A DNA stretch of 64,000 nucleotides from an uncultured Spirochaetota bacterium (lineage in GTDB: Bacteria > Spirochaetota > UBA4802 > UBA5550), in NCBI GenBank assembly GCA_963827275.1, contig CAWHAA010000005.1, positions 256,001 through 320,000 of the forward strand, written 5' to 3'. The notes under the pieces were generated by a model. It saw nothing but the letters and a program-made list of their open reading frames with translations, did no database searches and had not been told where the DNA came from. Of the stretch, positions 1-64,000 are shown piece by piece; within the stretch, counting starts at the first letter, position 1, and every line of letters begins with the position of its first letter. The position numbers were made by a program, and so were the translations under genes.

Positions 1-275
1 TGGGGGTCTCGTTCTACGAAACAGGCCGCTACAGGGAGGCAATCCGGCACTTGAAGCGCGCCTACGACAGGGGAACGAACGGGTTCGAGGCCAGCCACTA
101 TCTCGGGAGAGCGTACTATCAAAACGGCGACGCGCGCGCGTCACTGCCCTACCTCGAACGCGCGCGCATGCTGAACAGGGAGGACCCGGACATCGCCATG
201 TCCCTGGCCGGCGCCTACCGGAAGCTCGGCAGGTACGACGACGCGGCACGGACCATGCGCGCGGTCACCCGGTGA
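1..275 (+). CDS. TPR-repeat protein, C-terminal part (starts before window)
   Basis: TPR-like helices (HYLGRAYYQNGD..A...LERA; SLAGAYRKLGRYDDA). Confidence 0.75.
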   Translation, partial: GVSFYETGRYREAIRHLKRAYDRGTNGFEASHYLGRAYYQNGDARASLPYLERARMLNREDPDIAMSLAGAYRKLGRYDDAARTMRAVTR

Positions 276-297
276 CCATCCCTCTCTTCTGCGGCGG

Positions 298-1635
298 TCA
301 CATCACCTTCAACGTCACCGTCGTCCCCCACGTCCACGCGGTCCTGTTCAATTTTATTGAATTGAACAGCATCCGGTCCGTTACATAAAAATAATAAGCG
401 GCCCCGGTTTCAATGGTGAGCGAGCCGCTCTTCGCCTTGAGCCCCGCGCCATAACCGATCCTGAACAGGTCGGGATCGAGGGGGTTCTGCGCGCGCGGAT
501 AGAGCTCCTGGGTGGTGAAGGAGAGCCCGGTGCTGGGAACAAACCCCGAGAATTCAAGCTCCATGCCGATGCCGAAGCTGTGCCGGTTCCGGTGCTTGTA
601 GTTCTGCGCGTTCCCGCCGGCGACCAGCGGGAGGGCCGACCACGCCGACGCGCTGCCCGCGACAAGCGCCCAGTCAAGGAACCCCGCCTCGTGGTCCCGC
701 GTGAGGATATTTCTCGTCCCGTAGCTCCTCTCCCCGGTAAAATCCACCTGATAGGAGAGCTGGAAGGAGGCCTTGTCCTTTGTCATTATGTTCACGCCGA
801 TGACCAGGCTGTCCGGGTAGTTCTGCTCGATGATGCGGGTATAATTGTACTTCACGTTTTTTTCAGTGCCCCGGGCGATGACCTGCGTTGAATAGAGCGC
901 CGTCACCGCGAACGAATCGGGTTTACCGAGCATCACCCCGGCAAACCCGGACCAGCCGAGGGCGCTCTTTTCAATCTTGTCGACGGTGCCGCCCCGGTAG
1001 ACGCCTGCGGACCGGTACGAGTCATGATAGCTGCAGGAGACGCCCCCGGTGAAGGCGACCGTCTCGGTCAGGGCGAAGGAACCGCCCAGCCGTCCCTGGA
1101 GCCAGTACCGCCTTCCCCTGACATAGGTGATCCCGGGCAGGACCAGGGACCCGAGGTTTACCGTGAGCCCCGCGCTGCCGAGCGCGGCCATCTGTACCGG
1201 GTCAAGGTCGAGGGCAACATAGCTGATCAGCGGCATCCCGCCGAGCGGTTTCCGGTAATCCAGAAATTCGACGCCTTCCGGCATGTTCAGGGAGATGAAG
1301 ACGGCCCCCTTTCCCTTCTTGTATGCCGCGGCGAAGTTCGGCATGAACCACGAGCCCGCATTGTCCTCTCCCCCGCTGAACGCCATTCTGTACGATGTCG
1401 TTTTCGTCATGAGCTGGTACCCGGCGTCCAGGTAGAGGCCGTCCCTGAGCCACGTGAGCCCCACGGGGTTGAAGTAGGCGGCGTCGATGGACCCGACAAC
1501 CGCGGCCCTGCTCTGCGTCCTGGTATATGATACCGATGGATTGATGCCGCCGGCCAGCAGCGCGCCGGCGGGGCACGCGGTCGCGAGCAGCAGGAGGACC
1601 AGTATCGCCATGCGGTTTTTCATATTTTTTTCCAT
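298..1635 (-). CDS. Outer-membrane beta-barrel, FadL/OmpP1/TodX-like
   Basis: Signal peptide, DAAYFNPVGL motif, amphipathic strands to the C-terminus; paralogue of 1788-3032. Confidence 0.7.
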   Translation of the reverse strand: MEKNMKNRMAILVLLLLATACPAGALLAGGINPSVSYTRTQSRAAVVGSIDAAYFNPVGLTWLRDGLYLDAGYQLMTKTTSYRMAFSGGEDNAGSWFMPNFAAAYKKGKGAVFISLNMPEGVEFLDYRKPLGGMPLISYVALDLDPVQMAALGSAGLTVNLGSLVLPGITYVRGRRYWLQGRLGGSFALTETVAFTGGVSCSYHDSYRSAGVYRGGTVDKIEKSALGWSGFAGVMLGKPDSFAVTALYSTQVIARGTEKNVKYNYTRIIEQNYPDSLVIGVNIMTKDKASFQLSYQVDFTGERSYGTRNILTRDHEAGFLDWALVAGSASAWSALPLVAGGNAQNYKHRNRHSFGIGMELEFSGFVPSTGLSFTTQELYPRAQNPLDPDLFRIGYGAGLKAKSGSLTIETGAAYYFYVTDRMLFNSIKLNRTAWTWGTTVTLKVM

Positions 1636-1733
1636 AAGGACGTGACGCTATTGCCCCACTATGCCACCGCCACGGGGCAATGCAATCCCATTTTTTACCA
1701 GCGCGATAAATTATTTTTTATTGTCGGGAGAAT

Positions 1734-1762
1734 AAAAAAGGCCGGCCCATCGGGCCGGCCTT
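1734..1762 (-). terminator. Rho-independent terminator after the 1788-3032 gene
   Basis: Stem AAGGCCGGCCC/GGGCCGGCCTT followed by a T-run on the minus strand. Confidence 0.75.
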
Positions 1763-1787
1763 CGGATCAGCTATACATGAGGCGAAA

Positions 1788-3032
1788 CTACATGACCTTC
1801 GCGGTCAGGCTGATCGCGCCCTGCCATACGCTCTTGTTCATCTTGATCAGGCCCAGCATCGTATGATCGGTGAAATAGGAGTACTTGGCGCCTCCGATCT
1901 GGATCGACAGGTAATCGGTCGGCATGATCTTGAGACCGAGGCCCACGCCGATATTTCTCAATTCCGGATCAAAGGGGACCTGCACCCGGGGATACTTGTC
2001 CTGAGTCTCAAAGGAAAGGCCGAGGCTCAGCATGAGCATCTTGTGGACCAGGAACTCGCCGCCGAGTCCTACTTTATGATTCATCCTCCCCTTGTAATCC
2101 TGGGTATTGCCGCCCACAAGCGACAACGCCGGCGTTAAACCCGATCCGGCATAGGCAAACTCGGCATTATTAAATCCGGTATAGGCGCTCCCAAAATTTT
2201 TCTGATTGGAAAAATTCAACTGGTATGACGCCTGGATCGACACTGCATCGGTCGGCTTGACGTTTAAGCCGATGAGCAGGTAGTCCGGCAGCCGCGCTTC
2301 ATCTATGTGGCTGTAATGGGTCTTCATGTCCCTGGTCTTGCCGCGGGCAATTACCTCTGTTGAATAGAGCGCGGTAATGCTGAGCTCTTTCATCGGCGTT
2401 ATCATGATCCCGCCCGCGCCGGAGAAAGCGCCAGCAGCCGTCTTGGACTTCGATATTGTGCCGAGTCCGACATAACCGATAGCCATTTCATAGGAGTACA
2501 TGCTGTACTTCACGCAGCCGGTGATCGCGAGCCATTCGGTAAAAGCGAACGAGCCGCCCATGGATCCCTGGATCCAGAAGCTGGAGGCTTTGAGTTTGCT
2601 CGGCAGCAGGGGGAGCCCCAGGCCGGCGACCTCTGTGAGCAGGGTCCCGATCCCAAAGATATTCCGATACTCGAGCGTTCCGCCGCCCGCCGGAATATGC
2701 ATTTCGGCAAAAATAGCCGCCTTGTCCTTCTTCCAGACCAGCGCGAGGTTCGGCATGATGAAAGACGGTGTCGCATCGTGATAATTCGCCGCGATGAACT
2801 TGTGCATGTAGCGTTTTGCGCCCATCTGGTTGCCAAGCTCAATGTACATACCGTCAGCCATTTTGACCAGACCGACCGCGTTGTAATAGACCGCGTCCGG
2901 CGCGTCGGTGGTCGCGGCGCGCGCCATCATCCGTGCGAAGCTGGGATCATGGCTGTAGTTGTAGGCATACAGATTGCCCACCATGAATGCAGAGGCCAGC
3001 AAAACCGCCCCCAATGCGAAAAGTTTTTTCAT
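1788..3032 (-). CDS. Outer-membrane beta-barrel, FadL/OmpP1/TodX-like
   Basis: Signal peptide, ARAAT..PDAVYYNAVGL motif, PAGGGTLEY; RBS upstream. Confidence 0.75.
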   Translation of the reverse strand: MKKLFALGAVLLASAFMVGNLYAYNYSHDPSFARMMARAATTDAPDAVYYNAVGLVKMADGMYIELGNQMGAKRYMHKFIAANYHDATPSFIMPNLALVWKKDKAAIFAEMHIPAGGGTLEYRNIFGIGTLLTEVAGLGLPLLPSKLKASSFWIQGSMGGSFAFTEWLAITGCVKYSMYSYEMAIGYVGLGTISKSKTAAGAFSGAGGIMITPMKELSITALYSTEVIARGKTRDMKTHYSHIDEARLPDYLLIGLNVKPTDAVSIQASYQLNFSNQKNFGSAYTGFNNAEFAYAGSGLTPALSLVGGNTQDYKGRMNHKVGLGGEFLVHKMLMLSLGLSFETQDKYPRVQVPFDPELRNIGVGLGLKIMPTDYLSIQIGGAKYSYFTDHTMLGLIKMNKSVWQGAISLTAKVM

Positions 3033-3602
3033 AAAGTCCTCCTTAAAATGTTTAACAAACTGTTTAACGTAAGAAAGTAAAGACAGATGAAAAATGAAGC
3101 GTTAAATTTTTTACTAGATGTACATCGCAATTGCTACGACACCTGAACATGAAACCACCTGTCCATTGCAGACATTTCGTCACGTTCAGGCTTTATAAGC
3201 TAATTTAGATATAAAGTTGTTATAATGTCAATAGATTTTCCAGAAAACAATCCAATATTTTATTATCCATAACGCACGCCATGCGCATCCCGAAAATTTA
3301 ACACTTTGTAAAATAAATGACATCATGTATAATTAAGATAAAAAATGAGCCGGGGCAGGCTTAAATCAGCCCGCAGGCCGTCCATACCACCCCCCCCGCC
3401 CCGCTCATATCCGCATAACATGCCGTATATTATTGAGCCCGCGCGCCCGTGGGCAGCCCGGTGAGGCCCCTCGCGGGACACTGTGTGACGGTAAATAGCG
3501 ATAATCGAAAAAATATGCTTGCATTTTAGCAAAAAAAGGCGCAGTATCCGGTACTGTACGTTAGCTTCCGGAATATCCTTGGAAACGGGGAAAATACCGC
3601 CT

Positions 3603-4890
3603 ATGCCCAACAAAAAAACCGCTGTTCATGACAATGCTGCCTCCGAGCGCCAGATCTACAACCTGACCAAGCTCGTCAACATCAACAGCATGATCAATTC
3701 CACGCTCGACATGGGCAGCCTCCTGACCGTGATCATGGAAACCATCAAGGACATAATGGACACGGAAGCCAGCACCCTGTTATTATACGAGGAAAAATCG
3801 AACGACCTGGTCTTCAAGGTCGCATTGAGCGAGGTCGGCAAGGAGCTCACGGAGCGGTACCGGGTAAAATTCGGGCAGGGAATCGCCGGATGGGTCGCGA
3901 AAATACGGAAACCGATATACATCAACGACGTGTACAATGACGAGCGCTTTGACCCCGAGTTTGACCGGAGCACCGGGTTCGTTACGAAAGCGATGCTCTG
4001 CACCCCCCTCCTCTACAAGGGAAAGCTCCTCGGCGTCATACAGGCCATAAATCCCCTTGAGAGGAAGGAATTCACCGACGACGACATGGCCCTCTTCAAT
4101 GTATTCGCCGACCAGGCGGCGCTGGCGGTCCAGAACGCCATTTATTTTCACAGCGCACTGGAGGAAGAGCGGATAAAAAGCGAAATTTCCTCCGCGCGCG
4201 CGATCCAGGAAGAGATCATCCCGGACGTGGCACATGCAGGTCGGGCCGGTCCTGATCGCGGTGAAATCCGTCACCGCGCGGGAAATTGGCGGCGAATTCC
4301 ACAGCCTGTTCCGTCTCGATGGCGATCATATCGGGATCGCGCTTGGCGACCTCCACATAAAGGGCGTGCCGGGCGGGCTGCGCGCATCGGTCGTGAGCGG
4401 CGCGATCAGGGCCCTCTCCAGGGTGACCGGGAAAAACCCGGTCGAGATGTTCAGATTGCTGCATCTCGTCATGGAGCACGACGAGCGCCCCATAACGAAC
4501 GCGTCTTTCTTCTACGGAGTGCTCGATCCCGGCAGGAGGAAGCTCAGGTTCCTGAACGCGGGAGTGGCATACCCGGTCCTCGTGCGCGACGGCGTCGCCC
4601 GCTATCTCAGGTTCGGCAAGAGGAGCCTGAGCCAGAACATCGAGGAATCGAAGAGCGTGGCGGTGAGCCTGCAGCCGGGCGACCTGTTCGTCATCCTGTC
4701 GGACGGCATACTCAGGGTACGGAACAGCACCGGGAAGCCGCTCGGGCTCAAGCGCGTCATGAGGTTTATCGAGAAGGGATTCCCGGAATCAGCGGATATC
4801 ATCGATGCCATCCTCGGATTTGCGGCCGGGTATGCCGGCGCGCGGGGGACCAGGGAGGACATAACCGTCATAACCCTCCGCGTCCGCTGA
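3603..4890 (+). CDS. GAF domain + SpoIIE/PP2C phosphatase (RsbU-like), frameshift near 4230
   Basis: GAF (GQGIAGWVA..DVYNDERF..CTPL) in the 3519 frame; PP2C motifs (IGGEF, LGDL..KG, LSDGI, EDIT) in the 4234 frame. Confidence 0.8.
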
Positions 4891-4960
4891 AACGCGGATG
4901 AAAACTTCTTGCCAAAATCCTCTGGCGGTGCCATTATGCAACAATTCATGAGGGGGAACC

Positions 4961-5179
4961 ATGGGTAATTTCGTATCAGTAATATTCTGCAGAAACTGCA
5001 GCTCGCGTTTCGTGGAGATATCCGAATGGACGGCCGACGGCAACGCCATCGTCCAGTGCAGGTCCTGCAATCAGCGGGAGGTGCTGTCGCATTTCACCCT
5101 CGGCAGGGGGAACCTCAACAACCATGAAATGCAGATCGCCCGCGACACCATGGCAAAAAAAGGCAGGTACGAAAAATAG
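4961..5179 (+). CDS. Small zinc-ribbon protein
   Basis: CRNC...CRSC, RBS GAGGGGG upstream. Confidence 0.6.
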   Translation: MGNFVSVIFCRNCSSRFVEISEWTADGNAIVQCRSCNQREVLSHFTLGRGNLNNHEMQIARDTMAKKGRYEK

Positions 5180-5181
5180 GG

Positions 5182-6000
5182 TCACCTCCTTGAAAAGAGC
5201 CTCTTGCACACTGCCCCCGCGAAGAACACGAAGGTCCTCGCCAGCCGGCCGATGCGCCACGGCTTGCTGATGATCCGGTAAAACCATTCCAGTCCCCGCT
5301 CCATGAAGAACGCCGGCGCTTTCCTGATTTCGCCCGATATGACATCAATGCATCCGCCGACGCTGATAAACACCGCGTTCTTGAACTCGCCCTTGATCCG
5401 GCTTATCCACTTGTCCTCGCGGGGAAACCCGAGGCCCACGAACACGATGTTGGCCTCGGATTTACGCATCGCCTCGATGACGGACTTCTCACGGTCTTCA
5501 TTAAAGTAACCGCCGTGGCGGCCCACGATGCGTATTTTTGGAAAAGATTTCCGTATGTTAAAAAACGCCCGCTCAACGATCTCCGGCTTGCCGCCCACCA
5601 GGAATATTGAAAACTCCTTGATCTCGGCTATGCGCACAATGTCCATGACGAAGCTCAGCGGCGGGATCCGTTCCCGTATCGGCGTCTTGAGGACCTTTCC
5701 CGCCCACTGTATGCCGCCGCCGGCGGCGAGGCGCATGTCGGCAGAGCCGGCGATGAGGCGGAGGTCGGCGTTCGCCTTGAAACGCTGTATCTTGTAGGGG
5801 TTGAGGGAGATGACATGGTACACGCCGCCCGATTTAATCATATCCATGATCCTGACGACCGCCTGCTGCCGCGTGATGTTATCGATCCCGATGACCCATG
5901 ATGTTCGTGATCCTGGCGTCGCCCAGGTCAACCTGGTTGTACTCGAGAATGAGGTCCCGCTCCTCTTTGTATGAATCATAATAGACGGTTTTATCCATTG
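5182..6000 (-). CDS. WecB/TagA/CpsF family glycosyltransferase (N-terminal frameshift)
   Basis: FLVGG, HGGYF, VGLGFPREDKW, VGGCIDVISG, GLEWFYRI motifs. Confidence 0.85.
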   Translation of the reverse strand, partial: QWIKPSIMIHTKRSGTSFSSTTRLTWATPGSRTSWVIGIDNITRQQAVVRIMDMIKSGGVYHVISLNPYKIQRFKANADLRLIAGSADMRLAAGGGIQWAGKVLKTPIRERIPPLSFVMDIVRIAEIKEFSIFLVGGKPEIVERAFFNIRKSFPKIRIVGRHGGYFNEDREKSVIEAMRKSEANIVFVGLGFPREDKWISRIKGEFKNAVFISVGGCIDVISGEIRKAPAFFMERGLEWFYRIISKPWRIGRLARTFVFFAGAVCKRLFSRR

Positions 6001-6286
6001 CGCGATCCTCCTCGTGCGGTTCAGCCTTTTGGTCGCCGTTCCCGGGCGGTCCCATCACCATTGACAGCCCGCCGATGATACGTATTCATGTGTGAATATG
6101 CAACCGCGGGCGCCGGTCTGTCAATACAAATTCAGATTATGTCGGATGGAAAAGCCACGCATTTTTCCCGAGACGCGGCAGGCGGCGCCATCCACGCGGA
6201 CCGCGGCAACTATTGCTTCAATTCAGAAAAAAAATGGTTGCATAAATACAATCGGATGATGATAACCCTTTCATACGAGGTGCCTC

Positions 6287-7066
6287 ATGGACAGCAGGTT
6301 GAGCGGTATTATTTCATTTTTAGAATACGATGTTCGCACCGGCATGGTGATTGAGCCGGAAAAACGGCTGCCAAAGCTCCGTGACAGCATCACCGACATT
6401 ATAAAAACCTACAATCCCGGGGTGATTGTAAAGGTCGGCCTGGGAAGCGGGCAGGTCCTGTATGACATGGCGGCAGGCTGCGACGCGTACATCGTCGCGG
6501 TAGAGCCGTCGCTTGCGCTGATCAGGGAATTTATGGAGCGCCACGCCGGCGACCCTGTCCTCGACAGGATCCGCTTCATCAACGGGGAATTCAACAGCTT
6601 CCCGGTCGATTATTTCGCCGCGGACCTGATCGTCTGCGTCGACTACCTGGACTTCCTGGAATCCGGCCGTGTGGTCGATGAATTCACCCGGGCCCTCCAG
6701 TTCGAGGGCATCCTCTTGCTGGCGGGCGTGGTGCTCGAAGACGAGGACCTTGACGGGATCTATGACGATTTCATGAAAATCGCCTTCCCGCTCCACAACG
6801 ATTATTATCTCCGCGACGACCTGAAGACATTCATGGACCTGAACGAGCTGAAATTCATCAAGGGCACCTTCGACCGATACCCCGTCGACCTGGCGGCGCT
6901 GGCGGACCATTTCGCCGCGTTCCGCGCGGAAACGGAGCACCGCCCGCTCGAATATATCGAAGAAAATCGCGACGCCTTCACCGCCCTCTACAAGCTCGCC
7001 GGCACCTCGATAAACGAGCCGTACTATATCAGCGTATACATGCGCAAAAAACCTGAAAAACGATAG
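6287..7066 (+). CDS. Class I SAM-dependent methyltransferase-like protein
   Basis: VGLGSG motif I, AVEPS motif II, DLIVC. Confidence 0.65.
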   Translation: MDSRLSGIISFLEYDVRTGMVIEPEKRLPKLRDSITDIIKTYNPGVIVKVGLGSGQVLYDMAAGCDAYIVAVEPSLALIREFMERHAGDPVLDRIRFINGEFNSFPVDYFAADLIVCVDYLDFLESGRVVDEFTRALQFEGILLLAGVVLEDEDLDGIYDDFMKIAFPLHNDYYLRDDLKTFMDLNELKFIKGTFDRYPVDLAALADHFAAFRAETEHRPLEYIEENRDAFTALYKLAGTSINEPYYISVYMRKKPEKR

Positions 7067-7094
7067 GACCAGCCGCGCCGGGGGAGAAGGACAC

Positions 7095-8366
7095 GTGAAA
7101 TTTGTCGTAACGCCATCGCGCCTGAAGGGCGCCGTCGCCATACCGGGATCGAAGTCGCACACCATCCGGGCGCTCGTCTTCGCGCTCCTGGGGGAAGGCG
7201 AGTCGCACATCGAGCGTCCGCTCGACTCTTCCGACACCCGTTCGTGCCGCGCCATGGTGAGCCACTTCGGCGCGCGGGTCGATGACGCCGGCGACACCTG
7301 GAACGTCGCCGGCACGGGCGGTGAAATCGCCGCGCCTGCCGACATTGTCGACGTGGGAAACTCGGGGACGTCCCTCTACCTCGGGATGGGGATCGCCTCG
7401 CTCGCGCGCGGGCACAGCGTGTTCACCGGCGACCACCAGATCAGGAGCCGCCCGGCGGACGCGCTGATCGCCGCCATTAACGACCTGGGAGGCTCCTCCT
7501 TCTCCACGAGGGGGAACGGCATGCCCCCCCTCGTCGTCGGCGGAAAAATCACCGGCGGGGAGACCGCCGTCCGCGCCGTCACCTCACAGTACCTGAGCTC
7601 GCTCCTCATCGCCGCCCCCTGCGCCACAGGGGACTCGGTGATACACGTCCCCCTCCTCAACGAGAAGCCCTACGTGACGATGACTATGGCATGGCTTGAC
7701 CGCCTCGGCATCAAATATACCACCGATAACTATCGGACATTCTCGATCCCCGGCGGCCAGCGCTACCCGTCCTTCCGGGGGCGGGTCCCCGCCGATTTCT
7801 CATCGGCGACCTTCTTCCTGGTCGCCGCCGCCATCACCGGCTCCACGCTTGTCCTGAAAGGGCTCGACTGGAACGACACGCAGGGCGACAAGGAAGTGGT
7901 GAACATCCTGGGCGCCATGGGCGCGGGCGTCAGCATCGGCGAGGGCGAGATCACGATAACCGGCGGCGGCCTGAGGGGCGGCACCTTTGACCTGAACGCG
8001 ATCCCCGATGCCCTGCCGGCCCTGGCCGTGGCAGGCTGTTTCGCCGAAGGGGAAACGCGGCTCGTCAACGTGCCGCAGGCGCGCCTCAAGGAGACGGACC
8101 GGATCAGCGTCATGCATGCCGAGCTGAAAAAAATGGGCGCCCTGATCGAAGAACGGCCCGACGGTCTCATCATACGGAGGAGCGGCCTGCGGGGGTGCCC
8201 CGTGGACGGCCATCACGATCACCGCGTTGCGATGGCGCTCGCCGTCGCCGGTCTCGCTGCGGACGGGCGGACGACGATCGCTACCGCCGAATCGGTCTCG
8301 GTCACCTTCCCTGATTTTCCCGACCTGATGATATCGATCGGCGCGGACATTACACGAGAGGAGTAG
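7095..8366 (+). CDS. aroA: 3-phosphoshikimate 1-carboxyvinyltransferase (EPSP synthase)
   Basis: PGSKSHTIR, GNSGT, TSQYLSSLL, KETDRI, DHRVAMA. Confidence 0.97.
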   Translation: MKFVVTPSRLKGAVAIPGSKSHTIRALVFALLGEGESHIERPLDSSDTRSCRAMVSHFGARVDDAGDTWNVAGTGGEIAAPADIVDVGNSGTSLYLGMGIASLARGHSVFTGDHQIRSRPADALIAAINDLGGSSFSTRGNGMPPLVVGGKITGGETAVRAVTSQYLSSLLIAAPCATGDSVIHVPLLNEKPYVTMTMAWLDRLGIKYTTDNYRTFSIPGGQRYPSFRGRVPADFSSATFFLVAAAITGSTLVLKGLDWNDTQGDKEVVNILGAMGAGVSIGEGEITITGGGLRGGTFDLNAIPDALPALAVAGCFAEGETRLVNVPQARLKETDRISVMHAELKKMGALIEERPDGLIIRRSGLRGCPVDGHHDHRVAMALAVAGLAADGRTTIATAESVSVTFPDFPDLMISIGADITREE

Positions 8367-8370
8367 CATC

Positions 8371-8766
8371 ATGGCGGTGAGGGGAATACGGGGTGCCACG
8401 ACGGCAGAGGCAAACACGAAAGCCGAGATAACGGCAAAGACACGGGAGATGCTCGAGGCCATTATCAGGCTGAACGACCTCCGCGTCGAGGACATAGCCT
8501 CCGCCGTATTCTCGGTGACCGCCGACCTGGACGCGGAATTTCCCGCCGTTGCGGCCCGGGGGTTGGGGTGGATATATACCCCGCTGTTCTGCACGATGGA
8601 GATCCCGGTCCAGGGGAGCCTGAAGAGCTGCGTACGCGTCCTCCTGCAGGTGAACTCGGAGCGCCGCCAGGACGAGATGGTGCACGTCTACCTGCACGGG
8701 GCTGAAAAGCTGCGGCCCGACCTTGGATCAAAGAGCGCCGACCGGTTCTACACCTCGGGAACGTGA
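8371..8766 (+). CDS. aroH: Chorismate mutase, AroH class
   Basis: VRGIRGAT, FPAVAAR, EIPVQGSL..CVR, LRPDL. Confidence 0.95.
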   Translation: MAVRGIRGATTAEANTKAEITAKTREMLEAIIRLNDLRVEDIASAVFSVTADLDAEFPAVAARGLGWIYTPLFCTMEIPVQGSLKSCVRVLLQVNSERRQDEMVHVYLHGAEKLRPDLGSKSADRFYTSGT

Positions 8767-8814
8767 CCGTCTTTCGGCAACCTCCCGGCAGACGCCCCCT
8801 GACCGGGGTGCGCA

Positions 8815-10830
8815 TCATTTATCGATAATGTAAAACTCCGTCCTCCGGTTCTTTCTCCGTCCCTCGGCGGTTTTATTGTCCCCTATCGGCCTGTCGGGGC
8901 CGTACCCCGCGGCGATGAGCCGCTCGGGGCTGATCCCGTTCTTGATCATGTACTCCCTGACCGCGTCCGCCCTGCGCTCGGAAAGCTTCATGTTGTGCGC
9001 GCGGGAACCGGTAATGTCCGTGTGGCCGCGCACCTCGAGGCGCAGCTTCGTGTTCTTTTTCAGCCCCTCGATCATCCTGTCCAGGATATTGAGCGATTCC
9101 TTCTTCAAATAAGCCTCGTCGATCTCGAAATGGATGTTATCGACGACGATCCCCTTCCCCTTCTCTATCTTCTCCAGCTGTATGGACGCCTCGTTGTCAG
9201 CGCGGGAGATGATGATCTTCTTCGGCACATACCCGTCCGCATCGGCGGTCAGCTCCACGTCATTTGAGTCAGGCACCCGCACCTCCTGCGCCGGCGTCCG
9301 GATCGCCCTCCTGTCGGAAAAAACCAGCTTCCCGCTGTCCCATTTCTTGATGTCAATGTTCGCGGAGATCGGATTGTTTTTTTCATCGGTCACGGTTATT
9401 TTAACGGGCCGCAGCTCGTCCTTTTTCTCCGGGGACGCTTTCTCCGGCGCCTTTTTCCCCGCGTCGCGGGCGGGGGCCGCCGCAGTACCGGCATCCTTCG
9501 TGTTATATGGATCATACACCGCGCTCCCCCCGTCGATGATGCGGGGATAATAATCGGTCCCCACCGCGTACAGGTAGTTGCCGGCGGGGACGAACATGAT
9601 CCCGCCCGAGGCGGCCGGCTGGTACGCGCCGCCCGGGAACGGCGGGACGAACTCCCACAGGGCCTCCGTGCGGCTGAAGCGGAGCGCGCGCAGGCGCGCG
9701 TAGGAGAGCTCGCGGTCGCCCACCTTCTTTTTAATTGTGGCCGCCACGTAGATCTGGTCGCGGATGGTGACGAAATAGGGGCTCGATTTCTCGCCCAGGT
9801 CGATCGATGACGATATCGCCCCGTCGGAGGGGTTTATCATGACCACCCGACGGTTGCCGGCGGTGAAGAGGATCTCGCGCTCGGTAAAGCTCGGGTTGGA
9901 GGTGATGGTTTCGCCGTAGTCCTTCTGCCAGAGGGGCGCGCCGTCCGGGAGATTGAAGCAGTGCATGACGCTCCCCGAGGCCAGGAACACCCTCCGCTGG
10001 TAGATCACGGGGGAGAAGATGCGCTCCGGCCTGGTAATGGGCCGCGACCATACCGCGGCGCCGGTATCAGCGTCGAGGCAGTACAGGGTGAAGACATTGG
10101 TTCTGTAATCCATCGACTGGGTGAAGATATAATTTTCATAGAATGACGGGAACCCGCTGTACGACTTCACGCTCTGGTTGTCCCACTTCAGGTGTCCCTG
10201 GAGGATGTCGCGGGACATGAACACGTTCCGCGTGCCGTAGTAGAGCACGTCATTGTGTATCACCGGGTCCGAGTAGATCCCGTCGACGAGCGTGGTCGAA
10301 TGCTTCGCCGGGTCCCAGGCCGCATTGTCCCCCGGACTCCAGCGGGGGGTCTTCTTGTTGTACGCGCTGTCCCTGTCGAAGAGGTCCTTTTCGTCGCGCA
10401 TGCCGGTGCGGGCCCAGAGCACGCCACCGCTCTTCTTGTCCAGGCAGTATATGACGAAATTATCGGTAAGGATCAGACGGTGTCCCTTGATCAGGGGATA
10501 CTTCACCTTTCCCGCCGCCTTCGATCCCGGCGTAAAACGGGCCGACAGCTCGGTGAGATTGATCTTCCACACCTGTTTGCCGGAATCCTCCTCGAGGCAG
10601 TAGACGTTCTTTTTGATGTCCACGAAAAAGACCATGCCGTCGGATATGATCGGGTTGTAGACCATATCCACCGCCTGGAAGAGCCATTTGAGGTTATTGT
10701 TCTTTACCGTGATCTCGTCATTGTTACCGGTAAAGAAGATATTTCCCTTGTACACCGGCCAGTCCGAAGCGCGGACGGCGGCGGAGAGCAGGATCAGGCA
10801 GAGAGGCAAAAGCCGCATGCGCAATTTCAT
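8815..10830 (-). CDS. PQQ-like beta-propeller protein with C-terminal OmpA peptidoglycan-binding domain
   Basis: Signal peptide, repeated YCLD..SG..W propeller blades; OmpA motifs GHTD..G...N..LSERRA, NRRTEF. Confidence 0.85.
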   Translation of the reverse strand: MKLRMRLLPLCLILLSAAVRASDWPVYKGNIFFTGNNDEITVKNNNLKWLFQAVDMVYNPIISDGMVFFVDIKKNVYCLEEDSGKQVWKINLTELSARFTPGSKAAGKVKYPLIKGHRLILTDNFVIYCLDKKSGGVLWARTGMRDEKDLFDRDSAYNKKTPRWSPGDNAAWDPAKHSTTLVDGIYSDPVIHNDVLYYGTRNVFMSRDILQGHLKWDNQSVKSYSGFPSFYENYIFTQSMDYRTNVFTLYCLDADTGAAVWSRPITRPERIFSPVIYQRRVFLASGSVMHCFNLPDGAPLWQKDYGETITSNPSFTEREILFTAGNRRVVMINPSDGAISSSIDLGEKSSPYFVTIRDQIYVAATIKKKVGDRELSYARLRALRFSRTEALWEFVPPFPGGAYQPAASGGIMFVPAGNYLYAVGTDYYPRIIDGGSAVYDPYNTKDAGTAAAPARDAGKKAPEKASPEKKDELRPVKITVTDEKNNPISANIDIKKWDSGKLVFSDRRAIRTPAQEVRVPDSNDVELTADADGYVPKKIIISRADNEASIQLEKIEKGKGIVVDNIHFEIDEAYLKKESLNILDRMIEGLKKNTKLRLEVRGHTDITGSRAHNMKLSERRADAVREYMIKNGISPERLIAAGYGPDRPIGDNKTAEGRRKNRRTEFYIIDK

Positions 10831-11048
10831 ATCTTACACCCCGTTATTCGACGTGATACAGATGCATTCCGCTAAATATACCACCCGCCGGCGGTAAAGG
10901 CAAATAAAAATTCGTTCCGGCATTGCGCCGTATTGCGTAAAAAAATGTTGCAGAATAATTCGCGTCATAGCATCCCCGTAATATGCGGTCCGGAATACGA
11001 GCCCCATCGGGCCGCAGGAGATCATTCCGGGCAACGGCAGGAGGGACC

Positions 11049-11624
11049 ATGACCGAACACAAACCGACACGGGAAGAGGCGCTGGCGCTTCTCAAAGAGT
11101 ATACCGGGACCGAAAACCTGCTGAAGCACGCGCTGGCGGTGGAAGCCGTCATGCGGCACTTCGCCCGCAGGCAGGGGGATGACGAGGAGGCGTGGGGAGT
11201 CGTGGGCCTCGTGCACGACCTCGACTATGACCGCTACCCCGCCGAGCACTGCGCCATGAGCCAGAAGATACTGCGCGAAAAGGGCTGGCCCGAAGAGTAC
11301 GTACGGGCGGTCGCAAGCCACGGGTGGGGCATGTTCACGGACATCGAGCCCCGGACCCCGATGGAAAAGACGCTCTACGCGGTGGACGAGCTCACCGGCC
11401 TCATCACCGCGGCCGCGCTGGTGCGGCCCTCGCGGAGCCTCATGGACCTCGAGGCATCTTCAGTAAAGAAAAAATGGAAGGACCGGGGGTTCGCTGCGGG
11501 CGTGGACCGCTCGGTCATAGAAAAAGGCGCCGCCATGCTGGGCATCGAGCTGGCCGAGCTGATCAGGGAATCGATCCTGGGCCTGAGGGAAATCGCAGGG
11601 GAGCTCGGGCTGGCGGGGAAGTGA
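11049..11624 (+). CDS. HD-domain (HDIG) metal-dependent phosphohydrolase
   Basis: KHALAVEA, GLVHDLD, ASHG, DELTGLI. Confidence 0.85.
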   Translation: MTEHKPTREEALALLKEYTGTENLLKHALAVEAVMRHFARRQGDDEEAWGVVGLVHDLDYDRYPAEHCAMSQKILREKGWPEEYVRAVASHGWGMFTDIEPRTPMEKTLYAVDELTGLITAAALVRPSRSLMDLEASSVKKKWKDRGFAAGVDRSVIEKGAAMLGIELAELIRESILGLREIAGELGLAGK

Positions 11625-11625
11625 C

Positions 11626-13579
11626 TCAGGCCCCCGGCTTCCGCCGCGCCCATCGTACAATAAAAAACAGGGCGACCCCCGCCAGACAGGAGAGGAGCAT
11701 AACCGCGCCAAACACGCTCCAGGTGATCCATGTGCCCCCTCCCAGGAGGGCAACCGGGCCGAGGCCCGGCTCGCTCGTGATCCTTCCAAGCTTCTTTCTG
11801 TATTTCTCCGGCACGTCCGGGTACCCGTCGCCGTTGAGCGTCCTCGAAACTGCGGGCATACTCCATGAGCGCGACCCACTGCTTCACCTCCTGGGTGCCC
11901 GGCTTTTGCGGGTCCGCGTCCACCAGTGCGGATTCCAGGTCATCGATCGGCTTCCCGTTCCCGTCCTTGGGCACGATCTTCAGGATGTTCATGGTGAAGT
12001 CCCCAACGATCTTCAGGAACGACGCGTTATAATAATTCGCGGTGATGCGGTAGAGCTTTTTATTCGACCGGGAATAATCGAGCGGCCAATACCCCTCTTC
12101 CTCGCTGCCTATCTCGATACCGGTCACGCGGTCGAACATCACGCGGTTCGGGTTGTACGTAAACCTGAGGCCCGATATCTGCAGAAAATAATCCTCGCCC
12201 TTCAGCGGATATATGCTGGTCGGCACCTCAAGCGCCTTCTTGATTTCGGAGGCGTAGAGGTACACCGCGACCATCGGATAGCCCATCGCGCCGTCAGGGC
12301 CGAAGCCGAGCGGCAGCGACGAGAACAGGTCCGCGGCGGAAATTTTGCCGGTCTTCCCCTTCGCCACCCCCTCACGTATGATGCCGTTTGAATCGAACGC
12401 CGCCACGACGCGCGTGCCGGGTTTGCGCGGATCGCAGGCAAACCTGTTGACGTACCACCTGCCCGCGTCGGTGATCAGGTTGCCGACCGGGGTTTCTTCC
12501 GCGGCAAAGCCGAGGTCGAAGCCGGTGCGCGCGACGATCGAATCAAACCCGAGGTTGAGGCGCGACAGGGCCAGCCTGCCGACCTCCTCCTTGAACCCGC
12601 CGATCATCGCCGTCATGCCCGCGTCCCCCCTGATACTGTCGTCAATTTCGATGACGCGGTAACCGTCAAGGCGGGCGCCGCCGGCGCCGACGGTCACGTC
12701 CAGGATGCCCGCCTGTAGGCCGTAGCACCAGGCCTGCACGATGATGGTCTTCCCCTGGACTATCGGCGTTGCAAGCGCGGTATGCGAGTGGCCGCTGATG
12801 ATGATGTCGATATCGGGCGCTTCGCGGGCAAGCCGCACGTCTTCAGATTCCGGCAGGTCGCCGGGGTCAAGTCCGCCATGGGAAAGGCAGACGACGAGAT
12901 CCGCCTTTTCCTGCGTCCTGAGGCGCGCCGTCATCGCCCGCGCCGTTGCGGCGGGGTCACCGAAGGTCACCGGCGCGGCGAAGGGGGATACCTCGGCCGC
13001 GTTCCTGCCGATGAGGCCGAAGAAGCCGATCCTGACGCCGTCCCGCACCTCGATGCGGTAGGGGCGCACCAGCCCGGACGCGAACGCCGCTTCCAGCGTG
13101 TCGTCCCGCGGGTCCTCTTTGCTGAATATCACATTGGAGGAGACAATGGGCGGCAGGCCGTCACGGCCGCGCGCCGCGCCGAGTATGCGCGCGAGCCCGT
13201 CCGGCCTGAGGTCGAACTCATGGTTGCCCAGGGTCACCATGTCATAGCCCATCCGCTTCATGAGGCGCAGCTCGTACGCGCGCTCCCTGCAGGCCATGTG
13301 AAAGAGCGTCCCCATCATGAAATCACCCGCATCGACGACCAGGACCGGGTTGTTCCGCTCGGCCCTGGTGTTCCCGATCACGGTCATGATCCGCGCCCAG
13401 CCGCCCTTCGTCGCGTCATCCCCGGTCACGTCCGGCGTGTAATCGAGCGTGGGCGGGAACCCGAGGAGATGTGAATGCATGTCATTTGTATGAAGAAACG
13501 TGATTTTCCGGTCTGCGGAGAATGTTTCAATCGGAACGGCAACCATCAGGGAAAAAACCAGGCAGGAAAACAGTTTCAT
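11626..13579 (-). CDS. 5'-nucleotidase/metallophosphoesterase with C-terminal membrane anchor (frameshift near 11840)
   Basis: HTNDMHS, DAGD, GNHEFD, LSHGG, GHSH; 5'-NT C-domain; TM tail in the 11626 frame. Confidence 0.85.
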
Positions 13580-13771
13580 ACGACCCTCCTCGTGCCGCGG
13601 CCGTGATCTGCGCCCGGGACATTCCATGAATCTACGGGTACATGGAAATATTTCAAGTATTAATTATTCCGCCGCTGACGGCCGCGGCCTTCACGTGCTG
13701 CCGGGATATATCTTCTTGACAGGAGGAATGGAACCATGAGATGCTCATGATTATTTATCGCGATACAGACC

Positions 13772-14580
13772 GTGAGAAAAAAAAGCAAACTCCCCATACT
13801 GGTAATCATCCCTCACGGCGGCTGCAAGGTGCCGGAGGAGCTCGCCGGCTACGAAGCGGTGAGCAAGTTCGACCTGTTCCTCCAGTCCGATCACCTGCGC
13901 CAACGAGCTGTTCTCCTTCGGTGACCGCGTCGCGCGGCACCATTGACGCCACCATCTCCCGGCTCTTCACCGACCTGGACCGCCCCCTGACCGCGCTGCC
14001 GCCGCTCCAGGACGGTGTCATAAAAAAATCGACCCTCCTCGGGAAGCCGGTCTTCCGGGAGGACCTTTTCCCGGATGAGATTGCGATTGCGAATGTCCTC
14101 CGCCGCTACTGGTCCCCGTTCCACGAAGCGGTCCGGAAGATCATCGACACCGGCGGGATACGCCTGATACTTGAATGCCACACGATCATGCCGGTAGGAC
14201 CGAAATTCTCGCGCGATCCCGGGAGGCCGCGGCCCATGGCGCGGCTGGAACACGTCATCCCGTCCGACAGCGGCGCCAGGAGCACCTGCGACCCCGCACT
14301 CGCGCAGGGACTCATGGAGAGCCTGAAAAAATCGCTGGACGGGGAGGAGGATACCATTACCGAGAAACTGACCGTCAGCCGGGAGCCATCGCCGGGCTTC
14401 ATCCTTGCGCGTTACGGCGCAGGGAGCGTCCCCATGATCAGGCTCTCGCTCTCGCGCTCACTGTACCTGAACGACAGGTACTTCAATATTGATTTCCTGA
14501 GAGTGGATGAGCTGCGGATCAGGCACCTGCGGGACCTTCTGTGGGACGCGGTGGAAAGATTTTTTACCAGGAACATGTAA
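13772..14580 (+). CDS. N-formylglutamate amidohydrolase family protein (frameshifted near 5' end)
   Basis: IIPHGG..VP in an alternate frame, SRL..DLDR, YW.PFH, LECHT, LSRSLYLN. Confidence 0.7.
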
Positions 14581-14740
14581 CCCGGGACGCCCCCGCCATT
14601 CGTGCAGCCGGCAGAGAGCCCGGCGCCGGGGAAGTGGCGCATGCGCCGCGCCCCTTAAATGAAAAAAGCCCCCCGTTCGGAGGGCCCTGGCGGGGCACCG
14701 GCGAACCGGAGCCCCGTAGTAGCGGCTTGCACGGGACCGT

Positions 14741-15178
14741 CTACTTCATTACGCCGGGCTTCCCCATCTTTTTCGCCATCTCCTGTGACGCCTTCATGAC
14801 CTCGGGATCCATCATGTATTTCATCATCTTCATGGATACCGTGAGGAGCTTCTGCCCCATCTGGTCAAGCTTTTCGAATTCCTCTTTCAATTCGGACGGG
14901 GGGTTCTTCTTGTCCCAGGTTTTCAGCTCGGGGTATTTTTTCTCGATCTCCTGCCCCTTCTTCGCAAGCGCTTCCATCTTGTCGCCCAGTTCGGTGATGG
15001 CCTCGGCCACTTCCTTCGCGCTGCCGGACTTCTCGAGCGCCTTGATGTAGTCCTCGTTGACGCTGATAACGTCATTCATGTATTCCTTCAGGTCACCGTA
15101 TTTTCCCGCCGGTTTGCATCCGAAGCCGGCCAGAGCAAACACCGCGGCGATGGTCAATGTCATAATTTTATTCATCAT
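14741..15178 (-). CDS. Helical lipoprotein
   Basis: Lipobox-like FGC after a hydrophobic signal. Confidence 0.7.
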   Translation of the reverse strand: MMNKIMTLTIAAVFALAGFGCKPAGKYGDLKEYMNDVISVNEDYIKALEKSGSAKEVAEAITELGDKMEALAKKGQEIEKKYPELKTWDKKNPPSELKEEFEKLDQMGQKLLTVSMKMMKYMMDPEVMKASQEMAKKMGKPGVMK

Positions 15179-15301
15179 TTGCGAGCTCCTTTATGCGTAG
15201 TGCTATTCGTTCGATCGTTCATTTTCATGATGCGCGAAAGGCCGATACAAGCGCAGTGAGCGCCTCTTCCCTGCAGACGACATTACATGAAAAAATATAA
15301 A

Positions 15302-16234
15302 TTATGTCAAACCTAAAATATAATCATATGCTTCAAGCGACGCCATTGCCCCGTCCGCCGCCGCCATGACAATCTGGCGCCTTGATCCCAGCCGCATGTC
15401 GCCGGCGGCGAAAAGTCCCGGTACCGGCGTTCTCATCTTCATGTCGACGATCACCTCCCCGGCCTCGTTCAGCACCTCGCCGGGTAGATACCCGGTGTTC
15501 GCGTCAAACCCGACAAAGATGAACACCCCGTCAACAGCCAGGTCCGTGCGCACTCCGGTCTTCACGTTTTTCAACGACACGCTCTCGACCTTTGTTTTTC
15601 CATTAATTGACTCCACGACGGTATCCAGCACCGGCTGGATCCTGTCGTTGGAGGAGACCCTGTCCTGGAGAATTTTTGAGCCGCGGTACTGGTCCCGGCG
15701 GTGAATAAGAAAGACCTTGCGGGCAAAGCGCGTCAGAAAATGCGCTTCCTCGAGCGCGGTATTGCCGCCGCCGATCACCGCGCAGACACGCTCTTTGTAA
15801 AACGCACCGTCGCAGGTGGCGCAGGTGGAAACCCCATGACCGAGGTACTCATCTTCGCCGGGAATCTTCAGCTTCCGGTACGTGGCGCCGGTTGCGGCGA
15901 TCACGGCTTTTGACTCCATCACCGTATTATCTGTCATCGTGACCGTGAATGTCCCCGTTATTGCGTCCCTGGCGACGGAGGCGACGACACCGCTCACGAC
16001 CTCGGACCCGAGCCTGCGGGCCTGCTCCTCCATCCGCGACATCAGCTCCCATCCCGCCAGGGGTTCTGCAAAGCCGGGGTAATTCTCCACCTCGTAGGTG
16101 TTCATCACCTGGCCGCCCGGCGATAACTTTTCGACAACGACCAGGTCAAGGCCGGCCCTCATCCCGTAAATTGCGGCTGAAAGCCCCGCGGGACCGGCGC
16201 CGATAATGATAAGATCTTTCATGGTCAACTCCAT
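15302..16234 (-). CDS. trxB: Thioredoxin reductase
   Basis: GAGPAG, CATCD, GGGNTA, AAGD. Confidence 0.95.
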   Translation of the reverse strand: MELTMKDLIIIGAGPAGLSAAIYGMRAGLDLVVVEKLSPGGQVMNTYEVENYPGFAEPLAGWELMSRMEEQARRLGSEVVSGVVASVARDAITGTFTVTMTDNTVMESKAVIAATGATYRKLKIPGEDEYLGHGVSTCATCDGAFYKERVCAVIGGGNTALEEAHFLTRFARKVFLIHRRDQYRGSKILQDRVSSNDRIQPVLDTVVESINGKTKVESVSLKNVKTGVRTDLAVDGVFIFVGFDANTGYLPGEVLNEAGEVIVDMKMRTPVPGLFAAGDMRLGSRRQIVMAAADGAMASLEAYDYILGLT

Positions 16235-16396
16235 TTACATGCCGGAACATCCGGCTCTACCGATAACTATCCCCCTGCCGAGGATGAACTGATATCCTCG
16301 CTTTTCCGAGGAATTTATTGCAAGTAAAAATATACTTGAAATCTAAACATTTAGTATATTCAATGTTTTTTAAACAATAAGGATGATACCCTCTTT

Positions 16397-16627
16397 ATGG
16401 AACAGATTGAGAACAAAGACCTTGAAAGCGCCCGTAAACGTTTCATAATTTCCGTGATTCTTCTCATCCTGGCCGTACTATACAGCATATCACCAATAGA
16501 TATTATCCCCGATATTATCCCCATCGCCGGATTTCTGGATGATATCCCCCTGCTCTTATCAACAGCCGCAAACGCGGGATATTCCTACCACAAACTGAAA
16601 AAAGAAGAAAAACATCGCACACCATAA
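16397..16627 (+). CDS. DUF1232/YkvA family membrane protein
   Basis: Y.ISPIDIIPDIIPIAGFLDD signature. Confidence 0.85.
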   Translation: MEQIENKDLESARKRFIISVILLILAVLYSISPIDIIPDIIPIAGFLDDIPLLLSTAANAGYSYHKLKKEEKHRTP

Positions 16628-16919
16628 CGATTCCCGTAGCGCCGCATATCCTCATGAAAGACTAAAATGACCGGACTGAATAAAAAAGTTGACTACCATC
16701 AGTTATTTTAGTATATTAGATATTAATTAGTTACTAAATTTTATAATTTCAGGATGAAAATCAATGCATTCAATCATATGGCTTATCATCTTTATCGTCG
16801 GCTGGTTTATTCTTCAGCGGTACGTCCTTCCCCGCTTCGGTGTGCCCACCTGAATGTCCCCAGACTGTTCTCTGGACGAGAACAAGAAAAGAAAGAAAAA
16901 CGAGGAATAATATACAATT

Positions 16920-19900
16920 TTACTGCGGTGAATTATTATCTTCAAGGGGCTGGTCGTTTGTTTTCTCCTCGGGCACGGCCTCTTCCCCCGGAGGGGCATC
17001 TTCATGCTCCGGCAACTCTTTTTCTTTTTCCGGGCGCGCGCCGTTTGAATCAGGAGCAGCAGGGTCCTTCGCCGGAGCGCCATCTTCTTCACGGGGCACG
17101 GCGGCGTCGTTCTCGGGCTGGGCGCCGTTTTCGCCCCGCTCGCCGATATTCTTTTTCCGCTTCCTGTCGCGCTTTTTCCTCTCGTACTCCTCATTGCCGC
17201 TATAAAAGTCCTCATTGACCTTCAGCGTGACATCATATTTTTTTTCAATGATACGCGCGATTTTCCATATTCTTCCCGGCCGCGAGAAATGTTCTATCAG
17301 CTGCCGGGCCCGCTCGATATTATCGTTCTCGATGCAGGCATGAACCATCCTCTCGAAGGCGGGATGGTCCGAATCAAACTCGACTGCCAGCTTTAAAAAT
17401 TCCTCGTAATAGCGGACCGCGTCATCATACCGCCCGTCGTCATAGTATTTGTCCGCGATGACCAGAAATTCACCGCGTTTTTCCTCCTGTGTGCGGACCA
17501 CCTCAAGGCGGCGCGGCCTGCCGTCCCTGCCTTTCAGGAGATAGTGCCCGTTGGAAAAAGCGACCTCCCCGCATGAGCGCGCGAGCTTCGCCAGATACGC
17601 GTCATACTCGTCGCCGCCGAGTATCGCGGAGCCCTTGAAGGTGGCGGCAAGAATATCCCGGAGCAGCGGCACCGCGATCCTGTCCGCGGCCCTCCCGATG
17701 GAATAGTTGCGCCTGTTCCCGAGCCGCACGCCCGCAATGTAGGCGCAGTCGCCCGCGATGAAGTGGACCGTGGCCAGCGCGTCGCGCAGGTCATTCGAGG
17801 TCCCCGTCTTCCCGGCGCCGATGCCGTCCATGCCCGCCATGGTCCCCCGCCTGACCGTCTCCCGCAGCGCCATGTCAATCAGGATGACGGCGGCCCTGAC
17901 CCGCTCGGCGCCGAACCTGTCGAGGACGGAGCACCGCATCGGCCGGTAGGCCGGGCGAATGACGGCGCCGTCCGGACCGCGCACGGCGTCGATGTGCGTG
18001 TGCTTCTGAATGATCCCGAGGTTCGTGAAGAGGGAATAGGCGAGCAGGTAGCGGTCATAGCGCTGGTCGCCCGCCGATCCTCCGAGGATGATGGAGCGGA
18101 ACGGCCTGTGCTGCGCCTCCGGGTCGGTGATATCCATGGTCTCGTTCAGAAGGCGCGCGAACACGGCAGGGGTCACCAGTTCCTGGATCTGGACGTGGAT
18201 GCCGTTGACTGAATGCACCAGCGCATCCTCGACGCTCATCCATTCATTGGTATACTCCCGGAAATTCCTGGGCGACCAGTCCCAGTATTTTTCAATCTCC
18301 TCGATCTCTTTCCAGCGCTTCGGATTTTTATGGATGAAATTCTGGTAAATACGCTGCTGCTCCAGGGTATACGTATTGTAGGTAACCCTGCTGTTCTTGA
18401 ACATATCCTGAAGATTATAGCCGGAAAGGATGAAGTAGAGGTCAAGAAACGGCTTCAGGCTTGAACCGAGCGACCGGTTCGCCAGGGAGACCCAGTCCCA
18501 TTCGTCGTCCTCGCGAGACGGCCCTCCCACGTCGGCGATGATGCGGTTCAGTACCCGCGGAACGCCCGAGCGCGCGCCGTCATGGGCCTGGATGATGCGC
18601 GCGCCGCCCTCCACGCGCACCTGCCCGGGCTGACCGTCCACAAGGCAATCAGGGTCAACCGAGACCCATCGTGATCCCCGGTCGACCATCTTCTGCAGTC
18701 TTTTCTGGAGCGGCATATCTATGGTGGCGACCACCACCATGCCCGCGTCCGACCTCCCCTGGCCGAGCTCCCGTTCCAGCTCGCGCTTGATGTTGTTGGC
18801 GAGGCGGCTGTCAAAGGATACAACGCCGGGCGCAAAACGGAAGTTGACCTTCTGACGGTGCCGTGCGTCCCGGTACTCGTCCTCCCCTATCTCCCCGTTC
18901 TCGCGGAGAAGGCGGAGGGTGCTGTTCATCCGCCGCTCTATCCATGCTTTCGCCCTGGCCTTCGACCCGAGTAGTTCCCGGTAATTGGCCCGGTCAATGC
19001 GATACTGCTCGTTATCCGCCACCCAGCCGGCGACCGCTGCCCGTGACGCGCCCTCCCGGATAAGGGCGGCCAGCTCCTCCGCCTTGAGACAGAGGGCGTA
19101 TTCCTTGATCCTCGACGGCTTTTTGATTGCCGCCACCAGCATCACCTGCTCGCGGAGGTTCAGGCCGGCAAGCCCGCGCGAGAAGTACATCTCGGCCTGC
19201 GACTTGAAGCCCCTGATATCGGAATAGAGATGGCCGCCGTAGACCTCGTTGACGTACGCCTCCAGGACATGGTCCCGGGACCAGAACCAGTCCACCGCAA
19301 GCGATGCGGGCAGCTCGTGCATCTTCTGCTCTATCTGCAGGTCGGCGAAGTCGGCATCCCCCGCCCCGGAGGTGATGTACTTGGTGTACAGCATCTCCAT
19401 GACCTGGTTGGATATCGAGCTCCCGCCGCGGCTCTCATTCCGTATCGATGCATTGAATTTCTGTTCGTATTCATCGCACAGCCGCTCAAGCCACCCCAGG
19501 CCGTACCGGCCCGCGAGGTCATGCATGCCGCCGAACATTTTCCTGAGGACTTTCTTCGTCACCTGCGGTACAATGACCAGGTTGTCGTTCCCCCGGTGCG
19601 GCACGGGAAACAGGTCGTTTCTGAAGCGCCGGTCTTCCCTGAGGATGACCGCCTCCCGCATAACCCCGGGGACCTCGCCGATTGCGGCGAACTTCATGGA
19701 GTTGGCCTTGTGATACAGCACGGTGAGGACGTCGCTCACCTCGTTCACGCCCCGGACCCATTCAAGCGGGGCGACGCTTTTCATGATCGCGGCAGTGATA
19801 TCTTCCCTGACCCTCTCCCGGGAGATCGACATGTAATCAAAGAGGTCGAGCCGGTCTCCTGACAGGCCGTCAATAGCGCCAAGCGCAGACTCCCACCACC

Positions 19901-21140
19901 GCAGGTTGATCATTCGGGCGACCAGCTCCCGGTAGCGGCGCGGGTCCGACCGCGCGAGGCTCCGCATCTTTCTCCAATCGAACGCCACGATGGTGCACCC
20001 GTTCTGGTCCTGCATCCTGAGGGAACGGTAGGCCTGGTAATTGAGCTGGACCGCGATCTGCTCCCTGCTGTCGATCCGGCAGGCGTCACCCCTCGGGGGC
20101 GGGCCATCGGAAAAATTGAAATCGGCGAAACGGGCCCGGTTATTTCTCATGTATATACGGTTGGCCCGCCGTGCGTACGGGGTATCGCGGGTATTGATCG
20201 TCTGTCCCGGGCTCGGGAACGAGTAGTAGTATTCATTTCTCAGGGTGCCGTACGCAAGCATTGCAAGGTCAAAAAGGAAGAGGGAAATGTAAAAGAACAG
20301 GAACGCCGCTACCGCCGCTTTTTTCAGCAGCGGCACCGCCCGGTGAAAGGGATTGCGCCGGTTCCGCATGCGCAACCGGCTGGAAAAAAACTCCACAACC
20401 GAAACCGTCTCGCCGGCCCCGAAGAGGGATGAATGGTCAAGAGTGAATTCTGCGCCGTTACGGATAAACTCTCCAGCGTCAAAAAGAGGGAAAAAAAACC
20501 GGATATACCCTTCCTGGATAGGCTTTTTCTCCGCGTCGGGCCCGAAAAAAGACCTGAATTTCTCCAGTTGCTCCCTGTAAAATACTTTTTCGCGATGGCC
20601 GGATGCGTCTTTCCGCGTGACAACGTTTTTATCAATCGTTATAAGCGAAGCTACCTTGAATGAACGGGTCTCCTCCCTGGCAGTAACGCCCATCAGGCGG
20701 TCCCGCAGCGTGTCATGGAAAAAGCGTGACGGCTCAAGGTATGCGTATCGCTTACGCGTAACGACAAGGCCCGGCCCGCCGTATTCCCTTACCGGCGCCG
20801 ATCCATCCTCGTCAGCGCCGGTCCGTTCAGTAAAATAACGGTCCCTCCGGGGGCCATCGGTCAGCGCGTCCTCGATAAACTCATCGATTATCAGGGCCTT
20901 CCGGCCGAACTCGTTCCTGTCCAGGACGTGCCGGAAATACAAATGGACCCGCAGAATGGCTTTGCGAACCGGTGAAAGCCTGAGCCAGTAATTATCCGTG
21001 GCCCAGACGTGGTTCCGCAACACACTGCCAGCTTTAGTTGGAAAAAAACTCATATCGCAACCGCATATTGGACATAATGACATGACCGGCGACCGGATCC
21101 CGGGCTGCGGCGCGTCATCAAACCGGCTGCCACACCGCAT
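16920..21140 (-). CDS. Very large class A penicillin-binding protein (transglycosylase + transpeptidase) with extensions; start uncertain
   Basis: GT51-like EDRRF, GGSSISNQ, LEAYVNEVY; transpeptidase SSLK (SxxK), SVN (SxN), KTG; one TM helix; TPR-like segment and acidic tail. Confidence 0.8.
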   Translation of the reverse strand: MRCGSRFDDAPQPGIRSPVMSLCPICGCDMSFFPTKAGSVLRNHVWATDNYWLRLSPVRKAILRVHLYFRHVLDRNEFGRKALIIDEFIEDALTDGPRRDRYFTERTGADEDGSAPVREYGGPGLVVTRKRYAYLEPSRFFHDTLRDRLMGVTAREETRSFKVASLITIDKNVVTRKDASGHREKVFYREQLEKFRSFFGPDAEKKPIQEGYIRFFFPLFDAGEFIRNGAEFTLDHSSLFGAGETVSVVEFFSSRLRMRNRRNPFHRAVPLLKKAAVAAFLFFYISLFLFDLAMLAYGTLRNEYYYSFPSPGQTINTRDTPYARRANRIYMRNNRARFADFNFSDGPPPRGDACRIDSREQIAVQLNYQAYRSLRMQDQNGCTIVAFDWRKMRSLARSDPRRYRELVARMINLRWWESALGAIDGLSGDRLDLFDYMSISRERVREDITAAIMKSVAPLEWVRGVNEVSDVLTVLYHKANSMKFAAIGEVPGVMREAVILREDRRFRNDLFPVPHRGNDNLVIVPQVTKKVLRKMFGGMHDLAGRYGLGWLERLCDEYEQKFNASIRNESRGGSSISNQVMEMLYTKYITSGAGDADFADLQIEQKMHELPASLAVDWFWSRDHVLEAYVNEVYGGHLYSDIRGFKSQAEMYFSRGLAGLNLREQVMLVAAIKKPSRIKEYALCLKAEELAALIREGASRAAVAGWVADNEQYRIDRANYRELLGSKARAKAWIERRMNSTLRLLRENGEIGEDEYRDARHRQKVNFRFAPGVVSFDSRLANNIKRELERELGQGRSDAGMVVVATIDMPLQKRLQKMVDRGSRWVSVDPDCLVDGQPGQVRVEGGARIIQAHDGARSGVPRVLNRIIADVGGPSREDDEWDWVSLANRSLGSSLKPFLDLYFILSGYNLQDMFKNSRVTYNTYTLEQQRIYQNFIHKNPKRWKEIEEIEKYWDWSPRNFREYTNEWMSVEDALVHSVNGIHVQIQELVTPAVFARLLNETMDITDPEAQHRPFRSIILGGSAGDQRYDRYLLAYSLFTNLGIIQKHTHIDAVRGPDGAVIRPAYRPMRCSVLDRFGAERVRAAVILIDMALRETVRRGTMAGMDGIGAGKTGTSNDLRDALATVHFIAGDCAYIAGVRLGNRRNYSIGRAADRIAVPLLRDILAATFKGSAILGGDEYDAYLAKLARSCGEVAFSNGHYLLKGRDGRPRRLEVVRTQEEKRGEFLVIADKYYDDGRYDDAVRYYEEFLKLAVEFDSDHPAFERMVHACIENDNIERARQLIEHFSRPGRIWKIARIIEKKYDVTLKVNEDFYSGNEEYERKKRDRKRKKNIGERGENGAQPENDAAVPREEDGAPAKDPAAPDSNGARPEKEKELPEHEDAPPGEEAVPEEKTNDQPLEDNNSPQ

Positions 21141-21487
21141 CCCGCAAGCGCCGCTGCCGTTTACAGCGGCAACAATTTCGCAACGGCGATCCTCATCCAG
21201 CGTGTTTCATGAAAAATTCCCGCCCTGTCAAGCAATTAAACAGCCACACACCTCAGTACGGCAACCGGGTGATGTGCAAAATTTTTTCGCCAGTGGAGAC
21301 ATATTATCATGAATTCAATGCAACAATGGAACGATCCGTAACGAAAAAAATTCAAATTAATTTATCACGGCTCGATTTTTTTAAAAAAATAAATTGACTT
21401 GAAATTAATAATGTTGCGTATATTGATTCATCAATCACAGCGTGAATGCGGATTATCTGCATATCATCATACCCTTTAGATTGTGGA

Positions 21488-21758
21488 AATGAAAAAAATT
21501 ATATTATTGCTGCTTGCGGCCCTGACAATCTGCTTATCCTGCGCCCAGAACCAGGAACAGGTCCAGGTTGACGACAAGGGCGGAAGATGCGTGAAGGGCA
21601 ATTGCAGGAACGGGATCGGGACATACGTCTTCTCCAACGGGAACCGTTACGAGGGGGAATTCAGAAGCAATACGCCTTTCGGCTATGGAACCATGTATTA
21701 TAAAAACGGAAAAAGCATTAAGGGAAAATGGAAGTGGGGAAGACCAGACCTAAGATAA
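21488..21758 (+). CDS. MORN-repeat lipoprotein
   Basis: Lipobox LSC; GTYVFSNGNRYEGEF...GYGTMYYKNG. Confidence 0.75.
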
Positions 21759-21897
21759 TAAGAGCCATGGCGGGAAATAAAAAATCATGCCCGGAGCAGG
21801 AGCTTAAAGATAAAATAAAGCAGGCCCTGTTAAAAAACAGCAGAAAAGCGGACAAAGAGGAGATTGCATTCCTTTTAAAGCGCTTTTGATACACGCC

Positions 21898-22308
21898 ATG
21901 AAGAACAGCCTCCCATCATTGTATGCGATCATCGCCTCATTCGCATTAATAACCTCATGTGCGGCAACCCAAAACAATAACGGCGGCGGGACTATACCCG
22001 ACAGGTCAGAGAGCGGCGATTACCCGGAACGTATACTCGGCAGATGGAAGATCGTCGCCGTTCACTGCGACAGTCAAGGGGGCAATTGCGAGTGGTATAA
22101 CGGGCGGCGCGTGTTCCACTTTTCGCGCAACGGCGACCTTGCCGTCAACGATGTCAGGCGGGGGACCTATCGCCTGGAAGGCCCCGTCTGCATCCTCGAT
22201 ACCGGCAACAAGCGGTACAGGGTGAACATCATCCGGCTTGATCCCAACAAGCTCATAACCGGTGAAAGCCACCGGGCTACAACTGAAATTTACAATAAGC
22301 TTAAATAA
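21898..22308 (+). CDS. Lipoprotein, lipocalin-like fold
   Basis: Lipobox TSC; ILGRWKIV; GTYRL. Confidence 0.6.
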   Translation: MKNSLPSLYAIIASFALITSCAATQNNNGGGTIPDRSESGDYPERILGRWKIVAVHCDSQGGNCEWYNGRRVFHFSRNGDLAVNDVRRGTYRLEGPVCILDTGNKRYRVNIIRLDPNKLITGESHRATTEIYNKLK

Positions 22309-22340
22309 CCCGCCCCTTCATACGAGCCCGGGGCAATCCG

Positions 22341-23301
22341 TCATTGCTGCTTTTCCACCCTGATTTCACCCAGCGCCGCGTCGTTCCATTTTTTTCCTTT
22401 ATAAACGCCGTCAATTGTGAAACGGATCCTGGCGGTGTTCTTGTAGGCACCGGCATCCTGCATTTCACGCGTCCCGTCAGCAAAATTAACCGTAGCGGTC
22501 TGGCGGCTGTCCCGTGCGTCCCAGTAGTCAACCTTCAGGCTTTTGACCCGGTTATTCAGCTCATAAAGGTCTCCTTCGGCGCCATACTGGGAAAATTTTT
22601 TGTCCACCTTTACAAAGCCGTTGATCATTCCCACTTTGATCGACACGGGTTCCGGAAACATCATTTCCACCCATGCGCCAACGCCACCATTTCCCACCTG
22701 CCAGCTTGTGCCAGGCGTCCCTGTCAAAAAGGTTCTTCGGTCCGAACGTATACCCGGCGCTGTCCGGCAGGAAGGATGAGGTCTCCACCAGGCATTTCCC
22801 TATCCCGGGAATGTATATCTCATTACCGGCCTGGGCCCTGGCATCCGTACCCTGTTTGAAGCTCCCCTCCTTGATCCAGCCCTGCATATTCAACCCGGCG
22901 CTGACATTATACCACCCGTCTTTCCTGGCGAGCACAAGCGCTTTCGATCCGGCAGGAAGTATGGATCGGACCTTGGATTCGACATCCGGCTGGTCGTAGA
23001 GCTTCGCCGAACCGGTGAATTCTATGACCTGCTTTTCACCGATATGGACGTACTGCTTCATGATCCATCCTTCGGTTATGCCATCAAGCAGCCGCACCTT
23101 CATCCAGTCGCCGTCCGCCTGCTCATCCACAACGTTCACAACCTGGCCGCGGTTCACGTCCTTGATCCATTTATATGCGCCCTTCCTGTCGGATGGCACA
23201 TCGCGCAATCCCGTGTTTATAAGGGTCACCCCTTCCTTTTTACACGCAAGACCGAAAAGGAAAAGGGCGCAGAGCATCGCTACTATCATCTTTTTGTTCA
23301 T
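22341..23301 (-). CDS. Lipoprotein with SH3b domains and a discoidin-like C-terminal domain (frameshift near 22715)
   Basis: Lipobox LAC; W.KV...EGW SH3 patterns; NLFD....W..G, INGF, NNRVK in the second frame. Confidence 0.65.
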
Positions 23302-23385
23302 TATTCTCCCTCCATTTGTAATGCTATCTGGAAACGGCAGGCCTTTATTGTTACAGCCCCCCAGGAATATACTGCGGCTCCCTTT

Positions 23386-24249
23386 TTACTGAAACTTCAG
23401 CGCGAACCGTTCAACTGCCGCGGCATACTGATCGGCCGACATCATGAACCCGGTATTGTGAGGGCCATGTATAACAACGAATTCCCCTGGGCCGCGCACG
23501 AGCCTGAAGAGCTTCTCTCCCATCTCATACGGTATGATCTCATCCTCCGGGCTATGCACAACCAGGACAGGGCACCTTACGTCTGCCAGATGGGCTGCGG
23601 TATCATAACTGCTGCCGAATAACAGGCTTCCCGGAGCGAGCCGGTAATGGAAATTCGCGACATCCGCCGCCTTCGTGAAGGTCGATTCAAGCACCAGGCC
23701 GCGCGGCGAGCGGGTCTTGCAGAGCCATGCGGCTATCGGCCCGCCCAGCGACCTGCCAATGACAATGATTGCCCCGGGATCGGTCTTCCTTGCCCGGACC
23801 AGGTATTCCCATGCCGCCTCGACATCGCGGTATGTCCCCTCCTCCGAAGGAGTGCCGCCGCTTCTCCCGTATCCACGGTAATCGAACACGAGAACATCAA
23901 GCTTCAGGGAATTATATATGCTGATGGTCTGTAGCAGGAACGATATATTGCCTCCGTTCCCATGGCAGAAGAGGACGACGCCCCTTCCCTTCGCTGCCGG
24001 CACCCACCATCCGTTCAACCGCACGCCGTCCGACGCAAAGAAAAAGACGTCCTCATACGCAAGGCCCTCATCGGAGGGGACGGCCACGATCCCGGAAGAT
24101 GGGTAGTAAAGAAAACGGTTTTTGCAACTGCATTCCGACACCAGCGCGGCCGCAAGCATAACCGCGCATGCGCAGAGGAAACTGCGCCGGGAGAAATAAT
24201 TGAATGTCCTTTTATACATCATCATCGTTCCATACCCTGCTGCGGTCAT
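23386..24249 (-). CDS. Alpha/beta hydrolase
   Basis: HGNGGN, DYRGYGRS, GRSLGG, HSPEDEII, HN. Confidence 0.9.
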   Translation of the reverse strand: MTAAGYGTMMMYKRTFNYFSRRSFLCACAVMLAAALVSECSCKNRFLYYPSSGIVAVPSDEGLAYEDVFFFASDGVRLNGWWVPAAKGRGVVLFCHGNGGNISFLLQTISIYNSLKLDVLVFDYRGYGRSGGTPSEEGTYRDVEAAWEYLVRARKTDPGAIIVIGRSLGGPIAAWLCKTRSPRGLVLESTFTKAADVANFHYRLAPGSLLFGSSYDTAAHLADVRCPVLVVHSPEDEIIPYEMGEKLFRLVRGPGEFVVIHGPHNTGFMMSADQYAAAVERFALKFQ

Positions 24250-24438
24250 ACCCCTTCGGCAGGGACAACGGCCAGCCGGAAAACACCGCCGGGGACCTGT
24301 TTCAAGTATAAATATTTCTTGCAGCGTATCAATAAATTTTTAATCATTGATAAAATTATTTTAACAGCCCGCCCGGGAAGCGTCCGGAAAACGACGCCGC
24401 GCGCATACCCGCCGCCGGGATAGAAAAGGGAGCGGACA

Positions 24439-25017
24439 ATGAACAGATGGGTGATAAAATCCAGCGAGGACATCTTCCGCAGGAGAATTTTTGCAGTAAA
24501 AGACATCGAGTGCTACCACCCGGACAAGGACGTCACCCACAGGTTTTTCACTCTTTCCACGCCTGACTGGATCAACATCGTCGCCGTGACCGAGGACAAC
24601 AGGTACATAATGGTGCGGCAACACAGGCTGGGCACGGACGAAATCACCCTCGAAACGCCCGGGGGTCTTGTCGAAGAGGGAGAGTCACCCGAGGAGACGG
24701 CGCTGCGGGAGCTGCGCGAGGAGACGGGTTACGAGGCGGGGGAGATCCACCTTCTCAAGAAACTCTCAGTAAATCCGGCGATCTTCAACAATTATATCTA
24801 CTTCTATTTTGCCCGCAACTGCAGGCGCATCCATGAACAGGACCTCGATCCGGCCGAGGACATCGAGGTCCTCACCTTTACGCGCGATGAGATCATGAGC
24901 ATGATCAATGATGGCCCGGTCAGCCATACCATCATCCTTGCGGCCTTCTATCTCTATTTTCTGTCTAAGTGGAGCGGGCTCGTCGAAAAAGGAAGCCCGC
25001 TCGGGCAGCTTATCTGA
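24439..25017 (+). CDS. NUDIX hydrolase (ADP-ribose pyrophosphatase-like)
   Basis: Nudix box GGLVEEGESPEETALRELREETG. Confidence 0.92.
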   Translation: MNRWVIKSSEDIFRRRIFAVKDIECYHPDKDVTHRFFTLSTPDWINIVAVTEDNRYIMVRQHRLGTDEITLETPGGLVEEGESPEETALRELREETGYEAGEIHLLKKLSVNPAIFNNYIYFYFARNCRRIHEQDLDPAEDIEVLTFTRDEIMSMINDGPVSHTIILAAFYLYFLSKWSGLVEKGSPLGQLI

Positions 25018-25444
25018 CCTCCGCCTGGCGGCAGCCGGCCGGCACCTGCGGGACATCGTCCGAGATGATTGACAGGCAGAGTATCTCCGAATCGTTGAGC
25101 TGTTCATAAAAAACCAGGTGTTTTCTGTTTCCCAGCTGGTAGGCGAGACAGCCCGTTTTCTCCGAAAGGAGTTGATTGATAAACCAGTCACCCTCGAATC
25201 GAGAGCCGATGAGCGCCGCCTGCGGATGAAACACCACCCTGCCGTCCGAATCAACCACGTAATAAAATCCGGTTTTGCCCACGCGCTTATTCTTAAGCGC
25301 ATTGATGGCATTTCTGTTCCCGGCGATATCCTGCCTGATTGAGGCCATCCCGGCCCGTATGCGCTCGGCGGTGACCGGGCCGGACGTTGCGCATCCCAGG
25401 AGAAACAAAAAAGGGAGTATGATATATAACAAATAATTTTTCAT
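25010..25444 (-). CDS. Cache-domain lipoprotein
   Basis: Lipobox LGC; GKTGFYYVVDSDG.VVFHP. Confidence 0.7.
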   Translation of the reverse strand: MKNYLLYIILPFLFLLGCATSGPVTAERIRAGMASIRQDIAGNRNAINALKNKRVGKTGFYYVVDSDGRVVFHPQAALIGSRFEGDWFINQLLSEKTGCLAYQLGNRKHLVFYEQLNDSEILCLSIISDDVPQVPAGCRQAEVR

Positions 25445-25636
25445 ATTACCCATCCAACGTGTATCAATATGGAAAATAGTGACGCCCGAGATCAAATGAC
25501 TACACTACAATTATAATGAGGCCTGCCGCATATAATCCTTGACGAAAAGCCTCAGCTACATTATCTACCTGATACATATTTGCAATGGACCGTCAATTCG
25601 AAAAATATTTTCCGTGACGGAGGAGCCCGGAGATTC

Positions 25637-26404
25637 ATGAACACAGCGATACCCATCCTCTCTTTTATAATCGGCACATTCTGGGGCAGCTTTTTCTACA
25701 CACTCGCCCTGAGGTACGCGGACGGCCGGGTGGGTAAAAATCCCATGCAGGCCCTCTTCTCCCGCTCCCGATGCCCGTCATGCAGCACCGCCATCAACCC
25801 GCTGTACCTGGTCCCCGTCCTGGGCTATGTCATGGCGCGGGGCAGGTGCCGTAGCTGCGGCACGGCGATATCGCCGCTGTACCCGGCCGCGGAAATCATA
25901 TATGGCGCACTGGCCGCCCTGTTCTCCTGGAAGCTGGGCGCCACGCCGTATGCGTTCAACCTGTACCTGCTTGCCGCCGTGGGGTTATGCATTGCGATCG
26001 TGGACCTGAAGGCCCTCATCGTGCCAGGCCCCCTTGTCATCGTCTTTATCGCACTGTCAATTTACCCCGTCCTGATCAATTACAACTTCAAGGACAATCT
26101 TTTCGGCATGCTGGCGCTGCTGGTTGTGTTCCTCACGATACTGCTCATATTCCCCGGGTCATTCGGCGGCGGCGATGTGAAATTCGGCGCAGCCATAGGA
26201 CTGTTCGCCGGCCTTGAGATGTCCGTAGTCATACTGGAGATATCCCTTGTGTCCGGTGCAATCATCGGGGTGATATACGCTCTCACGAAAAAAAAGAGCT
26301 TAAAAACCAAGATACCCTTTGCGCCGTTCCTTACGTTGGGATTGATCATATCGATGCTGTATGGACGGGAAATACTTCTAATGTATTACAGGATTCTTTT
26401 TTAA
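25637..26404 (+). CDS. pilD: Type 4 prepilin peptidase (A24)
   Basis: SRCPSC...GRCRSC, FGGGDVK, IPFAPFL, multiple TM helices. Confidence 0.9.
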   Translation: MNTAIPILSFIIGTFWGSFFYTLALRYADGRVGKNPMQALFSRSRCPSCSTAINPLYLVPVLGYVMARGRCRSCGTAISPLYPAAEIIYGALAALFSWKLGATPYAFNLYLLAAVGLCIAIVDLKALIVPGPLVIVFIALSIYPVLINYNFKDNLFGMLALLVVFLTILLIFPGSFGGGDVKFGAAIGLFAGLEMSVVILEISLVSGAIIGVIYALTKKKSLKTKIPFAPFLTLGLIISMLYGREILLMYYRILF

Positions 26405-26435
26405 GCGACGATGGGGAGTGATGGGCCCGGAGGCA

Positions 26436-26879
26436 TTAGAATCGAAGATATTTGGCCGGGTTGCGAGGGTACCCCCAGATGAATTTCCAGCAGATTACAC
26501 TATCAATTACCTCTTTTGAGATAATATAGTTTTTATACCGATTGTTATCGGTAATATGAAATTTATTTTGGGGACGCAAGTATTTCTCCACAGCATACGC
26601 AAGAATCAATGAAACCGACATCTTCAGTAACTTTCTCAGATCCAAAAGATACTCGTATTCATCCATCCTGACCCGCAAGTGAAACGTATGCCATGCAGAT
26701 AGCTCTGACCGGTTCTGGTATTTTACCATTTTACCAATATTTTCAGGATGTGCAATGTCATCCATTGCCTTATTGATCAGGAATAGTATCATCTCTGATC
26801 GAGATACATGATGTTTTTTCGCAGCAAAAGTGATTCTTTCAAGAATATCAGAGCGGATATTAAGCGTGGTTTCCATCAT
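26436..26879 (-). CDS. Hypothetical protein, tandem ribbon-helix-helix-like (possibly DUF1564-like)
   Basis: Two RHH-like segments (HVSRSEMI; KMSVSLILAYAV). Confidence 0.45.
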   Translation of the reverse strand: MMETTLNIRSDILERITFAAKKHHVSRSEMILFLINKAMDDIAHPENIGKMVKYQNRSELSAWHTFHLRVRMDEYEYLLDLRKLLKMSVSLILAYAVEKYLRPQNKFHITDNNRYKNYIISKEVIDSVICWKFIWGYPRNPAKYLRF

Positions 26880-26974
26880 TCATCTCCCCAAAAATATAAT
26901 CGCACACCAATGCAATAGTATACGAATGGAGATGTTTAAATGATAAATAATTTCTTTTAACTCATCAATAACGA

Positions 26975-28003
26975 CTATGATTTCAGGACTTTCCCTATCC
27001 CTTGTGATGCAGGGTTCTCAATAACTCCTTTTTCTGTTATAATTGCGGTAACATACTTTGCAGGAGTTACGTCAAAAGCAGGATTTCTGATGGATATCCC
27101 TTCCGGTGCAATCTGGACACCCATTATATAGGCGACTTCTTCAACACTGCGTTCCTCAATGACGATAGCATCACCCGTTTTCGTATTGGGATCAAGGGTC
27201 GATACCGGCGCAGCAACATAAAACGGTATGCCATTTTCTTTGGCCAGTACCGCATGGTTGTATGTTCCAATCTTGTTCGCAACATCCCCATTGGCGGCGA
27301 TTCGATCAGCTCCGACAATCACTTTCTTGATTACGCCGGTACGCATGAAATGTCCGGACATGGAATCGGTTATCAGGGTAACCGGGATGTTGTCATGGTA
27401 CAATTCCCATGCCGTAAGACGTGCTCCCTGAAGATACGGTCGCGTTTCACAGGCAAAGACATGGATATTTTTCCCCTCGTCCACAGCGGCCCGGATTACA
27501 CCCAGCGCGGTCCCGTAACCACCCGTTGCAAGCGCGCCGGCATTACAGTGAGTCATGACCACATCGCCATCCGATAAATATTTACTTCCATTTTTGCCCA
27601 TCGCCATGTTCGCATCAATATCTTCTTTATATACCGCCAGGGCTTCCTGCTCGAGTTTCTGACGGATGACAGCCCGATCGTTTTCCCGCTGAATTATTTT
27701 TTTCATACGGTCAATGGCGGCAAAAAGATTTACCGCGGTCGGCCGTGTTGCCGCAAAAACGTCACATATCCGGTTCATTTCTTCTTTGAAATTATTGATC
27801 GCGGTGATTTCGATATTCTTTGCCGCGAGAGCAATCCCCATGGCCGCCGTGATGCCGATAGCGGGAGCGCCTCTTGTTTCCATATTCCGTATAGCATCAG
27901 CGACATCGCCGAAATGCCGATAGGTATTGTATACCTCTTTCGCAGGCAGGAGACGCTGGTCAAGGATTGTAACCGAATCACCGTCCCATTTTATGGTAAA
28001 CAT
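26975..28003 (-). CDS. mtnA: S-methyl-5-thioribose-1-phosphate isomerase
   Basis: RGAPAIG, RPTAVNL, THCNAGALAT..YGTALG, ETRPYLQG, ANKIGT. Confidence 0.95.
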   Translation of the reverse strand: MFTIKWDGDSVTILDQRLLPAKEVYNTYRHFGDVADAIRNMETRGAPAIGITAAMGIALAAKNIEITAINNFKEEMNRICDVFAATRPTAVNLFAAIDRMKKIIQRENDRAVIRQKLEQEALAVYKEDIDANMAMGKNGSKYLSDGDVVMTHCNAGALATGGYGTALGVIRAAVDEGKNIHVFACETRPYLQGARLTAWELYHDNIPVTLITDSMSGHFMRTGVIKKVIVGADRIAANGDVANKIGTYNHAVLAKENGIPFYVAAPVSTLDPNTKTGDAIVIEERSVEEVAYIMGVQIAPEGISIRNPAFDVTPAKYVTAIITEKGVIENPASQGIGKVLKS

Positions 28004-28106
28004 AATATTCCTCCAGCATGATGAGGGCATTTACATTTTGCAGAACATTTCACAACGTCACATGAAGCAGAGAAGGGATCAAAACGCACCCGCATGCAAT
28101 AGTTAT

Positions 28107-29025
28107 TTACTGAATGTCATTTCTTTCGACACGGTTTTTTCTGATTCTAAGGACATTGCCCTGTTCGTTCCAACTGACCTCATCCAGATGTATTCGTATG
28201 ATAAGCAGGCCCCTGCCGCTGTTCCTGAAAAAATTCTCCGGGTCACGAGGATCAGGCAGGCTGGCATAATCAAAGCCGCGCCCCTCATCCTCTATAATAT
28301 ATTCAACATAATCGTGGTTCAATTCATATGAAATGGTAACACGCCGATTCATGTAGCGCTCATCCATCTTGCGCCGTTCAATCTCATCATTGAAGCCCTT
28401 GATCCCGTAATCTTCCCGGATGGAGGATGAAACCTCAAGGCACCCGTGATACATGGCGTTACTAATCGCCTCCTGGAGCGCAAGAGCAATATTTTCCGCC
28501 GTTGTGCTATTGCACAGCCCCGAAGGCGCAAGGTCTTTCGTCAGATGGTATGATAGTGCGTTAATGACGGTATCATCGACAGGGATTTTATAACAACCCT
28601 TCTCGTACACTACATATCGGCCAAAGCGCTCCGCTATCTTCTTTTCATGCTTTCTGTTTAATATGACGCGGACGGATGAAGCCACATCGTTGATATCGAA
28701 GGGCTTCCGTATGAAATCGCTTGCGCCGTACCGAAGAGCCCTGATTGCATCCTCGACATTGCCATGTCCGGTGATAATGAGAACAGGGATCGGCTCGTCC
28801 AGTCCATGGATTCGCCTCAGGAGCTCTATGCCGTCCATCTTGCGGAGTTTGATGTCAGTGATAATGAGGTCAACCTTTTCTCCATTCTTCAGCAGATACA
28901 GGACGTCCTCGCCCTTCTCAAGGGAGATGACCTTATATCCAAGCCGGGACAGCTTTTTCTGCAATGAGAAAGCGGATAACTTCTTCGTCATCTACGACGA
29001 GAATTTTTGCGTCGGTATTATTCAT
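28107..29025 (-). CDS. Response regulator receiver + HATPase_c (anti-sigma-like) protein; 5' frameshift
   Basis: TDIKL..MDG, TGHG, KPF; EAISNAM.HG, DEGRGFD, GRGL. Confidence 0.8.
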
Positions 29026-30240
29026 TATTTTTATTTGCTGATTTTTCGTTATTCAGGATCAGGTGCCCCATCTTATCCCGTTTGGCCCGTAAATAATGTA
29101 CATTCTGCTCCTGAGGTTCCACCTCAATTGAGACGCGCTCTATAATCTCGAGACCGTAGCCGTCGAGCCCGATGACTTTCTTGGGGTTGTTTGTCAAAAG
29201 GCGAATCTTGTGAAGACCCAGATCAACCAGGATCTGGGCGCCAATGCCGTAATCACGAAGGTCGGGCGGAAAGCCAAGCTCGATATTCGCTTCAACAGTG
29301 TCCATCCCCTTGTCCTGAAGGTGATAGGCCTTTATCTTGTTTCCCAATCCTATCCCGCGTCCTTCCTGGCGCATATATAATATTACGCCGAGACCTTCGC
29401 TGTTAATCATTTCCATTGCGCGATGTATTTGTGTGCCGCAATCACAGCGCAGCGATCCAAAAACGTCCCCCGTGAGACATTCCGAATGAACGCGCACCAG
29501 GACATTCTCTTTTCCATCAACATTTCCTTTTACCAGCGCCACATGGGTTGCCGCGCCGACTTCGGACTGGTATGCAATGATTTTGAAATCACCGAACATT
29601 GTCGGCAGGTTCGCTTCGGATACCCTTCGTACAAGTCTCTCTTTATGCTGTCGAAACTTAATGAGATCCGCGATTGTGGCTATTTTCAATCCATGCTTTT
29701 CGGCAAACTTGTCCAGATCTGGACGCCGGGCCATTGTCCCGTCATCGTTAAGGATTTCGCAAATGACGCCTGAAGGCTTCAATCCGGCAAGCCGTGTCAG
29801 GTCAACCACGCCCTCTGTATGCCCGGCACGCACCAGTACGCCGCCGTTACGTGCGGCCAGCGGGAATATATGACCGGGTTTTCTGAGATCGCCCGGCCCG
29901 GACGAATTATCGATAAGCACCCTGACCGTCCTGGCCCTGTCATGCGCGGATATGCCCGTTGTTGTTTCTTCCCGGGCATCGACGGAGACAGTAAACGCCG
30001 TTCCATATTTATCCTGATTATTCTCCACCATGAGGTCCAGTTCAAGCTCGCGTGCCCTGGCCTGGGTCATTGGCACACATATGAGGCCCCTGCCATAAGT
30101 TGCCATGAAATTAATTACTTCTGGAGTGCAATATTCGGCGGCAATGACCAGATCACCCTCGTTTTCCCGGTCCTCATTATCGACCAATATTATCATTCTG
30201 CCATTGCGCAATTCTTCTATTGCTTCTGGGATAGGACATG
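29018..30240 (-). CDS. ribBA: Bifunctional DHBP synthase / GTP cyclohydrolase II (start uncertain)
   Basis: [40 protein letters not shown]. Confidence 0.95.
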
Positions 30241-30351
30241 AATTCACCGGAGTACTCCTTTTTACAAGAAATCCAGGCAAGGGAACCTGGAGCATTAATA
30301 AAATCTACCATAATATAGTCAAGGGTTTTTAATCTGATTTCTTCCTGATTA

Positions 30352-31308
30352 TCAGTCTGGCCCTGTCGGTTCCCGGTAAGGATCAGTACCAATCAATAAA
30401 TCAAGAATTCTGTGAACCTCATCCCTCTCTATAGCCATGACCAGGTCTTTGCGGATATGCCTGGCACCATGAAAAGCATGAATATAATGAACAAAATGTT
30501 TACGCATAAGCATAATTCCACGATCGCCATGCAATTCAATCATAAGATCAAGGTGTCCTTTTATCTGGTCCACCACTTCTTCTATAGATGGTTGTTTACC
30601 TGAAAAAATCCAGGGGTTTCCGATTGCTCCACGCCCAATCATGACTGCCTGACACCCTGAAAACTCCATTTTCTCAACGGCTTCCCCGTATGAATGTATA
30701 TCTCCGTTTCCCACAATCGGGACCCGTGCCCGGGACGCTATATCACGTATGATATTCCAATCAGCGGCCCCCCCATACTGCTGGGCACGCGTTCTTCCAT
30801 GGACAAATATCATGGAAACGCCGGCATCTTCAAGAGCCCTGGTGGTGTCAGAGTAACTGAGTGAAGAATGATCCCATCCCAGCCGTATTTTTGCAGAAAC
30901 AGGAATATGGACGCGCTTTACAATACTTGACGCAATAGTATTGATCTTTTTCGGGTCCAGCAGCAACGCCGCGCCCGATCCTGACGCGCATATCCGCCGC
31001 GCCGGGCACCCCATGTTGATGTCAATCATGTCGGGTCCAAGGCTTTCCACCACAACTGCCGCTTCTGACATGATTTCAGGATTATTGCCGAATATCTGTA
31101 TCGCTATCGGCCGTTCTTCTTCATGAAAATAAGCAAGCTCCATGGTCTTCCGGTTCTTGCGCACGATCCCCTCTGCGGAGATAAGTTCCGTTACGACAAG
31201 CCCGGCACCATGACGCCGCGCAATTCTCCTGAATGGTGAATCGGCGAAACCCGCGATTGGCGCCAGCATCAACCTGCTTGCGGACCTGACATGACCGATA
31301 TCAATCAT
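30352..31308 (-). CDS. dusB: tRNA-dihydrouridine synthase
   Basis: LAPIAG, DINMGCP, VHGRT, GNGDI, MIGR. Confidence 0.92.
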   Translation of the reverse strand: MIDIGHVRSASRLMLAPIAGFADSPFRRIARRHGAGLVVTELISAEGIVRKNRKTMELAYFHEEERPIAIQIFGNNPEIMSEAAVVVESLGPDMIDINMGCPARRICASGSGAALLLDPKKINTIASSIVKRVHIPVSAKIRLGWDHSSLSYSDTTRALEDAGVSMIFVHGRTRAQQYGGAADWNIIRDIASRARVPIVGNGDIHSYGEAVEKMEFSGCQAVMIGRGAIGNPWIFSGKQPSIEEVVDQIKGHLDLMIELHGDRGIMLMRKHFVHYIHAFHGARHIRKDLVMAIERDEVHRILDLLIGTDPYREPTGPD

Positions 31309-31426
31309 AGCATGTTATCTTCCAGCTCTCTTTTACTGTTTCTTAACTATATACAATACAAATAAAATAAAAAATGGGGCATAACGCCCCATCTGTTAAA
31401 TTAAAATTTTAAATTTTACAAAACAA

Positions 31427-31627
31427 TTATTTGCATTTACCCTTACACCTGCAATGTTCCTTCACCTTTTTCCCGTCTTTTCCTTTTTTGGTGTCCACCC
31501 AGGTACAGTCCGTCCGTTCCTTGCATCTATCGATTTTCAGCTCATTGCACGGTTTCATTTTCGGCGCAGCGGAAAGGACACCGGTAACGCAAAACACCAT
31601 TGCAAGAATAACTATCTTTTTAACCAT
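31427..31627 (-). CDS. Small secreted Cys/Lys-rich protein
   Basis: RBS, signal peptide, 6 Cys in mature part; followed by hairpin ATGGGGC..GCCCCAT (~31374-31392). Confidence 0.65.
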   Translation of the reverse strand: MVKKIVILAMVFCVTGVLSAAPKMKPCNELKIDRCKERTDCTWVDTKKGKDGKKVKEHCRCKGKCK

Positions 31628-31937
31628 TGAATTCCTCCTTATAAAATAATGTGACGCGGAGTACACCCCTGCGCGTGGCTGGTTGTCCTGCTTTTCACGG
31701 GCATATTGCCGCTTGAGATTGATAGATTATTTACTGAATAAATATTGTCAACTCATTTAGAAACCGGGGTCAGAGCAAACCGGTATGGGCGCCGCAATAT
31801 TGATACCGATAACTATCGCCATATAATCAATCTCCCCCATAAAAAAACCATCAGTCCCCTCGAAAAAAACATTTCACCATCCGCCGCTCCCGTTCGTATA
31901 CCTCCAGTTCGATCATACATTCACCGGGGTATAACTC

Positions 31938-32978
31938 ATGCTGTCGAAATCCATATCGTCCGGCATCCATGGCATCGACGCGCGGATAATCGATGTTGAA
32001 GTGGACATCATCCGGGGCCTGCCCAATTTCATCATCGTGGGCCTGCCGGACTCTACCATCCGCGAATCGCGCGAACGGATCCGTTCCGCTATCGAAAATT
32101 CAGGATTGGAGTTCCCGCCGAAAAGCTTCGTGGTCAACCTGGCGCCGGCCGGGTTCAAGAAACAGGGAGCCACCTTTGATCTGCCCATTGCCCTCTCAAT
32201 CCTGTGTGCTACCGGCCAGGCGGAAGTAGATACCGCGGCAATACCGATGGTGGGCGAGCTCTCCCTTGACGGGGAGGTTAAACCTGTGCGCGGCATCATT
32301 TCCATGACCATCGCCATATACCGCGGAGGATATCGGTCCATCATCGTCCCTTATGAAAACCGTCATGAAGCGGCGGCAATCCCGGGGATCGAGGTCTTCC
32401 CGGTTAAAACAATTGCCGAAGCCCTCAAGGTCCTGAACGGCAAGGGTGAAGTTTTCAACGGCACCGCGCCTGCAGAGTCAACCCTTCCCGGACCCGATTT
32501 TTCCGACGTCAGGGGGCAGGAAACAGCGAAACGCGCGATAGAGATAGCCGCTGCCGGCCACCACAACATCCTTCTATACGGATCGCCCGGTTCGGGGAAA
32601 ACCATGCTGGCAAAAAGGATCCCCTCCATACTTCCCCCGCTCTGCAACGACCAGGCCGTAGAGACGACCATGATCCACAGCGTGAGCGGAGAACTGCAGG
32701 GCGGCGGTCTCATAACCCGCCCGCCATTCAGGTCGCCGCACCACACCTCGTCGGATGTGGCGCTGACGGGGGGCGGCACAATACCTTCCGTGGGAGAGGT
32801 CTCCCTGGCGCACAACGGCGTTCTATTCATGGATGAATTCGTCGAATTCAAGAACAACGTGATACAGGCCCTCCGCCAGCCCCTTGAAGACTACGAGATA
32901 ACGGTGGCCAGGGCCTTTGGTACGTTTCGTTTCCCGGCCGACTTCATGCTCGTCGCCGCGAGCAACCCATGCCGGTGC
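31938..32978 (+). pseudogene. comM: comM/YifB Mg-chelatase-like ATPase, 5' fragment (347 codons), interrupted
   Basis: IVGLPD, GELSLDG, GSPGSGKT, FRSPHH, SLAHNGVLF.DEF, ends ASNPCRC at the junction. Confidence 0.95.
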
Positions 32979-34163
32979 ATAGCTCTCTCACTATCCCCAC
33001 ACAGCTCCCCTACCCTCATCTCAACCAACCGATCCATCCCAAACAACCTCAACCCCTTCAAGGCACACCACTCATCCAGATACAGTTGAGAATACTCTGG
33101 CCTGATATACCCATACCCAGCCAGAAAGGAATGCTTCAATACACGTTGGAACCCTTCTGCCGTCTGACTATGGACTCCCTTACAGCTCCATCTCTCTCTA
33201 CTCCAGACATTCCTCTTCAAATCCTTTGCCCGTTTCGAGTGGTTTACTGACCGATGATTGTCATTATATCGCTTCAACCACGGATAACCGGCATCAGAAA
33301 ATATCGGAGCATGCTCAGGCAAGAAATCCAGTAAGGGCATAATCGTTCTTTGTCTTTGATCAGGAATAGAATCAAATATGACTGGCCCTTTCTTTATCCC
33401 AATCGTGGAAACCAATGTCCCGATCTGGTACTTACCCTTCTCCAGAGCCACAGAATCGGACAGGTAGATGCTGGAGGTCTGGCCGTTGTGCTTGTACCGT
33501 GCTCTGTAGCCATTAGAGCCTTTTCTAGCTGAAAACAGGGCAACTGTATCCATTGATACTACCGGTTTGCTCTGGATTAATCCTGAGAGGTCTGAAGCGG
33601 TATCCTTGGGGAATCTAAAGCCTTCTGGGAACTCCTTCTGGATCTCCTCTGTCATGATCTGTTTAATAACGGGGATAAACTCCCTCAGGAATAACTGTAA
33701 CCGCCTCTTGAGTAAGGTGGCGGTGTTGTTGGAACATTGGAGTCTTCTTTGTATACTTGAGGCTGTCAGGACTTGAGGATGGATGTTGAGAGCTTCTGTT
33801 AGGATATATGAGAATGTCCAGAGCGGAAGTCTGAGATTGTGCAATGGGGTTTGGGAAGTACGTGATCCTTGGTAATAGCACTGGGGACAACGGATTGCAT
33901 TTTCTCTGGTCGCTATTTCATTAGTAAGTCTTGTTTGGCAATGGGGACAGTACTTGGGATAGAGTGGAGTTAAGGATCTGTTTGGTTAGTTGGGTGTAAT
34001 ATTGGATGTTGATCTGGGGGAATCTTGTTGAGAATTGGGTCTTGGCATTTTGGTGAAAATGTATAGGTTGTGGGGAGTGTGAAGGAGAGATATAGGTCTT
34101 ACCCTTGAAATATGGTAAAACTGACAGACCCTGATTCATCCCCATTTTTTTTAATGATTGCAT
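32891..34163 (-). CDS. IS1595-like DDE transposase, N-terminal/core part: has start, lacks native C-terminus, +1 frameshift at ~33962
   Basis: RBS GGAGGGG before ATG 34163; CPHC..CPQC Zn ribbon; SMDT / FSDAGY / HRSVNHS / HSQTAEGF..LK; runs into antisense comM. Confidence 0.85.
32971..32978 (+). repeat. Left target-site duplication GCCGGTGC
   Basis: Identical 8-mer at 61239-61246; removing the element plus one copy restores a 503-aa ComM frame. Confidence 0.9.
32979..34091. repeat. Left terminal direct repeat (1113 bp) with IRL at 32979-33001 and IRR at 34069-34091
   Basis: Matches 60127-61238 by eye except an extra G at ~33962; IRL ATAGCTCTCTCACTATCCCCACA vs reverse-complemented IRR ATCTCTCCTTCACACTCCCCACA. 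Confidence 0.93.
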
Positions 34164-34187
34164 ATAATATCCCCTCCAAGATGCATC

Positions 34188-34217
34188 ATGGTATACAAAT
34201 TAATCGATAGCGGTCAA
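34188..34217 (-). promoter_or_regulatory. Candidate sigma70 promoter for the transposase
   Basis: TTGACC-N18-TACCAT just upstream of the RBS. Confidence 0.4.
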
Positions 34218-34286
34218 TTAATTATTTTATCTTATTGTCAAACGGGAAGAAACACTGATGGTAAGGGATTTATTAATTTTTAGTTT

Positions 34287-35240
34287 TTATCTATTTTTAA
34301 TAAAGTAGCGAAATTGCGTGGGCTCAAGAACATCATCCTCTGGATTCCACGGATCTTGATGATATCGTATATTCCCACCTGAGGCAATCCAGTCTTTTCC
34401 ATCCCTTTGCAATATTATTCCAGATATAACTATCAAGACTGAATATCCAGTATTATTGCGGGCATGTTGTAATTCACCATTTGTTAATAACACACTATCA
34501 CCATTGCCGGTGGTTCCTTTCACCTCAATAAATCTTTTCTCATTATTTTTTATAGCTAATAAATCATAAGACTGAGTTGATGACATATCTTCTATTACCC
34601 AACCTAATTCTTTGTATTTTGAAATTGCCACTTGCATTGCTCTTAATTCAACAGCCTTACGCTGAGGCTGGGACAGGCCAAATCCTTGCCCATCAGAAAA
34701 ACCCACTTGATTGACATTAGTTTTTGTAGACATAGGAAAACCCAGTTTTTCATGTAGTGCTTTCTCGTTTAATGGAAGGATAGAGAGTTGCGCCTTCAAT
34801 CCATCTGGGGTTAGTGAGCATTTTTTTATTTCTTGAACCGAAGGCGGATTATCAAGGATCTGAAAATTCTCAATGGAAGCAACGTATGACATTACATCTG
34901 TTTGAGTTACTACAGGATTTGCAAATTCATATGCGCATGAACCGCATTTCCATTTAGGAGTTTTTTTTATTCTTTCTCGAATATCAGTAGAGTTGCAATC
35001 TTGATTCGGACACCGGCGATGAGTTTTAATATCTTGAGATTTATTAATATCTCCCACTTCGCCCAACCCGATTATTTTATCATCCTTGCGGACTACTACT
35101 ACATCTCCAGAACCAAGGCTTTTATGGTTAGGGACTAAGCTGTCATAATGATATTCTTCTCCGGTTTTGTCACTATAACTATCTATACCTTGAGATATTC
35201 GAGTCTTGTCAGATTTTTCGAGAATTAACCAACAGGCCAT
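34287..35240 (-). CDS. DUF3883 (PD-(D/E)xK) nuclease-domain protein with N-terminal domain and Zn ribbon
   Basis: AVELRAM, SYDL....FIEVKGTT, LTNGE; CPNQDC...CGSC. Confidence 0.75.
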   Translation of the reverse strand: MACWLILEKSDKTRISQGIDSYSDKTGEEYHYDSLVPNHKSLGSGDVVVVRKDDKIIGLGEVGDINKSQDIKTHRRCPNQDCNSTDIRERIKKTPKWKCGSCAYEFANPVVTQTDVMSYVASIENFQILDNPPSVQEIKKCSLTPDGLKAQLSILPLNEKALHEKLGFPMSTKTNVNQVGFSDGQGFGLSQPQRKAVELRAMQVAISKYKELGWVIEDMSSTQSYDLLAIKNNEKRFIEVKGTTGNGDSVLLTNGELQHARNNTGYSVLIVISGIILQRDGKDWIASGGNIRYHQDPWNPEDDVLEPTQFRYFIKNR

Positions 35241-35262
35241 AGGTCCCTCGATAAAAAACGTC

Positions 35263-35664
35263 TTATATCTTAGCCTTAATTTTTGAAAAAATGGTCATCA
35301 TTTTTTTTTTGCCAATTTCACATTCCCAAATTCTATAAACAACCCAGCCATCTCTTTTAAGCTTCCTATTAACGGTTCTGTCTCTATTTTTGTTAGCGGA
35401 TATCTTTCTTTCCCAAAATTCCATGTTTGATTCTGGTATCTTTGCACATTTGTGCCCATGCCAGAAACATCCGTCGACAAACAGAGCAATCTTCTTTTGG
35501 GGGAATACGAAATCGGGCTTGCCAAATATTTTAAATTTTCTTCGCCAACCGATAACTTTTTCTTGTCGTAGATGAAGTATTATTTTTAGTTCGGTACTTT
35601 TATTTCCACTTCCCCGGATACGTGACATGTTCCAAGAGCGGTGTTCGCTGGAAAGACGATCCAT
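35263..35664 (-). CDS. vsr: Very-short-patch repair endonuclease
   Basis: MD.LS...RS.NMSRI, GKPDFVF, FVDGCFWHGH, RIWEC. Confidence 0.93.
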   Translation of the reverse strand: MDRLSSEHRSWNMSRIRGSGNKSTELKIILHLRQEKVIGWRRKFKIFGKPDFVFPQKKIALFVDGCFWHGHKCAKIPESNMEFWERKISANKNRDRTVNRKLKRDGWVVYRIWECEIGKKKMMTIFSKIKAKI

Positions 35665-36419
35665 CAGATGACCTTGGCACGTTTCCATCTCGCCATGGCC
35701 GGGTCGAGGTGGTCAGTAAAAAAATCCTCAAATGATAGAATGTTGGGTGCTGATGAATAAACGGTGTTGCCATTCATTATTTTTTCAGGAACAACCAGAT
35801 ATATCCGGTTATTAAGCATCTCTTTTGATTGCTTTTCTGATACTCCCTCGTCAATGGTTGCCAAAAATAGCCCCTTGCCTTTAACACCTTCTGTGGCAAT
35901 TTGACGCCACCTTTCCCTCAATGTTCTTTTTGCTGTGAAAATAATACAGTCCGGGGCATTTTTATTGTAATGGTCTTTCGATGGTAATAGAAAATCAGGT
36001 TTTCCGTTTATTATACACTGTTCCTCAAAAGGATAATCAAGATTACGGAAAAGTGTTCTGATTATTGTTTCGAATGTCTTTCCCGCTCTTGCTTTTCTAC
36101 TCTGAGACAGGGACATGAAAAATTCATTAAGAGCTGGGAAAATAGCTTTATCCTGTTTTTCATCAAGATAATTCTTGATGACTTTTTCTCCGATCTTTTT
36201 TTCATAATTCAAGTATATCTGGTAACACTCATCACCCATATCCTGAACAATTTTGCTAAACTTTTCCTTCAGATCTTTTTTTGAATACCCTTTGTTGAGT
36301 ATTGCATCCATGCCACGTTTTGCAACAGTTTCAAGATTAGGCACTAACTTTTGGAAATCATCAAACATTTTCATACTATCAACCAGCCTTGTTCCTGATT
36401 CTTTTATCATCTCCAACAA
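35664..36419 (-). CDS. Type II restriction endonuclease, EcoRII-C/SsoII/PspGI-like
   Basis: [24 protein letters not shown]. Confidence 0.88.
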
Positions 36420-37389
36420 GTTTTTGCTGTTTTAATGAATCCAGTACAGATTCCGCTATCTTTTCTACAACTTTGACAACAACAGCATTCCCAAATTGTC
36501 TATAGGCTTGGGTATCTGATACTGGAATTTTAAATGTATCAGGAAACCCCATAAGACGAGCGCATTCTCTCGGGGTGAGACGTCTGGGATTTTTCCCTTT
36601 TTGTCTGATTAGAATTTCTGATCCATCTTTGTAATAACGAGCACTCAATGTTCTTGTAACATCATTAGGGCCGACCAAACCGAATCCAAAACCATTACCC
36701 TTTTCGGCATGTTTTTTTGCATAATCTTGAAGATATTTCCAAAGGTGATCTGAAAGCGTATATTTCTTATCGACCTTATGTTCAAGTATTGAGCCGAGCT
36801 TCGGCCCGGATGGATCCATTTCCGGGAATTCATATAAGAGGGGGCGGTCGAATCCGACAATGAATATTCGTTCTCTATGCTGTGGAGTAACGCTTTTCGC
36901 ATCGATTACTTTATAGTACACCGTATAGCCAAGCTTTTCTGTAAGCGTTTTGTAAATGATATTAAATGTCCGCCCCTTATCATGAGTGATAAGATTCTTA
37001 ACATTTTCAAGTACAAAAGCACTTGGGCGGAGGTCTTTTATTATCCGGGCTAATTCAAAAAAAAGATTACCTTGTTTCTCATCGTCGAATCCGTGCTTAC
37101 GCCCAAGGCTGTTTTTCTTCGAAACACCAGCTATGCTGAATGGTTGACATGGGAATCCGGCGCATAAAATATCAAAAGATGGAATGTCGGAACTTTTAAC
37201 GGAATGTATATCCCCGACAGGTTTTTCGACAAAATTTGATTCGTATGTAATTTGCGAGTACTTGTCCCAATCACAGGAAAATACACATTCGCCACCAAAT
37301 TTCTCAAATGCAAGTCGGAACCCACCTATCCCGCAAAAAAGATCTATAAAGCGGAATGTATCACGAATGTGTTTTGTCGCTCTTCTCAT
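36379..37389 (-). CDS. dcm: C5 cytosine DNA methyltransferase, Dcm/M.EcoRII-like
   Basis: [52 protein letters not shown]. Confidence 0.93.
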
Positions 37390-37620
37390 AACAACCAGTA
37401 TTAATTATTATGTCTTATTATTCAAACAGAATTTATGCTTCATTCTAATAAAAACACTTGATAATATTACATATTAAAGCTTTGTTATTATTATATATTC
37501 TCAGTCTTATAATAATATTCCAAGTAGGCAAAACGCTGGTGATCCCAACGGCACCCTCTCGCTGGAATTAAAATGAAGAAGAGGTTAAGCAAGTAAATAA
37601 TCCTTAATTAAGGAAAGTAT

Positions 37621-37860
37621 ATGATACAAAAACTATCAGAACTCTGGGATGCCCTAACCAAGACACCAGAATGGAAAGCATTCAATGATCATCTCAAGCA
37701 ACATATCAAATCATGGGAACATATACATGATTTTTGTGATTATTCCGGAACAGCGGATCCTGAACATGACGAAGAGGAAGAATACTTGTATCACATCGAG
37801 AAATGTATAGATCGTATATCAAACAAGTATCTACCAAAGCTTGGAAAAGACCGTAAATAA
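37621..37860 (+). CDS. Hypothetical protein
   Basis: 79-aa ORF with RBS AAGGA. Confidence 0.5.
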   Translation: MIQKLSELWDALTKTPEWKAFNDHLKQHIKSWEHIHDFCDYSGTADPEHDEEEEYLYHIEKCIDRISNKYLPKLGKDRK

Positions 37861-38008
37861 TTTCGTTGATATTAAATTTAAAGCCCCATGTTCAGTGTTT
37901 TTTTATGTCGATTGCATCATGGATATTTTAAATTCAATAATAGATGAATCTTCACAGGTGAAGTAACCACAATTTAAAATGAAACTGAGATTGCTTATTT
38001 AATTTATT

Positions 38009-38521
38009 ATGAATATAAAATATTATTTCGATCTAAGAAGCAAATATCAGCCGAAAAGCTTAAATATAGTTTTTATTTTCGAATCTCCTCCAGTGTCAGG
38101 TAAATACTTTTATAACAAAGAAGGAAGCATTAAGGAGCCGCTATTTTCGGCAATGATGAAGCTGTTAAACTATAATCCAAAGAATAAACAAGAAGGTCTA
38201 ACCCATTTTGCTGATTTTGGGTATTTAATTGTTGATTCAACGTATGAGCCAGTCAACAACCTTAAAGGCAAAAAGCGGGATGATAAGATCCTTGAGAATT
38301 ATAATAATCTAATTATGGATCTGAAAGAGATGGGCGATCCAAAGGATCTAAGTCTTATACTGGTGAAGGCTAACATATGCCGGTTGCTTGAAAAAAGGTT
38401 GTTAGAAGCTGGTTTCAATGTGCAAAATAATGGTATTATAATTCCTTTCCCATCAACAGGACAGCAAAACAAGTTTCTAATAGAAATTCGGAAGGTCCTT
38501 GCAAATGATTCGGCTGTATAA
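38009..38521 (+). CDS. Uracil-DNA glycosylase-superfamily-like protein
   Basis: IVFIFESPP near the N-terminus and IPFPS near the C-terminus resemble UDG-like motifs A and B. Confidence 0.5.
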   Translation: MNIKYYFDLRSKYQPKSLNIVFIFESPPVSGKYFYNKEGSIKEPLFSAMMKLLNYNPKNKQEGLTHFADFGYLIVDSTYEPVNNLKGKKRDDKILENYNNLIMDLKEMGDPKDLSLILVKANICRLLEKRLLEAGFNVQNNGIIIPFPSTGQQNKFLIEIRKVLANDSAV

Positions 38522-38558
38522 TTTGGTTGATTGGCATTTAAGGACGAAGGATTGTTAA

Positions 38559-41356
38559 ATGGATATTAGTATTCAAGAAATTGAAATTGCTTATAGAAAA
38601 TTAAAATCATACTTTTATTACGACAATACTTCACATTATTTTCGCAAGGCATTGGCGGAATTTGAGTCAAAAGATGGTTTTGAAAATAGATTATCTAACT
38701 TATGTGAATTTTTGAATAATTATAATAGTGTTGATTCACAAAACTATTTTTCTGAAATCGTTGAAAGAATCTCCTTTATTAGTCTACCAAAACGAATTAG
38801 TTATAAAAATCATGATTATGTTATTTCTAATCAAGTTGAAGATTCAAAATACACTATTGATAAATTGACATTCTTAATTGATGCACCAATTGAAGTGCAT
38901 ATTATATCTGTATTGTGGATTTTAAAGATTGGCGTGCAAGTTGCCTACTAATTATAAAACATATTTATACGGCAATAGAATTCAATTTAATTATAATTCC
39001 AATGAAGTTAAATCAGGATTACAATTATTTAAACCATATTATAAACAATATCAAAATTGGCGAAATAATGGACTTAGGAGTATTGAAAATTGTTTAGATA
39101 ATAATATAAATGTCGCCATGTTATTGCTGGACGTTAAAAATTATTACCACTCAGTAAAATTTTCATTTAATAAATTTAATGATTCCATTAATAATCTTAA
39201 TATTGAGAAAAGCTTTTTGCTACTTAATAAGTTATTATATGAAATTCATTATTCTTATACAAAAATAATCAACATACATACTGACGAAAAACACAATGAT
39301 GGCACCACTATATTACCAATAGGTTTATTATCATCAGGTATTTTGGCGGATTGGTATCTAAATGATTTTGATGAAAAAACGATAGCTCAAATCAAACCAT
39401 TATATTACGGTAGATATGTTGACGATGTTTTAATTGTCATAGAAAGCCCGAATATTGATAAGCAAAAAGATGATTTACTCGATGAGTTTCTTACAGATTA
39501 TTTTATTATAAAAAATGAAATCTTAACAAAGAAAGGAAATAAAGTTTATAAGATAAATAACTACCGAGGATTAGAAATACAAAAAGATAAAATAAAACTA
39601 TATCTATTAGATGCTAATGCTTCGAAAGCTGGTTTGAAAAAATTTGAAAACACCATCCGTAGGAATAGTAGTGAATTCCGTTTTTTACCTGATGAAGATG
39701 AAGTAAATGCAAATTTTGATGAAGAAGCTTATTCGATTATTTATTCTGATTCAATAAATAAACTACGAAGTGTCGAGGGTTTGGTGCACGATAAATATAA
39801 TATTTTTAGTAATAAATAACAATAGGAGGGCTTTTGGTTTTTTTATAAAAGAAGTTAATTCTCAAATAGATAAAATAAAAATTGCAAGTCCCGAGCTTGA
39901 GAAACGTACGATTTACTTTTTAAAAGATTATTTAACTATATCAGCATCAATTCCAATCTCACTTAATTTGTCATTTGCCGACGATCTCTTGTTTGATTGC
40001 TCAGTTTGGATTCATTATTGGAATATTCAAAATCTATAAGAATTTCCAATTTATTTAGACATAATTATGTTTACTATCCTCTATTTAACTTCACAGACAT
40101 GAGTTACAATTATTCAATAAATCTTTTAGATAAAGATATCAATAATTATCCATTTGTTAGATCATCGAATTATGGCATAACACATAATCATATAAAATAT
40201 ACACCTCGATTTGTTCATCTATATGAAGTTCAATTATATTTGATGTATTATAATTTGATTATCACTAAAATCAATAATGATAAAAATGATTTCAGTGAAT
40301 ATATCAATGAAAAACATTTATCAGAAATAACTATTGAATTATATTCAAATATTAACTACGGACGAGGAGATACTGATGAAAGAGAATATACATGATGGGT
40401 TTGGTTTTAAACAGAAAATCTTGAAACAGATTCCAGAGAGACAGGATGATGAAGAAATCGGTATTCGGATTGTTGAGCATTATTTTGAATTTGAAGAAAA
40501 AGAAAAGAAGTCAATAAGGGTGGGAATAGCAAACCTTAAAATAAATCATGATGATAGTTTAGATAATATTAAAAATCCTAATTTATCTTTTAGCAAGAAA
40601 CAAAAACTATGGAAACTATTGAATTTAATGGAAAGAGAGGATTGTGATCTATTTGTATTACCGGAACTATCTATTCCACATGAATGGCTTCAAAATTTAG
40701 CTAAATTTTCAGACGAAAATCAAAAAGCTATTATTTTTGGATTAGAACATTTCAAAGACAAATATAATCGAGTTTATAATTTAATTGTAACAATATTGCC
40801 ATTCAAAATATTTGGTTATAAAGCATCATATATTAGATATCGTTTAAAAAACCATTACTCGCCAGAAGAAAAAAGACAGTTAATAAACTTAGGGTATAGA
40901 ATACCAATACCATTGGTATATTGTTATGATTTATTTTCATGGAATGGGGTGTCTTTTTCGTGCTACAATTGTTTTGAATTCACAGATATAAATCATAGGA
41001 GTTTGTTTAAATCTGACGTGGATTTTATCGTTGCTGTAGAATATAATAAAGATATAAATTATTTTTCAAATATTGTTGAATCGATTGCAAGAGATATTCA
41101 TTGTTATGTTATTCAAGTCAATAATTCCTGTTGGGGTGATTCGCGCATAACTCAACCATCACCAACTGAAATAAAAGATATAATAAAAATAAAAGGTGGC
41201 GAAAATAGTGCTATTTTAATAGGCGTTATTGATATAGATAAACTTAGAAATTTTCAAATACAAGATTATGAAACACAAAGAAATGATGAAAACTTCAAAC
41301 CCACACCACCAGATTTTGATCAAGATAATGTGAGAAGACGCATGGGCCTTCTGTGA
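38559..41356 (+). pseudogene. Reverse transcriptase-nitrilase fusion (DRT1/UG1-like), fragmented into about 5 ORFs
   Basis: AYRKLKSY.YYDN; LDVKNYY; LPIG; YGRYVDD; nitrilase triad PEL / K.HY / CFE; WGDSRI..P. Confidence 0.8.
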
Positions 41357-41755
41357 TAAAGTTATAATTGTGATGGATTTTAGTGATATTCCACTAAAAT
41401 AAGTTATAATTTTCTTTATAATACAGAATGAATATCTTTTGTAAAATAACAAACAAATTTATAACTAATCCATTGTAATAGATTTATCACTTATCAAAAA
41501 TATTTTTTAAAAAATAATCAATTGGCTTGTTATATAATTTCGCAAATCGCATCAACTCCACCACATCAACCCGCCGCTCACCAGATTCACATTTTGAAAT
41601 ATACGATTGGGATTGTTTCAGCTTTTTGGCAATGGCCAACTGAGTAAAGCCGGACTCTTCACGGGCTTTTCTGAGGTTCTGATCCCACCCCTTAAATTTG
41701 TACCACGAGATAGTTTAGTTTTAACCGATAAATAATCAAGACTAATGAGGTTAAA

Positions 41756-42028
41756 ATGAAAAAACGATTCTCAGAAGAGCAGATTGTCAGGATCCTCGGT
41801 GAGCATAAGGCGGGAAAAAAGGTAAAGGATATCGCCCGAGAACACGGCATTAGTGAGAACTCCTTTTATATCTGGAAGCGCAAATATGGAGATATGAGCT
41901 CTCAGGAAATTGTTCGATTGCGACTACTTGAAGATGAAAATACACGATTAAAGAAACTGGTTGCCGATTTATCCCTGGATAACATGGCACAGAAGGAGAT
42001 CATAAAAAAGTTCTGCGACCCGGAGTGA
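41756..42028 (+). CDS. IS3 transposase OrfA
   Basis: KKRFSEEQI..HGIS...Y.WKRKYG..LEDEN.RLKKLVADL. Confidence 0.92.
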   Translation: MKKRFSEEQIVRILGEHKAGKKVKDIAREHGISENSFYIWKRKYGDMSSQEIVRLRLLEDENTRLKKLVADLSLDNMAQKEIIKKFCDPE

Positions 42029-42880
42029 AGAGAGAGGCAGTAAGCTATCTGATGAGTAGCTTCGGGTTTTCGATACGACGATCATGCAAGGTTTCCTGTA
42101 TGGCTCGTTCTACATTCTCATATAGTCCGCAGCCAAATGATGACGCACGAATCATTGGAGAGATAGATTCGATCCTTTCAAAAAATTCAAAATATGGCTG
42201 CGGAATGATACAGCTCAAGCTGAGGCAAAAAGGGATACTGATTAATCATAAGCGTACAGAAAGGATATATAAAGAGCATGGGCTGCAATTACGAGCGCGG
42301 AAACGTCGGAAAAAGATAGCTTCATTAGAACGATCACCCGTTGAATTGCCGAATGAACCTGGCGTCATATGGGCTTTAGATTTCATTCATGACTCGGTGG
42401 GCTTTAAAAAGAATCTCAAAATACTGACAGCGATTGACCCTGTAACGAATCATTCGCCACTTATTCATACTGGATTTTCAATAACGGGTAAGGATGTTTC
42501 TGAACTACTTGAAAGAGCATGTGAATCCTTTGGGTATCCAGAATTTATACAATGTGACAATGGTCCTGAATTTAGAAGCCAGGAACTCGACCGTTGGTGC
42601 TATGAAAAGGGGATTAAAATAATTTTCACAAGGCCCGGCAAGCCATCAGATAATTGCCACATAGAAAGTTTTAATGGAACATTTCGGAATGAATGTCTCA
42701 GTGCTCATTATTTTAAAAAACTGAGTACAGCCAGAGAGATTATTCATGAATGGTGGGAGAGAATATAACGAGGAAAGACCTCAAAAGAGATTAAAAGGGA
42801 TGACGCCAAAACAATATAATGATATGTTAGTAATCGAGAAAACTAAACTTGAAGCTGGTCGAATTGTGGGTGCAGGATCA
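42025..42880 (+). CDS. IS3 transposase OrfB (DDE); frameshift near 42757
   Basis: WALDF, CDNGPEF, IESFNG.FR.ECL; YNEERP continues in another frame. Confidence 0.88.
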
Positions 42881-43133
42881 GTTCTTCAGAAAGTTCTGAT
42901 ATTCGGTTGTATATATTGAATTTTTCACTTGCCATAGTATAAATCCTATATTAGAATATCCCAAATTGGAATATTTCAATCCACGCAAAAATCGAATAAA
43001 TTATAACAGTTATTATTTGCCGATCCCCTCTCCGGGGGATGACGGATGTGTATTTGTATAATATTTTAATGAAGTTATATAGGAGACGGCCATGAGAGAC
43101 AACTTAAGGGAGTTTATTGGAAGGATTGCCAAA

Positions 43134-44297
43134 ATGAAGAAAGTAACATTTATTATTATTTTGGCATCAGTGGTATTATTGCTGGGGGCGAAACCCGGTG
43201 ATAAGCTTAAGAAGAATTATCCCGAATTGTATGATGCATTCATCGGTGATTGGTATGTACTCTCGCCAACTGATGCTGGAAAATTACTATATCAATTTTC
43301 AATTAATAATGATGGCACTATAACAGGAAGTCTTGGAGAAAATAAATTTGATCGTAAAATTGAATGGTCTGAATGGTGTAACTGTGCTAATCAGGGCGGT
43401 ATTAGTTATGACTATTATTCGAGAAAACCAATAAAAAATGTATTAAAATCAAAGACAACGATAAAAGCGTATTGTTTTATATATTCTAACGTATTGAGTT
43501 TTAATAAATCAAGTAATATCGAGGAAGAAGGATATATTATTATTAATGAATCAGATATATCTCCATGGAAATTAAATGAAAGATATAATAAAATAAAAAG
43601 TCATCTCAAGTATATTATATTTGATTTTAATGGTAATAATAGTCCGGGTGATGTATCTTGTTTGGCAATAAAAGATAAAAATATACTTGATGAGTTTACT
43701 CAAACCATTAAGGAGCAAGAAACAAAATCAGGATTATTGACTAAAATCCCTAAATATTATAACAAAGGTAACTTTGGTGGTGGCTTCAAAGAATTCAAGT
43801 GGGGCATTACTAAAGATGAAGCCTTGAAATTAGGTAAACAATTAAGCTATACAATTGAAGAATATCCAGAGACACTTAATTTTAAAAAGGACGATGAATC
43901 ATTCTCGTTGATTTTCTATGATGGTTATTTATACAAAGTTAATAATGATTTAAAACTCTACGATGAAACTGTGAAAATATTATCAAAAAAATATGGGCAA
44001 CCTAAAGTCGTCATCGAGACAGGAAAGAAAAGTTATTTTTTGCAATCTGGAGGTTCGCATACTGTTCCAATAAAATATTATACTTACACTTGGTCAGATG
44101 GCATAACTTTAATAGAATGGGGTTATTCGCTTTATGATATCTTGCGTACCGATGGTGGATATCAAACTACTCATGACTATGATAATAAAATATATTATAC
44201 CAGTAAGTTGATATTAGACTTCAAGGAGAAAGTTGACGCTAAAAAAGAATTGGAAGAGAAAAAGAAACGTGATAAAGAATTACAAGAAAAACTTTAA
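43134..44297 (+). CDS. Secreted hypothetical protein
   Basis: Signal peptide MKKVTF...; GFKEFKWG..K motif; charged tail. Confidence 0.6.
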   Translation: MKKVTFIIILASVVLLLGAKPGDKLKKNYPELYDAFIGDWYVLSPTDAGKLLYQFSINNDGTITGSLGENKFDRKIEWSEWCNCANQGGISYDYYSRKPIKNVLKSKTTIKAYCFIYSNVLSFNKSSNIEEEGYIIINESDISPWKLNERYNKIKSHLKYIIFDFNGNNSPGDVSCLAIKDKNILDEFTQTIKEQETKSGLLTKIPKYYNKGNFGGGFKEFKWGITKDEALKLGKQLSYTIEEYPETLNFKKDDESFSLIFYDGYLYKVNNDLKLYDETVKILSKKYGQPKVVIETGKKSYFLQSGGSHTVPIKYYTYTWSDGITLIEWGYSLYDILRTDGGYQTTHDYDNKIYYTSKLILDFKEKVDAKKELEEKKKRDKELQEKL

Positions 44298-44336
44298 GAA
44301 TGATTTAGATAAATTATGATAAGGAATATTAATCTT

Positions 44337-44364
44337 GGGGCTGTCAACTATGACAGCCCTTTTT
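44337..44364. terminator. Hairpin between convergent genes
   Basis: GGGCTGTCA-ACTA-TGACAGCCC followed by a T-run. Confidence 0.6.
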
Positions 44365-45415
44365 ATTTTCAAATCATTCCACAAGAAAGTTTTTCAATCC
44401 CGCCAAATAAGCCGAAGTTACAAGCACGGATGTATGCCCAAGTATTACTGAGAGCTGGTGGATATCTTTTGTTCTGTTGTAGAAATCGATTGCAAATCGA
44501 TGCCGAATTCAATGAGGCGAGTACTTCGTCTCTAATTTACCTCCCATCTCATCCTGAATCCTCCAGAGCCACATCGAGAAAGCACTGCCCGAGTAATCCT
44601 TGAATGGTTCCCGCCCTACAAGATTATATGATTTAAGGATAGCAAGAGTATCCTCATCAAAACGTCCATTGATCTCTTTCCCTTTTGACATTGCCCTGAA
44701 GTTGCCATCACGGTCTATTTTTAGAGAATTCAGGGAACCAACACGTAATCCGTATTTACGCAATATTCTCAAAGCACAAAGGGCTTTGATGTTTCCGTTA
44801 AGCTTCTTGAGTTGGCCACGGCCTGATACTTGTTGGGCTTCCTCTATCTGTTGTAGGGCATAGTTTTCAATACAGATCGAGTTCTTCATTCGAAGGGATT
44901 TGTTCAGCCTCTTTGATTGCGATTTTCTTTTTTGGGAGACCCTTGGCTCTTCTGAAAGGGTTCTTGAAAATAATCTCCCAACGTTCCAAGTCAGAAAAGA
45001 ATGAACTCGGAGAAGCAATTCGCTGGCGTTTGGTATTGCTTGAAAGCCTTTTATTGGAATTGAGATAAGCTATGTACTTATCGACAATGAGAGCATCAAC
45101 ATCTATGAGGGATGTGCCATTGAGCCATGTGAGGAAATAATTCAGATTTGCCTTGAAGCTCCGTATGGTGTGCTTGGATTGGAAACCTGATAACCATTGG
45201 TTCACAAGATCATCAACACCCTTTTTATCCAGCTTGGCTTTTTTAACTTCTCTACCGAACTCATTTTTTAGAGAGTCAATATAATATGCCTTGGCTATCT
45301 GCTGGATCTGCTTATCAGATAAGTCTGCTAGCTCAGGAGAGTCTAATATCTTCTGTATGGAGTCATTAATTCTTGTCGCTATCTCTTTCTTGGTATCATC
45401 ATTAATGGGGGTCAT
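44348..45415 (-). pseudogene. Tyrosine recombinase with frameshift (~44880) and in-frame TGA in the HxxR motif
   Basis: N-terminal SAM-like domain; YGLRVG (Arg), H*IRH, LGH, AYL (Tyr). Confidence 0.85.
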
Positions 45416-45754
45416 AAAGATGCCTCCTTTTTATAAATGTCATGATAATAGATACTATCATAACAAGTATAATGATACAAAAAATCCATATCTAAGTCAA
45501 TAGTTAGAATTAATAAATTATAATTTATAAGGAGGTGGTCAATCGATTTGGATAGTTGGAAATGAAATTCTCCATTATGGAGTGATATTTATAATGGGGG
45601 ATGAGAAGCAAATTTAATTATTATTGAAGTAAATAATATTTGAAAAGCAAGTCTCAATTATGAATATATGAGTTGGGAGATCATATCTTCCAAGAATAAC
45701 AAGTAAACCGAAATTTTCAAATGAGATGGCATATTATTTGTAGGATAAATAATC

Positions 45755-47497
45755 ATGAATATTGCATATTTAGAGAATCTAGATTTGTTACATGGGGATT
45801 TGTATTATGATGATATCAAATTGGATTTAAAAAGAAACACAATTCGTACATTAAAAAAAGAAGCAAAGTTGGAAACCAAACAAGCAAATGATTTGTATAA
45901 TGCATTGCCAATACAAAAATGGGCAAATAATAAATTATGGGTAAATTATGGAGAAATATACGATAAAGTTGAAGCAGTTATTATTGATAGTAAATTTAAA
46001 TTAAAGTATTTCAAAATAAAGGATCACGAACCACCGACTCTTTCATTGGTTATTGCAGAATATGAGTTCGCTACTTATGTGAACAGTTGTCCTGAAAAAT
46101 ATCCTGATTTTGAATTCCCTTATTTTTCATTAGATGATGATTATAATTATATTAATATTTTCTTAATAATTATATCAACTATTATTGCTCAGCATGTATA
46201 TGCTAAATGGGAATATATTAATAAGAATGCCTGTAATATAGAACTAGAAAACATGTTTATTATTCCTGCATGGGTTAGTTTATTCGCGCAGTTATTCTCG
46301 GGCGTGAGTGGAAAGAAATTCTCTCAATATTTTGAATTAAACAAGTGTGCTATTGATATAAAGGGAGGAATATTTTATTGTGATATCGAATTATACGATC
46401 TTACTGCATCCAGAGAAGCAAAAGGAAATCCAAAATCTGATTTTCGTATATTTGTTGATGAAAGTGACTTAATAAATTATAACTTAATTAAAAAATATAC
46501 TGAATCAACAATAAATGAAAATGAAGCAGATCTTAAAAATAAACAACAATTTGTTAAATTATTAGATAAAGTATTTTCTCCCAAAGGATTATTATGCTTA
46601 TTAAAAATTTTCTTATTTATTGAAAAAAGTGGTCGTCCTAATATAAAAGAGGCAAGCCTCGAGGATATATTTGTTGATATTAAAAAATCTACAATCAAGG
46701 AATATATAGAAATTATTACAGCATTAAGTATTATTAAAATAATGAAAGTGAATAAAAGCAGGGCAATTGGTTTTTTAGAATCTATTGAACTTAAACCGAC
46801 AAGAAGTTTACGTACCTATAGCATTAAAATTCGTTTATCTCGTCTCTATAAAAGATGCGTGGCAGGATATAACTGTTATATCCTGCCAGATGCCATATGC
46901 AATGAAATATTAAAAAATAATAAATTAAAATTCTTTTTACTAATATTCTTTTTGGAACAATGGGTTAAAACAAAACAACCTGAAATTGATTATAAAATTG
47001 ATGAATTAATTAAAATTGCTAAAATTGAAGATTATTCAGCAGGTGAAAGTGGTGGTATTTTTAATGTAAGACAATATGAGTTGCTTCTTGATACCCTTAG
47101 TTACATGAAGAGAAAAGGATTTATTGGAGATTTGCGTGTCTACTTGAATAATAAAGATAATATAATTTCCCTAAGAGATAAACCAAAAAGAAATGCGTGG
47201 AAGGATTATTCAATAACAATTACTTCTCCTGTATGGTTTGTGAAATATGCTATTGGGAATCATCAAGGAGAATATATAATTTTAAAAAAAGCACCTCCAA
47301 TAAAAACAATCACTGCGGCTAATATTAAAAAGTTTCGTGAAGTTGTAGAATGGACTAGTGTAAAACTTGCAAATAAATTAGAAGTTTCGCCTCGTTGGTT
47401 ACGTTTTCTCGAGACAGGACAAAAAAAGATCAGTAAACAAATTGAAGATAAATTACACAAAATACTTCAAGATATAATTAAAGAAAAAGGTTTATAA
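45755..47497 (+). CDS. 580-aa hypothetical protein with C-terminal XRE-type HTH
   Basis: IKKFRE..EWTSVKLANKLEVSPRWL.FLETG..KI. Confidence 0.65.
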   Translation: MNIAYLENLDLLHGDLYYDDIKLDLKRNTIRTLKKEAKLETKQANDLYNALPIQKWANNKLWVNYGEIYDKVEAVIIDSKFKLKYFKIKDHEPPTLSLVIAEYEFATYVNSCPEKYPDFEFPYFSLDDDYNYINIFLIIISTIIAQHVYAKWEYINKNACNIELENMFIIPAWVSLFAQLFSGVSGKKFSQYFELNKCAIDIKGGIFYCDIELYDLTASREAKGNPKSDFRIFVDESDLINYNLIKKYTESTINENEADLKNKQQFVKLLDKVFSPKGLLCLLKIFLFIEKSGRPNIKEASLEDIFVDIKKSTIKEYIEIITALSIIKIMKVNKSRAIGFLESIELKPTRSLRTYSIKIRLSRLYKRCVAGYNCYILPDAICNEILKNNKLKFFLLIFFLEQWVKTKQPEIDYKIDELIKIAKIEDYSAGESGGIFNVRQYELLLDTLSYMKRKGFIGDLRVYLNNKDNIISLRDKPKRNAWKDYSITITSPVWFVKYAIGNHQGEYIILKKAPPIKTITAANIKKFREVVEWTSVKLANKLEVSPRWLRFLETGQKKISKQIEDKLHKILQDIIKEKGL

Positions 47498-47805
47498 TAA
47501 ATCTTTTTCAATTCAATAGACTAAACAAACCAAACCCTCATTTATCATATCCAAATTGTCTTTAGGAACTAAAGACGACCATTCTTGCATTTCAAAGATT
47601 ACCATGATCTATTATGTACTCGCCAATAATGGTCTATTGAAGTATTATGTTTATGACTGAATAAATAACGAGGAGGTGATTAATGTAATTTAAGAATCTG
47701 GAAGATAATAAATGAAGTTGGTGTGTAAAAGATTGTTATGAAACAATAATATCTTTAGAATATTGGTGAGTATATCTCAATTTAAAAATTAATAGGAGAA
47801 AAAAG

Positions 47806-48261
47806 ATGAATATGTATGATTTTATTTTAACTAATGCTCGTTTAGAAGAAAAAATAAACCAAACAAGGCTTAAACTTGAGGAAAGTGCGTCCTCATTGGG
47901 TTCAATGGTTGAATTGTGCAAACCTGTGGTTGATCTTTTCCACAAGAATTTGCCTGACGAAATTAATCCATTAAAAAATACAGATTCAAGAATACCATTT
48001 TCCAAAGCTTTCATAATGGCGCGAATCATTCATTTAATAGGAACAGTAGAATTAAATGATGCTCTTATTGAAAGCATGGAGAATTGTGATGAAACAGAAC
48101 TGTATTATTTTCATTTCATGTGTGAAACTGAAGAAAGAAAAAAAATAATAATAAAGTCACATTTAGATTTTTTCCAAAAACATACGAATAATAATAACGA
48201 AAAAACTAAAAAAACTAAAAAATCAACAGGAGAAAATTATGGAAAAGCAAATATTAATTAA
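47806..48261 (+). CDS. Hypothetical protein
   Basis: RBS AGGAG, 151-aa ORF. Confidence 0.55.
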   Translation: MNMYDFILTNARLEEKINQTRLKLEESASSLGSMVELCKPVVDLFHKNLPDEINPLKNTDSRIPFSKAFIMARIIHLIGTVELNDALIESMENCDETELYYFHFMCETEERKKIIIKSHLDFFQKHTNNNNEKTKKTKKSTGENYGKANIN

Positions 48262-48592
48262 TTATGAAATATTAGGCAAATATCAGGATGAATTAGGGAA
48301 CTTCGAGCCTGATGAATTGGAAAAATTGCTGAATAATTATAAAGCACTTTCAGAGTTTCAGGATGAGCTTGGAATGTATGAAACTGAAGAACTAAAAGAA
48401 GTGGTGAATAATTATATGACTCTTGAGAAACTTCAGGCTGATTTGGGATTGTGGGAGGCAGATGAACTAAAAGAAATGATTGGAGACCTTGATACTCTTG
48501 GCCAACTTCAGGATGATCTGGGAATTTGCGATACGGATGATCTTAAAAAGCATATCTCATTATTAACAGAGCTGAGGGAAATTGAAGCCTGA
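48239..48592 (+). CDS. Acidic protein with four 25-aa tandem repeats
   Basis: L..(Y/F/L)Q(D/A)(E/D)LG..(E/D)..(E/D)L repeated four times; RBS AGGAG. Confidence 0.7.
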   Translation: MEKQILINYEILGKYQDELGNFEPDELEKLLNNYKALSEFQDELGMYETEELKEVVNNYMTLEKLQADLGLWEADELKEMIGDLDTLGQLQDDLGICDTDDLKKHISLLTELREIEA

Positions 48593-48660
48593 TATAATAA
48601 TGAGGATCACAGTACCATAAGGAGATAAACATAATTTAAACAAGGAGAAATGTATCGTTA

Positions 48661-48726
48661 AAGCAACATGGGTATCACCTGTAGTTGATCATGTAAACGA
48701 AATGCGGACGCTCCTACAATGGGAGG
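48661..48726 (+). ncRNA. Candidate structured element, copy 1
   Basis: Homologous to 49445-49514 with preserved pairing. Confidence 0.45.
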
Positions 48727-48806
48727 CTCGCGCTTTGTACAAAATTTAAAAGGTTTCTCTTTGAGGTGGGGGAAAGGTAAAATTTATAATTTCAAGGAGC
48801 TAGGAA

Positions 48807-49151
48807 ATGGACTACGGAACAGAGATTTACAAAGGCACAAAAATTATATGGGATGAAGATCATGATAAGAGAATTTGTATATTTATAGATGATCTTAAAG
48901 AAAAGTATCCAGATGTATCTTTATATTCTTGTTATGAACATAAAGGTTCAATTAAATTAATATTTAATAATTTTATACCATTGGAATATAGAGAAGGTAA
49001 ATTTATTGAAGTAATAGACGGAAAAACTTATATCTCATTAAGTGAAGAATACTTTGAAGACGAATGCTGCGAAGATGACTTTGAAGAGGAATTGTGTGAA
49101 GTAGATGCTCGAGACGAATGGTGTATAGAAGAATCTAAAATAAATAAATAA
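48807..49151 (+). CDS. Acidic hypothetical protein
   Basis: RBS, 114-aa ORF. Confidence 0.55.
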   Translation: MDYGTEIYKGTKIIWDEDHDKRICIFIDDLKEKYPDVSLYSCYEHKGSIKLIFNNFIPLEYREGKFIEVIDGKTYISLSEEYFEDECCEDDFEEELCEVDARDEWCIEESKINK

Positions 49152-49348
49152 TAATATTAGTTTATAATAGCAAAGGGAGTTGTAGCGGTTTTCAGAAAAG
49201 ATTCTGGTTAATGAGAGCAATAATTTATGAATCAATCAGAGCTGTCCTCTGTAAAAGTCATGAGAAGATTGAAGGCCATGTAAACTAATAGTGGTAAGTG
49301 TTAAACGACGAATTATAGGTGGGAAGAAATGAATCGAATATAAAAAAC

Positions 49349-49392
49349 GGCTTCAAATAAATGATAATGTGATAATACATTTATTTGAAGCC
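49349..49392. repeat. Perfect 15-bp inverted repeat with 14-nt loop
   Basis: GGCTTCAAATAAATG ... CATTTATTTGAAGCC. Confidence 0.85.
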
Positions 49393-49444
49393 AATAATTT
49401 CCATTTTAGTCTTATCAAGGAGAAAATTATGAAATAAAGGGCCT

Positions 49445-49514
49445 AAGCAACACAGGCATCACCTGTTGTTGAACATTTAGTTTCGTACTAAATACGGACA
49501 CTCCTGCAAGGGGA
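49445..49514 (+). ncRNA. Candidate structured element, copy 2
   Basis: Three hairpins including CTCCT-GCAA-GGGAG (GNRA loop). Confidence 0.45.
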
Positions 49515-49768
49515 GATAAAGAAAATAAAAAGCAGGAGCGTCCTATGGATGTTATATTTCAGAGAATCATATTCTCTCCTCTCGGCATATTAATCTACAT
49601 CATCAACCGGATGGCGTTAGTGTCATCCTCTTCAATAGTATGGCTGGTTGTTGGCTCTGGCAACCATAACTTCCACTTCTATATGCCTCAAGCTCCTCCT
49701 TTCTATGAGATTATCAATCATAGCTTAGAAGATTTTACTAATAAAAAAAAGGGAATAGGAGTAGTATT

Positions 49769-51847
49769 GTGAAGCATATAGATATTAAACAACTCCAGAA
49801 ACATCTTGTAATAAAAGGGTTGGCTGGAACAAGAAAAACAGCATTATTAATCGCCATAGCTATACAGGCTGTATCTAAGGGAATGAAGGTTCTTTATCTC
49901 ACTTTTAATAAAAAAATACGTTTTGAGGTGATAGAAAGATCAAAATTAAGCAAAACCAAAGTACATACGTTCCACAGTTTTGCCTATAAGGAAATTATTC
50001 AAACGGACTTTCTAAATGATATTTTCAAAGACTTTTCGGTAGATGAACTAACTCAATATTTCGATGAGGATTATAAATATTTCTCATCAAAATCCAGTAA
50101 ACCTAAAGATTTATCCCAAAAGACATTGAGTGAACTTATTAGATGGTGGTGTGACTATTGTGAAAATAGTACTCAAACCAAGTATGATTTAATTATAGTA
50201 GATGAGTTTCAAGATTTGAATCCCAGTATGTTTAGGATGTTGAAAAAACTCTATATGATTAATAAGAAAAATGATGTTAAGATAATAGTAGCCGGAGATC
50301 CTTACCAAACGATATATCACTATCTGAATGGTTCAGATTCATCTGAGAATTACTTCAATACTTTTGGTAAATATTTTGGTGAATTTGAGACAATACATTT
50401 AGATCAATGTTATAGATGTTCTCCTGCAATACAGAGATTTGTTAATGGGTTCTACAGAAAACAATATATAAATTACAGGCAATTTGATTTAAATGGATAT
50501 CAAACCTCTGATTATTCGGAAGATGTATTTATTCATTTAATTCAGCACAGAAGATTAGTTAATGAAAAAGTATCTGAGATATGTAATCAATATCAGGGCA
50601 TAAAAATTAAAATTCTGGCACGTGTAAATAGAGAATTATCTCCATTTTCTGATTTAATTGCCAAGAATGATCTAATACAAACTTCTACTATTCACTCTGA
50701 AAAGGGCAATGAATGTGATGTTGTAATAATAGTTAATACCATATTTAATGATAAAATATCCTCTGAGGAAGACAAAAATCTGTGGAATGTAGCCATTACC
50801 AGAGGAAAGAAAACGGTGCATATTGTTTCCTCTTTTCCCAGCGAGAAGATATTGGATTTATTTGAAGCAGGAACTTATACTTTAATTTCCGAACAACATG
50901 ATCTATCTAATTCTACCATGGAAGACATTCCCCAAGAAACAATAAATTTAACTCCAGACAAGGTTAGAGAGTCATTGATTGATTCTGTGGAAGTCCAATT
51001 GGATTATGAGGATGCTCCATTTATTCCATATGAACAGCAGAATCTTAAAAAGAAATCTCGTTATATGACCAATACAAGGATCAAAGGTAAAAATATTGAT
51101 CTTGTACTTAATCAGGTCAAAGGAAAATTAAATTTCGAATATCTTGATTTAAACCAGTTGAAAAACCAAGGTTTTACTGATATACAAATTGTATCTTATA
51201 TTCTTGAGACCCAGAAAGAATACTTCAATTACAAGATTTCTGATGAAGAATTACTTTCACAAAAATTAAGAAGATTAGATCTGGCTAAATATTATGAGGT
51301 CTCTGGAACAGAAATATTGGATTATTTATCAATGGTATTAAAATTATCTAAATATTCTGACTCAGATAAAAAGACAAATTATTGTGGAGAGGAAGTTAAA
51401 ACAATTTATTTAAATTCTTCAAAGGCAAAAGAAAGAGGAATTAGGATTTATTTCCCCAAGTACAAAACTATTAATTCTTTAAATACTGATAAAAATATTA
51501 TTAAAGTTGAACTTTACAGAATTAGGAAATTGGGGATTAAAAAATTAGGATTATCAATTAAGAATGTTGGAGATTTATTAAGGTTTATAGATAATAATGA
51601 ATTAGAAAAACTTTATGATGAATGGATGAAATATGAATTTACATCTTTAACTGGTAAAGAAGTAAAGAATATTGAATTATTGAAGAAAAGAAGAAATATT
51701 TCAAGTTTGGAAGATTTAAGAGATTTAATTGATAGAGGTAATATTAAAATTAAAGATAAAAGAATTTATTATCATATTCTATTATCATTTATAAATGAAA
51801 GAGAAAGGAGGGAGATAGAGGAAATAGTTGGAAGTAAAAAAAGGTAA
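49769..51847 (+). CDS. SF1 (UvrD/Rep-like) helicase fused to a C-terminal domain resembling rolling-circle initiators
   Basis: GLAGTRKT, TFHSF, VDEFQD, GDPYQTIY, YRCS, TIH..KG.E, NVAITR; C-terminal LIDSV / RRLDLA / TIYLNS..IRIY / IKVEL. Confidence 0.75.
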   Translation: MKHIDIKQLQKHLVIKGLAGTRKTALLIAIAIQAVSKGMKVLYLTFNKKIRFEVIERSKLSKTKVHTFHSFAYKEIIQTDFLNDIFKDFSVDELTQYFDEDYKYFSSKSSKPKDLSQKTLSELIRWWCDYCENSTQTKYDLIIVDEFQDLNPSMFRMLKKLYMINKKNDVKIIVAGDPYQTIYHYLNGSDSSENYFNTFGKYFGEFETIHLDQCYRCSPAIQRFVNGFYRKQYINYRQFDLNGYQTSDYSEDVFIHLIQHRRLVNEKVSEICNQYQGIKIKILARVNRELSPFSDLIAKNDLIQTSTIHSEKGNECDVVIIVNTIFNDKISSEEDKNLWNVAITRGKKTVHIVSSFPSEKILDLFEAGTYTLISEQHDLSNSTMEDIPQETINLTPDKVRESLIDSVEVQLDYEDAPFIPYEQQNLKKKSRYMTNTRIKGKNIDLVLNQVKGKLNFEYLDLNQLKNQGFTDIQIVSYILETQKEYFNYKISDEELLSQKLRRLDLAKYYEVSGTEILDYLSMVLKLSKYSDSDKKTNYCGEEVKTIYLNSSKAKERGIRIYFPKYKTINSLNTDKNIIKVELYRIRKLGIKKLGLSIKNVGDLLRFIDNNELEKLYDEWMKYEFTSLTGKEVKNIELLKKRRNISSLEDLRDLIDRGNIKIKDKRIYYHILLSFINERERREIEEIVGSKKR

Positions 51848-52507
51848 TAAATATATATTATATTATAGGGGTGTTTTTTTATAAGATAAATGGACAAAAC
51901 ATGAATATTGTATAGTTTCGAATTTTAGATATGGAATCAAAATATGACAGGAGTAAGCATGGTTCAGGCGGTGTTAAAAAAACCCTGATTTGGTTCAATT
52001 ATTAGTAATAACTATACAATTGTTTGGTATTTATTTTAAAAATGTATTTAAGCAAGAGAGCCTGAGGAGGGTATAAATATTATGACCTGCTCGGTGCCGC
52101 TCTCAATAAGTTTGCAATTTATTTCGGAGAGAGGATGCCAGTGTGATCACTGCCATTTGCATAGAGATTCTGGCACCCTCTCATTGTACTCTCTCCAGAA
52201 CTCTTTAATAAAATATTCTACAGTTGATCCAGCCATTCAAAGATCATGAATGACAACATTCCTATTTTAAACCAGCTGAGGGTTGTCCAGCAGTCCCTTT
52301 TCCTTCATTCTGTGAATTACAAGCAAACCCTGAAATAATGCATAATAAGATAAATGATACAGCTATAATCTTTTTCATCCCTAACACCCCCTCCGTATTT
52401 GTAATAATTGGATTATCTCTTACAGTGTAATAATATTTATAGAGCCCTGCCGGTGTGCCATACCTACTTCAGATATAATAACTTGGCTCCCAAACAACAC
52501 GATTACC

Positions 52508-52581
52508 AAATTTTAAGCCTCTGTCCAGTACTTTTTGTGCGGGGGGCTTAATCTAAGAGGAAGTAATTGCTGAAAAAATGC
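52508..52581 (-). repeat. ~75-bp repeat, inverted relative to 54977-55053
   Basis: Direct alignment of the reverse complement. Confidence 0.85.
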
Positions 52582-53035
52582 ATTCATTAACATGGGCCTT
52601 TACTTCTGAGGATGTAATTTCCTAAAAAGTTAAACTATCACGTGGCACAAATTTGGGGGTGGGATCACTTTAATAAACTTAATTGGTTCTCTATACATAT
52701 TCTGGATATTACAAATTTATTCATGCTTGATTGCGAACCAATTCATCATACAAGTCTATACACTAAATTTTCCCGTTGGTTATATTGTCATGTGCAGATA
52801 TTTCTTGACATTAGTCTTCTAATATTATGTATTATAAATAAGAAATTCCATCTGGGTGGGATGTGACTATTATAATTAACATATATCTATTATCTATGAA
52901 TGCATGAGAAGCTCTGATCTGGTTTTAATTCGAGTAGCACAAAGTATTTATTCCTTAGAAATGTATCTGCCTACACTCATATATTGGCATACATAAAAAG
53001 GCTGAACAATCACAATCAAAAGGAGACCAAATAAT

Positions 53036-53821
53036 TTGAAATATTTATTATTATGTTTATTACCTGTTTTTATGATTTCTGCCTGCTCAATAAAACCATA
53101 TTTAAAAGAAACCGATCTTCCCAATGGGATTAAATTATATTCAGCAGATAAACAATTCGTTGTCCATCCAGATTGTTATTGGAAACTTAGACCAGTAGTA
53201 GAAATTGGTCGTGAGTCAATTGATTATAATTATCTCAAACAATTAGATGCTGGATATAAGAATATTAGTTTAAACGTAATTGGAGAACTTGTTGATAAAC
53301 AGAATAAATTCTTTGTGGTTAATTGGCAACCCCATGGTTATTTTTTTATACTAGAAGATGATTATATATTTGTTAATAAATTTATAAAATATTTGATCCC
53401 TCTAGATTATGGTAATGACTCATATCATCCATCTGCATACGAGAACCAATTGTTTCCATATTATAAAGAATCGGGTAGAAATCTCAATATTATTTTAGAC
53501 GTTAATCTTTCAAGATCACTATTATATAACAATATACCTATTTCAAATATTAGATACTCACAAATTAATAATAAAATAATTCAACTTGCAGGGTATAATG
53601 GATTTGCAAACGAATTTTTAAACTTCACTGCATGCCCTCTTTTTGCACAATTCTCTAAAGGCGAATCATTATTATCAATTCATTCTTTAGCTGTTGAAAC
53701 AATTGGGGAAAAACCTTATACAAATCAACATGGACTGATGTTTATGGGTGTGCAATATCAGACAAAATTTATTATTGTTTGGCGGAACGGAGCATTTTAC
53801 GCTTTGCCATGTATTAAATAA
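53036..53821 (+). CDS. Lipoprotein, hypothetical
   Basis: Lipobox ISAC, RBS AGGAG. Confidence 0.65.
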   Translation: MKYLLLCLLPVFMISACSIKPYLKETDLPNGIKLYSADKQFVVHPDCYWKLRPVVEIGRESIDYNYLKQLDAGYKNISLNVIGELVDKQNKFFVVNWQPHGYFFILEDDYIFVNKFIKYLIPLDYGNDSYHPSAYENQLFPYYKESGRNLNIILDVNLSRSLLYNNIPISNIRYSQINNKIIQLAGYNGFANEFLNFTACPLFAQFSKGESLLSIHSLAVETIGEKPYTNQHGLMFMGVQYQTKFIIVWRNGAFYALPCIK

Positions 53822-53995
53822 TTTACTAACTTTATATTTTAAATAATTTGATGGTTGTTGATTTCTTTTATACATTCAATTCCAAACATCTATTGAATTT
53901 TGTGGTTATTATTTAAATCGTCAGATCGAGGACTTTTCTATTATCTAAAAGTGCGAAAGATATTGTACACTACCGAAGCAAACCCCTCTCAAGTG

Positions 53996-54034
53996 AAGCC
54001 TCCTCCAGCAGAAAAAGCGCTGGACAGAGGCTTA
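53996..54034 (+). repeat. Internal 39-bp palindromic core copy of the 52.5/55.0-kb repeat
   Basis: AAGCCTCCTCCAGCAGAAAAAGCGCTGGACAGAGGCTTA. Confidence 0.8.
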
Positions 54035-54114
54035 TTTTCATAATTCATCTTGACATTGTTATCTTATTTTGTTTAAAAATATTAAAAATAATTTTATAGA
54101 GGGCTAGCAGTAAA

Positions 54115-54898
54115 ATGAAAAAAATAGTTTTCATTTTTGTTTCAACTATTCTATTATGGGGATGTGCAACAAGTGGTTATGTACAATTTTATAAACCATA
54201 TATTAATCCAAAAGATAATCCTGATTATGAGCAATTAAAATATGGTGAACGACCTATAATCTATAAATCCAATGCTCTGATAAAAGATGTAAATTTTCTT
54301 CTTTCAAAAGGTTATGCTGTTATTGGTGAATCAAATTTCAATGGAGTATATGAAAATATTCAAAATGCGATAGATCAGGCAAGGGATGTAGGAGCAACCT
54401 GTGTTATAGTAAAAGCAAATTATTCTGTATACGCAAACACGGTCTTGGACAGAAGCCGTTCCAGATTTTAGTACAACATACCATTCAGGGAATATTTCTA
54501 CTGGGCGTTCAAATGCTTATTATAATGGCAGAAGTACCACATATGGCACAAAATACGTAGAACAAACCGCACGTGTTGATCGTTATGATCAAAATGCAGT
54601 TTATCTAGTTAAATCAAATAAAAAACTCAGAATCGGTATATATTTTAAGGATTTAACTCCAGAAAAACGTCTAGAAATTGGAAGAAATACAGGGGTATCG
54701 GTTAATGCTGTTGTGGAAAATTCACCTGCATTTCTTGCAAATGTTATGTCAGAGGATGTAATAACAGCAGTAGATTGGAAACCAGTAAATAATTGTGAAG
54801 AATTGAATAAAATTTTAGACCAACTAAAATCAGGAGTAACATTTACACTAATTCGAAATAAACAAACGAAAAATATTTTTATTAAATTTAATCAGTAG
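54115..54898 (+). pseudogene. PDZ-domain lipoprotein, frameshifted
   Basis: Lipobox WGC; VENSPA..A....DVI.AVD...V PDZ motif; broken frames near 54430-54480. Confidence 0.65.
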
Positions 54899-54976
54899 CT
54901 GAAACAACTTACTGATTTTTATATTTTACTTTCTAGGAATCTGCCCACTCATCGGTGCCGGCCGAGGGGACACAAA

Positions 54977-55053
54977 GCATTTTATCAGCAATTACTTCCT
55001 CTTAAATTAAGCCCCCTCCGGCAGAAAAAGCGCTGAACAGAGGCTTAAAATTT
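54977..55053 (+). repeat. ~75-bp repeat, inverted relative to 52508-52581
   Basis: Direct alignment; overlaps the stop codon of the Lgt-like gene. Confidence 0.85.
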
Positions 55054-55782
55054 TTTCAACAATACCCATTTATTTGCTTTATTAAAAATAATTGTCATAA
55101 TACAAGTTAATATGATTATTAAAGATATTTCTTGTGATGGTGAATAAAAGTCAGTGAAAAGACGTCCTCTATTATCACCTCTTTTAAATTCAATAAAAAA
55201 CCTAAATACAGAGTAGCATAATAAATATATAATTAATCTATTTTTTTTAATAAATTTCTGAAAAATAAGTGTTAATGTTAAAAGAAATATTATTTCAATC
55301 TCTCTTATTGGAAAACGAACAAATAATACAGATAAAACAGTAGTGTTACATATATTACCATAACAGCAACCACCGAGTAGGCATCCTATACGACCAATTG
55401 AATGAAATAAAGTAATTGAAGGAACTATTTCATTTATATATATGTATGTATTATATCCAGATAATTCAAGAATTATATAAAAAGTAATGATAAAAACAAT
55501 TAAGCCAAAATAAAATGTATACCCAGCATATATTATTTTTTGAAAAATATTAAATTTATCAAATTCTGAATAAATATACCAGTTTCCAATATTAGAGAAA
55601 GCTATTCCAACAAGAAACGATAATCCAATATAAATAATAGTATCTTCTTTTCGATATTTAGAATCTCCAATATTTTTAGAATTATAGAAATATAAAATTG
55701 ATGACGCTATCAAACCTATAGCAACCATAATATTAAATATTGGAATATTACCAAAATAAATTAATGGATGTAGTTCAATCAT
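55045..55782 (-). CDS. Prolipoprotein diacylglyceryl transferase (Lgt)-family protein
   Basis: IGRIGC...GCCYG, Y..FRFFIEF.RGD, SQ.IS; multi-TM. Confidence 0.8.
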   Translation of the reverse strand: MIELHPLIYFGNIPIFNIMVAIGLIASSILYFYNSKNIGDSKYRKEDTIIYIGLSFLVGIAFSNIGNWYIYSEFDKFNIFQKIIYAGYTFYFGLIVFIITFYIILELSGYNTYIYINEIVPSITLFHSIGRIGCLLGGCCYGNICNTTVLSVLFVRFPIREIEIIFLLTLTLIFQKFIKKNRLIIYLLCYSVFRFFIEFKRGDNRGRLFTDFYSPSQEISLIIILTCIMTIIFNKANKWVLLKKF

Positions 55783-55792
55783 TTTAAAATCA

Positions 55793-55822
55793 TCCACGGG
55801 TGGAATTTATTCCACCCGTGGA
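55793..55822. terminator. Perfect palindrome/hairpin between the DUF4064-like and Lgt-like genes
   Basis: TCCACGGGTGGAAT-TT-ATTCCACCCGTGGA. Confidence 0.6.
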
Positions 55823-55839
55823 ACATCTCAAAAATATCA

Positions 55840-56217
55840 TTAGGCCTGCACTTCTTCTTTTTTTTGTGCAAAAGCTATAATTCCACCAATTAAAAATAGA
55901 ACTAAAGCTATTAATGAAAAGAAATTAAAAGTAACAAGGGTAATTCCAGATAATAAAGCTGCCACTAATAAACCCACTCCTGCAATGACTGGATTTCTTT
56001 TCCCAAAAAGACAACATACAAATCCAATTAATGCTGAAATTAAACCTATTGCCATAAATGTATTGCCGGTTTCTTGAACGGCAGCTCCGCTATTACCTGA
56101 AATTGAATCAAGACCAACCGCACAAGCACCTGCACACAAAGCTCCCGGAAGTTGCATTACAGCACCAATGACACCCATGATCATTGGAACCATTGAAGTA
56201 CCTCTTTTCTTTGCCAT
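55840..56217 (-). CDS. Small 4-TM membrane protein (DUF4064-like)
   Basis: Gly-rich TM helices; RBS AGGAG. Confidence 0.6.
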   Translation of the reverse strand: MAKKRGTSMVPMIMGVIGAVMQLPGALCAGACAVGLDSISGNSGAAVQETGNTFMAIGLISALIGFVCCLFGKRNPVIAGVGLLVAALLSGITLVTFNFFSLIALVLFLIGGIIAFAQKKEEVQA

Positions 56218-56267
56218 TAAGAATCTCCTTTTAAAAATATAATTACAGGCTTTATTTTAATTGAAAG

Positions 56268-56981
56268 TTATTTATCTTTTTTCTTAACTGAAATAAATTT
56301 TAATGTAAAAACTGGATCATCTACAAAACCTTCCTCCATTAAGCTTTGCTCATTAAATCCTCTTTTTGAATCAGAAATGAAAGCCGCAGTAAATAGAACA
56401 TTATCTCCTTTATTTAGTTTTTCAACGTCTTTATATACTGATGAATTAAGAGGTATCATGCTATATGTTAGCATATCACTAAGCTCATTATTCCATGTTG
56501 CATAAGTTATTTCTTTATCATCAAATTCACTTTCAATTTTTATATAAAGTTTTTGCCCACCTTCGTTAGTCCCAATGTCTGTTAGTTGACCTTCCCAATT
56601 CACCACCCTTCCATTACCAAGATAACTTCTTAGAAATGAAACCATTTCACGATATACTGCTGATTTTTTTAATTCATTATCTTGCTCGGCATACTTTATT
56701 TTAAATTCTTTAAGTTTAGCATGAAATTTAATCTGATCTGGTTTTCCAATTTCCTTTGGTTCTGTATTTTCAGATGTTATTTTATCATCTGAATTACCTG
56801 AGGTACTAGATGATTCATTTTCACCAATATTTGCAATAATTCCAATTAAAATAATTGTAACGATAATATTGAGAAAATATGATAATCCTTTCTTCACATC
56901 TGTCGATTTGTAGATCAAATAAAAACCATAAAAAGGTATAAGATACTTCCAATTAAAACCTTTTGTTTCCTGATCTGTCAT
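56268..56981 (-). CDS. Membrane-anchored hypothetical protein
   Basis: N-terminal TM segments, Ser-rich linker, possible OB-fold C-domain; RBS AGGAGG. Confidence 0.6.
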   Translation of the reverse strand: MTDQETKGFNWKYLIPFYGFYLIYKSTDVKKGLSYFLNIIVTIILIGIIANIGENESSSTSGNSDDKITSENTEPKEIGKPDQIKFHAKLKEFKIKYAEQDNELKKSAVYREMVSFLRSYLGNGRVVNWEGQLTDIGTNEGGQKLYIKIESEFDDKEITYATWNNELSDMLTYSMIPLNSSVYKDVEKLNKGDNVLFTAAFISDSKRGFNEQSLMEEGFVDDPVFTLKFISVKKKDK

Positions 56982-57475
56982 TTGAGCCTCCTTGTAATAT
57001 TAATATTTGCCATTTATAAAAATCATACCTATTTAAATACAGTACTTCAACGTACGAATGGTTATCTGTTTCAATTTGCTATATCATAAAGTTACTGGCT
57101 CCTGTTAGAGCTCTGGAAACGGGAGGAGGTATATTACTTCCTGATGTTGCCCACTTTATCTGATTTATTTTAACAGAAAATTTTATAATCGGACTTAGAC
57201 CAATGTTTTTTCCGGATCCATACTTTCTCGGGATCGGCCAATTGCATTCTTTCACATCCCCCGGATGGAATTATTATTAAAATTTGTATGTATTATTCAG
57301 ACTATTGTCAAGTAATTTATAACAATATTTTCCATTGAAGATGGGAACGTTGAATAATTTCCTTCTAGAATATAATCTGTTAATCTTGAATATCTAGGTT
57401 GTTATGATTGCCTCACGAGCTTGATACTGTGTTGCAAGAATCGGGTGATGACCTATTCAGTTTCTGTGGCCTTAA

Positions 57476-57724
57476 TTACTGTATGGTGACGTCACCCTGA
57501 GTTAAACGAATTATCTCTTTTTGAACATTAGCTTTTAAATCATCACTACTTTTTTTTAGATTCTTGATTGTGATATAATAAGCCAACAATCGCTCAATTG
57601 GGATAGACCAATCTGCAAAATCGTTTATATCCTTGATAAAAGACTCATATAGCTTTATCCTCTTTTCTTTAAAGCTTGAAAACAATGCCAAGATCTCAAT
57701 ATTTGAAAAAGCTTTTTCTTCCAT
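57476..57724 (-). CDS. Hypothetical protein
   Basis: RBS GGAGG, 82 aa. Confidence 0.55.
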   Translation of the reverse strand: MEEKAFSNIEILALFSSFKEKRIKLYESFIKDINDFADWSIPIERLLAYYITIKNLKKSSDDLKANVQKEIIRLTQGDVTIQ

Positions 57725-57820
57725 AAATAACCTCCATGATTAACTACTATAGGTGTATACGAATGAGAAGTCAAAATGACATAAAATATTTTTAAAAATT
57801 AAATTATTTTAAGAATAAAT

Positions 57821-58545
57821 TTACTTTTTGTTTATGGCAATTAAATCCCATAGCCTTTTAGCTATTTCTTGTCCTAGTGCTTCAATCGATTTCTTCGACA
57901 TATCGACCGTCATTTCTCCTACTGATTCATCTGGTTCTTGACCGTTATCTGCTTTCATCAGTTGATCAATAATAGAAAAGTTATCATCAGAGAAATCAAT
58001 CCTGATGGTGTCGGGGAGGGCATTAAATGCTTCTAATATCTTGGAGTTGTTGTATTTGTTACATACTCTTGCTGGTAGAGCCATGTCTTCCCTGTAGTGC
58101 TTCATGTAAACATCTCGTTTCAATAAAAGATAATTAGGTGTACTTTTTTCAATAACATCGTCGTGATTATAAAAAGCCCATCTTCCTGTATTGTAAAATG
58201 CTTGGGGTCTTTTGGTATTATTCCAATACACTCCAATTGAAACTCATAGTCATAGAGGATCGTACAAATGCCGTTGCACTTATCTCTGTTCTCACATACA
58301 ACTATGGATATAAATTTATTGATATCGACAACCGATTCACCATCAATCTCCAATAATGTTCCTCTTAAATTATAGACCAGCTTAATTATTCTTAAAAATG
58401 ACCTGTTGCATTCATAAGCTAAAATGGATATGGCGTTTCCTGTTTCCGTATATGTTTTTGGAAAATTTATCTTTGCTAACTGGATAGCCTCAGGAAGCTT
58501 TACGGACTTACTTTTTGAATTGAATGTTAATCTATATGTAATCAT
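57821..58545 (-). CDS. Hypothetical protein, probably one frameshifted gene (58120-58545 + 57821-58231)
   Basis: Overlapping same-strand ORFs; RBS only before 58545. Confidence 0.45.
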
Positions 58546-58577
58546 AGGAATCTCCTTAAAATAATAGTCGTGAATAT

Positions 58578-59216
58578 TTATTGCTTAGCCCATCGATTCA
58601 CTTTTCTTTGGTTCTGATAAATACAGGAACCCCATGAAATATAACCGGACATCTTATTTAGCTTGTCGTGATTTGATCTGTATACCAGAAGCCAGTATTC
58701 CTCATCATCAACAGATGTTTCTCTATTCTTGCCTTGATTGAATTTTTTTCTGGCATTTGCAATAAGATGACCCCAGCCATAATTAGCTCTTCTTTCATTT
58801 TTATAACTCATTGGAATCCTTTTTGTTATATCCACCGCCTGTTCAATAGCCTTGAATTTCCATACCAAACAGGGGAAAATATCCCGAGAGAAATCATCGA
58901 GATTAACCTTCTCACAATTGGAATATTCACAAATACCCCAAAGATATACGGGGTCATAACGCTTATGTAATTTCATTATCTGGTAAGCAATTAATGCATC
59001 CCACTCGCCATTACTTTCGCCAGTATCTGGATGATCATTGAAACGATATCTTATCTTATTGATAGCCCGATTACAGCATTTAACCCACGTATACATTCCT
59101 ACAGGGTCAAAGGTTTCATTATGGCCGTAGTTATAATCTCTTTTCCTATTTCTAATTCGATCCAATAGATTCCGTATCCACCAAGGTGAGAACTCAGAGA
59201 CTTTCATTGTATTCAT
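58578..59216 (-). CDS. Transposase-operon accessory protein C (unknown, Trp/Arg-rich)
   Basis: ATGA overlap with the upstream ORF at 59213-59216; RBS GGAGG. Confidence 0.65.
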   Translation of the reverse strand: MNTMKVSEFSPWWIRNLLDRIRNRKRDYNYGHNETFDPVGMYTWVKCCNRAINKIRYRFNDHPDTGESNGEWDALIAYQIMKLHKRYDPVYLWGICEYSNCEKVNLDDFSRDIFPCLVWKFKAIEQAVDITKRIPMSYKNERRANYGWGHLIANARKKFNQGKNRETSVDDEEYWLLVYRSNHDKLNKMSGYISWGSCIYQNQRKVNRWAKQ

Positions 59217-59509
59217 TTCTTTAACCTCCGTAATGAGTATCCTTGCACCTTCCCACGTTGCTCGATGATTGTTGCACATAATTCAATTATTTCATGCTCA
59301 CTCAAATGACGGCATAGATACTTCAGGTCTTTATCTACGAGATAAAAGTTATCAAGAGTGAAGCGGTTAGCCTTTTTATGCGGATCTCGCAACTCCACTT
59401 CGCAATTCAATGGGGTTAATTCTCTACTTGTCAAAGCACAGCACCTCCCTTGTTGTTCTAATAATTGCCAGAAATGTTCAGCGGTGAATTTAAAGGCTTC
59501 ATCTGTCAT
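59213..59509 (-). CDS. Transposase-operon accessory protein B, degenerate HNH-like
   Basis: L..QQGRCCALT...L pattern and DNFYLV; start overlaps the transposase 3' end. Confidence 0.6.
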   Translation of the reverse strand: MTDEAFKFTAEHFWQLLEQQGRCCALTSRELTPLNCEVELRDPHKKANRFTLDNFYLVDKDLKYLCRHLSEHEIIELCATIIEQRGKVQGYSLRRLKK

Positions 59510-61238
59510 ACCCTTTCTCCTTTATTATTTTTTTCCGTTTATCTTTTGACATACCATATTTTGGTTGTCTGGGTTTCTTGGGTGCTTCTACTTGTTTTAT
59601 AAACTTGGTGATATCTGATAGTTCAGATAGTTCGTTCTTGTCGTAGGTGTAGAGGATATCGGGCAAAATCGGAATAAGCCTTTTCAGTTGATAATTAACA
59701 TCCCCCTTACCTTTCTTATTAACTTCCACGACATCTGCAATACCAAGCATTGCCCATATACGAACCACTCGAAGTGCTTTCTTTTTATTTATAGTTCCAG
59801 CATTGCATACGGTATTTAACGAGCGATGTTCACGATCAGCCAGAAATGAAAATAATCTGTGGGCTAAAGAATTGTATTCAGACTCACTCTGTCTTCTTTC
59901 TCTATTTTCCTCATCCCAATAGAACAGGTAATCCTCAACCGCCTGTTTGAGGGGATAATATTCATTCCGGTCTAATATGAATTTTAATCTTTTGGGGATT
60001 TGTTTTCTGGTCTTACTGAAGATCCCATGAACACGATTATCAGGTGTTGGAAGGTTATAAAGACATTCATTGATTTTTGCTTTTAAAGACCATTTTTCAG
60101 TTTTATCTGGTGACTTGTCCGTGCATATAGCTCTCTCACTATCCCCACACAGCTCCCCTACCCTCATCTCAACCAACCGATCCATCCCAAACAACCTCAA
60201 CCCCTTCAAGGCACACCACTCATCCAGATACAGTTGAGAATACTCTGGCCTGATATACCCATACCCAGCCAGAAAGGAATGCTTCAATACACGTTGGAAC
60301 CCTTCTGCCGTCTGACTATGGACTCCCTTACAGCTCCATCTCTCTCTACTCCAGACATTCCTCTTCAAATCCTTTGCCCGTTTCGAGTGGTTTACTGACC
60401 GATGATTGTCATTATATCGCTTCAACCACGGATAACCGGCATCAGAAAATATCGGAGCATGCTCAGGCAAGAAATCCAGTAAGGGCATAATCGTTCTTTG
60501 TCTTTGATCAGGAATAGAATCAAATATGACTGGCCCTTTCTTTATCCCAATCGTGGAAACCAATGTCCCGATCTGGTACTTACCCTTCTCCAGAGCCACA
60601 GAATCGGACAGGTAGATGCTGGAGGTCTGGCCGTTGTGCTTGTACCGTGCTCTGTAGCCATTAGAGCCTTTTCTAGCTGAAAACAGGGCAACTGTATCCA
60701 TTGATACTACCGGTTTGCTCTGGATTAATCCTGAGAGGTCTGAAGCGGTATCCTTGGGGAATCTAAAGCCTTCTGGGAACTCCTTCTGGATCTCCTCTGT
60801 CATGATCTGTTTAATAACGGGGATAAACTCCCTCAGGAATAACTGTAACCGCCTCTTGAGTAAGGTGGCGGTGTTGTTGGAACATTGGAGTCTTCTTTGT
60901 ATACTTGAGGCTGTCAGGACTTGAGGATGGATGTTGAGAGCTTCTGTTAGGATATATGAGAATGTCCAGAGCGGAAGTCTGAGATTGTGCAATGGGGTTT
61001 GGGAAGTACGTGATCCTTGGTAATAGCACTGGGGACAACGGATTGCATTTTCTCTGGTCGCTATTTCATTAGTAAGTCTTGTTTGGCAATGGGGACAGTA
61101 CTTGGGATAAGTGGAGTTAAGGATCTGTTTGGTTAGTTGGGTGTAATATTGGATGTTGATCTGGGGGAATCTTGTTGAGAATTGGGTCTTGGCATTTTGG
61201 TGAAAATGTATAGGTTGTGGGGAGTGTGAAGGAGAGAT
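59499..61238 (-). CDS. IS1595-like DDE transposase, core + 209-aa C-terminal extension, lacking start/RBS
   Basis: Frame open from the element end (ISPSH...YPKYCPHC...DDE...) to the stop at 59499; upstream antisense comM supplies no start before a stop. Confidence 0.87.
   Translation of the reverse strand: MSPSHSPQPIHFHQNAKTQFSTRFPQINIQYYTQLTKQILNSTYPKYCPHCQTRLTNEIATRENAIRCPQCYYQGSRTSQTPLHNLRLPLWTFSYILTEALNIHPQVLTASSIQRRLQCSNNTATLLKRRLQLFLREFIPVIKQIMTEEIQKEFPEGFRFPKDTASDLSGLIQSKPVVSMDTVALFSARKGSNGYRARYKHNGQTSSIYLSDSVALEKGKYQIGTLVSTIGIKKGPVIFDSIPDQRQRTIMPLLDFLPEHAPIFSDAGYPWLKRYNDNHRSVNHSKRAKDLKRNVWSRERWSCKGVHSQTAEGFQRVLKHSFLAGYGYIRPEYSQLYLDEWCALKGLRLFGMDRLVEMRVGELCGDSERAICTDKSPDKTEKWSLKAKINECLYNLPTPDNRVHGIFSKTRKQIPKRLKFILDRNEYYPLKQAVEDYLFYWDEENRERRQSESEYNSLAHRLFSFLADREHRSLNTVCNAGTINKKKALRVVRIWAMLGIADVVEVNKKGKGDVNYQLKRLIPILPDILYTYDKNELSELSDITKFIKQVEAPKKPRQPKYGMSKDKRKKIIKEKGYDR
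60127..61238. repeat. Right terminal direct repeat (1112 bp)
   Basis: Copy of 32979-34091. Confidence 0.93.
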
Positions 61239-61717
61239 GCCGGTGCGGCTACCTCTTCGACAAGGAGATCCCCTGCGTGTGCCCGCCGTACCAGGTCAAG
61301 GGCCATTTCCAGAAGATATCGGGCCCGATACTCGACCGGATCGACATCGAGGTGCTGGTCGGACGCGTACCATACCATGACCTGATGTCCGGCGGGTCGT
61401 ATGAAGGTTCGGCGGCCATCAAGGAACGGGTCATGGCCGCCCGCGAGATACAGGAACAGCGCTTCAAGGCAAGCCCGACCAGGTACAACGCGCGCATGAC
61501 CCAGGAGGAGATCAAGAAGCACTGCCGGTTCACGCCGGAAGCCGAGGAGGTGCTTGCCCTTGCCGTGAAGCGGACAAATCTCACCGCCCGCTCTTTTTTC
61601 AAGATCCTGAAAACCTGTCGCACCATTGCGGACCTGGGCGGAGCGGAAATGATCCAGAAGGGGCACATTCTTGAGGCGCTCTCATATAAGAATTTGCAGA
61701 GAAATTACGATGTATGA
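61239..61717 (+). pseudogene. comM: comM 3' fragment (begins with right TSD)
   Basis: CGYLFD..PCVC, KISGPILDRID, RTIADL, EALSY. Confidence 0.95.
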
Positions 61718-61807
61718 CCGGGTATGCCGGCAGCGTCCATGAAAAATAAAAAATCAGCCCGCAGAGAGACCGGCAGTTGATATTATTCGAATCCTGATGT
61801 ATATTGG

Positions 61808-62092
61808 GTGTACCATTATCTGCAGGAAAGAAAATTGCGGCTGGAACGAGAAAAAAGGAAAGATATCGAGGAGCAAGCCCGTTCTTGTTTTTTTGATGAC
61901 GGCGACAGGATAGAGGTCATGACCGAAGACGCGCCGGCACGGTTCCTGCTTATTTCGGGAAAACCGATCGGAGAGCCGGTCGCATGGAGCGGGCCGATTG
62001 TCATGAACACGCAGGAAGAGCCCAGGATTGCTTTCGAAGAATATCGGAACGGGACTTTTATCAGGCATGGACCTCCGGAATTGTTCTTGTAA
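61808..62092 (+). pseudogene. Pirin C-terminal fragment
   Basis: RFLLISGKPIGEPVAW.GPIVMNT.EE...AF.EY..GTF; no N-terminal pirin domain. Confidence 0.7.
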
Positions 62093-62270
62093 TTATTCAA
62101 GCGTCACGATACCATAGACGCATGGCGATAATCAGCATCAGCGCGGAACACCCGGCAACCACGGGTTGGCAGTGCGCGGAGCGGCGTCACCGATGCGCAT
62201 ACGGCCCGTTATATTAAACAGAGAGAGCGGGATGCCGGCAGCCCCGCCAGGACAGGGAAGGAGATACACC

Positions 62271-62516
62271 ATGGCAATCGAAGAAGATCTGAACCTGCAT
62301 AAAATTATGATCCAGACCGTGGACAAGCAGATCAGCGACAATGATCCGCCCGCCGCGCGGGAGGCCTTCGAGCGGCTGGTCAAAAACGGGCATGACAGGG
62401 AAACCGCGAAAGAGATGATAGCGTCGATTATAGCGGAAGAGATATACGTGATGATGAAAAACGACAAAAAGCTGGACCTTGAAAACTATATCGAACGTCT
62501 TGAAAAGCTGCAATGA
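62271..62516 (+). CDS. Small conserved hypothetical protein (DUF1841-like)
   Basis: V..QI..NDPP.....FERL...G pattern; RBS GGAG. Confidence 0.6.
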   Translation: MAIEEDLNLHKIMIQTVDKQISDNDPPAAREAFERLVKNGHDRETAKEMIASIIAEEIYVMMKNDKKLDLENYIERLEKLQ

Positions 62517-62569
62517 TACCGCCGGTGCAGCCGCGCGGCGGGCTGCCTGCCGTTACCGGGAACAGGTAA

Positions 62570-63535
62570 TCATCCCGCCCTGTAACGCACGCACCGGACC
62601 GCACGGTTCTTCTTCGCAAGGAGCTCCACCGGCGCCTGCGTGCACCGGCCGATCCCTATATCACATCTGGGGAAAAAAACGCATTCTTTCGGCCGGGCCG
62701 ACATGGAGGGCACCATGCCCGGGATGGTCCGGAGCGTCTTCCGGTTCTCCCCGATCCGGGGGATCGCGCTGAAGAGCCCCTTCGTATAGGGGTGCCCCGG
62801 GCTTTTGAATATGTCCGCCGTTTTCCCGTATTCCACGATTTCGCCCGCGTACATGATGGCGATTTCATCCGCGATGTTCGCCACGATCCCGAGGTCATGC
62901 GTGATGAGCAGGAGGGACATCTTCCGCTCTTCCTGTATCTTCATGAGCAGGTCCAGTATCTGGGCCTGGATGGTCACATCCAGCGCCGTGGTGGGCTCGT
63001 CGGCGATGAGGATCGACGGCGACGTTGACAGCGCCATCGCGATCATGGCGCGCTGGCGCATGCCGCCGGAAAGCTCGTGGGGATACGAGTTGAGACGCCG
63101 CGACGGATCGGGGATGCCCACGCTGTTCAGGAGCCCCGCAGCGTACTCCTTCGCTTCGCGGGCGGGCATGGCAAGGTGGAGGGTGATGCTCTCCATGATC
63201 TGGTACCCGATGGTGAAGACAGGGTTCAGCGAGGTCATCGGCTCCTGGAAGATCATGGCGATCTCCTTTCCCCGGACCTTCCTGATCTCCCCGTCGTCCA
63301 TCAGGGCAATGTCCCGTCCCCGGTAGAGGATGCTGCCGGATTCAATGCGCCCCGGCGGCGGGACGAGCCTCAGCAGCGAATAGGCGGTGACCGATTTTCC
63401 GCACCCGGACTCACCCACGAACCCGAGGGTGCGGCCCTTCTGGAGCGTGAAAGAGACGTCGCGCACCGCGAGGACGTCTCCCCCGGAAAGGGGGAACCGC
63501 ACATTGAGGTTGTTCACTTCAAGAATCGGCTGCAT
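62570..63535 (-). CDS. Oligopeptide/dipeptide ABC transporter ATP-binding protein (OppD/DppD)
   Basis: GESGCGKS, FQEPM, LSGGMRQR, ADEPTTALD, HPYT, C.F.PRC. Confidence 0.93.
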   Translation of the reverse strand: MQPILEVNNLNVRFPLSGGDVLAVRDVSFTLQKGRTLGFVGESGCGKSVTAYSLLRLVPPPGRIESGSILYRGRDIALMDDGEIRKVRGKEIAMIFQEPMTSLNPVFTIGYQIMESITLHLAMPAREAKEYAAGLLNSVGIPDPSRRLNSYPHELSGGMRQRAMIAMALSTSPSILIADEPTTALDVTIQAQILDLLMKIQEERKMSLLLITHDLGIVANIADEIAIMYAGEIVEYGKTADIFKSPGHPYTKGLFSAIPRIGENRKTLRTIPGMVPSMSARPKECVFFPRCDIGIGRCTQAPVELLAKKNRAVRCVRYRAG

Positions 63536-63543
63536 GGAGCACC

Positions 63544-63825
63544 TCACGTGATATTCCTGCTCCGCCTCGTGACCTCGAACCCTTCGGCCGTGAGCCGGTC
63601 ATAGAGCGAATCACGGTCGACATTCTTCAGAAGGCATTTATACAGCACCGCGTCCCGGTATCCTATCAGCTCGACGCGGTCGATATGCACCACCTGCAGC
63701 TTGCCCGGCTCCACCTGCTCGGCCCGCTTTTCACTGGTTTCGCTGAACGATATTTTCTGTATGGAATGGCCCCTCAGGGTTTCGAGGAACGACTCCAGGG
63801 TATCATAGACAATTTCTCTCTGCAT
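63544..63825 (-). CDS. Hypothetical protein
   Basis: 93-aa ORF directly upstream of the ABC ATPase. Confidence 0.55.
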   Translation of the reverse strand: MQREIVYDTLESFLETLRGHSIQKISFSETSEKRAEQVEPGKLQVVHIDRVELIGYRDAVLYKCLLKNVDRDSLYDRLTAEGFEVTRRSRNIT

Positions 63826-64000
63826 CGCAATCTCCGGACATATGTCACGGCCGCAGCAACGGCCGGATATGGTAGGCTATCCAACAGGGATTATCCTGTC
63901 AAGATTTTACTTGGTTTACCCCCGTCCGCAACGTCATCGCAGGGATCATACCACATTTTTTATATTTCCCTGTCCCCCGAGCGGCTGGGGGGCTCCTGGC

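Follow-up and report, generated by a model that had tools for sequence, protein, structure and literature searches.

A site-specific 28-kb island in the comM gene of a spirochaete, bounded by copies of the middle of its own IS1595-like transposase gene

In the IS26 translocatable unit and in cointegrates of the IS1 and IS6 type, a circle with one copy of the insertion sequence integrates replicatively, and the product has direct repeats together with an 8-bp duplication. When recombination resolves the cointegrate, one copy remains; the insertion sequence is autonomous, and its copy-in is not known to be sequence-specific. Direct repeats with an outer duplication are also the classical layout of a composite transposon (IS1/Tn9). 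The SSV1-type integrase gene is split by its own attP, so that the integrated form has no complete gene, and its product is a tyrosine recombinase that uses a short att core in tRNA genes. Tn7-like islands of the AbaR group carry TnsA/B/C and TniQ/TnsD genes and make a 5-bp duplication.

According to the accessible part of one account (PMC5704250), the IS1595 family has a DDE_Tnp_IS1595 domain, an N-terminal Zn finger and HTH, inverted termini of about 25 bp, an 8-bp duplication and a proposed circular intermediate; the island reported here shares the Zn finger and HTH, the termini and the duplication, has an IS1595-like DDE domain, and may likewise pass through a circle. Its tIS/IME members MTnSag1 and tISCpe8 are given there as 1.7-2 kb long, with the whole transposase gene between the termini and low specificity for AT-rich DNA (PMC5704250). 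The available portion on TnGBS and the ISLre2 Mutator-like elements describes large elements with one DDE enzyme, insertion specificity and circular forms (PMC3942029). Disruption of comM and comEC by mobile elements is already known, and AbaR/Tn6022-type islands resemble ours in that comM is a recurrent target with a possible effect on transformation (PMC12378983, in the part available). Among spirochaetes, the excerpts at hand report that the Leptospira island LaiGI I excises imprecisely and persists as a circle (PMC1936430, PMC4338851), and note an IS1595 gene in a Leptospira island, with neither ends nor target given in that excerpt (PMC12457778).

The interrupted comM gene and the ends of the island

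The window, as we call the whole stretch of 64,000 nucleotides analysed here, comes from an uncultured Spirochaetota bacterium and carries a comM gene (YifB-family AAA+ helicase) that is broken between the NPC and RCG codons of its NPCRCG motif by an island of 28,260 bp. Its features, in window coordinates, are:

31938..32978, plus strand: comM codons 1-347, ending in the left duplication
32971..32978, plus strand: left 8-bp target-site duplication, GCCGGTGC
32979..33001, no strand: inverted terminus of the left repeat (AT..., 17/23 against the other terminus), the stretch marked in the preliminary description
32979..34091, minus strand: left 1,113-bp repeat, encoding the central Zn finger, HTH and DDE portion of the transposase
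34092..34163, minus strand: first 24 transposase codons (ATG at 34163), within the island beyond the repeat
34287..37389, minus strand: NOV_C-domain protein, Vsr, EcoRII-like endonuclease and C5 methyltransferase, a type II restriction-modification system
38559..41356, plus strand: UG5 reverse transcriptase-nitrilase of the DRT type, its gene split over several frames
41756..42768, plus strand: IS3-type element
44509..45415, minus strand: tyrosine-recombinase-like gene in two overlapping frames
49769..51847, plus strand: UvrD-like helicase
58578..59279, minus strand: 233-aa gene of no assigned family, second after the transposase
59213..59509, minus strand: 98-aa HNH-fold gene that overlaps the transposase stop
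59499..60126, minus strand: last 209 transposase codons, outside the repeat (helical linker, predicted winged helix, basic C-terminal tip)
60127..61238, minus strand: right 1,112-bp repeat, with catalytic D181, D266 and E312
61239..61246, plus strand: right 8-bp target-site duplication, GCCGGTGC
61247..61717, plus strand: comM codons 348-503 and stop

The profile score of the 5' half of comM exceeds the TIGR00368 YifB/ComM cut-off, and a genome search found no second comM: the split copy is the sole one of the genome. Deleting 32979-61246 in silico leaves a 1,512-nt frame for a 503-aa ComM, with NPCRCG as residues 343-348. The 8-mer by itself is frequent, with 10 matches in the window on its two strands, and a chance match at the ends is excluded by the restored frame, by the fall in GC from about 57% outside to 26-39% within the island, and by empty comM sites in near-identical strains. 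These came from 2 of the 4 sequencing runs examined (out of 20 listed, from four studies): on a contig of run X5 the 3' half of comM is joined directly to the 5' half, with 3 differences over 1,364 nt, and run X10 shows the same arrangement. A contig of run X8 bridges an element end and the comM 3' half, and in run X1 the end of a related element (about 88-94% identical) is joined to a diverged comM 3' half.

The preliminary description of this DNA had proposed a precise insertion at the NPCxCG codons with an 8-bp duplication, whose excision would restore a 503-aa ComM. Both points are borne out, with GCCGGTGC at both ends and the junctions as quoted there, and with in-silico removal giving that intact gene. 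Its preference for 8 over 10 bp also stands, because AT at 61237-61238 is common to both 1.1-kb repeats and so belongs to the element, which rules out the 10-bp duplication; a perfect 8-bp duplication in 20 of 24 related elements supports the same choice. It was silent on the 1.1-kb repeated ends and the split gene.

The ends of the island are direct repeats of 1,113 and 1,112 bp (32979-34091 and 60127-61238) with zero mismatches and a single additional base, at 33962. Each repeat lies between inverted termini that match imperfectly, at 17 of 23 positions. In the right repeat the transposase frame is open from the first base, has no ATG, GTG or TTG before the Zn finger and extends 209 codons into the island. 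The left copy follows the 24-codon leader, which resembles the N-termini of the full-length homologues P0003 and P0005 (603 and 616 aa), and its frame ends 29 codons into antisense comM. Neither integrated copy has both a start and a stop codon, and since the leader lies behind one repeat and the C-terminus behind the other, the gene is complete only when leader, one repeat and C-terminus adjoin, as they would in a circle. The additional base at 33962, either real or a sequencing error, shifts the frame after about codon 67 of the leader-bearing copy, and most circles built from this copy would be frameshifted. The inner flank at 60117-60126 seemed to resemble the target, a resemblance that we rejected because the motif also flanks elements with unrelated targets.

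The protein matches Pfam PF12762 (IS1595-type DDE) with 32.7 bits against a cut-off of 27, and falls far below the cut-off of NCBIfam NF033547 (IS1595; 22.3 against 75 bits). D181, D266 and E312 are invariant across 21 aligned homologues, and a CxxC...CxxC Zn finger starts at residue 47. In an AlphaFold model (mean pLDDT 76.8, 21 sequences in the alignment), HTH helices are predicted at 91-136, residues 165-370 would adopt an RNase-H/integrase fold (Z 10.0, rmsd 6.3, 149 aligned), and a winged helix predicted to span about residues 447-526 matches known ones over 451-522 (Z 6.6, rmsd 1.9, 63 aligned). A Foldseek search gave zero matches at E<=0.001, and an Atlas search with the C-terminal domain gave no hit.

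As for the cargo, the type II restriction-modification system is also found in the related element L222, and the IS3-type element has copies 98-99% identical elsewhere in the genome. Among 41 upstream-copy loci, the 98-aa HNH-fold gene, whose catalytic His is not evident by eye, occurs in 35 and the 233-aa gene in 11. The reverse transcriptase and recombinase genes are in pieces, much as the transposase frame is shifted at 33962. The tyrosine recombinase was not found in the 6 other elements or the plasmid-collection region compared, and we rejected it as a resolvase, since it is not conserved across other elements. A Pfam scan of the 29 island proteins, 13 of which have no Pfam family, recognised no replication or transfer gene, relaxase or conjugation gene, and no TnsA/B/C or TniQ/TnsD; no serine integrase or intact tyrosine integrase is present in the island. 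Rfam gave zero matches at the gathering score in the island and none of relevance at E<=0.05 in 5 loci, so that an intron or ribozyme reading (group I/II, IStron) finds no Rfam support.

The island does not fit the description of an autonomous low-specificity IS1595 insertion sequence, of a composite transposon or of a Tn7-like comM island. Unlike the comM islands of the AbaR type, it has no TnsABC or TniQ, and it differs from them in enzyme, ends and its 8-bp duplication. Unlike IS26 and IS1, it has a fixed target, and its lone unit is devoid of start codon and C-terminus. Unlike that of SSV1, its enzyme is of the DDE type, would double a 1.1-kb stretch of its own gene and generates a duplication of the target. 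Nor is it an ordinary IS1595 insertion, because the transposase gene crosses both ends of the repeated unit; this crossing, the 200-aa winged-helix extension and the low NCBIfam score set it apart from IS1595 as the accessible part of PMC5704250 portrays the family. The site-specific DDE islands of the TnGBS type differ from it in target and ends, as far as the portion at hand goes (PMC3942029). LaiGI I, a spirochaete island reported to persist as a circle, is comparable by description (PMC1936430, PMC4338851, both in excerpt), and the excerpts that mention circles and LaiGI I do so with no split-gene layout (PMC4758666, PMC4338851, PMC1936430). Our literature search, which covered mostly the main text of open papers, found no account of the split-gene layout or of a guided IS1595 enzyme.

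Related elements and their target sites

A search for homologues found 110 proteins, and all the named ones are spirochaetal; many cover about 60% of the query (leader and unit), others nearly the whole. Searching genome contigs with the single protein gave nothing, and using the alignment as query gave matches. Relatives occur in 63 of 75 genomes of one family; the count for the whole phylum, 89 of 401 genomes, takes in some weak hits to ordinary IS1595. Among viral contigs, 77 candidates yielded zero confirmed cases. From 32 repeat pairs we drew 24 two-ended elements, dropping 8 rows that were duplicates of one element, one contig-edge pair and cross-matches inside a tandem duplication.

All 24 share the layout of direct repeats, 1,037-1,307 bp long and 97.9-100% identical within an element, compared with less than 90% between most neighbours in one genome. 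Their duplication is a perfect 8 bp in 20, differs by one base in 2 and is unresolved in 2. Each half of the split gene is seen in 23/24. The downstream copy has an in-frame ATG immediately beyond its edge in 23, the remaining element having its ATG within the unit and ahead of the Zn finger; the upstream copy continues, again in 23, into 153-222 further C-terminal residues encoded beyond the repeat. Lone units and tandem arrays are found at the same sites. The identical 8-mer stands on both sides of 32 of 115 distinct units, a count obtained with a boundary search that favoured such matches. Many of these units stand in tandem with the 8-mer as spacer, and such arrays are seen in single-contig assemblies too, alongside intact paired elements. 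In the 47,417-bp record KF114878.1, leader, unit and C-terminus are continuous across the record's two ends, and the unit is 100% identical to the lone unit L105 in genome G254; the two are either the predicted pair of circle and scar or a collapsed assembly. Full-length genes on short contigs, like KF114878.1 and the lone units of draft genomes, could reflect assemblers collapsing identical repeats.

We searched 64 family genomes for comM and obtained a match in 62, of which 7 have the gene interrupted at the identical nucleotide, in both orientations. Both comM junctions are seen in G000, G341 (L033/L034), G027 (the lone unit L084) and G022. G020 shows only the right junction, on a piece 96% identical to an intact comM of the same bin, and the contigs of G010 and G012 end exactly at the duplication, G012 also having an uninterrupted comM. 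The islands of G341, G027, G022 and G020 lie in the orientation opposite to the window's. Three further genomes (G016, G395, G421) have a split comM broken elsewhere. Among the proteins, three of the seven members of the close P0009 cluster, P0113, P0115 and P0116 (78-80% identical to the core), run through into antisense comM at this codon and in the orientation of the window's island, the other 4 reading into a different target. One comM nucleotide in 7 of 62 genomes and both orientations argues for site-specific targeting, in contrast to the low specificity that the available part of PMC5704250 gives for IS1595. The preliminary description had suggested just this, by a DDE family not known for it, and the 7 genomes and 3 cluster proteins support it: mapped homologous elements repeatedly hit the same comM codon, and their sites never looked random. 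Its emphasis on comM stood in part, in that the base is fixed and comM is only one of many fixed targets in the family. Other fixed, lineage-specific targets are comEC, radC, uvrD and a response regulator gene (the last by eye), as well as the 3' ends of tRNA-Tyr, -Leu and -Arg genes (8 loci) and of amidase, SpoIIE and MBOAT genes. The preliminary description also raised the idea that the insertion may keep the element from being purged by transformation. Three competence-linked genes (comM, comEC, radC) are targeted in the family of the host, which has comEC and dprA homologues, but the majority of targets across the phylum are non-competence genes.

The unit and core closest to the window's (78%) sit in comEC, and in a quick tree of 45 cores the window's core is sister to the comEC unit. 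The comM units are not one clade there and need 3 changes, at least 2 of them forced, and this scatter together with the comEC sister indicates that something other than the core sets the target. The tip at the C-terminus follows a different pattern: it is 55% identical to that of the comM-targeting L034 protein, whose core is 46% identical, and 42% to that of the comEC-type P0004, whose core is 83% identical (and is itself identical to the comEC unit over 285 aa). Relative to the expectation from the cores, tip identity is 13 points higher in same-target pairs (n=16) and 1.5 points lower in others (n=137), the target class of L003 being read partly from its duplication and guide. The link between tip and target is correlative and comes from sequences that are related to one another. 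Exceptions are the MBOAT-targeting elements, with a common target and only 22-38% tip identity in 5 of 6 pairs, and L001, which has a SpoIIE-type tip at a different site. On these sequence comparisons, target choice in the window's element is likely made by the protein, and its last ~45 residues, encoded outside the repeat, would be the best candidate.

Candidate guides in relatives

Each unit was tested for its own flank in four probe orientations, with a threshold of 13/16. The reverse complement of upstream flank plus duplication reaches this in 6/35 units, compared with 0.5% of non-cognate pairs, and the other three orientations give a cognate match at the threshold in 0/35, 0/26 and 0/26. 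In a Leptospira clade the match has a constant position, a slot that lies 103-115 nt in from the left end, and begins exactly at the duplication (25/25 in L025 and L020, 17/18 in L220, 16/18 in L105 and L109). The cognate sum over the 13 units of this clade is 181 against a permutation mean of 118.6, with 0/100,000 permutations as high; 11 scored at least 11/18, and L001 and L100 failed. For a subset of 8 units p = 5e-5, a value to be read with the slot having been picked after seeing the data and with several units targeting orthologues of one amidase gene. The candidate guides track host-specific variants of the same gene, and some fit another host better (L015 matches the L094 flank at 18/18 and its own at 12/18). 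In two comM-targeting relatives, L084 and L034, the left end likewise holds the comM flank in inverted form (18/21 and 14/21).

An inverted copy of the terminus precedes the slot (8-15 of 15 positions, ungapped), so that the first ~104 nt of the bottom strand are predicted to fold as one long hairpin, with a flush 3' end and a 20-nt overhang. Its z values are -5.6 to -7.6 in 4/4 tested, -4.5 in L034 and -0.6 in L084. In established DDE chemistry the 3' end of the left end joins the bottom strand of the target at the edge of the duplication, and it is with this same strand that the overhang would pair. Among 40 mismatches in 13 units (four units left out), 13 are G-T-compatible for bottom-strand pairing and 1 for the opposite, to which base skew may contribute. 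A small inner hairpin covaries (13 two-sided cells, 0/500 shuffles), which is weak support because the same stretch codes for a conserved FLR motif and the sequences come from few clades.

Three units, the window's, the comEC one and the comM one of G020, have short heads that show no hairpin, inverted terminus copy or match (best 10/16), and no convincing guide was found in the window's unit, its flanks or its cargo (best in the 28-kb island 11/16 and 14/20); a 10/12 match at 52445 is at chance level. Nor was a guide found in MBOAT-, tRNA-, radC-, uvrD- or response-regulator-targeting units.

We tentatively suggest, though we would put it at somewhat below even odds, that the inverted target copy acts as a DNA guide for integration in those relatives that have it. 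The transferred left-end strand would form the ~104-nt hairpin, placing its 3'-OH flush with a ~20-nt overhang identical to the top strand of the target; the overhang would pair with the bottom strand and so set the attacked bond directly at the 3'-OH, and foldback copying of the new flank could rewrite the guide, giving a programmable integrase that retargets itself and takes 20-100 kb of cargo. An equally tentative extension is that the family is one of single-protein, DNA-guided DDE integrases from which the window's lineage dropped the guide, reaching its comM base through a swapped tip. The inverted copy might also be a passive record of foldback template switching, or form an RNA structure that protects the copy without a start codon against read-through from the host. 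The accounts of IS608 (IS200/IS605) and IS110/IS1111 available in part describe hairpin-adjacent sequence that is complementary to the target and changes with it, a likeness to the guide-bearing relatives only. Those accounts give HUH or DEDD enzymes and no 8-bp duplication, compared with a DDE enzyme and 16-25 nt of putative complementarity inside the coding frame in the relatives, and the window's element differs again in that no element-encoded sequence complementary to its target was found.

A proposed route of integration and its alternatives

The reading we prefer, with a probability of roughly 0.65, is that the 28-kb comM island, flanked as it is by the central part of its own IS1595-like transposase gene, arrived as a circle with that gene intact and integrated by replicative (cointegrate) transposition. 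The enzyme made from the one intact gene of the circle would nick both termini inside its own gene, the termini would be joined to comM with an 8-nt stagger, and replication would double the 1.1-kb unit, splitting the gene and leaving an integrated cointegrate without a complete transposase gene. We infer that recombination between the repeats could then restore a circle carrying the whole gene while one unit stayed in comM, which would remain broken, and that later elements may insert beside older ones. The route would be analogous to that of an IS26 unit or IS1 cointegrate, with an SSV1-like self-split gene.

The same ends might belong to a composite transposon, two directly repeated IS-like units that move with their cargo linearly and site-specifically, with neither circle nor re-duplication, the upstream copy being translated from an alternative start or two partial proteins complementing each other. 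Two flanking IS copies are indeed what the direct repeats with an outer 8-bp duplication look like; GTG or TTG lies before the Zn finger or nearby in 9/24 upstream copies, making translation in place possible, and the repeats have drifted to 97.9-98.6% in 3/24 elements. We nevertheless consider this fairly unlikely, because neither flanking copy encodes a complete transposase, 15/24 upstream copies, the window's included, have no GTG or TTG before the Zn finger, the in-frame ATG outside the downstream copy is conserved in 23/24, and in most elements the two repeats are 100% identical, against differences of 10-25% between neighbours. The donor-side flanks moreover keep AT at the junction (18 and 21 of 24), as expected if they were cut as donor flanks. 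That repeats and split gene are an assembly artefact is scarcely credible, even though several cargo genes in frame pieces suggest indel errors and the contigs of relatives often break at these repeats, since the same layout recurs in 24 elements of many assemblies, finished chromosomes included, and both junction and empty site are present in independent runs. Low-specificity insertion, with comM insertions retained by selection against transformation, is very improbable and largely refuted already: a single nucleotide of the 1.5-kb comM is used in both orientations in hosts only 60-70% identical in ComM, the exact comM 10-mer has 44 copies in the window's genome and only comM is interrupted, and repeated insertions and arrays at tRNA and gene-end sites knock nothing out. 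In its favour, the partial texts at hand describe disruption linked to comM, comEC and radC by mobile elements as common (PMC12378983) and the specificity of IS1595 mobilizable elements as low (PMC5704250).

Target choice by base pairing could also hold for the whole family, with the guide of the window's element acting in trans, lying elsewhere in the island or since lost. The inverted comM flanks of L084 and L034 and the slot matches of 11/13 Leptospira-clade units point that way. We think this unlikely, as the window's, comEC and G020 comM units have no inverted terminus copy or match, the 28-kb island holds no convincing one, other family members are absent from the window's genome, and close relatives without a guide target comM repeatedly.

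The window's island belongs to a widespread and apparently undescribed group of spirochaete islands that combine one IS1595-like enzyme with single-nucleotide targeting and large cargo. If the inverted target copy works as a guide, some would have a base-pair-programmed DDE transposase with neither CRISPR nor separate RNA, which would be categorically new and directly useful for large-cargo integration. The layout accounts for the repeats of 1.1-1.3 kb that recur in Leptospira genomes and for the scars and contig breaks there, and the islands appear to turn themselves off by splitting their own transposase gene. With them, the known conflict of mobile elements with transformation (comM, comEC, radC) gains a route that runs through a DDE enzyme. 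The knock-out of comM is predicted to be permanent, since a unit would be left behind on resolution.

Cargo genes and an intergenic repeat

Within the island, the UG5 RT-nitrilase (DRT-type) defence gene at window 38559-41356 is split over four frame pieces, a state that reflects either decay or indel errors. The protein of 580 aa encoded at 45755-47497, whose sole recognised domain is a C-terminal XRE-like HTH, has a possible role in replication or regulation, and no counterpart turned up in the other elements compared. A further ORF, of 117 aa (48239-48592), is built from three 25-aa repeats with a period of 75 nt. Single genes are also bracketed by copies of an intergenic repeat of ~50-130 nt, three of which lie in the island:

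52508-52634, intergenic repeat
53985-54034, intergenic repeat
54924-55053, intergenic repeat

Numerous copies (75-90%) were found genome-wide by a search of the host genome. The arrangement of repeat and single genes is cassette-like, and the repeat may be an attC-like element.

Competence genes and related elements

In the homologous protein P0031, residues 1-47 match ComM (53% identity) and are joined to a family transposase. Read from the protein sequence, this fusion would represent either another position within comM or the product of a rearrangement. In the same-genus genome G010, whose comM is also broken at the studied site, lone units (single repeats without an island) occur in tandem within a response-regulator gene (L080, L085 and L089 on contigs C13, C18 and C26). 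The locus L092 (KF114878.1) was deposited as a phage; none of its 34 features is annotated as a virion gene, and it looks like an island of the same family as that in the window, opened within the transposase gene. The sub-family comprising L064, L077, L108, L115, L117 and L048 has a short head (the left end of the unit) and ~60 additional codons near the unit's right end, and no match to the target turned up there.

Stacked insertions

In one MBOAT gene, at least four complete elements are stacked at the stop codon together with several lone units (L017, L018, L006, L011 and L005, and L009, L010, L012 and L027). This stop codon falls within the target-site duplication and shares the reading frame of the transposase copy that lacks a start. 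Decayed remnants of left ends lie downstream of newer units in L015 (5066 onward) and L221 (604 onward), a position that fits use of the upstream flank by newly inserting elements.

Follow-up and report, generated by a model that had tools for sequence, protein, structure and literature searches.

How can a mobile island be bounded by direct repeats that are copies of the central part of the transposase gene it carries, and how would such an island enter a chromosome? In the 64-kb window (the whole stretch of DNA analysed here), a 28-kb island of this kind lies inside comM. An earlier note on this DNA had proposed that a circular element with an intact gene integrates by a copy-in reaction of a DDE enzyme, which duplicates a segment of the gene and switches off the full-length enzyme.

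Results

Repeats and Insertion Site

As shown in Table 1, the two direct repeats of about 1.11 kb, with imperfect inverted repeats (IRs) and an 8-bp target-site duplication (TSD) on the outer sides only, were confirmed as the earlier note had described them, and the inner flanks (ATAGGTCT and CCGTGCAT) are likewise not duplicated. The IRs match in register at 17 of 25 terminal bases, and an AT dinucleotide adjoins both inner IRs, within the start segment on one side and within the tail segment on the other. Pairwise comparison of the two repeats gave a single difference: the left copy carries one additional G, at 33962. No third copy was found elsewhere in the genome by blastn or tblastn. When the island and one TSD copy were deleted in silico, the comM frame was restored across the N-P-C-R-C-G motif; the gene was identified by Pfam Mg_chelatase and by TIGR00368 at 398.9 bits.

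Table 1. Features of the island and its insertion site (positions in the window).
Feature	Position	Strand	Remarks
comM (YifB family), 5' part	31938-32978	+	last bases are the left TSD
TSD, left	32971-32978	+	8 bp, GCCGGTGC
Left direct repeat (start-side copy, R2)	32979-34091	-	1113 bp; zinc ribbon, HTH, DDE core
IRs of left repeat	~32979-33003 and ~34067-34091		
Interior start segment	34092-34177	-	RBS, ATG and first 24 transposase codons
Cargo: NOV_C-domain protein, Vsr, EcoRII-like endonuclease, C5 methylase	34287-37389	-	
Cargo: reverse transcriptase and nitrilase-like pieces	38559-41356	+	several frames
IS3-type orfA/orfB passenger	41756-42768	+	Pfam HTH_Tnp_1, rve, HTH_21
Tyrosine-recombinase-like gene	44509-45415	-	two frames; family match for N-terminal piece only
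Cargo: UvrD-like helicase	49769-51847	+	
orf233, third gene of module	58578-59279	-	no family; in 10/12 elements
orf98, HNH-like small protein	59213-59509	-	overlaps transposase stop; in 12/12 elements compared
Interior tail segment	59499-60126	-	C-terminal 208 transposase codons
Right direct repeat (tail-side copy, R1)	60127-61238	-	1112 bp; open frame without own start
TSD, right	61239-61246	+	8 bp, GCCGGTGC
comM, 3' part	61247-61717	+	in-frame continuation of 5' part

Split Transposase Gene and Its Product

The IS1595-related frame runs through both inner IRs. On the start side, the GGAGGGG RBS at 34171-34177 and the ATG at 34163 lead into 24 codons and then the left repeat, as previously claimed; the start position is the same in P0002, in P0004 and, read by eye, in a relative from run X2. 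On the tail side, the frame of the right copy continues beyond the inner end to a stop at 59499, so that the interior tail is present as predicted, with 208 codons rather than about 209. The start piece, the right repeat and the tail join into a stop-free frame of 603 aa. The length expected for a one-repeat circle is thus obtained with the right copy but not with the left, in which the extra base ends the frame after 80 aa. Since relatives in 4/4 sequencing runs do not have this base and 2 of 44 host-gene probes are frameshifted in the window's assembly, it may be an assembly or sequencing error; for a recombination-derived circle to hold the intact gene, it would have to inherit the version of this site found in the right copy. 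Contig depths (runs X1-X5, contigs that do not span the repeat) were 99-110 for the interior, 144-151 for the repeat and 77 for the comM junction in X2, and about 8, 8 and 6, respectively, in X3, values by which circular and integrated forms are not separable.

The protein matches Pfam DDE_Tnp_IS1595 at 32.7 bits against a cut-off of 27. Residues D181, D266 and E312 (counted from 61238) are invariant in 18/18 aligned proteins and are assigned as a putative catalytic triad. The cysteines of the N-terminal zinc ribbon, C48, C51, C68 and C71, are conserved; Pfam Zn_Tnp_IS1595 gave no match and DZR a weak one. With NCBIfam NF033547, the window protein and three homologues scored 22-35 bits, below the curated cut-off of 75, and P0012 gave no match at all. 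Structurally, the modelled core is similar to the ISCth4 transposase of the IS256 family (Z 6.8, rmsd 8.4, 231 aligned); a PDB sequence search returned nothing significant and Foldseek no match at E <= 0.001. The C-terminal tail is predicted to form a winged helix (at ~59658-59891), and its Atlas matches, all below 0.9, serve as leads only.

Distribution and Common Anatomy

Matches were found in 71 of 401 genomes of the phylum Spirochaetota; among Leptospira-type genomes, 20 of 22 in one genus and 59 of 76 in one family are carriers. The layout extends over Leptospira and further spirochaetes. The same anatomy was observed in 30 of 33 candidate end-pairs, the window included, all being related pairs picked from same-contig matches. 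In the first set it was recognised in 21 of 24 pairs, by script in 18 and by eye in three more; of the pairs fetched later as a test, 9 of 9 showed it. The candidate pairs left out were G122 and L069/L068, at a contig edge, and the C2 pair of G118, which is 68% identical and does not count as a repeat pair. The common order is TSD-repeat-tail-orf98-orf233-cargo-start-repeat-TSD, with TSDs on the outer sides only (28 perfect, 2 at 7/8). The split layout, the inner IRs and the outer 8-bp TSD, for which a check in homologous loci had been suggested, are accordingly present in 29 other end-pairs.

It is very improbable that the layout stems from misassembly or from a pair of ordinary IS1595 copies whose flanks are due to chance. 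The window's assembly does contain frameshifts, and databases annotate the gene pieces as ordinary ISXO2-like transposases; however, the tail is conserved in the 18 aligned proteins, and the polarity and outer TSD are repeated in the 29 other pairs. The earlier note had named both possibilities as grounds for refutation, and the layout is found in the multi-megabase contigs G102, G103 and G120 as well.

The repeats are ~1.0-1.3 kb long and enclose 17-100 kb of DNA. Those within one element are 97.9-100% identical in 27 of 30 pairs, whereas those of different elements are 46-86% identical, as would follow from both copies being made at insertion; in the three other pairs, the repeats have diverged or are mosaic (92%, 94%, and differing 5' ends). 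An in-frame start lies 5' of the inner end in 18/18 cases of the first set and 9/9 of the later set, and at the outer end in 2/18 and 2/9. The inner flanks are AT in 17/17 and 16/17 distinct repeats, compared with 2/17 and 0/17 for the outer flanks; exceptions occur in four of the nine later pairs (AA), in some of the flanks on the tail side (CT, TG or TT) and in KF114878 (AC). Since the dinucleotide falls in different reading frames in different elements, a codon-based origin of the inner AT was rejected.

In every pair, the tail frame runs 153-221 codons without a stop. Although the tail has no start of its own, six of eight comparisons gave it a dN of 0.05-0.14 against a dS of 0.5-1.7, and by this measure the interior tail is under purifying selection. 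The claim that the repeat alone has neither start nor stop was upheld, as 61 of 65 repeats have a frame without a stop and only 4 of 65 an ATG ahead of the zinc ribbon. Some ATG, GTG or TTG precedes the zinc ribbon in 26/65 repeats, and the internal ATG of one Leptospira subfamily is variable; a tail-bearing protein could therefore arise without circularisation. No conserved internal start was found among the 18 aligned proteins. The start-side copy in relatives encodes the start, the zinc ribbon and the full DDE core, followed by 0-81 codons of host DNA. No relative was found in IMG/VR, and PLSDB contained no free plasmid with the gene; its sole record is a copy integrated into a replicon of 393 kb.

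Solo Repeats, Arrays and Joined Forms

Solo repeats with a TSD account for 21 of the 75 rows with defined ends, and the solo predicted in comM is present in G027. Tandem arrays occur in G102 and G103, where every element has a repeat pair to itself and a single 8-bp spacer connects one element to the next; neighbouring elements differ by 14-22%. It is conceivable that a site-specific solo IS inserts first, making the TSD, and that a circle with the same segment then enters by homologous recombination: solos with TSDs are common, and the mosaic repeats are evidence of recombination between repeats. This order of events is nevertheless rather improbable, because tandem elements share no repeat and have the 8-bp target between them, even in the case of two G103 copies of one element, and because the solos are mostly without start and stop and sit at the same targets as the elements instead of being dispersed.

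The intact-gene one-repeat forms that had been anticipated were found in public assemblies (KF114878, L111, L114, L124, P0002 and P0004), where the whole 1.1-1.3-kb repeat sits between start and tail, but an assembly path through a collapsed repeat could mimic them; the joined forms could be either such paths or circles. Both record ends of KF114878 lie inside the core, with no gap relative to a chromosomal solo of 100% identity in G118, and that chromosome does not contain the element interior.

Targets, Conserved Module and Cargo

The targets are comM, comEC, radC, uvrD, ssb, tRNA and gene ends. Two comM-targeting proteins share 49% identity in the core and 43% in the tail, compared with tail identities of 14-34% in 160 pairs that differ in target but are alike in core identity, and 85% (core) versus 44% (tail) between uvrD- and ssb-targeting proteins; few of these pairs are independent, and several different-target pairs retain high tail identity. 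These alignments suggest that the C-terminal winged-helix tail may choose the target.

The orf98 product has an Atlas score of 0.96 to an HNH cluster, and the usual catalytic His is absent from the alignment. The Vsr/EcoRII/methylase trio is common to the window element and the G043 element, and the reverse-transcriptase-containing pieces are likely a broken defence gene. A retroelement reading was rejected because this reverse transcriptase is cargo that the other elements do not share. The tyrosine recombinase was likewise rejected as a required resolvase: homologues occur in 3 of 12 elements in an all-against-all comparison, and the window copy is broken.

The 12 compared elements have no replication, resolvase or transfer gene in common. 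No relaxase or T4SS family was matched among the scanned ORFs of the window and 91 ORFs of five other elements, many of which match no family. Individual elements do carry replication genes, namely prim-pol/D5 in G043, a G2P-type Rep in G105 and, by annotation, DNA polymerase B in KF114878 and CyRepA1 in L107.

Discussion

Proposed Integration Mechanism

The layout is most readily read as that of a site-specific element with a chromosomally split DDE gene, whose circle would integrate by replicative (cointegrate) transposition and duplicate the middle of the gene; we estimate the probability of this reading at about 0.66. In the circle, the start, one repeat and the tail would be joined into a whole gene for a protein of 600-650 aa. 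The enzyme would nick the two IRs of the single repeat at their AT-flanked tips and join them to an 8-bp staggered target, and host replication would then copy this repeat of 1.0-1.3 kb, so that two identical direct repeats would result, with the TSD outside only. The geometry is the same as that of the IS6 cointegrate as described in PMC7986276. Once integrated, a copy would be a poor substrate, and so would a solo, because the outer ends have no AT flank and the chromosome makes tail-less protein only. Recombination between the repeats would free the circle and leave a solo, and the C-terminal winged helix would likely pick the target.

Because the integrated start-side copy still encodes the start and core, integration would usually cost the tail and not the enzyme. 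The earlier statement that integration switches off the full-length enzyme needs amending in that the start, zinc ribbon and DDE core remain and the winged-helix part is lost.

Two other routes come into question. In one, the circle replicates as a head-to-tail multimer, the enzyme cuts at the left IR of one repeat and at the right IR of the next, and the terminally redundant linear unit is pasted in. Such a route would be retrovirus-like, with the AT flanks lost and the repeat copied before integration, and its product would be identical to the cointegrate. It predicts the same junctions, identical repeats and AT at the inner flanks only, and several elements (G043, G105, KF114878, L107) have replication genes; we consider it unlikely, as these genes vary, with none in G102 e1, G102 e2 or the scanned part of G103 e1, and as it requires multimers, which these data do not support.

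Slightly less likely still is a composite transposon, in which the island moves by its outermost IRs with the start-and-core protein and the tail comes from an internal start or is accessory. The start-side copy does hold all three putative catalytic residues, internal start codons exist in some repeats, and no circle was directly observed. However, the repeat pairs are near-identical even though neighbouring elements differ, this model makes no use of the inner ends, to which the conserved AT is confined, and the tail is under purifying selection without a conserved internal start. The in-frame join of start, repeat and tail would also be left unexplained.

For a broader reading, the odds appear evenly balanced: the islands would be a new mobile-element class, common in Leptospira, in which the "LTR" of an LTR-like island is the catalytic middle of a DDE integrase, the whole enzyme exists only in the circle, an exchangeable C-terminal winged helix sets the target (competence and repair genes, tRNAs, gene ends), the element locks itself and the solo arrays record integration. 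Integration would here part the targeting domain from the start codon, remove the AT flank and so lock the element. The arrays of solo repeats would be a stacked record of earlier integrations at each site.

Comparison with Known Systems

LTR retroelements have identical long direct repeats made at insertion, an outer TSD and solo scars. The islands resemble them in all three respects; however, they have no conserved reverse transcriptase, and their repeat is transposase coding DNA. In SSV1-type archaeal tyrosine integrases, the recombination site lies within the gene, which integration splits and excision restores. The islands also have the recombination site within their own recombinase gene, whereas tyrosine chemistry, a short att core and the absence of a TSD and of a kilobase duplication distinguish the SSV1-type systems.

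The IS1595 family, as outlined in PMC8101967, is characterised by a DDE_Tnp_IS1595 domain, a four-cysteine zinc ribbon, terminal IRs and an 8-bp TSD, all of which the islands share, with the domain above the Pfam cut-off. Unlike in that family, the island gene begins and ends outside the IRs and has an extra tail of about 150-220 aa, the protein is below the NF033547 cut-off (22 vs 75 bits), the targets are fixed, and paired repeats surround 17-100 kb. The island ends begin with AT, whereas Merlin ends begin with GG according to the same source.

For IS6/IS26 cointegrates, pseudo-compound transposons and translocatable units, PMC7986276 describes direct repeats around passenger DNA, an 8-bp outer TSD, a proposed one-copy circle and arrays; the outer-only TSD, the arrays and recombination leaving a single copy have counterparts in the islands. 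However, only IS1595 models match the island transposase, and its gene is not enclosed by IRs, whereas IS26 is autonomous with the whole gene inside. The islands differ further in that their inner flanks are fixed gene parts, array members keep separate repeat pairs and a spacer, and the targets are specific. TnGBS and ICEA, in the account of PMC3942029, are large DDE-moved elements with a circle, 8-9-bp TSDs and some target preference, and the islands are similar in size class, TSD length and preference. In their circles, the two terminal IRs abut across 6-10 bp with no long duplication, and their gene is intact, whereas the islands have four IRs and a split gene; TnGBS and ICEA also carry conjugation genes.

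LaiGI was also considered; the available portion of PMC4140679 points to a ParAB/Rep plasmid and shows no link to the islands. The available portion of Fouts 2016 (PMC4758666) gives a different 79-kb contig as a kmetyi LE1-like prophage and does not describe the split layout. No description of a split-transposase island was found in searches of the open-access literature.

Biological Significance

If the proposed reading of the split-transposase islands is true, an undescribed genomic-island family is present in most Leptospira-type genomes sampled. Current annotations show its members as dispersed "ISXO2-like transposases" and, in one instance, as a phage, and its collapsed repeats account for contig breaks in carrier genomes. 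A directionality switch would follow from gene architecture alone, with a DDE instead of a tyrosine enzyme, and IS1595/Merlin-type transposition would gain a testable handle. A protein-only site-specific integrase with 17-100 kb of cargo and a modular targeting domain would also be of interest as a tool. The genes comM, comEC, radC and ssb are linked to natural transformation in the account of PMC12378983, and all four are targeted by this single element family.

Structure of the element and its split gene

The earlier note had described two repeats with imperfect IRs in comM and an 8-bp target duplication (TSD) on the outer sides only, and all of these features were re-found in the sequence. 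The repeats are identical apart from an extra G in the left copy, their ends are IRs matching at 17/25 bases, and the 8-mer GCCGGTGC adjoins them at the outer sides only. Deletion of the element with one copy of this 8-mer restores comM in frame (TIGR00368). The interior is AT-rich, with a GC content of 25-39% vs 43-66% in the flanks, and a search of the window's genome gave no further repeat copies.

As had been claimed, the transposase frame crosses both inner IRs. Its ATG is preceded by GGAGGGG and stands 24 codons ahead of the left repeat, and the frame of the right repeat continues past the inner end for 208 codons (the note had ~209), which form the tail; start piece, right repeat and tail together give 603 aa. 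The frame through the left copy ends after 80 aa. Because the extra base is absent from relatives in 4/4 sequencing runs, and 2/44 host probes of the same assembly are frameshifted, it is either an error or a recent lesion.

Positions of repeats, gene ends and accessory features (the window unless a record is named)
Feature	Position	Frame or strand	Remark
Left repeat	32979-34091	minus-strand frame	extra G at 33962
Right repeat	60127-61238	minus-strand frame	open frame
Transposase ATG	34163	minus strand	
Transposase stop	59499	minus strand	
Vsr / EcoRII-like / C5 methylase trio	34287-37389; L020:10208-12648		
Reverse transcriptase + nitrilase-like gene	38559-41356		four pieces
50-bp direct pair + 93-bp inverted pair	52508-52634, 53985-54034, 54924-55053		around two lipoprotein-like genes
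Inverted internal copy (example)	G102:C2, 1610045-1613040 vs 1620931-1623743		
Partial direct-orientation copies	L025:7096-7491, 9886-10013		genome G025

Distribution and shared anatomy

Matches were found in 10/101 relatives at E <= 0.001 (two marginal), in 20/22 genomes of the genus containing the Leptospira record L033, and phylum-wide in 71/401 genomes, 59/76 within one family; the genomes counted are kin, and the counts are not independent trials. In the first set of 24 candidate end-pairs, the window included, 18 have repeats of 1095-1307 bp that are 97.9-100% identical, with an outer 8-bp TSD (17 perfect, one 7/8). In three further pairs (G111 contig C11, G123, G124) the TSD is perfect and the repeats are diverged or mosaic. 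The remaining three candidates were set aside, two at contig edges and one that is not a repeat pair. Nine pairs fetched later all fit (98.6-100% identical, 1037-1257 bp), the TSD, read with ends shifted by up to 3 bases, being perfect in eight and 7/8 in one. That such pairs are an artefact is scarcely credible.

The gene-wise order is invariant: TSD, repeat, tail, small genes, cargo, start, repeat, TSD. At the inner end, 18/18 and 9/9 pairs have an in-frame start on the 5' side; at the outer end, 2/18 and 2/9 do. Within clades the position of this start is kept: P0002 and P0004 have it at 24 codons, as does the window, and the G102 and G103 elements at 10 codons; one Leptospira clade has a W-S-D/E peptide there. 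The frame is free of stops in 61 of the 65 distinct repeats whose ends are defined; before the zinc ribbon an ATG occurs in 4 and some ATG, GTG or TTG in 26. A composite transposon, moving as a unit by its two outermost IRs, is quite unlikely.

The dinucleotide AT, which played no part in the scoring used to place the ends, is present at the inner flanks in 17/17 and 16/17 distinct repeats and at the outer flanks in 2/17 and 0/17. In the later nine pairs, the tail-side inner flank is AT in eight, the start-side one is AT in five and AA in four, and no outer flank is AT. The flanking AT occupies differing codon positions; therefore the constraint acts on DNA. These sequences suggest that an AT flank is required at donor-type ends and replaced on integration.

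Across 12 elements only the split gene, orf98 (12/12) and orf233 (10/12) are shared. The orf98 product resembles HNH proteins (score 0.96), and no catalytic His was seen in its alignment. Among the cargo are genes for restriction-modification and metal efflux and varied replication genes; the ORFs scanned in the window and other elements showed no conjugation families. The methylase trio lies near the start-side end in both comM-targeting elements of the table, their cargo being otherwise different. The reverse transcriptase and nitrilase-like gene, like a defence RT, is either broken or mis-sequenced, and the short repeats around the lipoprotein-like genes are possibly cassette ends. DprA-like (DNA_processg_A) genes recur as cargo in the G102 elements (L139, L140, L141), one within an inverted duplication.

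The transposase

The transposase carries a four-cysteine zinc ribbon, and its DDE_Tnp_IS1595 domain exceeds the Pfam cut-off; the NCBIfam IS1595 cut-off is not reached. In 18 aligned sequences D181, D266 and E312 are invariant, and no N-terminal conservation extends across the whole family. The 110 homologues found, all from Spirochaetota where the source names a taxon, form roughly two length groups, core-only and core-plus-tail. In a structure model (mean pLDDT 69), the tail contains a predicted winged helix at residues 450-527 (IscR, Z 8.3, rmsd 3.0, 79 aligned, among many similar matches) and the core is loosely like the ISCth4 transposase (Z 6.8, rmsd 8.4), values that in such a model show a common fold, not function. 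The tail is open over 153-221 codons in the candidate pairs, and purifying selection on it was found in 6/8 comparisons, dN being higher in the other two. In the protein P0030 a core-only protein is fused to a comM-like N-terminus of ~47 residues, a hint of another comM site or of a deletion.

Solo repeats, arrays and joined forms

The solo repeat that the note had proposed looking for in comM is present in genome G027, at the same codons. Overall, 21/75 rows with defined ends are solos with a TSD. Recombination of a circle into a prior solo is very unlikely as the origin of the layout. An array in G102, located at an MBOAT-like gene's stop codon, is joined by one 8-bp spacer and includes four complete elements and three solos, as well as a fifth tail-side end; G103 has three elements, two of which are copies of each other, yet retain separate repeats. 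As a route to the paired repeats, cut-out from a concatemer is unlikely.

KF114878 (47.4 kb, filed as phage and annotated linear) starts within the core, continues into the tail and closes with start and core. Genome G118 has in ssb a solo with a TSD that is 100% identical to it; against this solo the two ends of KF114878 meet without a gap, and its interior is absent from G118. KF114878 seems to belong to the split-transposase family. Whole-gene contigs are L111, L114 and L124; the last matches the integrated G105 element at both inner flanks with 97-98% identity. All these forms fit excision to a one-repeat circle, a pattern that a collapsed repeat in assembly could mimic. The one match in PLSDB is an integrated copy, and IMG/VR gave no relative.

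Further features were observed. The annotation of KF114878, filed as LE1-like phage, lists no capsid, tail or terminase. The 393-kb 'plasmid p1' (NZ_CP043881) carries the housekeeping genes hisE, fabG, acpP, rnc and aroB beside its element and resembles a second chromosome. Elements e1-e4 of G102 contig C2, and those of G103 and G104, contain an inverted internal copy of their own start-side end (96-100% identical; up to ~2.8 kb, extended by the repeat's first 217-332 bp), which would encode the N-terminus alone, as far as the zinc ribbon; it is absent from the window. The partial copies in L025, covering the start and first part of the repeat, sit upstream of a start-side repeat.

Targets and the tail

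Targets were read from translated flanks. comM is the target in the window, G043, G027, G020 and G098; others, named by motifs, are comEC (L108), radC (L028), uvrD (L029, L035), ssb (L185), tRNA genes (G105, G437, G411, G274, G389) and the stop codons of MBOAT-like and SpoIIE-like genes. The window and G043 elements, both in comM, are 49% identical in the core and 43% in the tail (residual +17.5, against a scatter of 4.2 among different-target pairs). With differing targets, L035 and KF114878 are 85% identical in the core and 44% in the tail, and L173 and NZ_CP043881 94% and 53%. However, several different-target pairs hold 66-84% tail identity, and L077 and L079 diverge at a shared site. Tail sequence appears to follow target, as a lead rather than a result.

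Mechanism and comparison with known systems

The observed parts are the layout, TSDs, targets, solos, arrays and selection on the tail, and from these we infer the remaining steps. A circle with one repeat would carry the whole gene; nicks at the two IRs of that repeat, joining of the strands to the target and then replication would give exactly the product observed, as in IS6 cointegrates (PMC7986276); and recombination between the repeats would regenerate the circle and leave a solo. Replicative integration of a one-repeat circle has a probability of about two in three.

The split layout of the gene holds, and the proposal that the full-length enzyme is thereby switched off needs refinement. 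In integrated relatives, start and catalytic core are still encoded, ending 0-81 codons into host DNA; therefore, integration removes the winged-helix tail, not all activity.

The genes of SSV-type integrases are split on integration, a property that the element shares, but it is not one of them. It behaves like an IS26 translocatable unit but falls outside that class. It is not an IS1595 insertion sequence, because the transposase gene is not enclosed (family features from PMC8101967). DDE-type ICEs circularise with two IRs abutted (PMC3942029). No description of such an element was found in the literature covered, which lay outside ISfinder and subscription journals, and its architecture would be built on known chemistry.

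What the first reader, a model, noticed from the sequence alone, without database searches (positions are those of the whole stretch)
58578..59509. Two translationally coupled accessory genes behind the transposase, cut off from their promoter in the integrated state
Seen: the 98-aa ORF starts at 59509, overlapping the transposase end. The next ORF starts by ATGA overlap at 59216. The only visible RBS/start/promoter for this operon is ~25 kb away at 34163-34217. The 98-aa protein resembles HNH-fold proteins (QQGRCCALT...DNFYLV) but lacks obvious catalytic His/Asn. Inference: these are target-selection or regulatory subunits expressed only from the circle, functionally analogous to TniQ/TnsD-type helpers.
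Basis: inference. Interest (0 to 1): 0.8.

Follow-up and report, generated by a model that had tools for sequence, protein, structure and literature searches.

The report
Target-selector genes of site-specific spirochaete transposons
Two small genes, one a nuclease-fold protein missing its cutting residues and one an unknown protein built of repeated helices, sit behind the transposase in a family of large spirochaete mobile elements that each land at one fixed spot in a host gene, and they likely tell the transposase where to insert.

Summary
Both genes are real. They are the second and third genes of a conserved operon behind an IS1595-like transposase (ORF98 in 54 of 55 full-length loci, ORF212 in 50).

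The 28-kb element in comM is bounded by 1.1-kb direct repeats and an 8-bp target duplication. The repeat is the middle of the transposase gene: promoter and start lie outside one copy, and the C-terminal domain plus both genes lie outside the other. Relatives in Leptospirae share this layout. This fits replicative integration of a circle. Solo repeats and one circle-form record exist.

Each lineage uses one exact site: comM, radC, ssb, uvrD, tRNA 3' ends or stop codons.

ORF98 has an HNH fold without catalytic residues. ORF212 is basic, hypervariable and built of seven Trp-led helical repeats. Where target and transposase ancestry disagree, the accessory genes follow the target and the catalytic core does not.

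Best reading (0.6): a new protein-guided target-selection module. 'Only from the circle' is plausible here but not general, because both genes have their own ribosome sites. Not found in ten literature searches.

The parts
59213..59509 (-). ORF98: HNH (beta-beta-alpha-Me) fold protein lacking the catalytic His and the metal-binding Asn/His; own SD site; predicted adaptor
58578..59216 (-). ORF212: basic, hypervariable protein of seven W-x9-K-L helical repeats (W44, 72, 93, 119, 148, 175, 195); own SD site; predicted target reader
59499..61238 (-). IS1595-like transposase frame without its start: Zn ribbon, DDE core (D181, D266, E312 invariant in 25 aligned), then a C-terminal domain with weak winged-helix similarity that lies outside the repeat (59499-60126)
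60127..61238 (.). Right long direct repeat (1,112 bp) = internal part of the transposase gene, with imperfect inverted ends
32979..34091 (.). Left long direct repeat (1,113 bp; one extra base near 33962 shifts the frame; real or a sequencing error is not known)
34092..34217 (-). Promoter-like site (34217-34188), SD and ATG (34163) with the first 24 codons of the transposase, outside the left repeat
32971..32978 (+). 8-bp target site duplication, left copy, in the comM NPCxC codons
61239..61246 (+). 8-bp target site duplication, right copy
31938..32978 (+). comM 5' part (interrupted target gene)
   Evidence: ChlI, Mg_chelatase
61239..61717 (+). comM 3' part
   Evidence: Mg_chelatase_C
34092..58577 (.). 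Low-GC cargo (interior 32% G+C against 56-58% in the host flanks): Vsr/EcoRII-like/Dcm cluster, split RT-nitrilase, IS3, split integrase, UvrD-like helicase and others

Best explanation
ORF98 and ORF212 are the conserved second and third genes behind the transposase of a family of site-specific spirochaete mobile elements bounded by 1.0-1.3-kb direct repeats, and they likely form its target-selection module, with ORF212 predicted to read the host target DNA through its basic helical repeats and the nuclease-dead ORF98 predicted to couple it to the transposase. Inferred cycle: (1) On a circle that carries one repeat, the promoter, start, DDE core, C-terminal domain, ORF98 and ORF212 form one intact operon. 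(2) The complex finds a fixed site in a conserved host gene. (3) The transposase acts on the inverted ends of the 1.1-kb repeat, which lie inside its own gene, and integrates replicatively. This gives a cointegrate: 8-bp duplication, repeat, rest of circle, repeat, duplication. (4) This parts the promoter from the targeting genes. (5) Recombination between the repeats would restore the circle and leave a solo repeat in the target. Shown: the anatomy, the conservation, the fixed sites, the solo repeats, the folds and the co-variation with target. Inferred: DNA binding, protein contacts, the replicative chemistry, the resolution route and the expression switch.
For: 1. Linkage. ORF98 follows the C-terminal domain in 54 of 55 loci and ORF212 in 50 of 55; 46 of 54 transposase/ORF98 junctions overlap. 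None of 71 core-only loci (redundant, some cut by contig ends) has either gene. 28 of 30 ORF212 hits have both partners upstream.
2. Fixed sites. The same comM codon is used in both orientations (window, L043/L044, L021, L017), and the same uvrD motif in L038/L039, L040, L107 and L078. Others: ssb (L015), radC (L018), tRNA-Leu/Arg/Tyr 3' ends, and the stop codons of MBOAT, SpoIIE-domain, flgG-like, DUF1577 and amidase genes.
3. Tracking of the target. The nearest neighbour by identity has the same target in 28 of 36 cases for the core, 33 for the C-terminal domain, 31 for ORF98 and 34 for ORF212. L052 (flgG site) is 91-92% identical in core and 52-54% in C-terminal domain to DUF1577-site elements, but its ORF212 is 22-27% to them and 34-44% to flgG-site elements. 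AU tests reject the same-target clade for the core in 3 of 3 cases (p 2e-6, 0.001, 0.019) and for the C-terminal domain in 1 of 3 (p 0.003). They reject it for ORF98 in 0 of 2 and for ORF212 in 0 of 3. Our own core is closer to other-target elements (55-58%) than to the second comM element (47%), while ORF98 (66 vs 43-53%) and ORF212 (42 vs 22-27%) side with comM.
4. ORF98 is a confident HNH fold (pLDDT 92.5). Top Foldseek hits are Cas9 HNH domains, probability 0.99-1.0, E about 0.01; the first 12 VIA rows are HNH-family nucleases, Z 5.4-7.0. The metal-binding Asn/His is absent in 43 of 43 and the catalytic His in 26 of 43.
5. ORF212 has internal repeats (profile self-match 93-95%, E 5e-8; 20 of 20 column shuffles at most 0.6%), pI above 9 in 140 of 140, and 126 clusters at 50% identity.
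6. Cycle. 19 repeat pairs in relatives, 15 at 99.8% or more. An in-frame ATG lies upstream of 23 of 25 partner copies against 2 of 15 full copies. Promoter-like z above 2 in 7 of 32 partner flanks against 0 of 27 host flanks. A solo repeat sits in comM of a one-contig genome without ORF98. Record KF114878.1 joins end to start in frame as promoter, start, one repeat, C-terminal domain, ORF98, ORF212.
Against: - No binding or transposition was measured.
- L064 sits at the flgG site with an ORF212 only 19-21% identical to other flgG-site ones, and L040's nearest ORF212 by identity is not the other uvrD element.
- Over all 861 pairs ORF212 is the weakest predictor (AUC 0.90; core 0.92, C-terminal domain 0.94, ORF98 0.97), because same-target MBOAT elements have very divergent ORF212s.
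- For ORF212 the rival, core-like grouping is rejected in only 1 of 3 tests (p 0.010; 0.078; 0.36). The groups were chosen after seeing trees and the simpler model was used, so the p-values are optimistic.
- The elements are relatives, not independent, and only three discordant cases carry the argument.
- ORF212 was not detected in 5 of 55 loci: two tRNA-Tyr elements, one further element, one at a contig end and one broken.
- Several target labels rest on the 8-bp duplication alone.
- KF114878.1 and some solos could be collapsed-repeat assembly products.
- The left repeat here is frameshifted, so this copy may be inactive.
Confidence: 0.6

Rival explanations
1. The transposase's own C-terminal winged-helix-like domain reads the target, and ORF98/ORF212 are general assembly cofactors that co-vary only because they are inherited with it outside the repeat.
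For: The domain has weak but consistent winged-helix matches (best E 0.0012; MarR_2 E 1e-4 in 1 of 6). It predicts target in 33 of 36 nearest-neighbour cases and follows the target in the tRNA-Leu and comM cases.
Against: It stays with the core in L052 (same-target clade rejected, p 0.003) and L038 (65% to a different-target element, 52% to the same-target one). It is 73-77% identical between the SpoIIE-site elements L031-L033 and elements with other targets, where ORF212 falls to 40-51%.
Confidence: 0.15
2. ORF98 is the specificity or strand-processing subunit (a non-cutting HNH DNA binder, or in His-bearing clades a nickase for cointegrate processing), and ORF212 is a scaffold.
For: ORF98 has the best all-pairs AUC (0.97). 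Its same-target clades were not rejected. It is the most regularly present gene (54 of 55), and 17 of 43 members keep the His.
Against: It is small and slower-evolving. L052's ORF98 is 63-68% identical to both target classes. No member keeps the metal-binding residue.
Confidence: 0.12
3. The two genes regulate or maintain the element (transcription control, direction of excision, circle stability) and have no part in choosing the site.
For: Both sit in the half of the operon that changes promoter context on integration. They are translationally coupled. Fast divergence of ORF212 could reflect relaxed constraint.
Against: It leaves base-exact, lineage-specific targeting without a dedicated reader, and does not predict that ORF212 divergence jumps at target switches.
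Confidence: 0.08
4. Targeting is RNA-guided, with ORF98 a relic of an IscB/Cas9-type HNH and ORF212 an RNA-binding protein.
For: ORF98's best fold and profile matches include Cas9 and IscB HNH domains.
Against: Those matches are generic HNH. No guide-like match to the target flanks exceeded chance in 13 of 14 tests, including nearly the whole interior of this element and the whole interior of KF114878.1. No Rfam family was found in 10 loci.
Confidence: 0.03

Closest known systems
Tn7-like target selectors, especially TnsF of Tn6022 and Tsy (Faure et al. 2023, PMC10293859; passages read)
   Same: A DDE transposon co-opts an operon-linked accessory protein, derived from an inactivated DNA enzyme (there a tyrosine recombinase), to insert in comM. 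Selectors are modular.
   Different: No TniQ/TnsD, TnsC or TnsF homology in the three-gene unit. The transposase is IS1595-like, the dead enzyme is an HNH, the duplication is 8 bp, and the element is bounded by 1.1-kb repeats that split its own gene.
IS6/IS26 cointegrates, pseudo-compound transposons and translocatable units (PMC7986276; passages read)
   Same: Replicative fusion gives two directly repeated copies plus a target duplication. RecA resolution restores the donor circle and leaves one copy. Arrays form.
   Different: There the repeat is a complete, autonomous IS. Here it lacks the start and the C-terminal 35% of the transposase, the 'donor' completes the gene, and insertion is base-exact in conserved host genes.
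IS1595 family, including MTnSag1/tISCpe8 and ISApl4-Tn7560 (PMC5704250, PMC12561309; passages read)
   Same: Related DDE core, 8-bp duplication, about 25-bp inverted ends, circular intermediates reported.
   Different: Those elements hold a whole transposase gene between their ends. MTnSag1 and tISCpe8 have low site specificity (AT-rich regions). The passages read mention no accessory targeting genes.
HNH (beta-beta-alpha-Me) nuclease domains
   Same: ORF98 has the fold and the invariant structural Asn.
   Different: The metal-binding residue is lost in all members, the catalytic His in this clade, and three of four zinc cysteines (motif positions from the alignment and from recall).
Helical-repeat nucleic-acid readers (TALE, PUF, PPR; recalled, no call) and LTR/solo-LTR architecture (recalled, analogy only)
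   Same: ORF212 is a basic array of variable helical repeats. The element has long direct repeats and leaves solo copies.
   Different: No homology shown. The repeats are single irregular helices 20-29 residues apart. There is no reverse transcriptase in the conserved unit.

Membership tests
IS1595 family IS | IS1595-type DDE domain with D, D, E triad | tested here: met
   Pfam DDE_Tnp_IS1595 32.7 bits, cut-off 27; D181, D266, E312 invariant in 25
IS1595 family IS | NCBIfam IS1595 transposase model above cut-off | tested here: not met
   22 and 38 bits against 75; no hit in 2 of the 4 transposases scanned
IS1595 family IS | 8-bp target duplication and about 25-bp terminal inverted repeats | tested here: met
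IS1595 family IS | Complete transposase gene enclosed by the two ends | tested here: not met
   The frame crosses both ends; start and C-terminal domain lie outside
Tn7-like transposons | TnsC ATPase and TniQ/TnsD/TnsF in the core operon | tested here: not met
   The conserved unit is three genes; no such Pfam or NCBIfam match for ORF98 or ORF212
Tn7-like transposons | Insertion at a fixed site in or behind conserved genes (works-like test) | tested here: met
Tn7-like transposons | Accessory protein required for and binding to the site | not testable with these tools
   Only co-variation shown
IS6/IS26-type cointegrate elements | Two directly repeated copies with outer target duplication; solo copy after resolution | tested here: met
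IS6/IS26-type cointegrate elements | Repeat is an autonomous IS6-family IS | tested here: not met
   IS1595-like core; the repeat lacks start and C-terminus
IS6/IS26-type cointegrate elements | Replicative chemistry and RecA-dependent resolution | not testable with these tools
   Inferred from end products only
HNH endonucleases (ORF98) | beta-beta-alpha-Me fold | tested here: met
   16 of 43 members hit HNH_5 at E up to 0.1
HNH endonucleases (ORF98) | Catalytic His plus metal-binding Asn/His | tested here: not met
   Leu40 in place of His; no Asn/His at positions 63-66 in 43 of 43
Helical-repeat DNA/RNA readers (ORF212) | Tandem internal repeats, basic | tested here: met
Helical-repeat DNA/RNA readers (ORF212) | Fold shared with a known repeat reader | tested here: inconclusive
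   Model has pTM 0.48
Helical-repeat DNA/RNA readers (ORF212) | Repeat-to-base code | not tested
   The recognised motifs are not yet delimited

The most novel reading that the evidence does not exclude
ORF212 is a new class of compact modular DNA reader. Each Trp-led helix recognises a few bases, and exchange or mutation of repeats retargets a bacterial DDE transposase to new genes. It belongs to an LTR-like element class whose transposon ends lie inside its own transposase gene, so that integration switches it from a targeting integrase to a truncated core.
Probability: 0.3. Interest if true: 0.95.

Novelty: categorically new. Interest (0 to 1): 0.82.

Why it matters
Dedicated target selectors are known mainly from Tn7-like elements. 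This would be an independent invention in the IS1595 lineage, using about 310 residues of accessory protein to place 10-100-kb circles at single-base precision in more than a dozen different sites. Natural target switches among close relatives make the specificity code directly testable by gene swaps. The architecture (transposon ends inside the transposase gene, promoter parted from the targeting genes on integration, solo scars and arrays) matches no family I tested. It accounts for many unannotated 1.1-1.3-kb repeats and cargo islands in Leptospirae: the transposase was found in 63 of 75 genomes of the family that named hits identify as Leptospira. Some lineages interrupt DNA uptake and repair genes (comM, radC, ssb, uvrD); others insert at stop codons or tRNA ends and leave the gene intact.

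Tried and rejected
**Complex prediction.** ORF98 with ORF212 and the C-terminal domain gave no verdict: median 0.31 against the mark 0.32; runs 0.25, 0.31, 0.48; three controls 0.00. Not used as evidence.

**ORF212 fold and family searches found nothing usable.**
- Foldseek PDB best E 6.5, BFVD best E 0.74, VIA best Z 4.9 on generic helices. The model's global fold is uncertain, so this does not show a new fold.
- Atlas best 0.84, below the usable range; none for the C-terminal domain.
- No Pfam family in more than 1 of 34 members. PDB sequence search best E 0.018. One unnamed PHROG in 25 of 140 members. No similarity to the C-terminal domain.

**Expression.** No RNA holder listed; no evidence either way.

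**RNA guide.** Chance-level in 13 of 14 flank tests; one 15-nt match beat 30 shuffles by one base. Rfam 0 in 10 loci.

**Internal promoter.** No family-wide excess upstream of ORF98. A first scan of partner flanks that left out the last 40 nt also showed none (mean z -0.14); including them gave mean z 0.77. The signal is therefore modest and depends on the window.

**Range.** The metagenome scan with ORF98 gave 3 weak loci that I did not use. The viral scan gave none. Cluster look-ups named only Leptospira, in 2 of 20. The range outside Spirochaetota is not settled: all 67 of 68 loci were titled as spirochaetes or unnamed 'bacterium'/metagenome records, but the patterns came from spirochaete sequences.

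**Reads.** In one search the contigs over the right junction have only 24 bases on the element side, so they do not count as bridging.

**Earlier scan notes.** Nothing relevant.

**Rows dropped.** 7 of 49 labelled elements lacked one part and were left out. L045, L147, L151 and L074 were left unlabelled because their junctions are unresolved.

**Literature.** Ten searches found no description. The library lacks most subscription papers, and supplements were not opened. Bourhy 2007 (excising L. interrogans island) and Siguier 2009 (IS1595) were seen only as reference titles, so overlap with them is untested.

Full report
**1. Observation.** ORF98 (59213-59509) and ORF212 (58578-59216) are on the minus strand behind a transposase frame (59499-61238), overlapping by 11 and 4 nt. 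Both have homologues: 14 proteins at 65-89% and 7 at 41-95%. In a related strain, 21 of the 30 listed differences inside ORF212 fall on third codon positions (my count, which shows 40 of 304 rows). Each gene has its own ribosome site. The weak site at 59552-59524 is at chance level.

**2. The element.** 32979-34091 and 60127-61238 are direct repeats differing by one base. Outside them are the halves of comM and an 8-bp duplication. The repeat is the internal part of the transposase gene: zinc ribbon and DDE core. Its ends are imperfect inverted repeats, consensus AT-n10-CAnTCCnCACA over 30 ends. The first 24 codons lie outside the left copy; the last 209 codons, ORF98 and ORF212 lie outside the right copy. 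Contigs of related strains suggest the same layout: a stand-alone 1,112-bp contig equal to the repeat, a low-depth left junction in a second study, and an uninterrupted comM site.

**3. The family.** The transposase matched 78 of 401 phylum genomes, including 63 of 75 in one family, which named hits show to be Leptospira. I fetched 60 stretches and 68 loci from the genome collection. Nineteen full/truncated pairs have 1,037-1,293-bp repeats, 15 at 99.8% or more; more pairs are. An in-frame ATG lies upstream of 23 of 25 truncated partners but of 2 of 15 full copies. Promoter-like sites are modestly enriched upstream of partners: z above 2 in 7 of 32 against 0 of 27 host flanks, rank test p 3e-4, kin not independent. 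ORF98 follows the C-terminal domain in 54 of 55 loci and ORF212 in 50. Neither follows a core-only copy (0 of 71). In reverse, 28 of 30 ORF212 hits have both partners upstream.

**4. Life cycle.** Duplication, repeat, cargo, repeat, duplication is the product expected of replicative fusion of a circle, as described for IS6 elements, where RecA resolves it to the donor plus one copy (PMC7986276, passages). Solo repeats flanked by the duplication occur in comM, radC, ssb, uvrD and other sites, and in arrays of several non-identical copies. One is in a single-contig genome in which ORF98 was not found. GenBank KF114878.1, filed as a Leptospira phage but with no structural phage gene among 34 annotations, joins end to start in frame. 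It reads TTGACG-16-TATAGT, ATG, one repeat, C-terminal domain, ORF98, ORF212, and its repeat is identical over 1,280 bp to the solo in L015. That is the predicted circle, though a collapsed assembly would look the same. In the integrated state the native promoter faces a truncated gene with the whole DDE core; what that product does is unknown. In this window a one-base shift near 33962 cuts it to 80 residues.

**5. Targets.** Each lineage uses one base-exact site. Sites inside genes: comM (NPCxC codons, both orientations), uvrD (VGDD motif), ssb, radC. Sites at stop codons: MBOAT, SpoIIE-domain, flgG-like, DUF1577, amidase and methyltransferase genes. Sites at tRNA 3' ends: Leu, Arg, Tyr. The IS1595 elements MTnSag1 and tISCpe8 have low specificity (PMC5704250, passages), so something here supplies it.

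**6. Which part follows the target.** Among 42 elements with all four parts and a target label (7 of 49 dropped), the nearest neighbour shares the target in 28, 33, 31 and 34 of 36 testable cases for core, C-terminal domain, ORF98 and ORF212. Three discordant cases were tested. The core rejects the same-target clade each time. The C-terminal domain rejects it for flgG (p 0.003), is borderline for uvrD (0.084) and supports it for tRNA-Leu. ORF98 (2 tests) and ORF212 (3 tests) never reject it.

Against this: L064 holds the flgG site with an unrelated module; ORF212 has the lowest all-pairs AUC (0.90 against 0.97 for ORF98); the core-like grouping is rejected for ORF212 in only 1 of 3 tests; and the groups were named after seeing the trees. 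The data place specificity outside the repeat with fair confidence, in the accessory genes with moderate confidence, and in ORF212 rather than ORF98 only tentatively.

**7. The proteins.** ORF98 folds confidently as an HNH domain. Asn54 is invariant, the catalytic His survives in 17 of 43 members but is Leu here, and no member has the metal-binding Asn/His. It is therefore predicted not to cut. An inactivated DNA enzyme serving in targeting has a precedent in TnsF, which directs Tn6022 to comM (PMC10293859, passages). ORF212 is predicted as eight helices with an uncertain overall shape (pLDDT 82, pTM 0.48). Seven begin at a conserved Trp (88% of residues over the seven columns) with Lys/Arg at +10 and a hydrophobic residue at +11. 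The self-similarity is significant against shuffled columns. All 140 aligned members are basic, and the family spans 126 clusters, none longer than 247 residues. DNA binding is inferred from charge, repeat structure and co-variation, not shown.

**8. Expression.** For this window, silence in the integrated state is plausible: the operon is antisense to comM, and a terminator-like site faces it at 61772-61755. In at least 12 relatives a co-oriented host gene ends at the junction, so read-through is possible there. I put 'only from the circle' at about even odds.

**9. Comparison and novelty.** It works like a Tn7-type selector module on an IS6-type cointegrate cycle with an IS1595-type enzyme, but fails a defining test of each family. 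Ten searches of the held library found no account of it. Papers seen: passages of PMC10293859, PMC12561309, PMC4758666, PMC5704250 and PMC7986276; all others as listings only; no supplements opened. HNH motif positions, TALE/PUF/PPR and LTR comparisons are recalled.

**10. Verdict.** Best explanation 0.6, interest 0.82.

Noticed in passing
L166 (KF114878.1), ends 46398-47417 and 1-1800: A 47.4-kb record filed as a Leptospira phage has no annotated phage structural genes and is the circle form of one of these elements; its ORF98 homologue (about 920-1200) is unannotated.
   Followed up: partly
window 34092-34095 and 60123-60126; many relatives: Both inner junctions of the repeat usually read AT|AT: the circle DNA just outside the transposon ends is conserved, unlike the host side.
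   Followed up: no
L105, L123, L134, L145, L055: Arrays of up to five non-identical repeats separated only by the 8-bp duplication record repeated insertion and loss at one site; several 17-40-kb elements stand in tandem in two long-read genomes.
   Followed up: partly
L101, L108, L114; L104, L125; L118, L121: Elements sit at the stop codons of different MBOAT paralogues within one genome, all ending in an F-x-Y-F-x-F motif, which points to the recognised sequence.
   Followed up: partly
window 52508-52584, 53985-54034, 54977-55053: A roughly 50-130-bp repeat lies between single cargo genes and recurs many times elsewhere in the genome (C5, C8, C10); possibly attC-like cassette boundaries.
   Followed up: no
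window 38559-41356: Reverse transcriptase plus nitrilase-like region split into four frames (RVT_1 and CN_hydrolase), resembling a defence RT-nitrilase fusion (recalled). The integrase at 44509-45415 is split too, so frameshifts may be decay or read errors.
   Followed up: no
window 34287-37389: NOV_C-domain protein, Vsr, EcoRII-C-type endonuclease and C5 methylase cluster at the left end of the cargo.
   Followed up: no
window 45755-47497 and 49769-51847: A 580-aa protein with no Pfam match and a UvrD-like helicase with an unexplained C-terminal half; possible replication functions of the circle.
   Followed up: no
window 57476-57724 and L043:1750-1995: An 82-aa ORF downstream of ORF212 looks similar by eye to an 81-aa ORF behind ORF212 in the other comM element; not aligned.
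   Followed up: no
L075, L076: The closest transposase cores (67%) are solo repeats in two histidine-kinase genes of a same-genus genome, with the same 8-bp duplication; no ORF98 was found there.
   Followed up: partly
L049, L139: The two tRNA-Tyr-targeting elements have ORF98 but no detectable ORF212; they may use another third gene.
   Followed up: no
L053:2349-3021: ORF98 and ORF212 homologues carry a long KR / EN dinucleotide-type expansion in their overlap, and ORF212 is split.
   Followed up: no
window 41756-42768: IS3-family element with three further near-identical copies in the genome.
   Followed up: no
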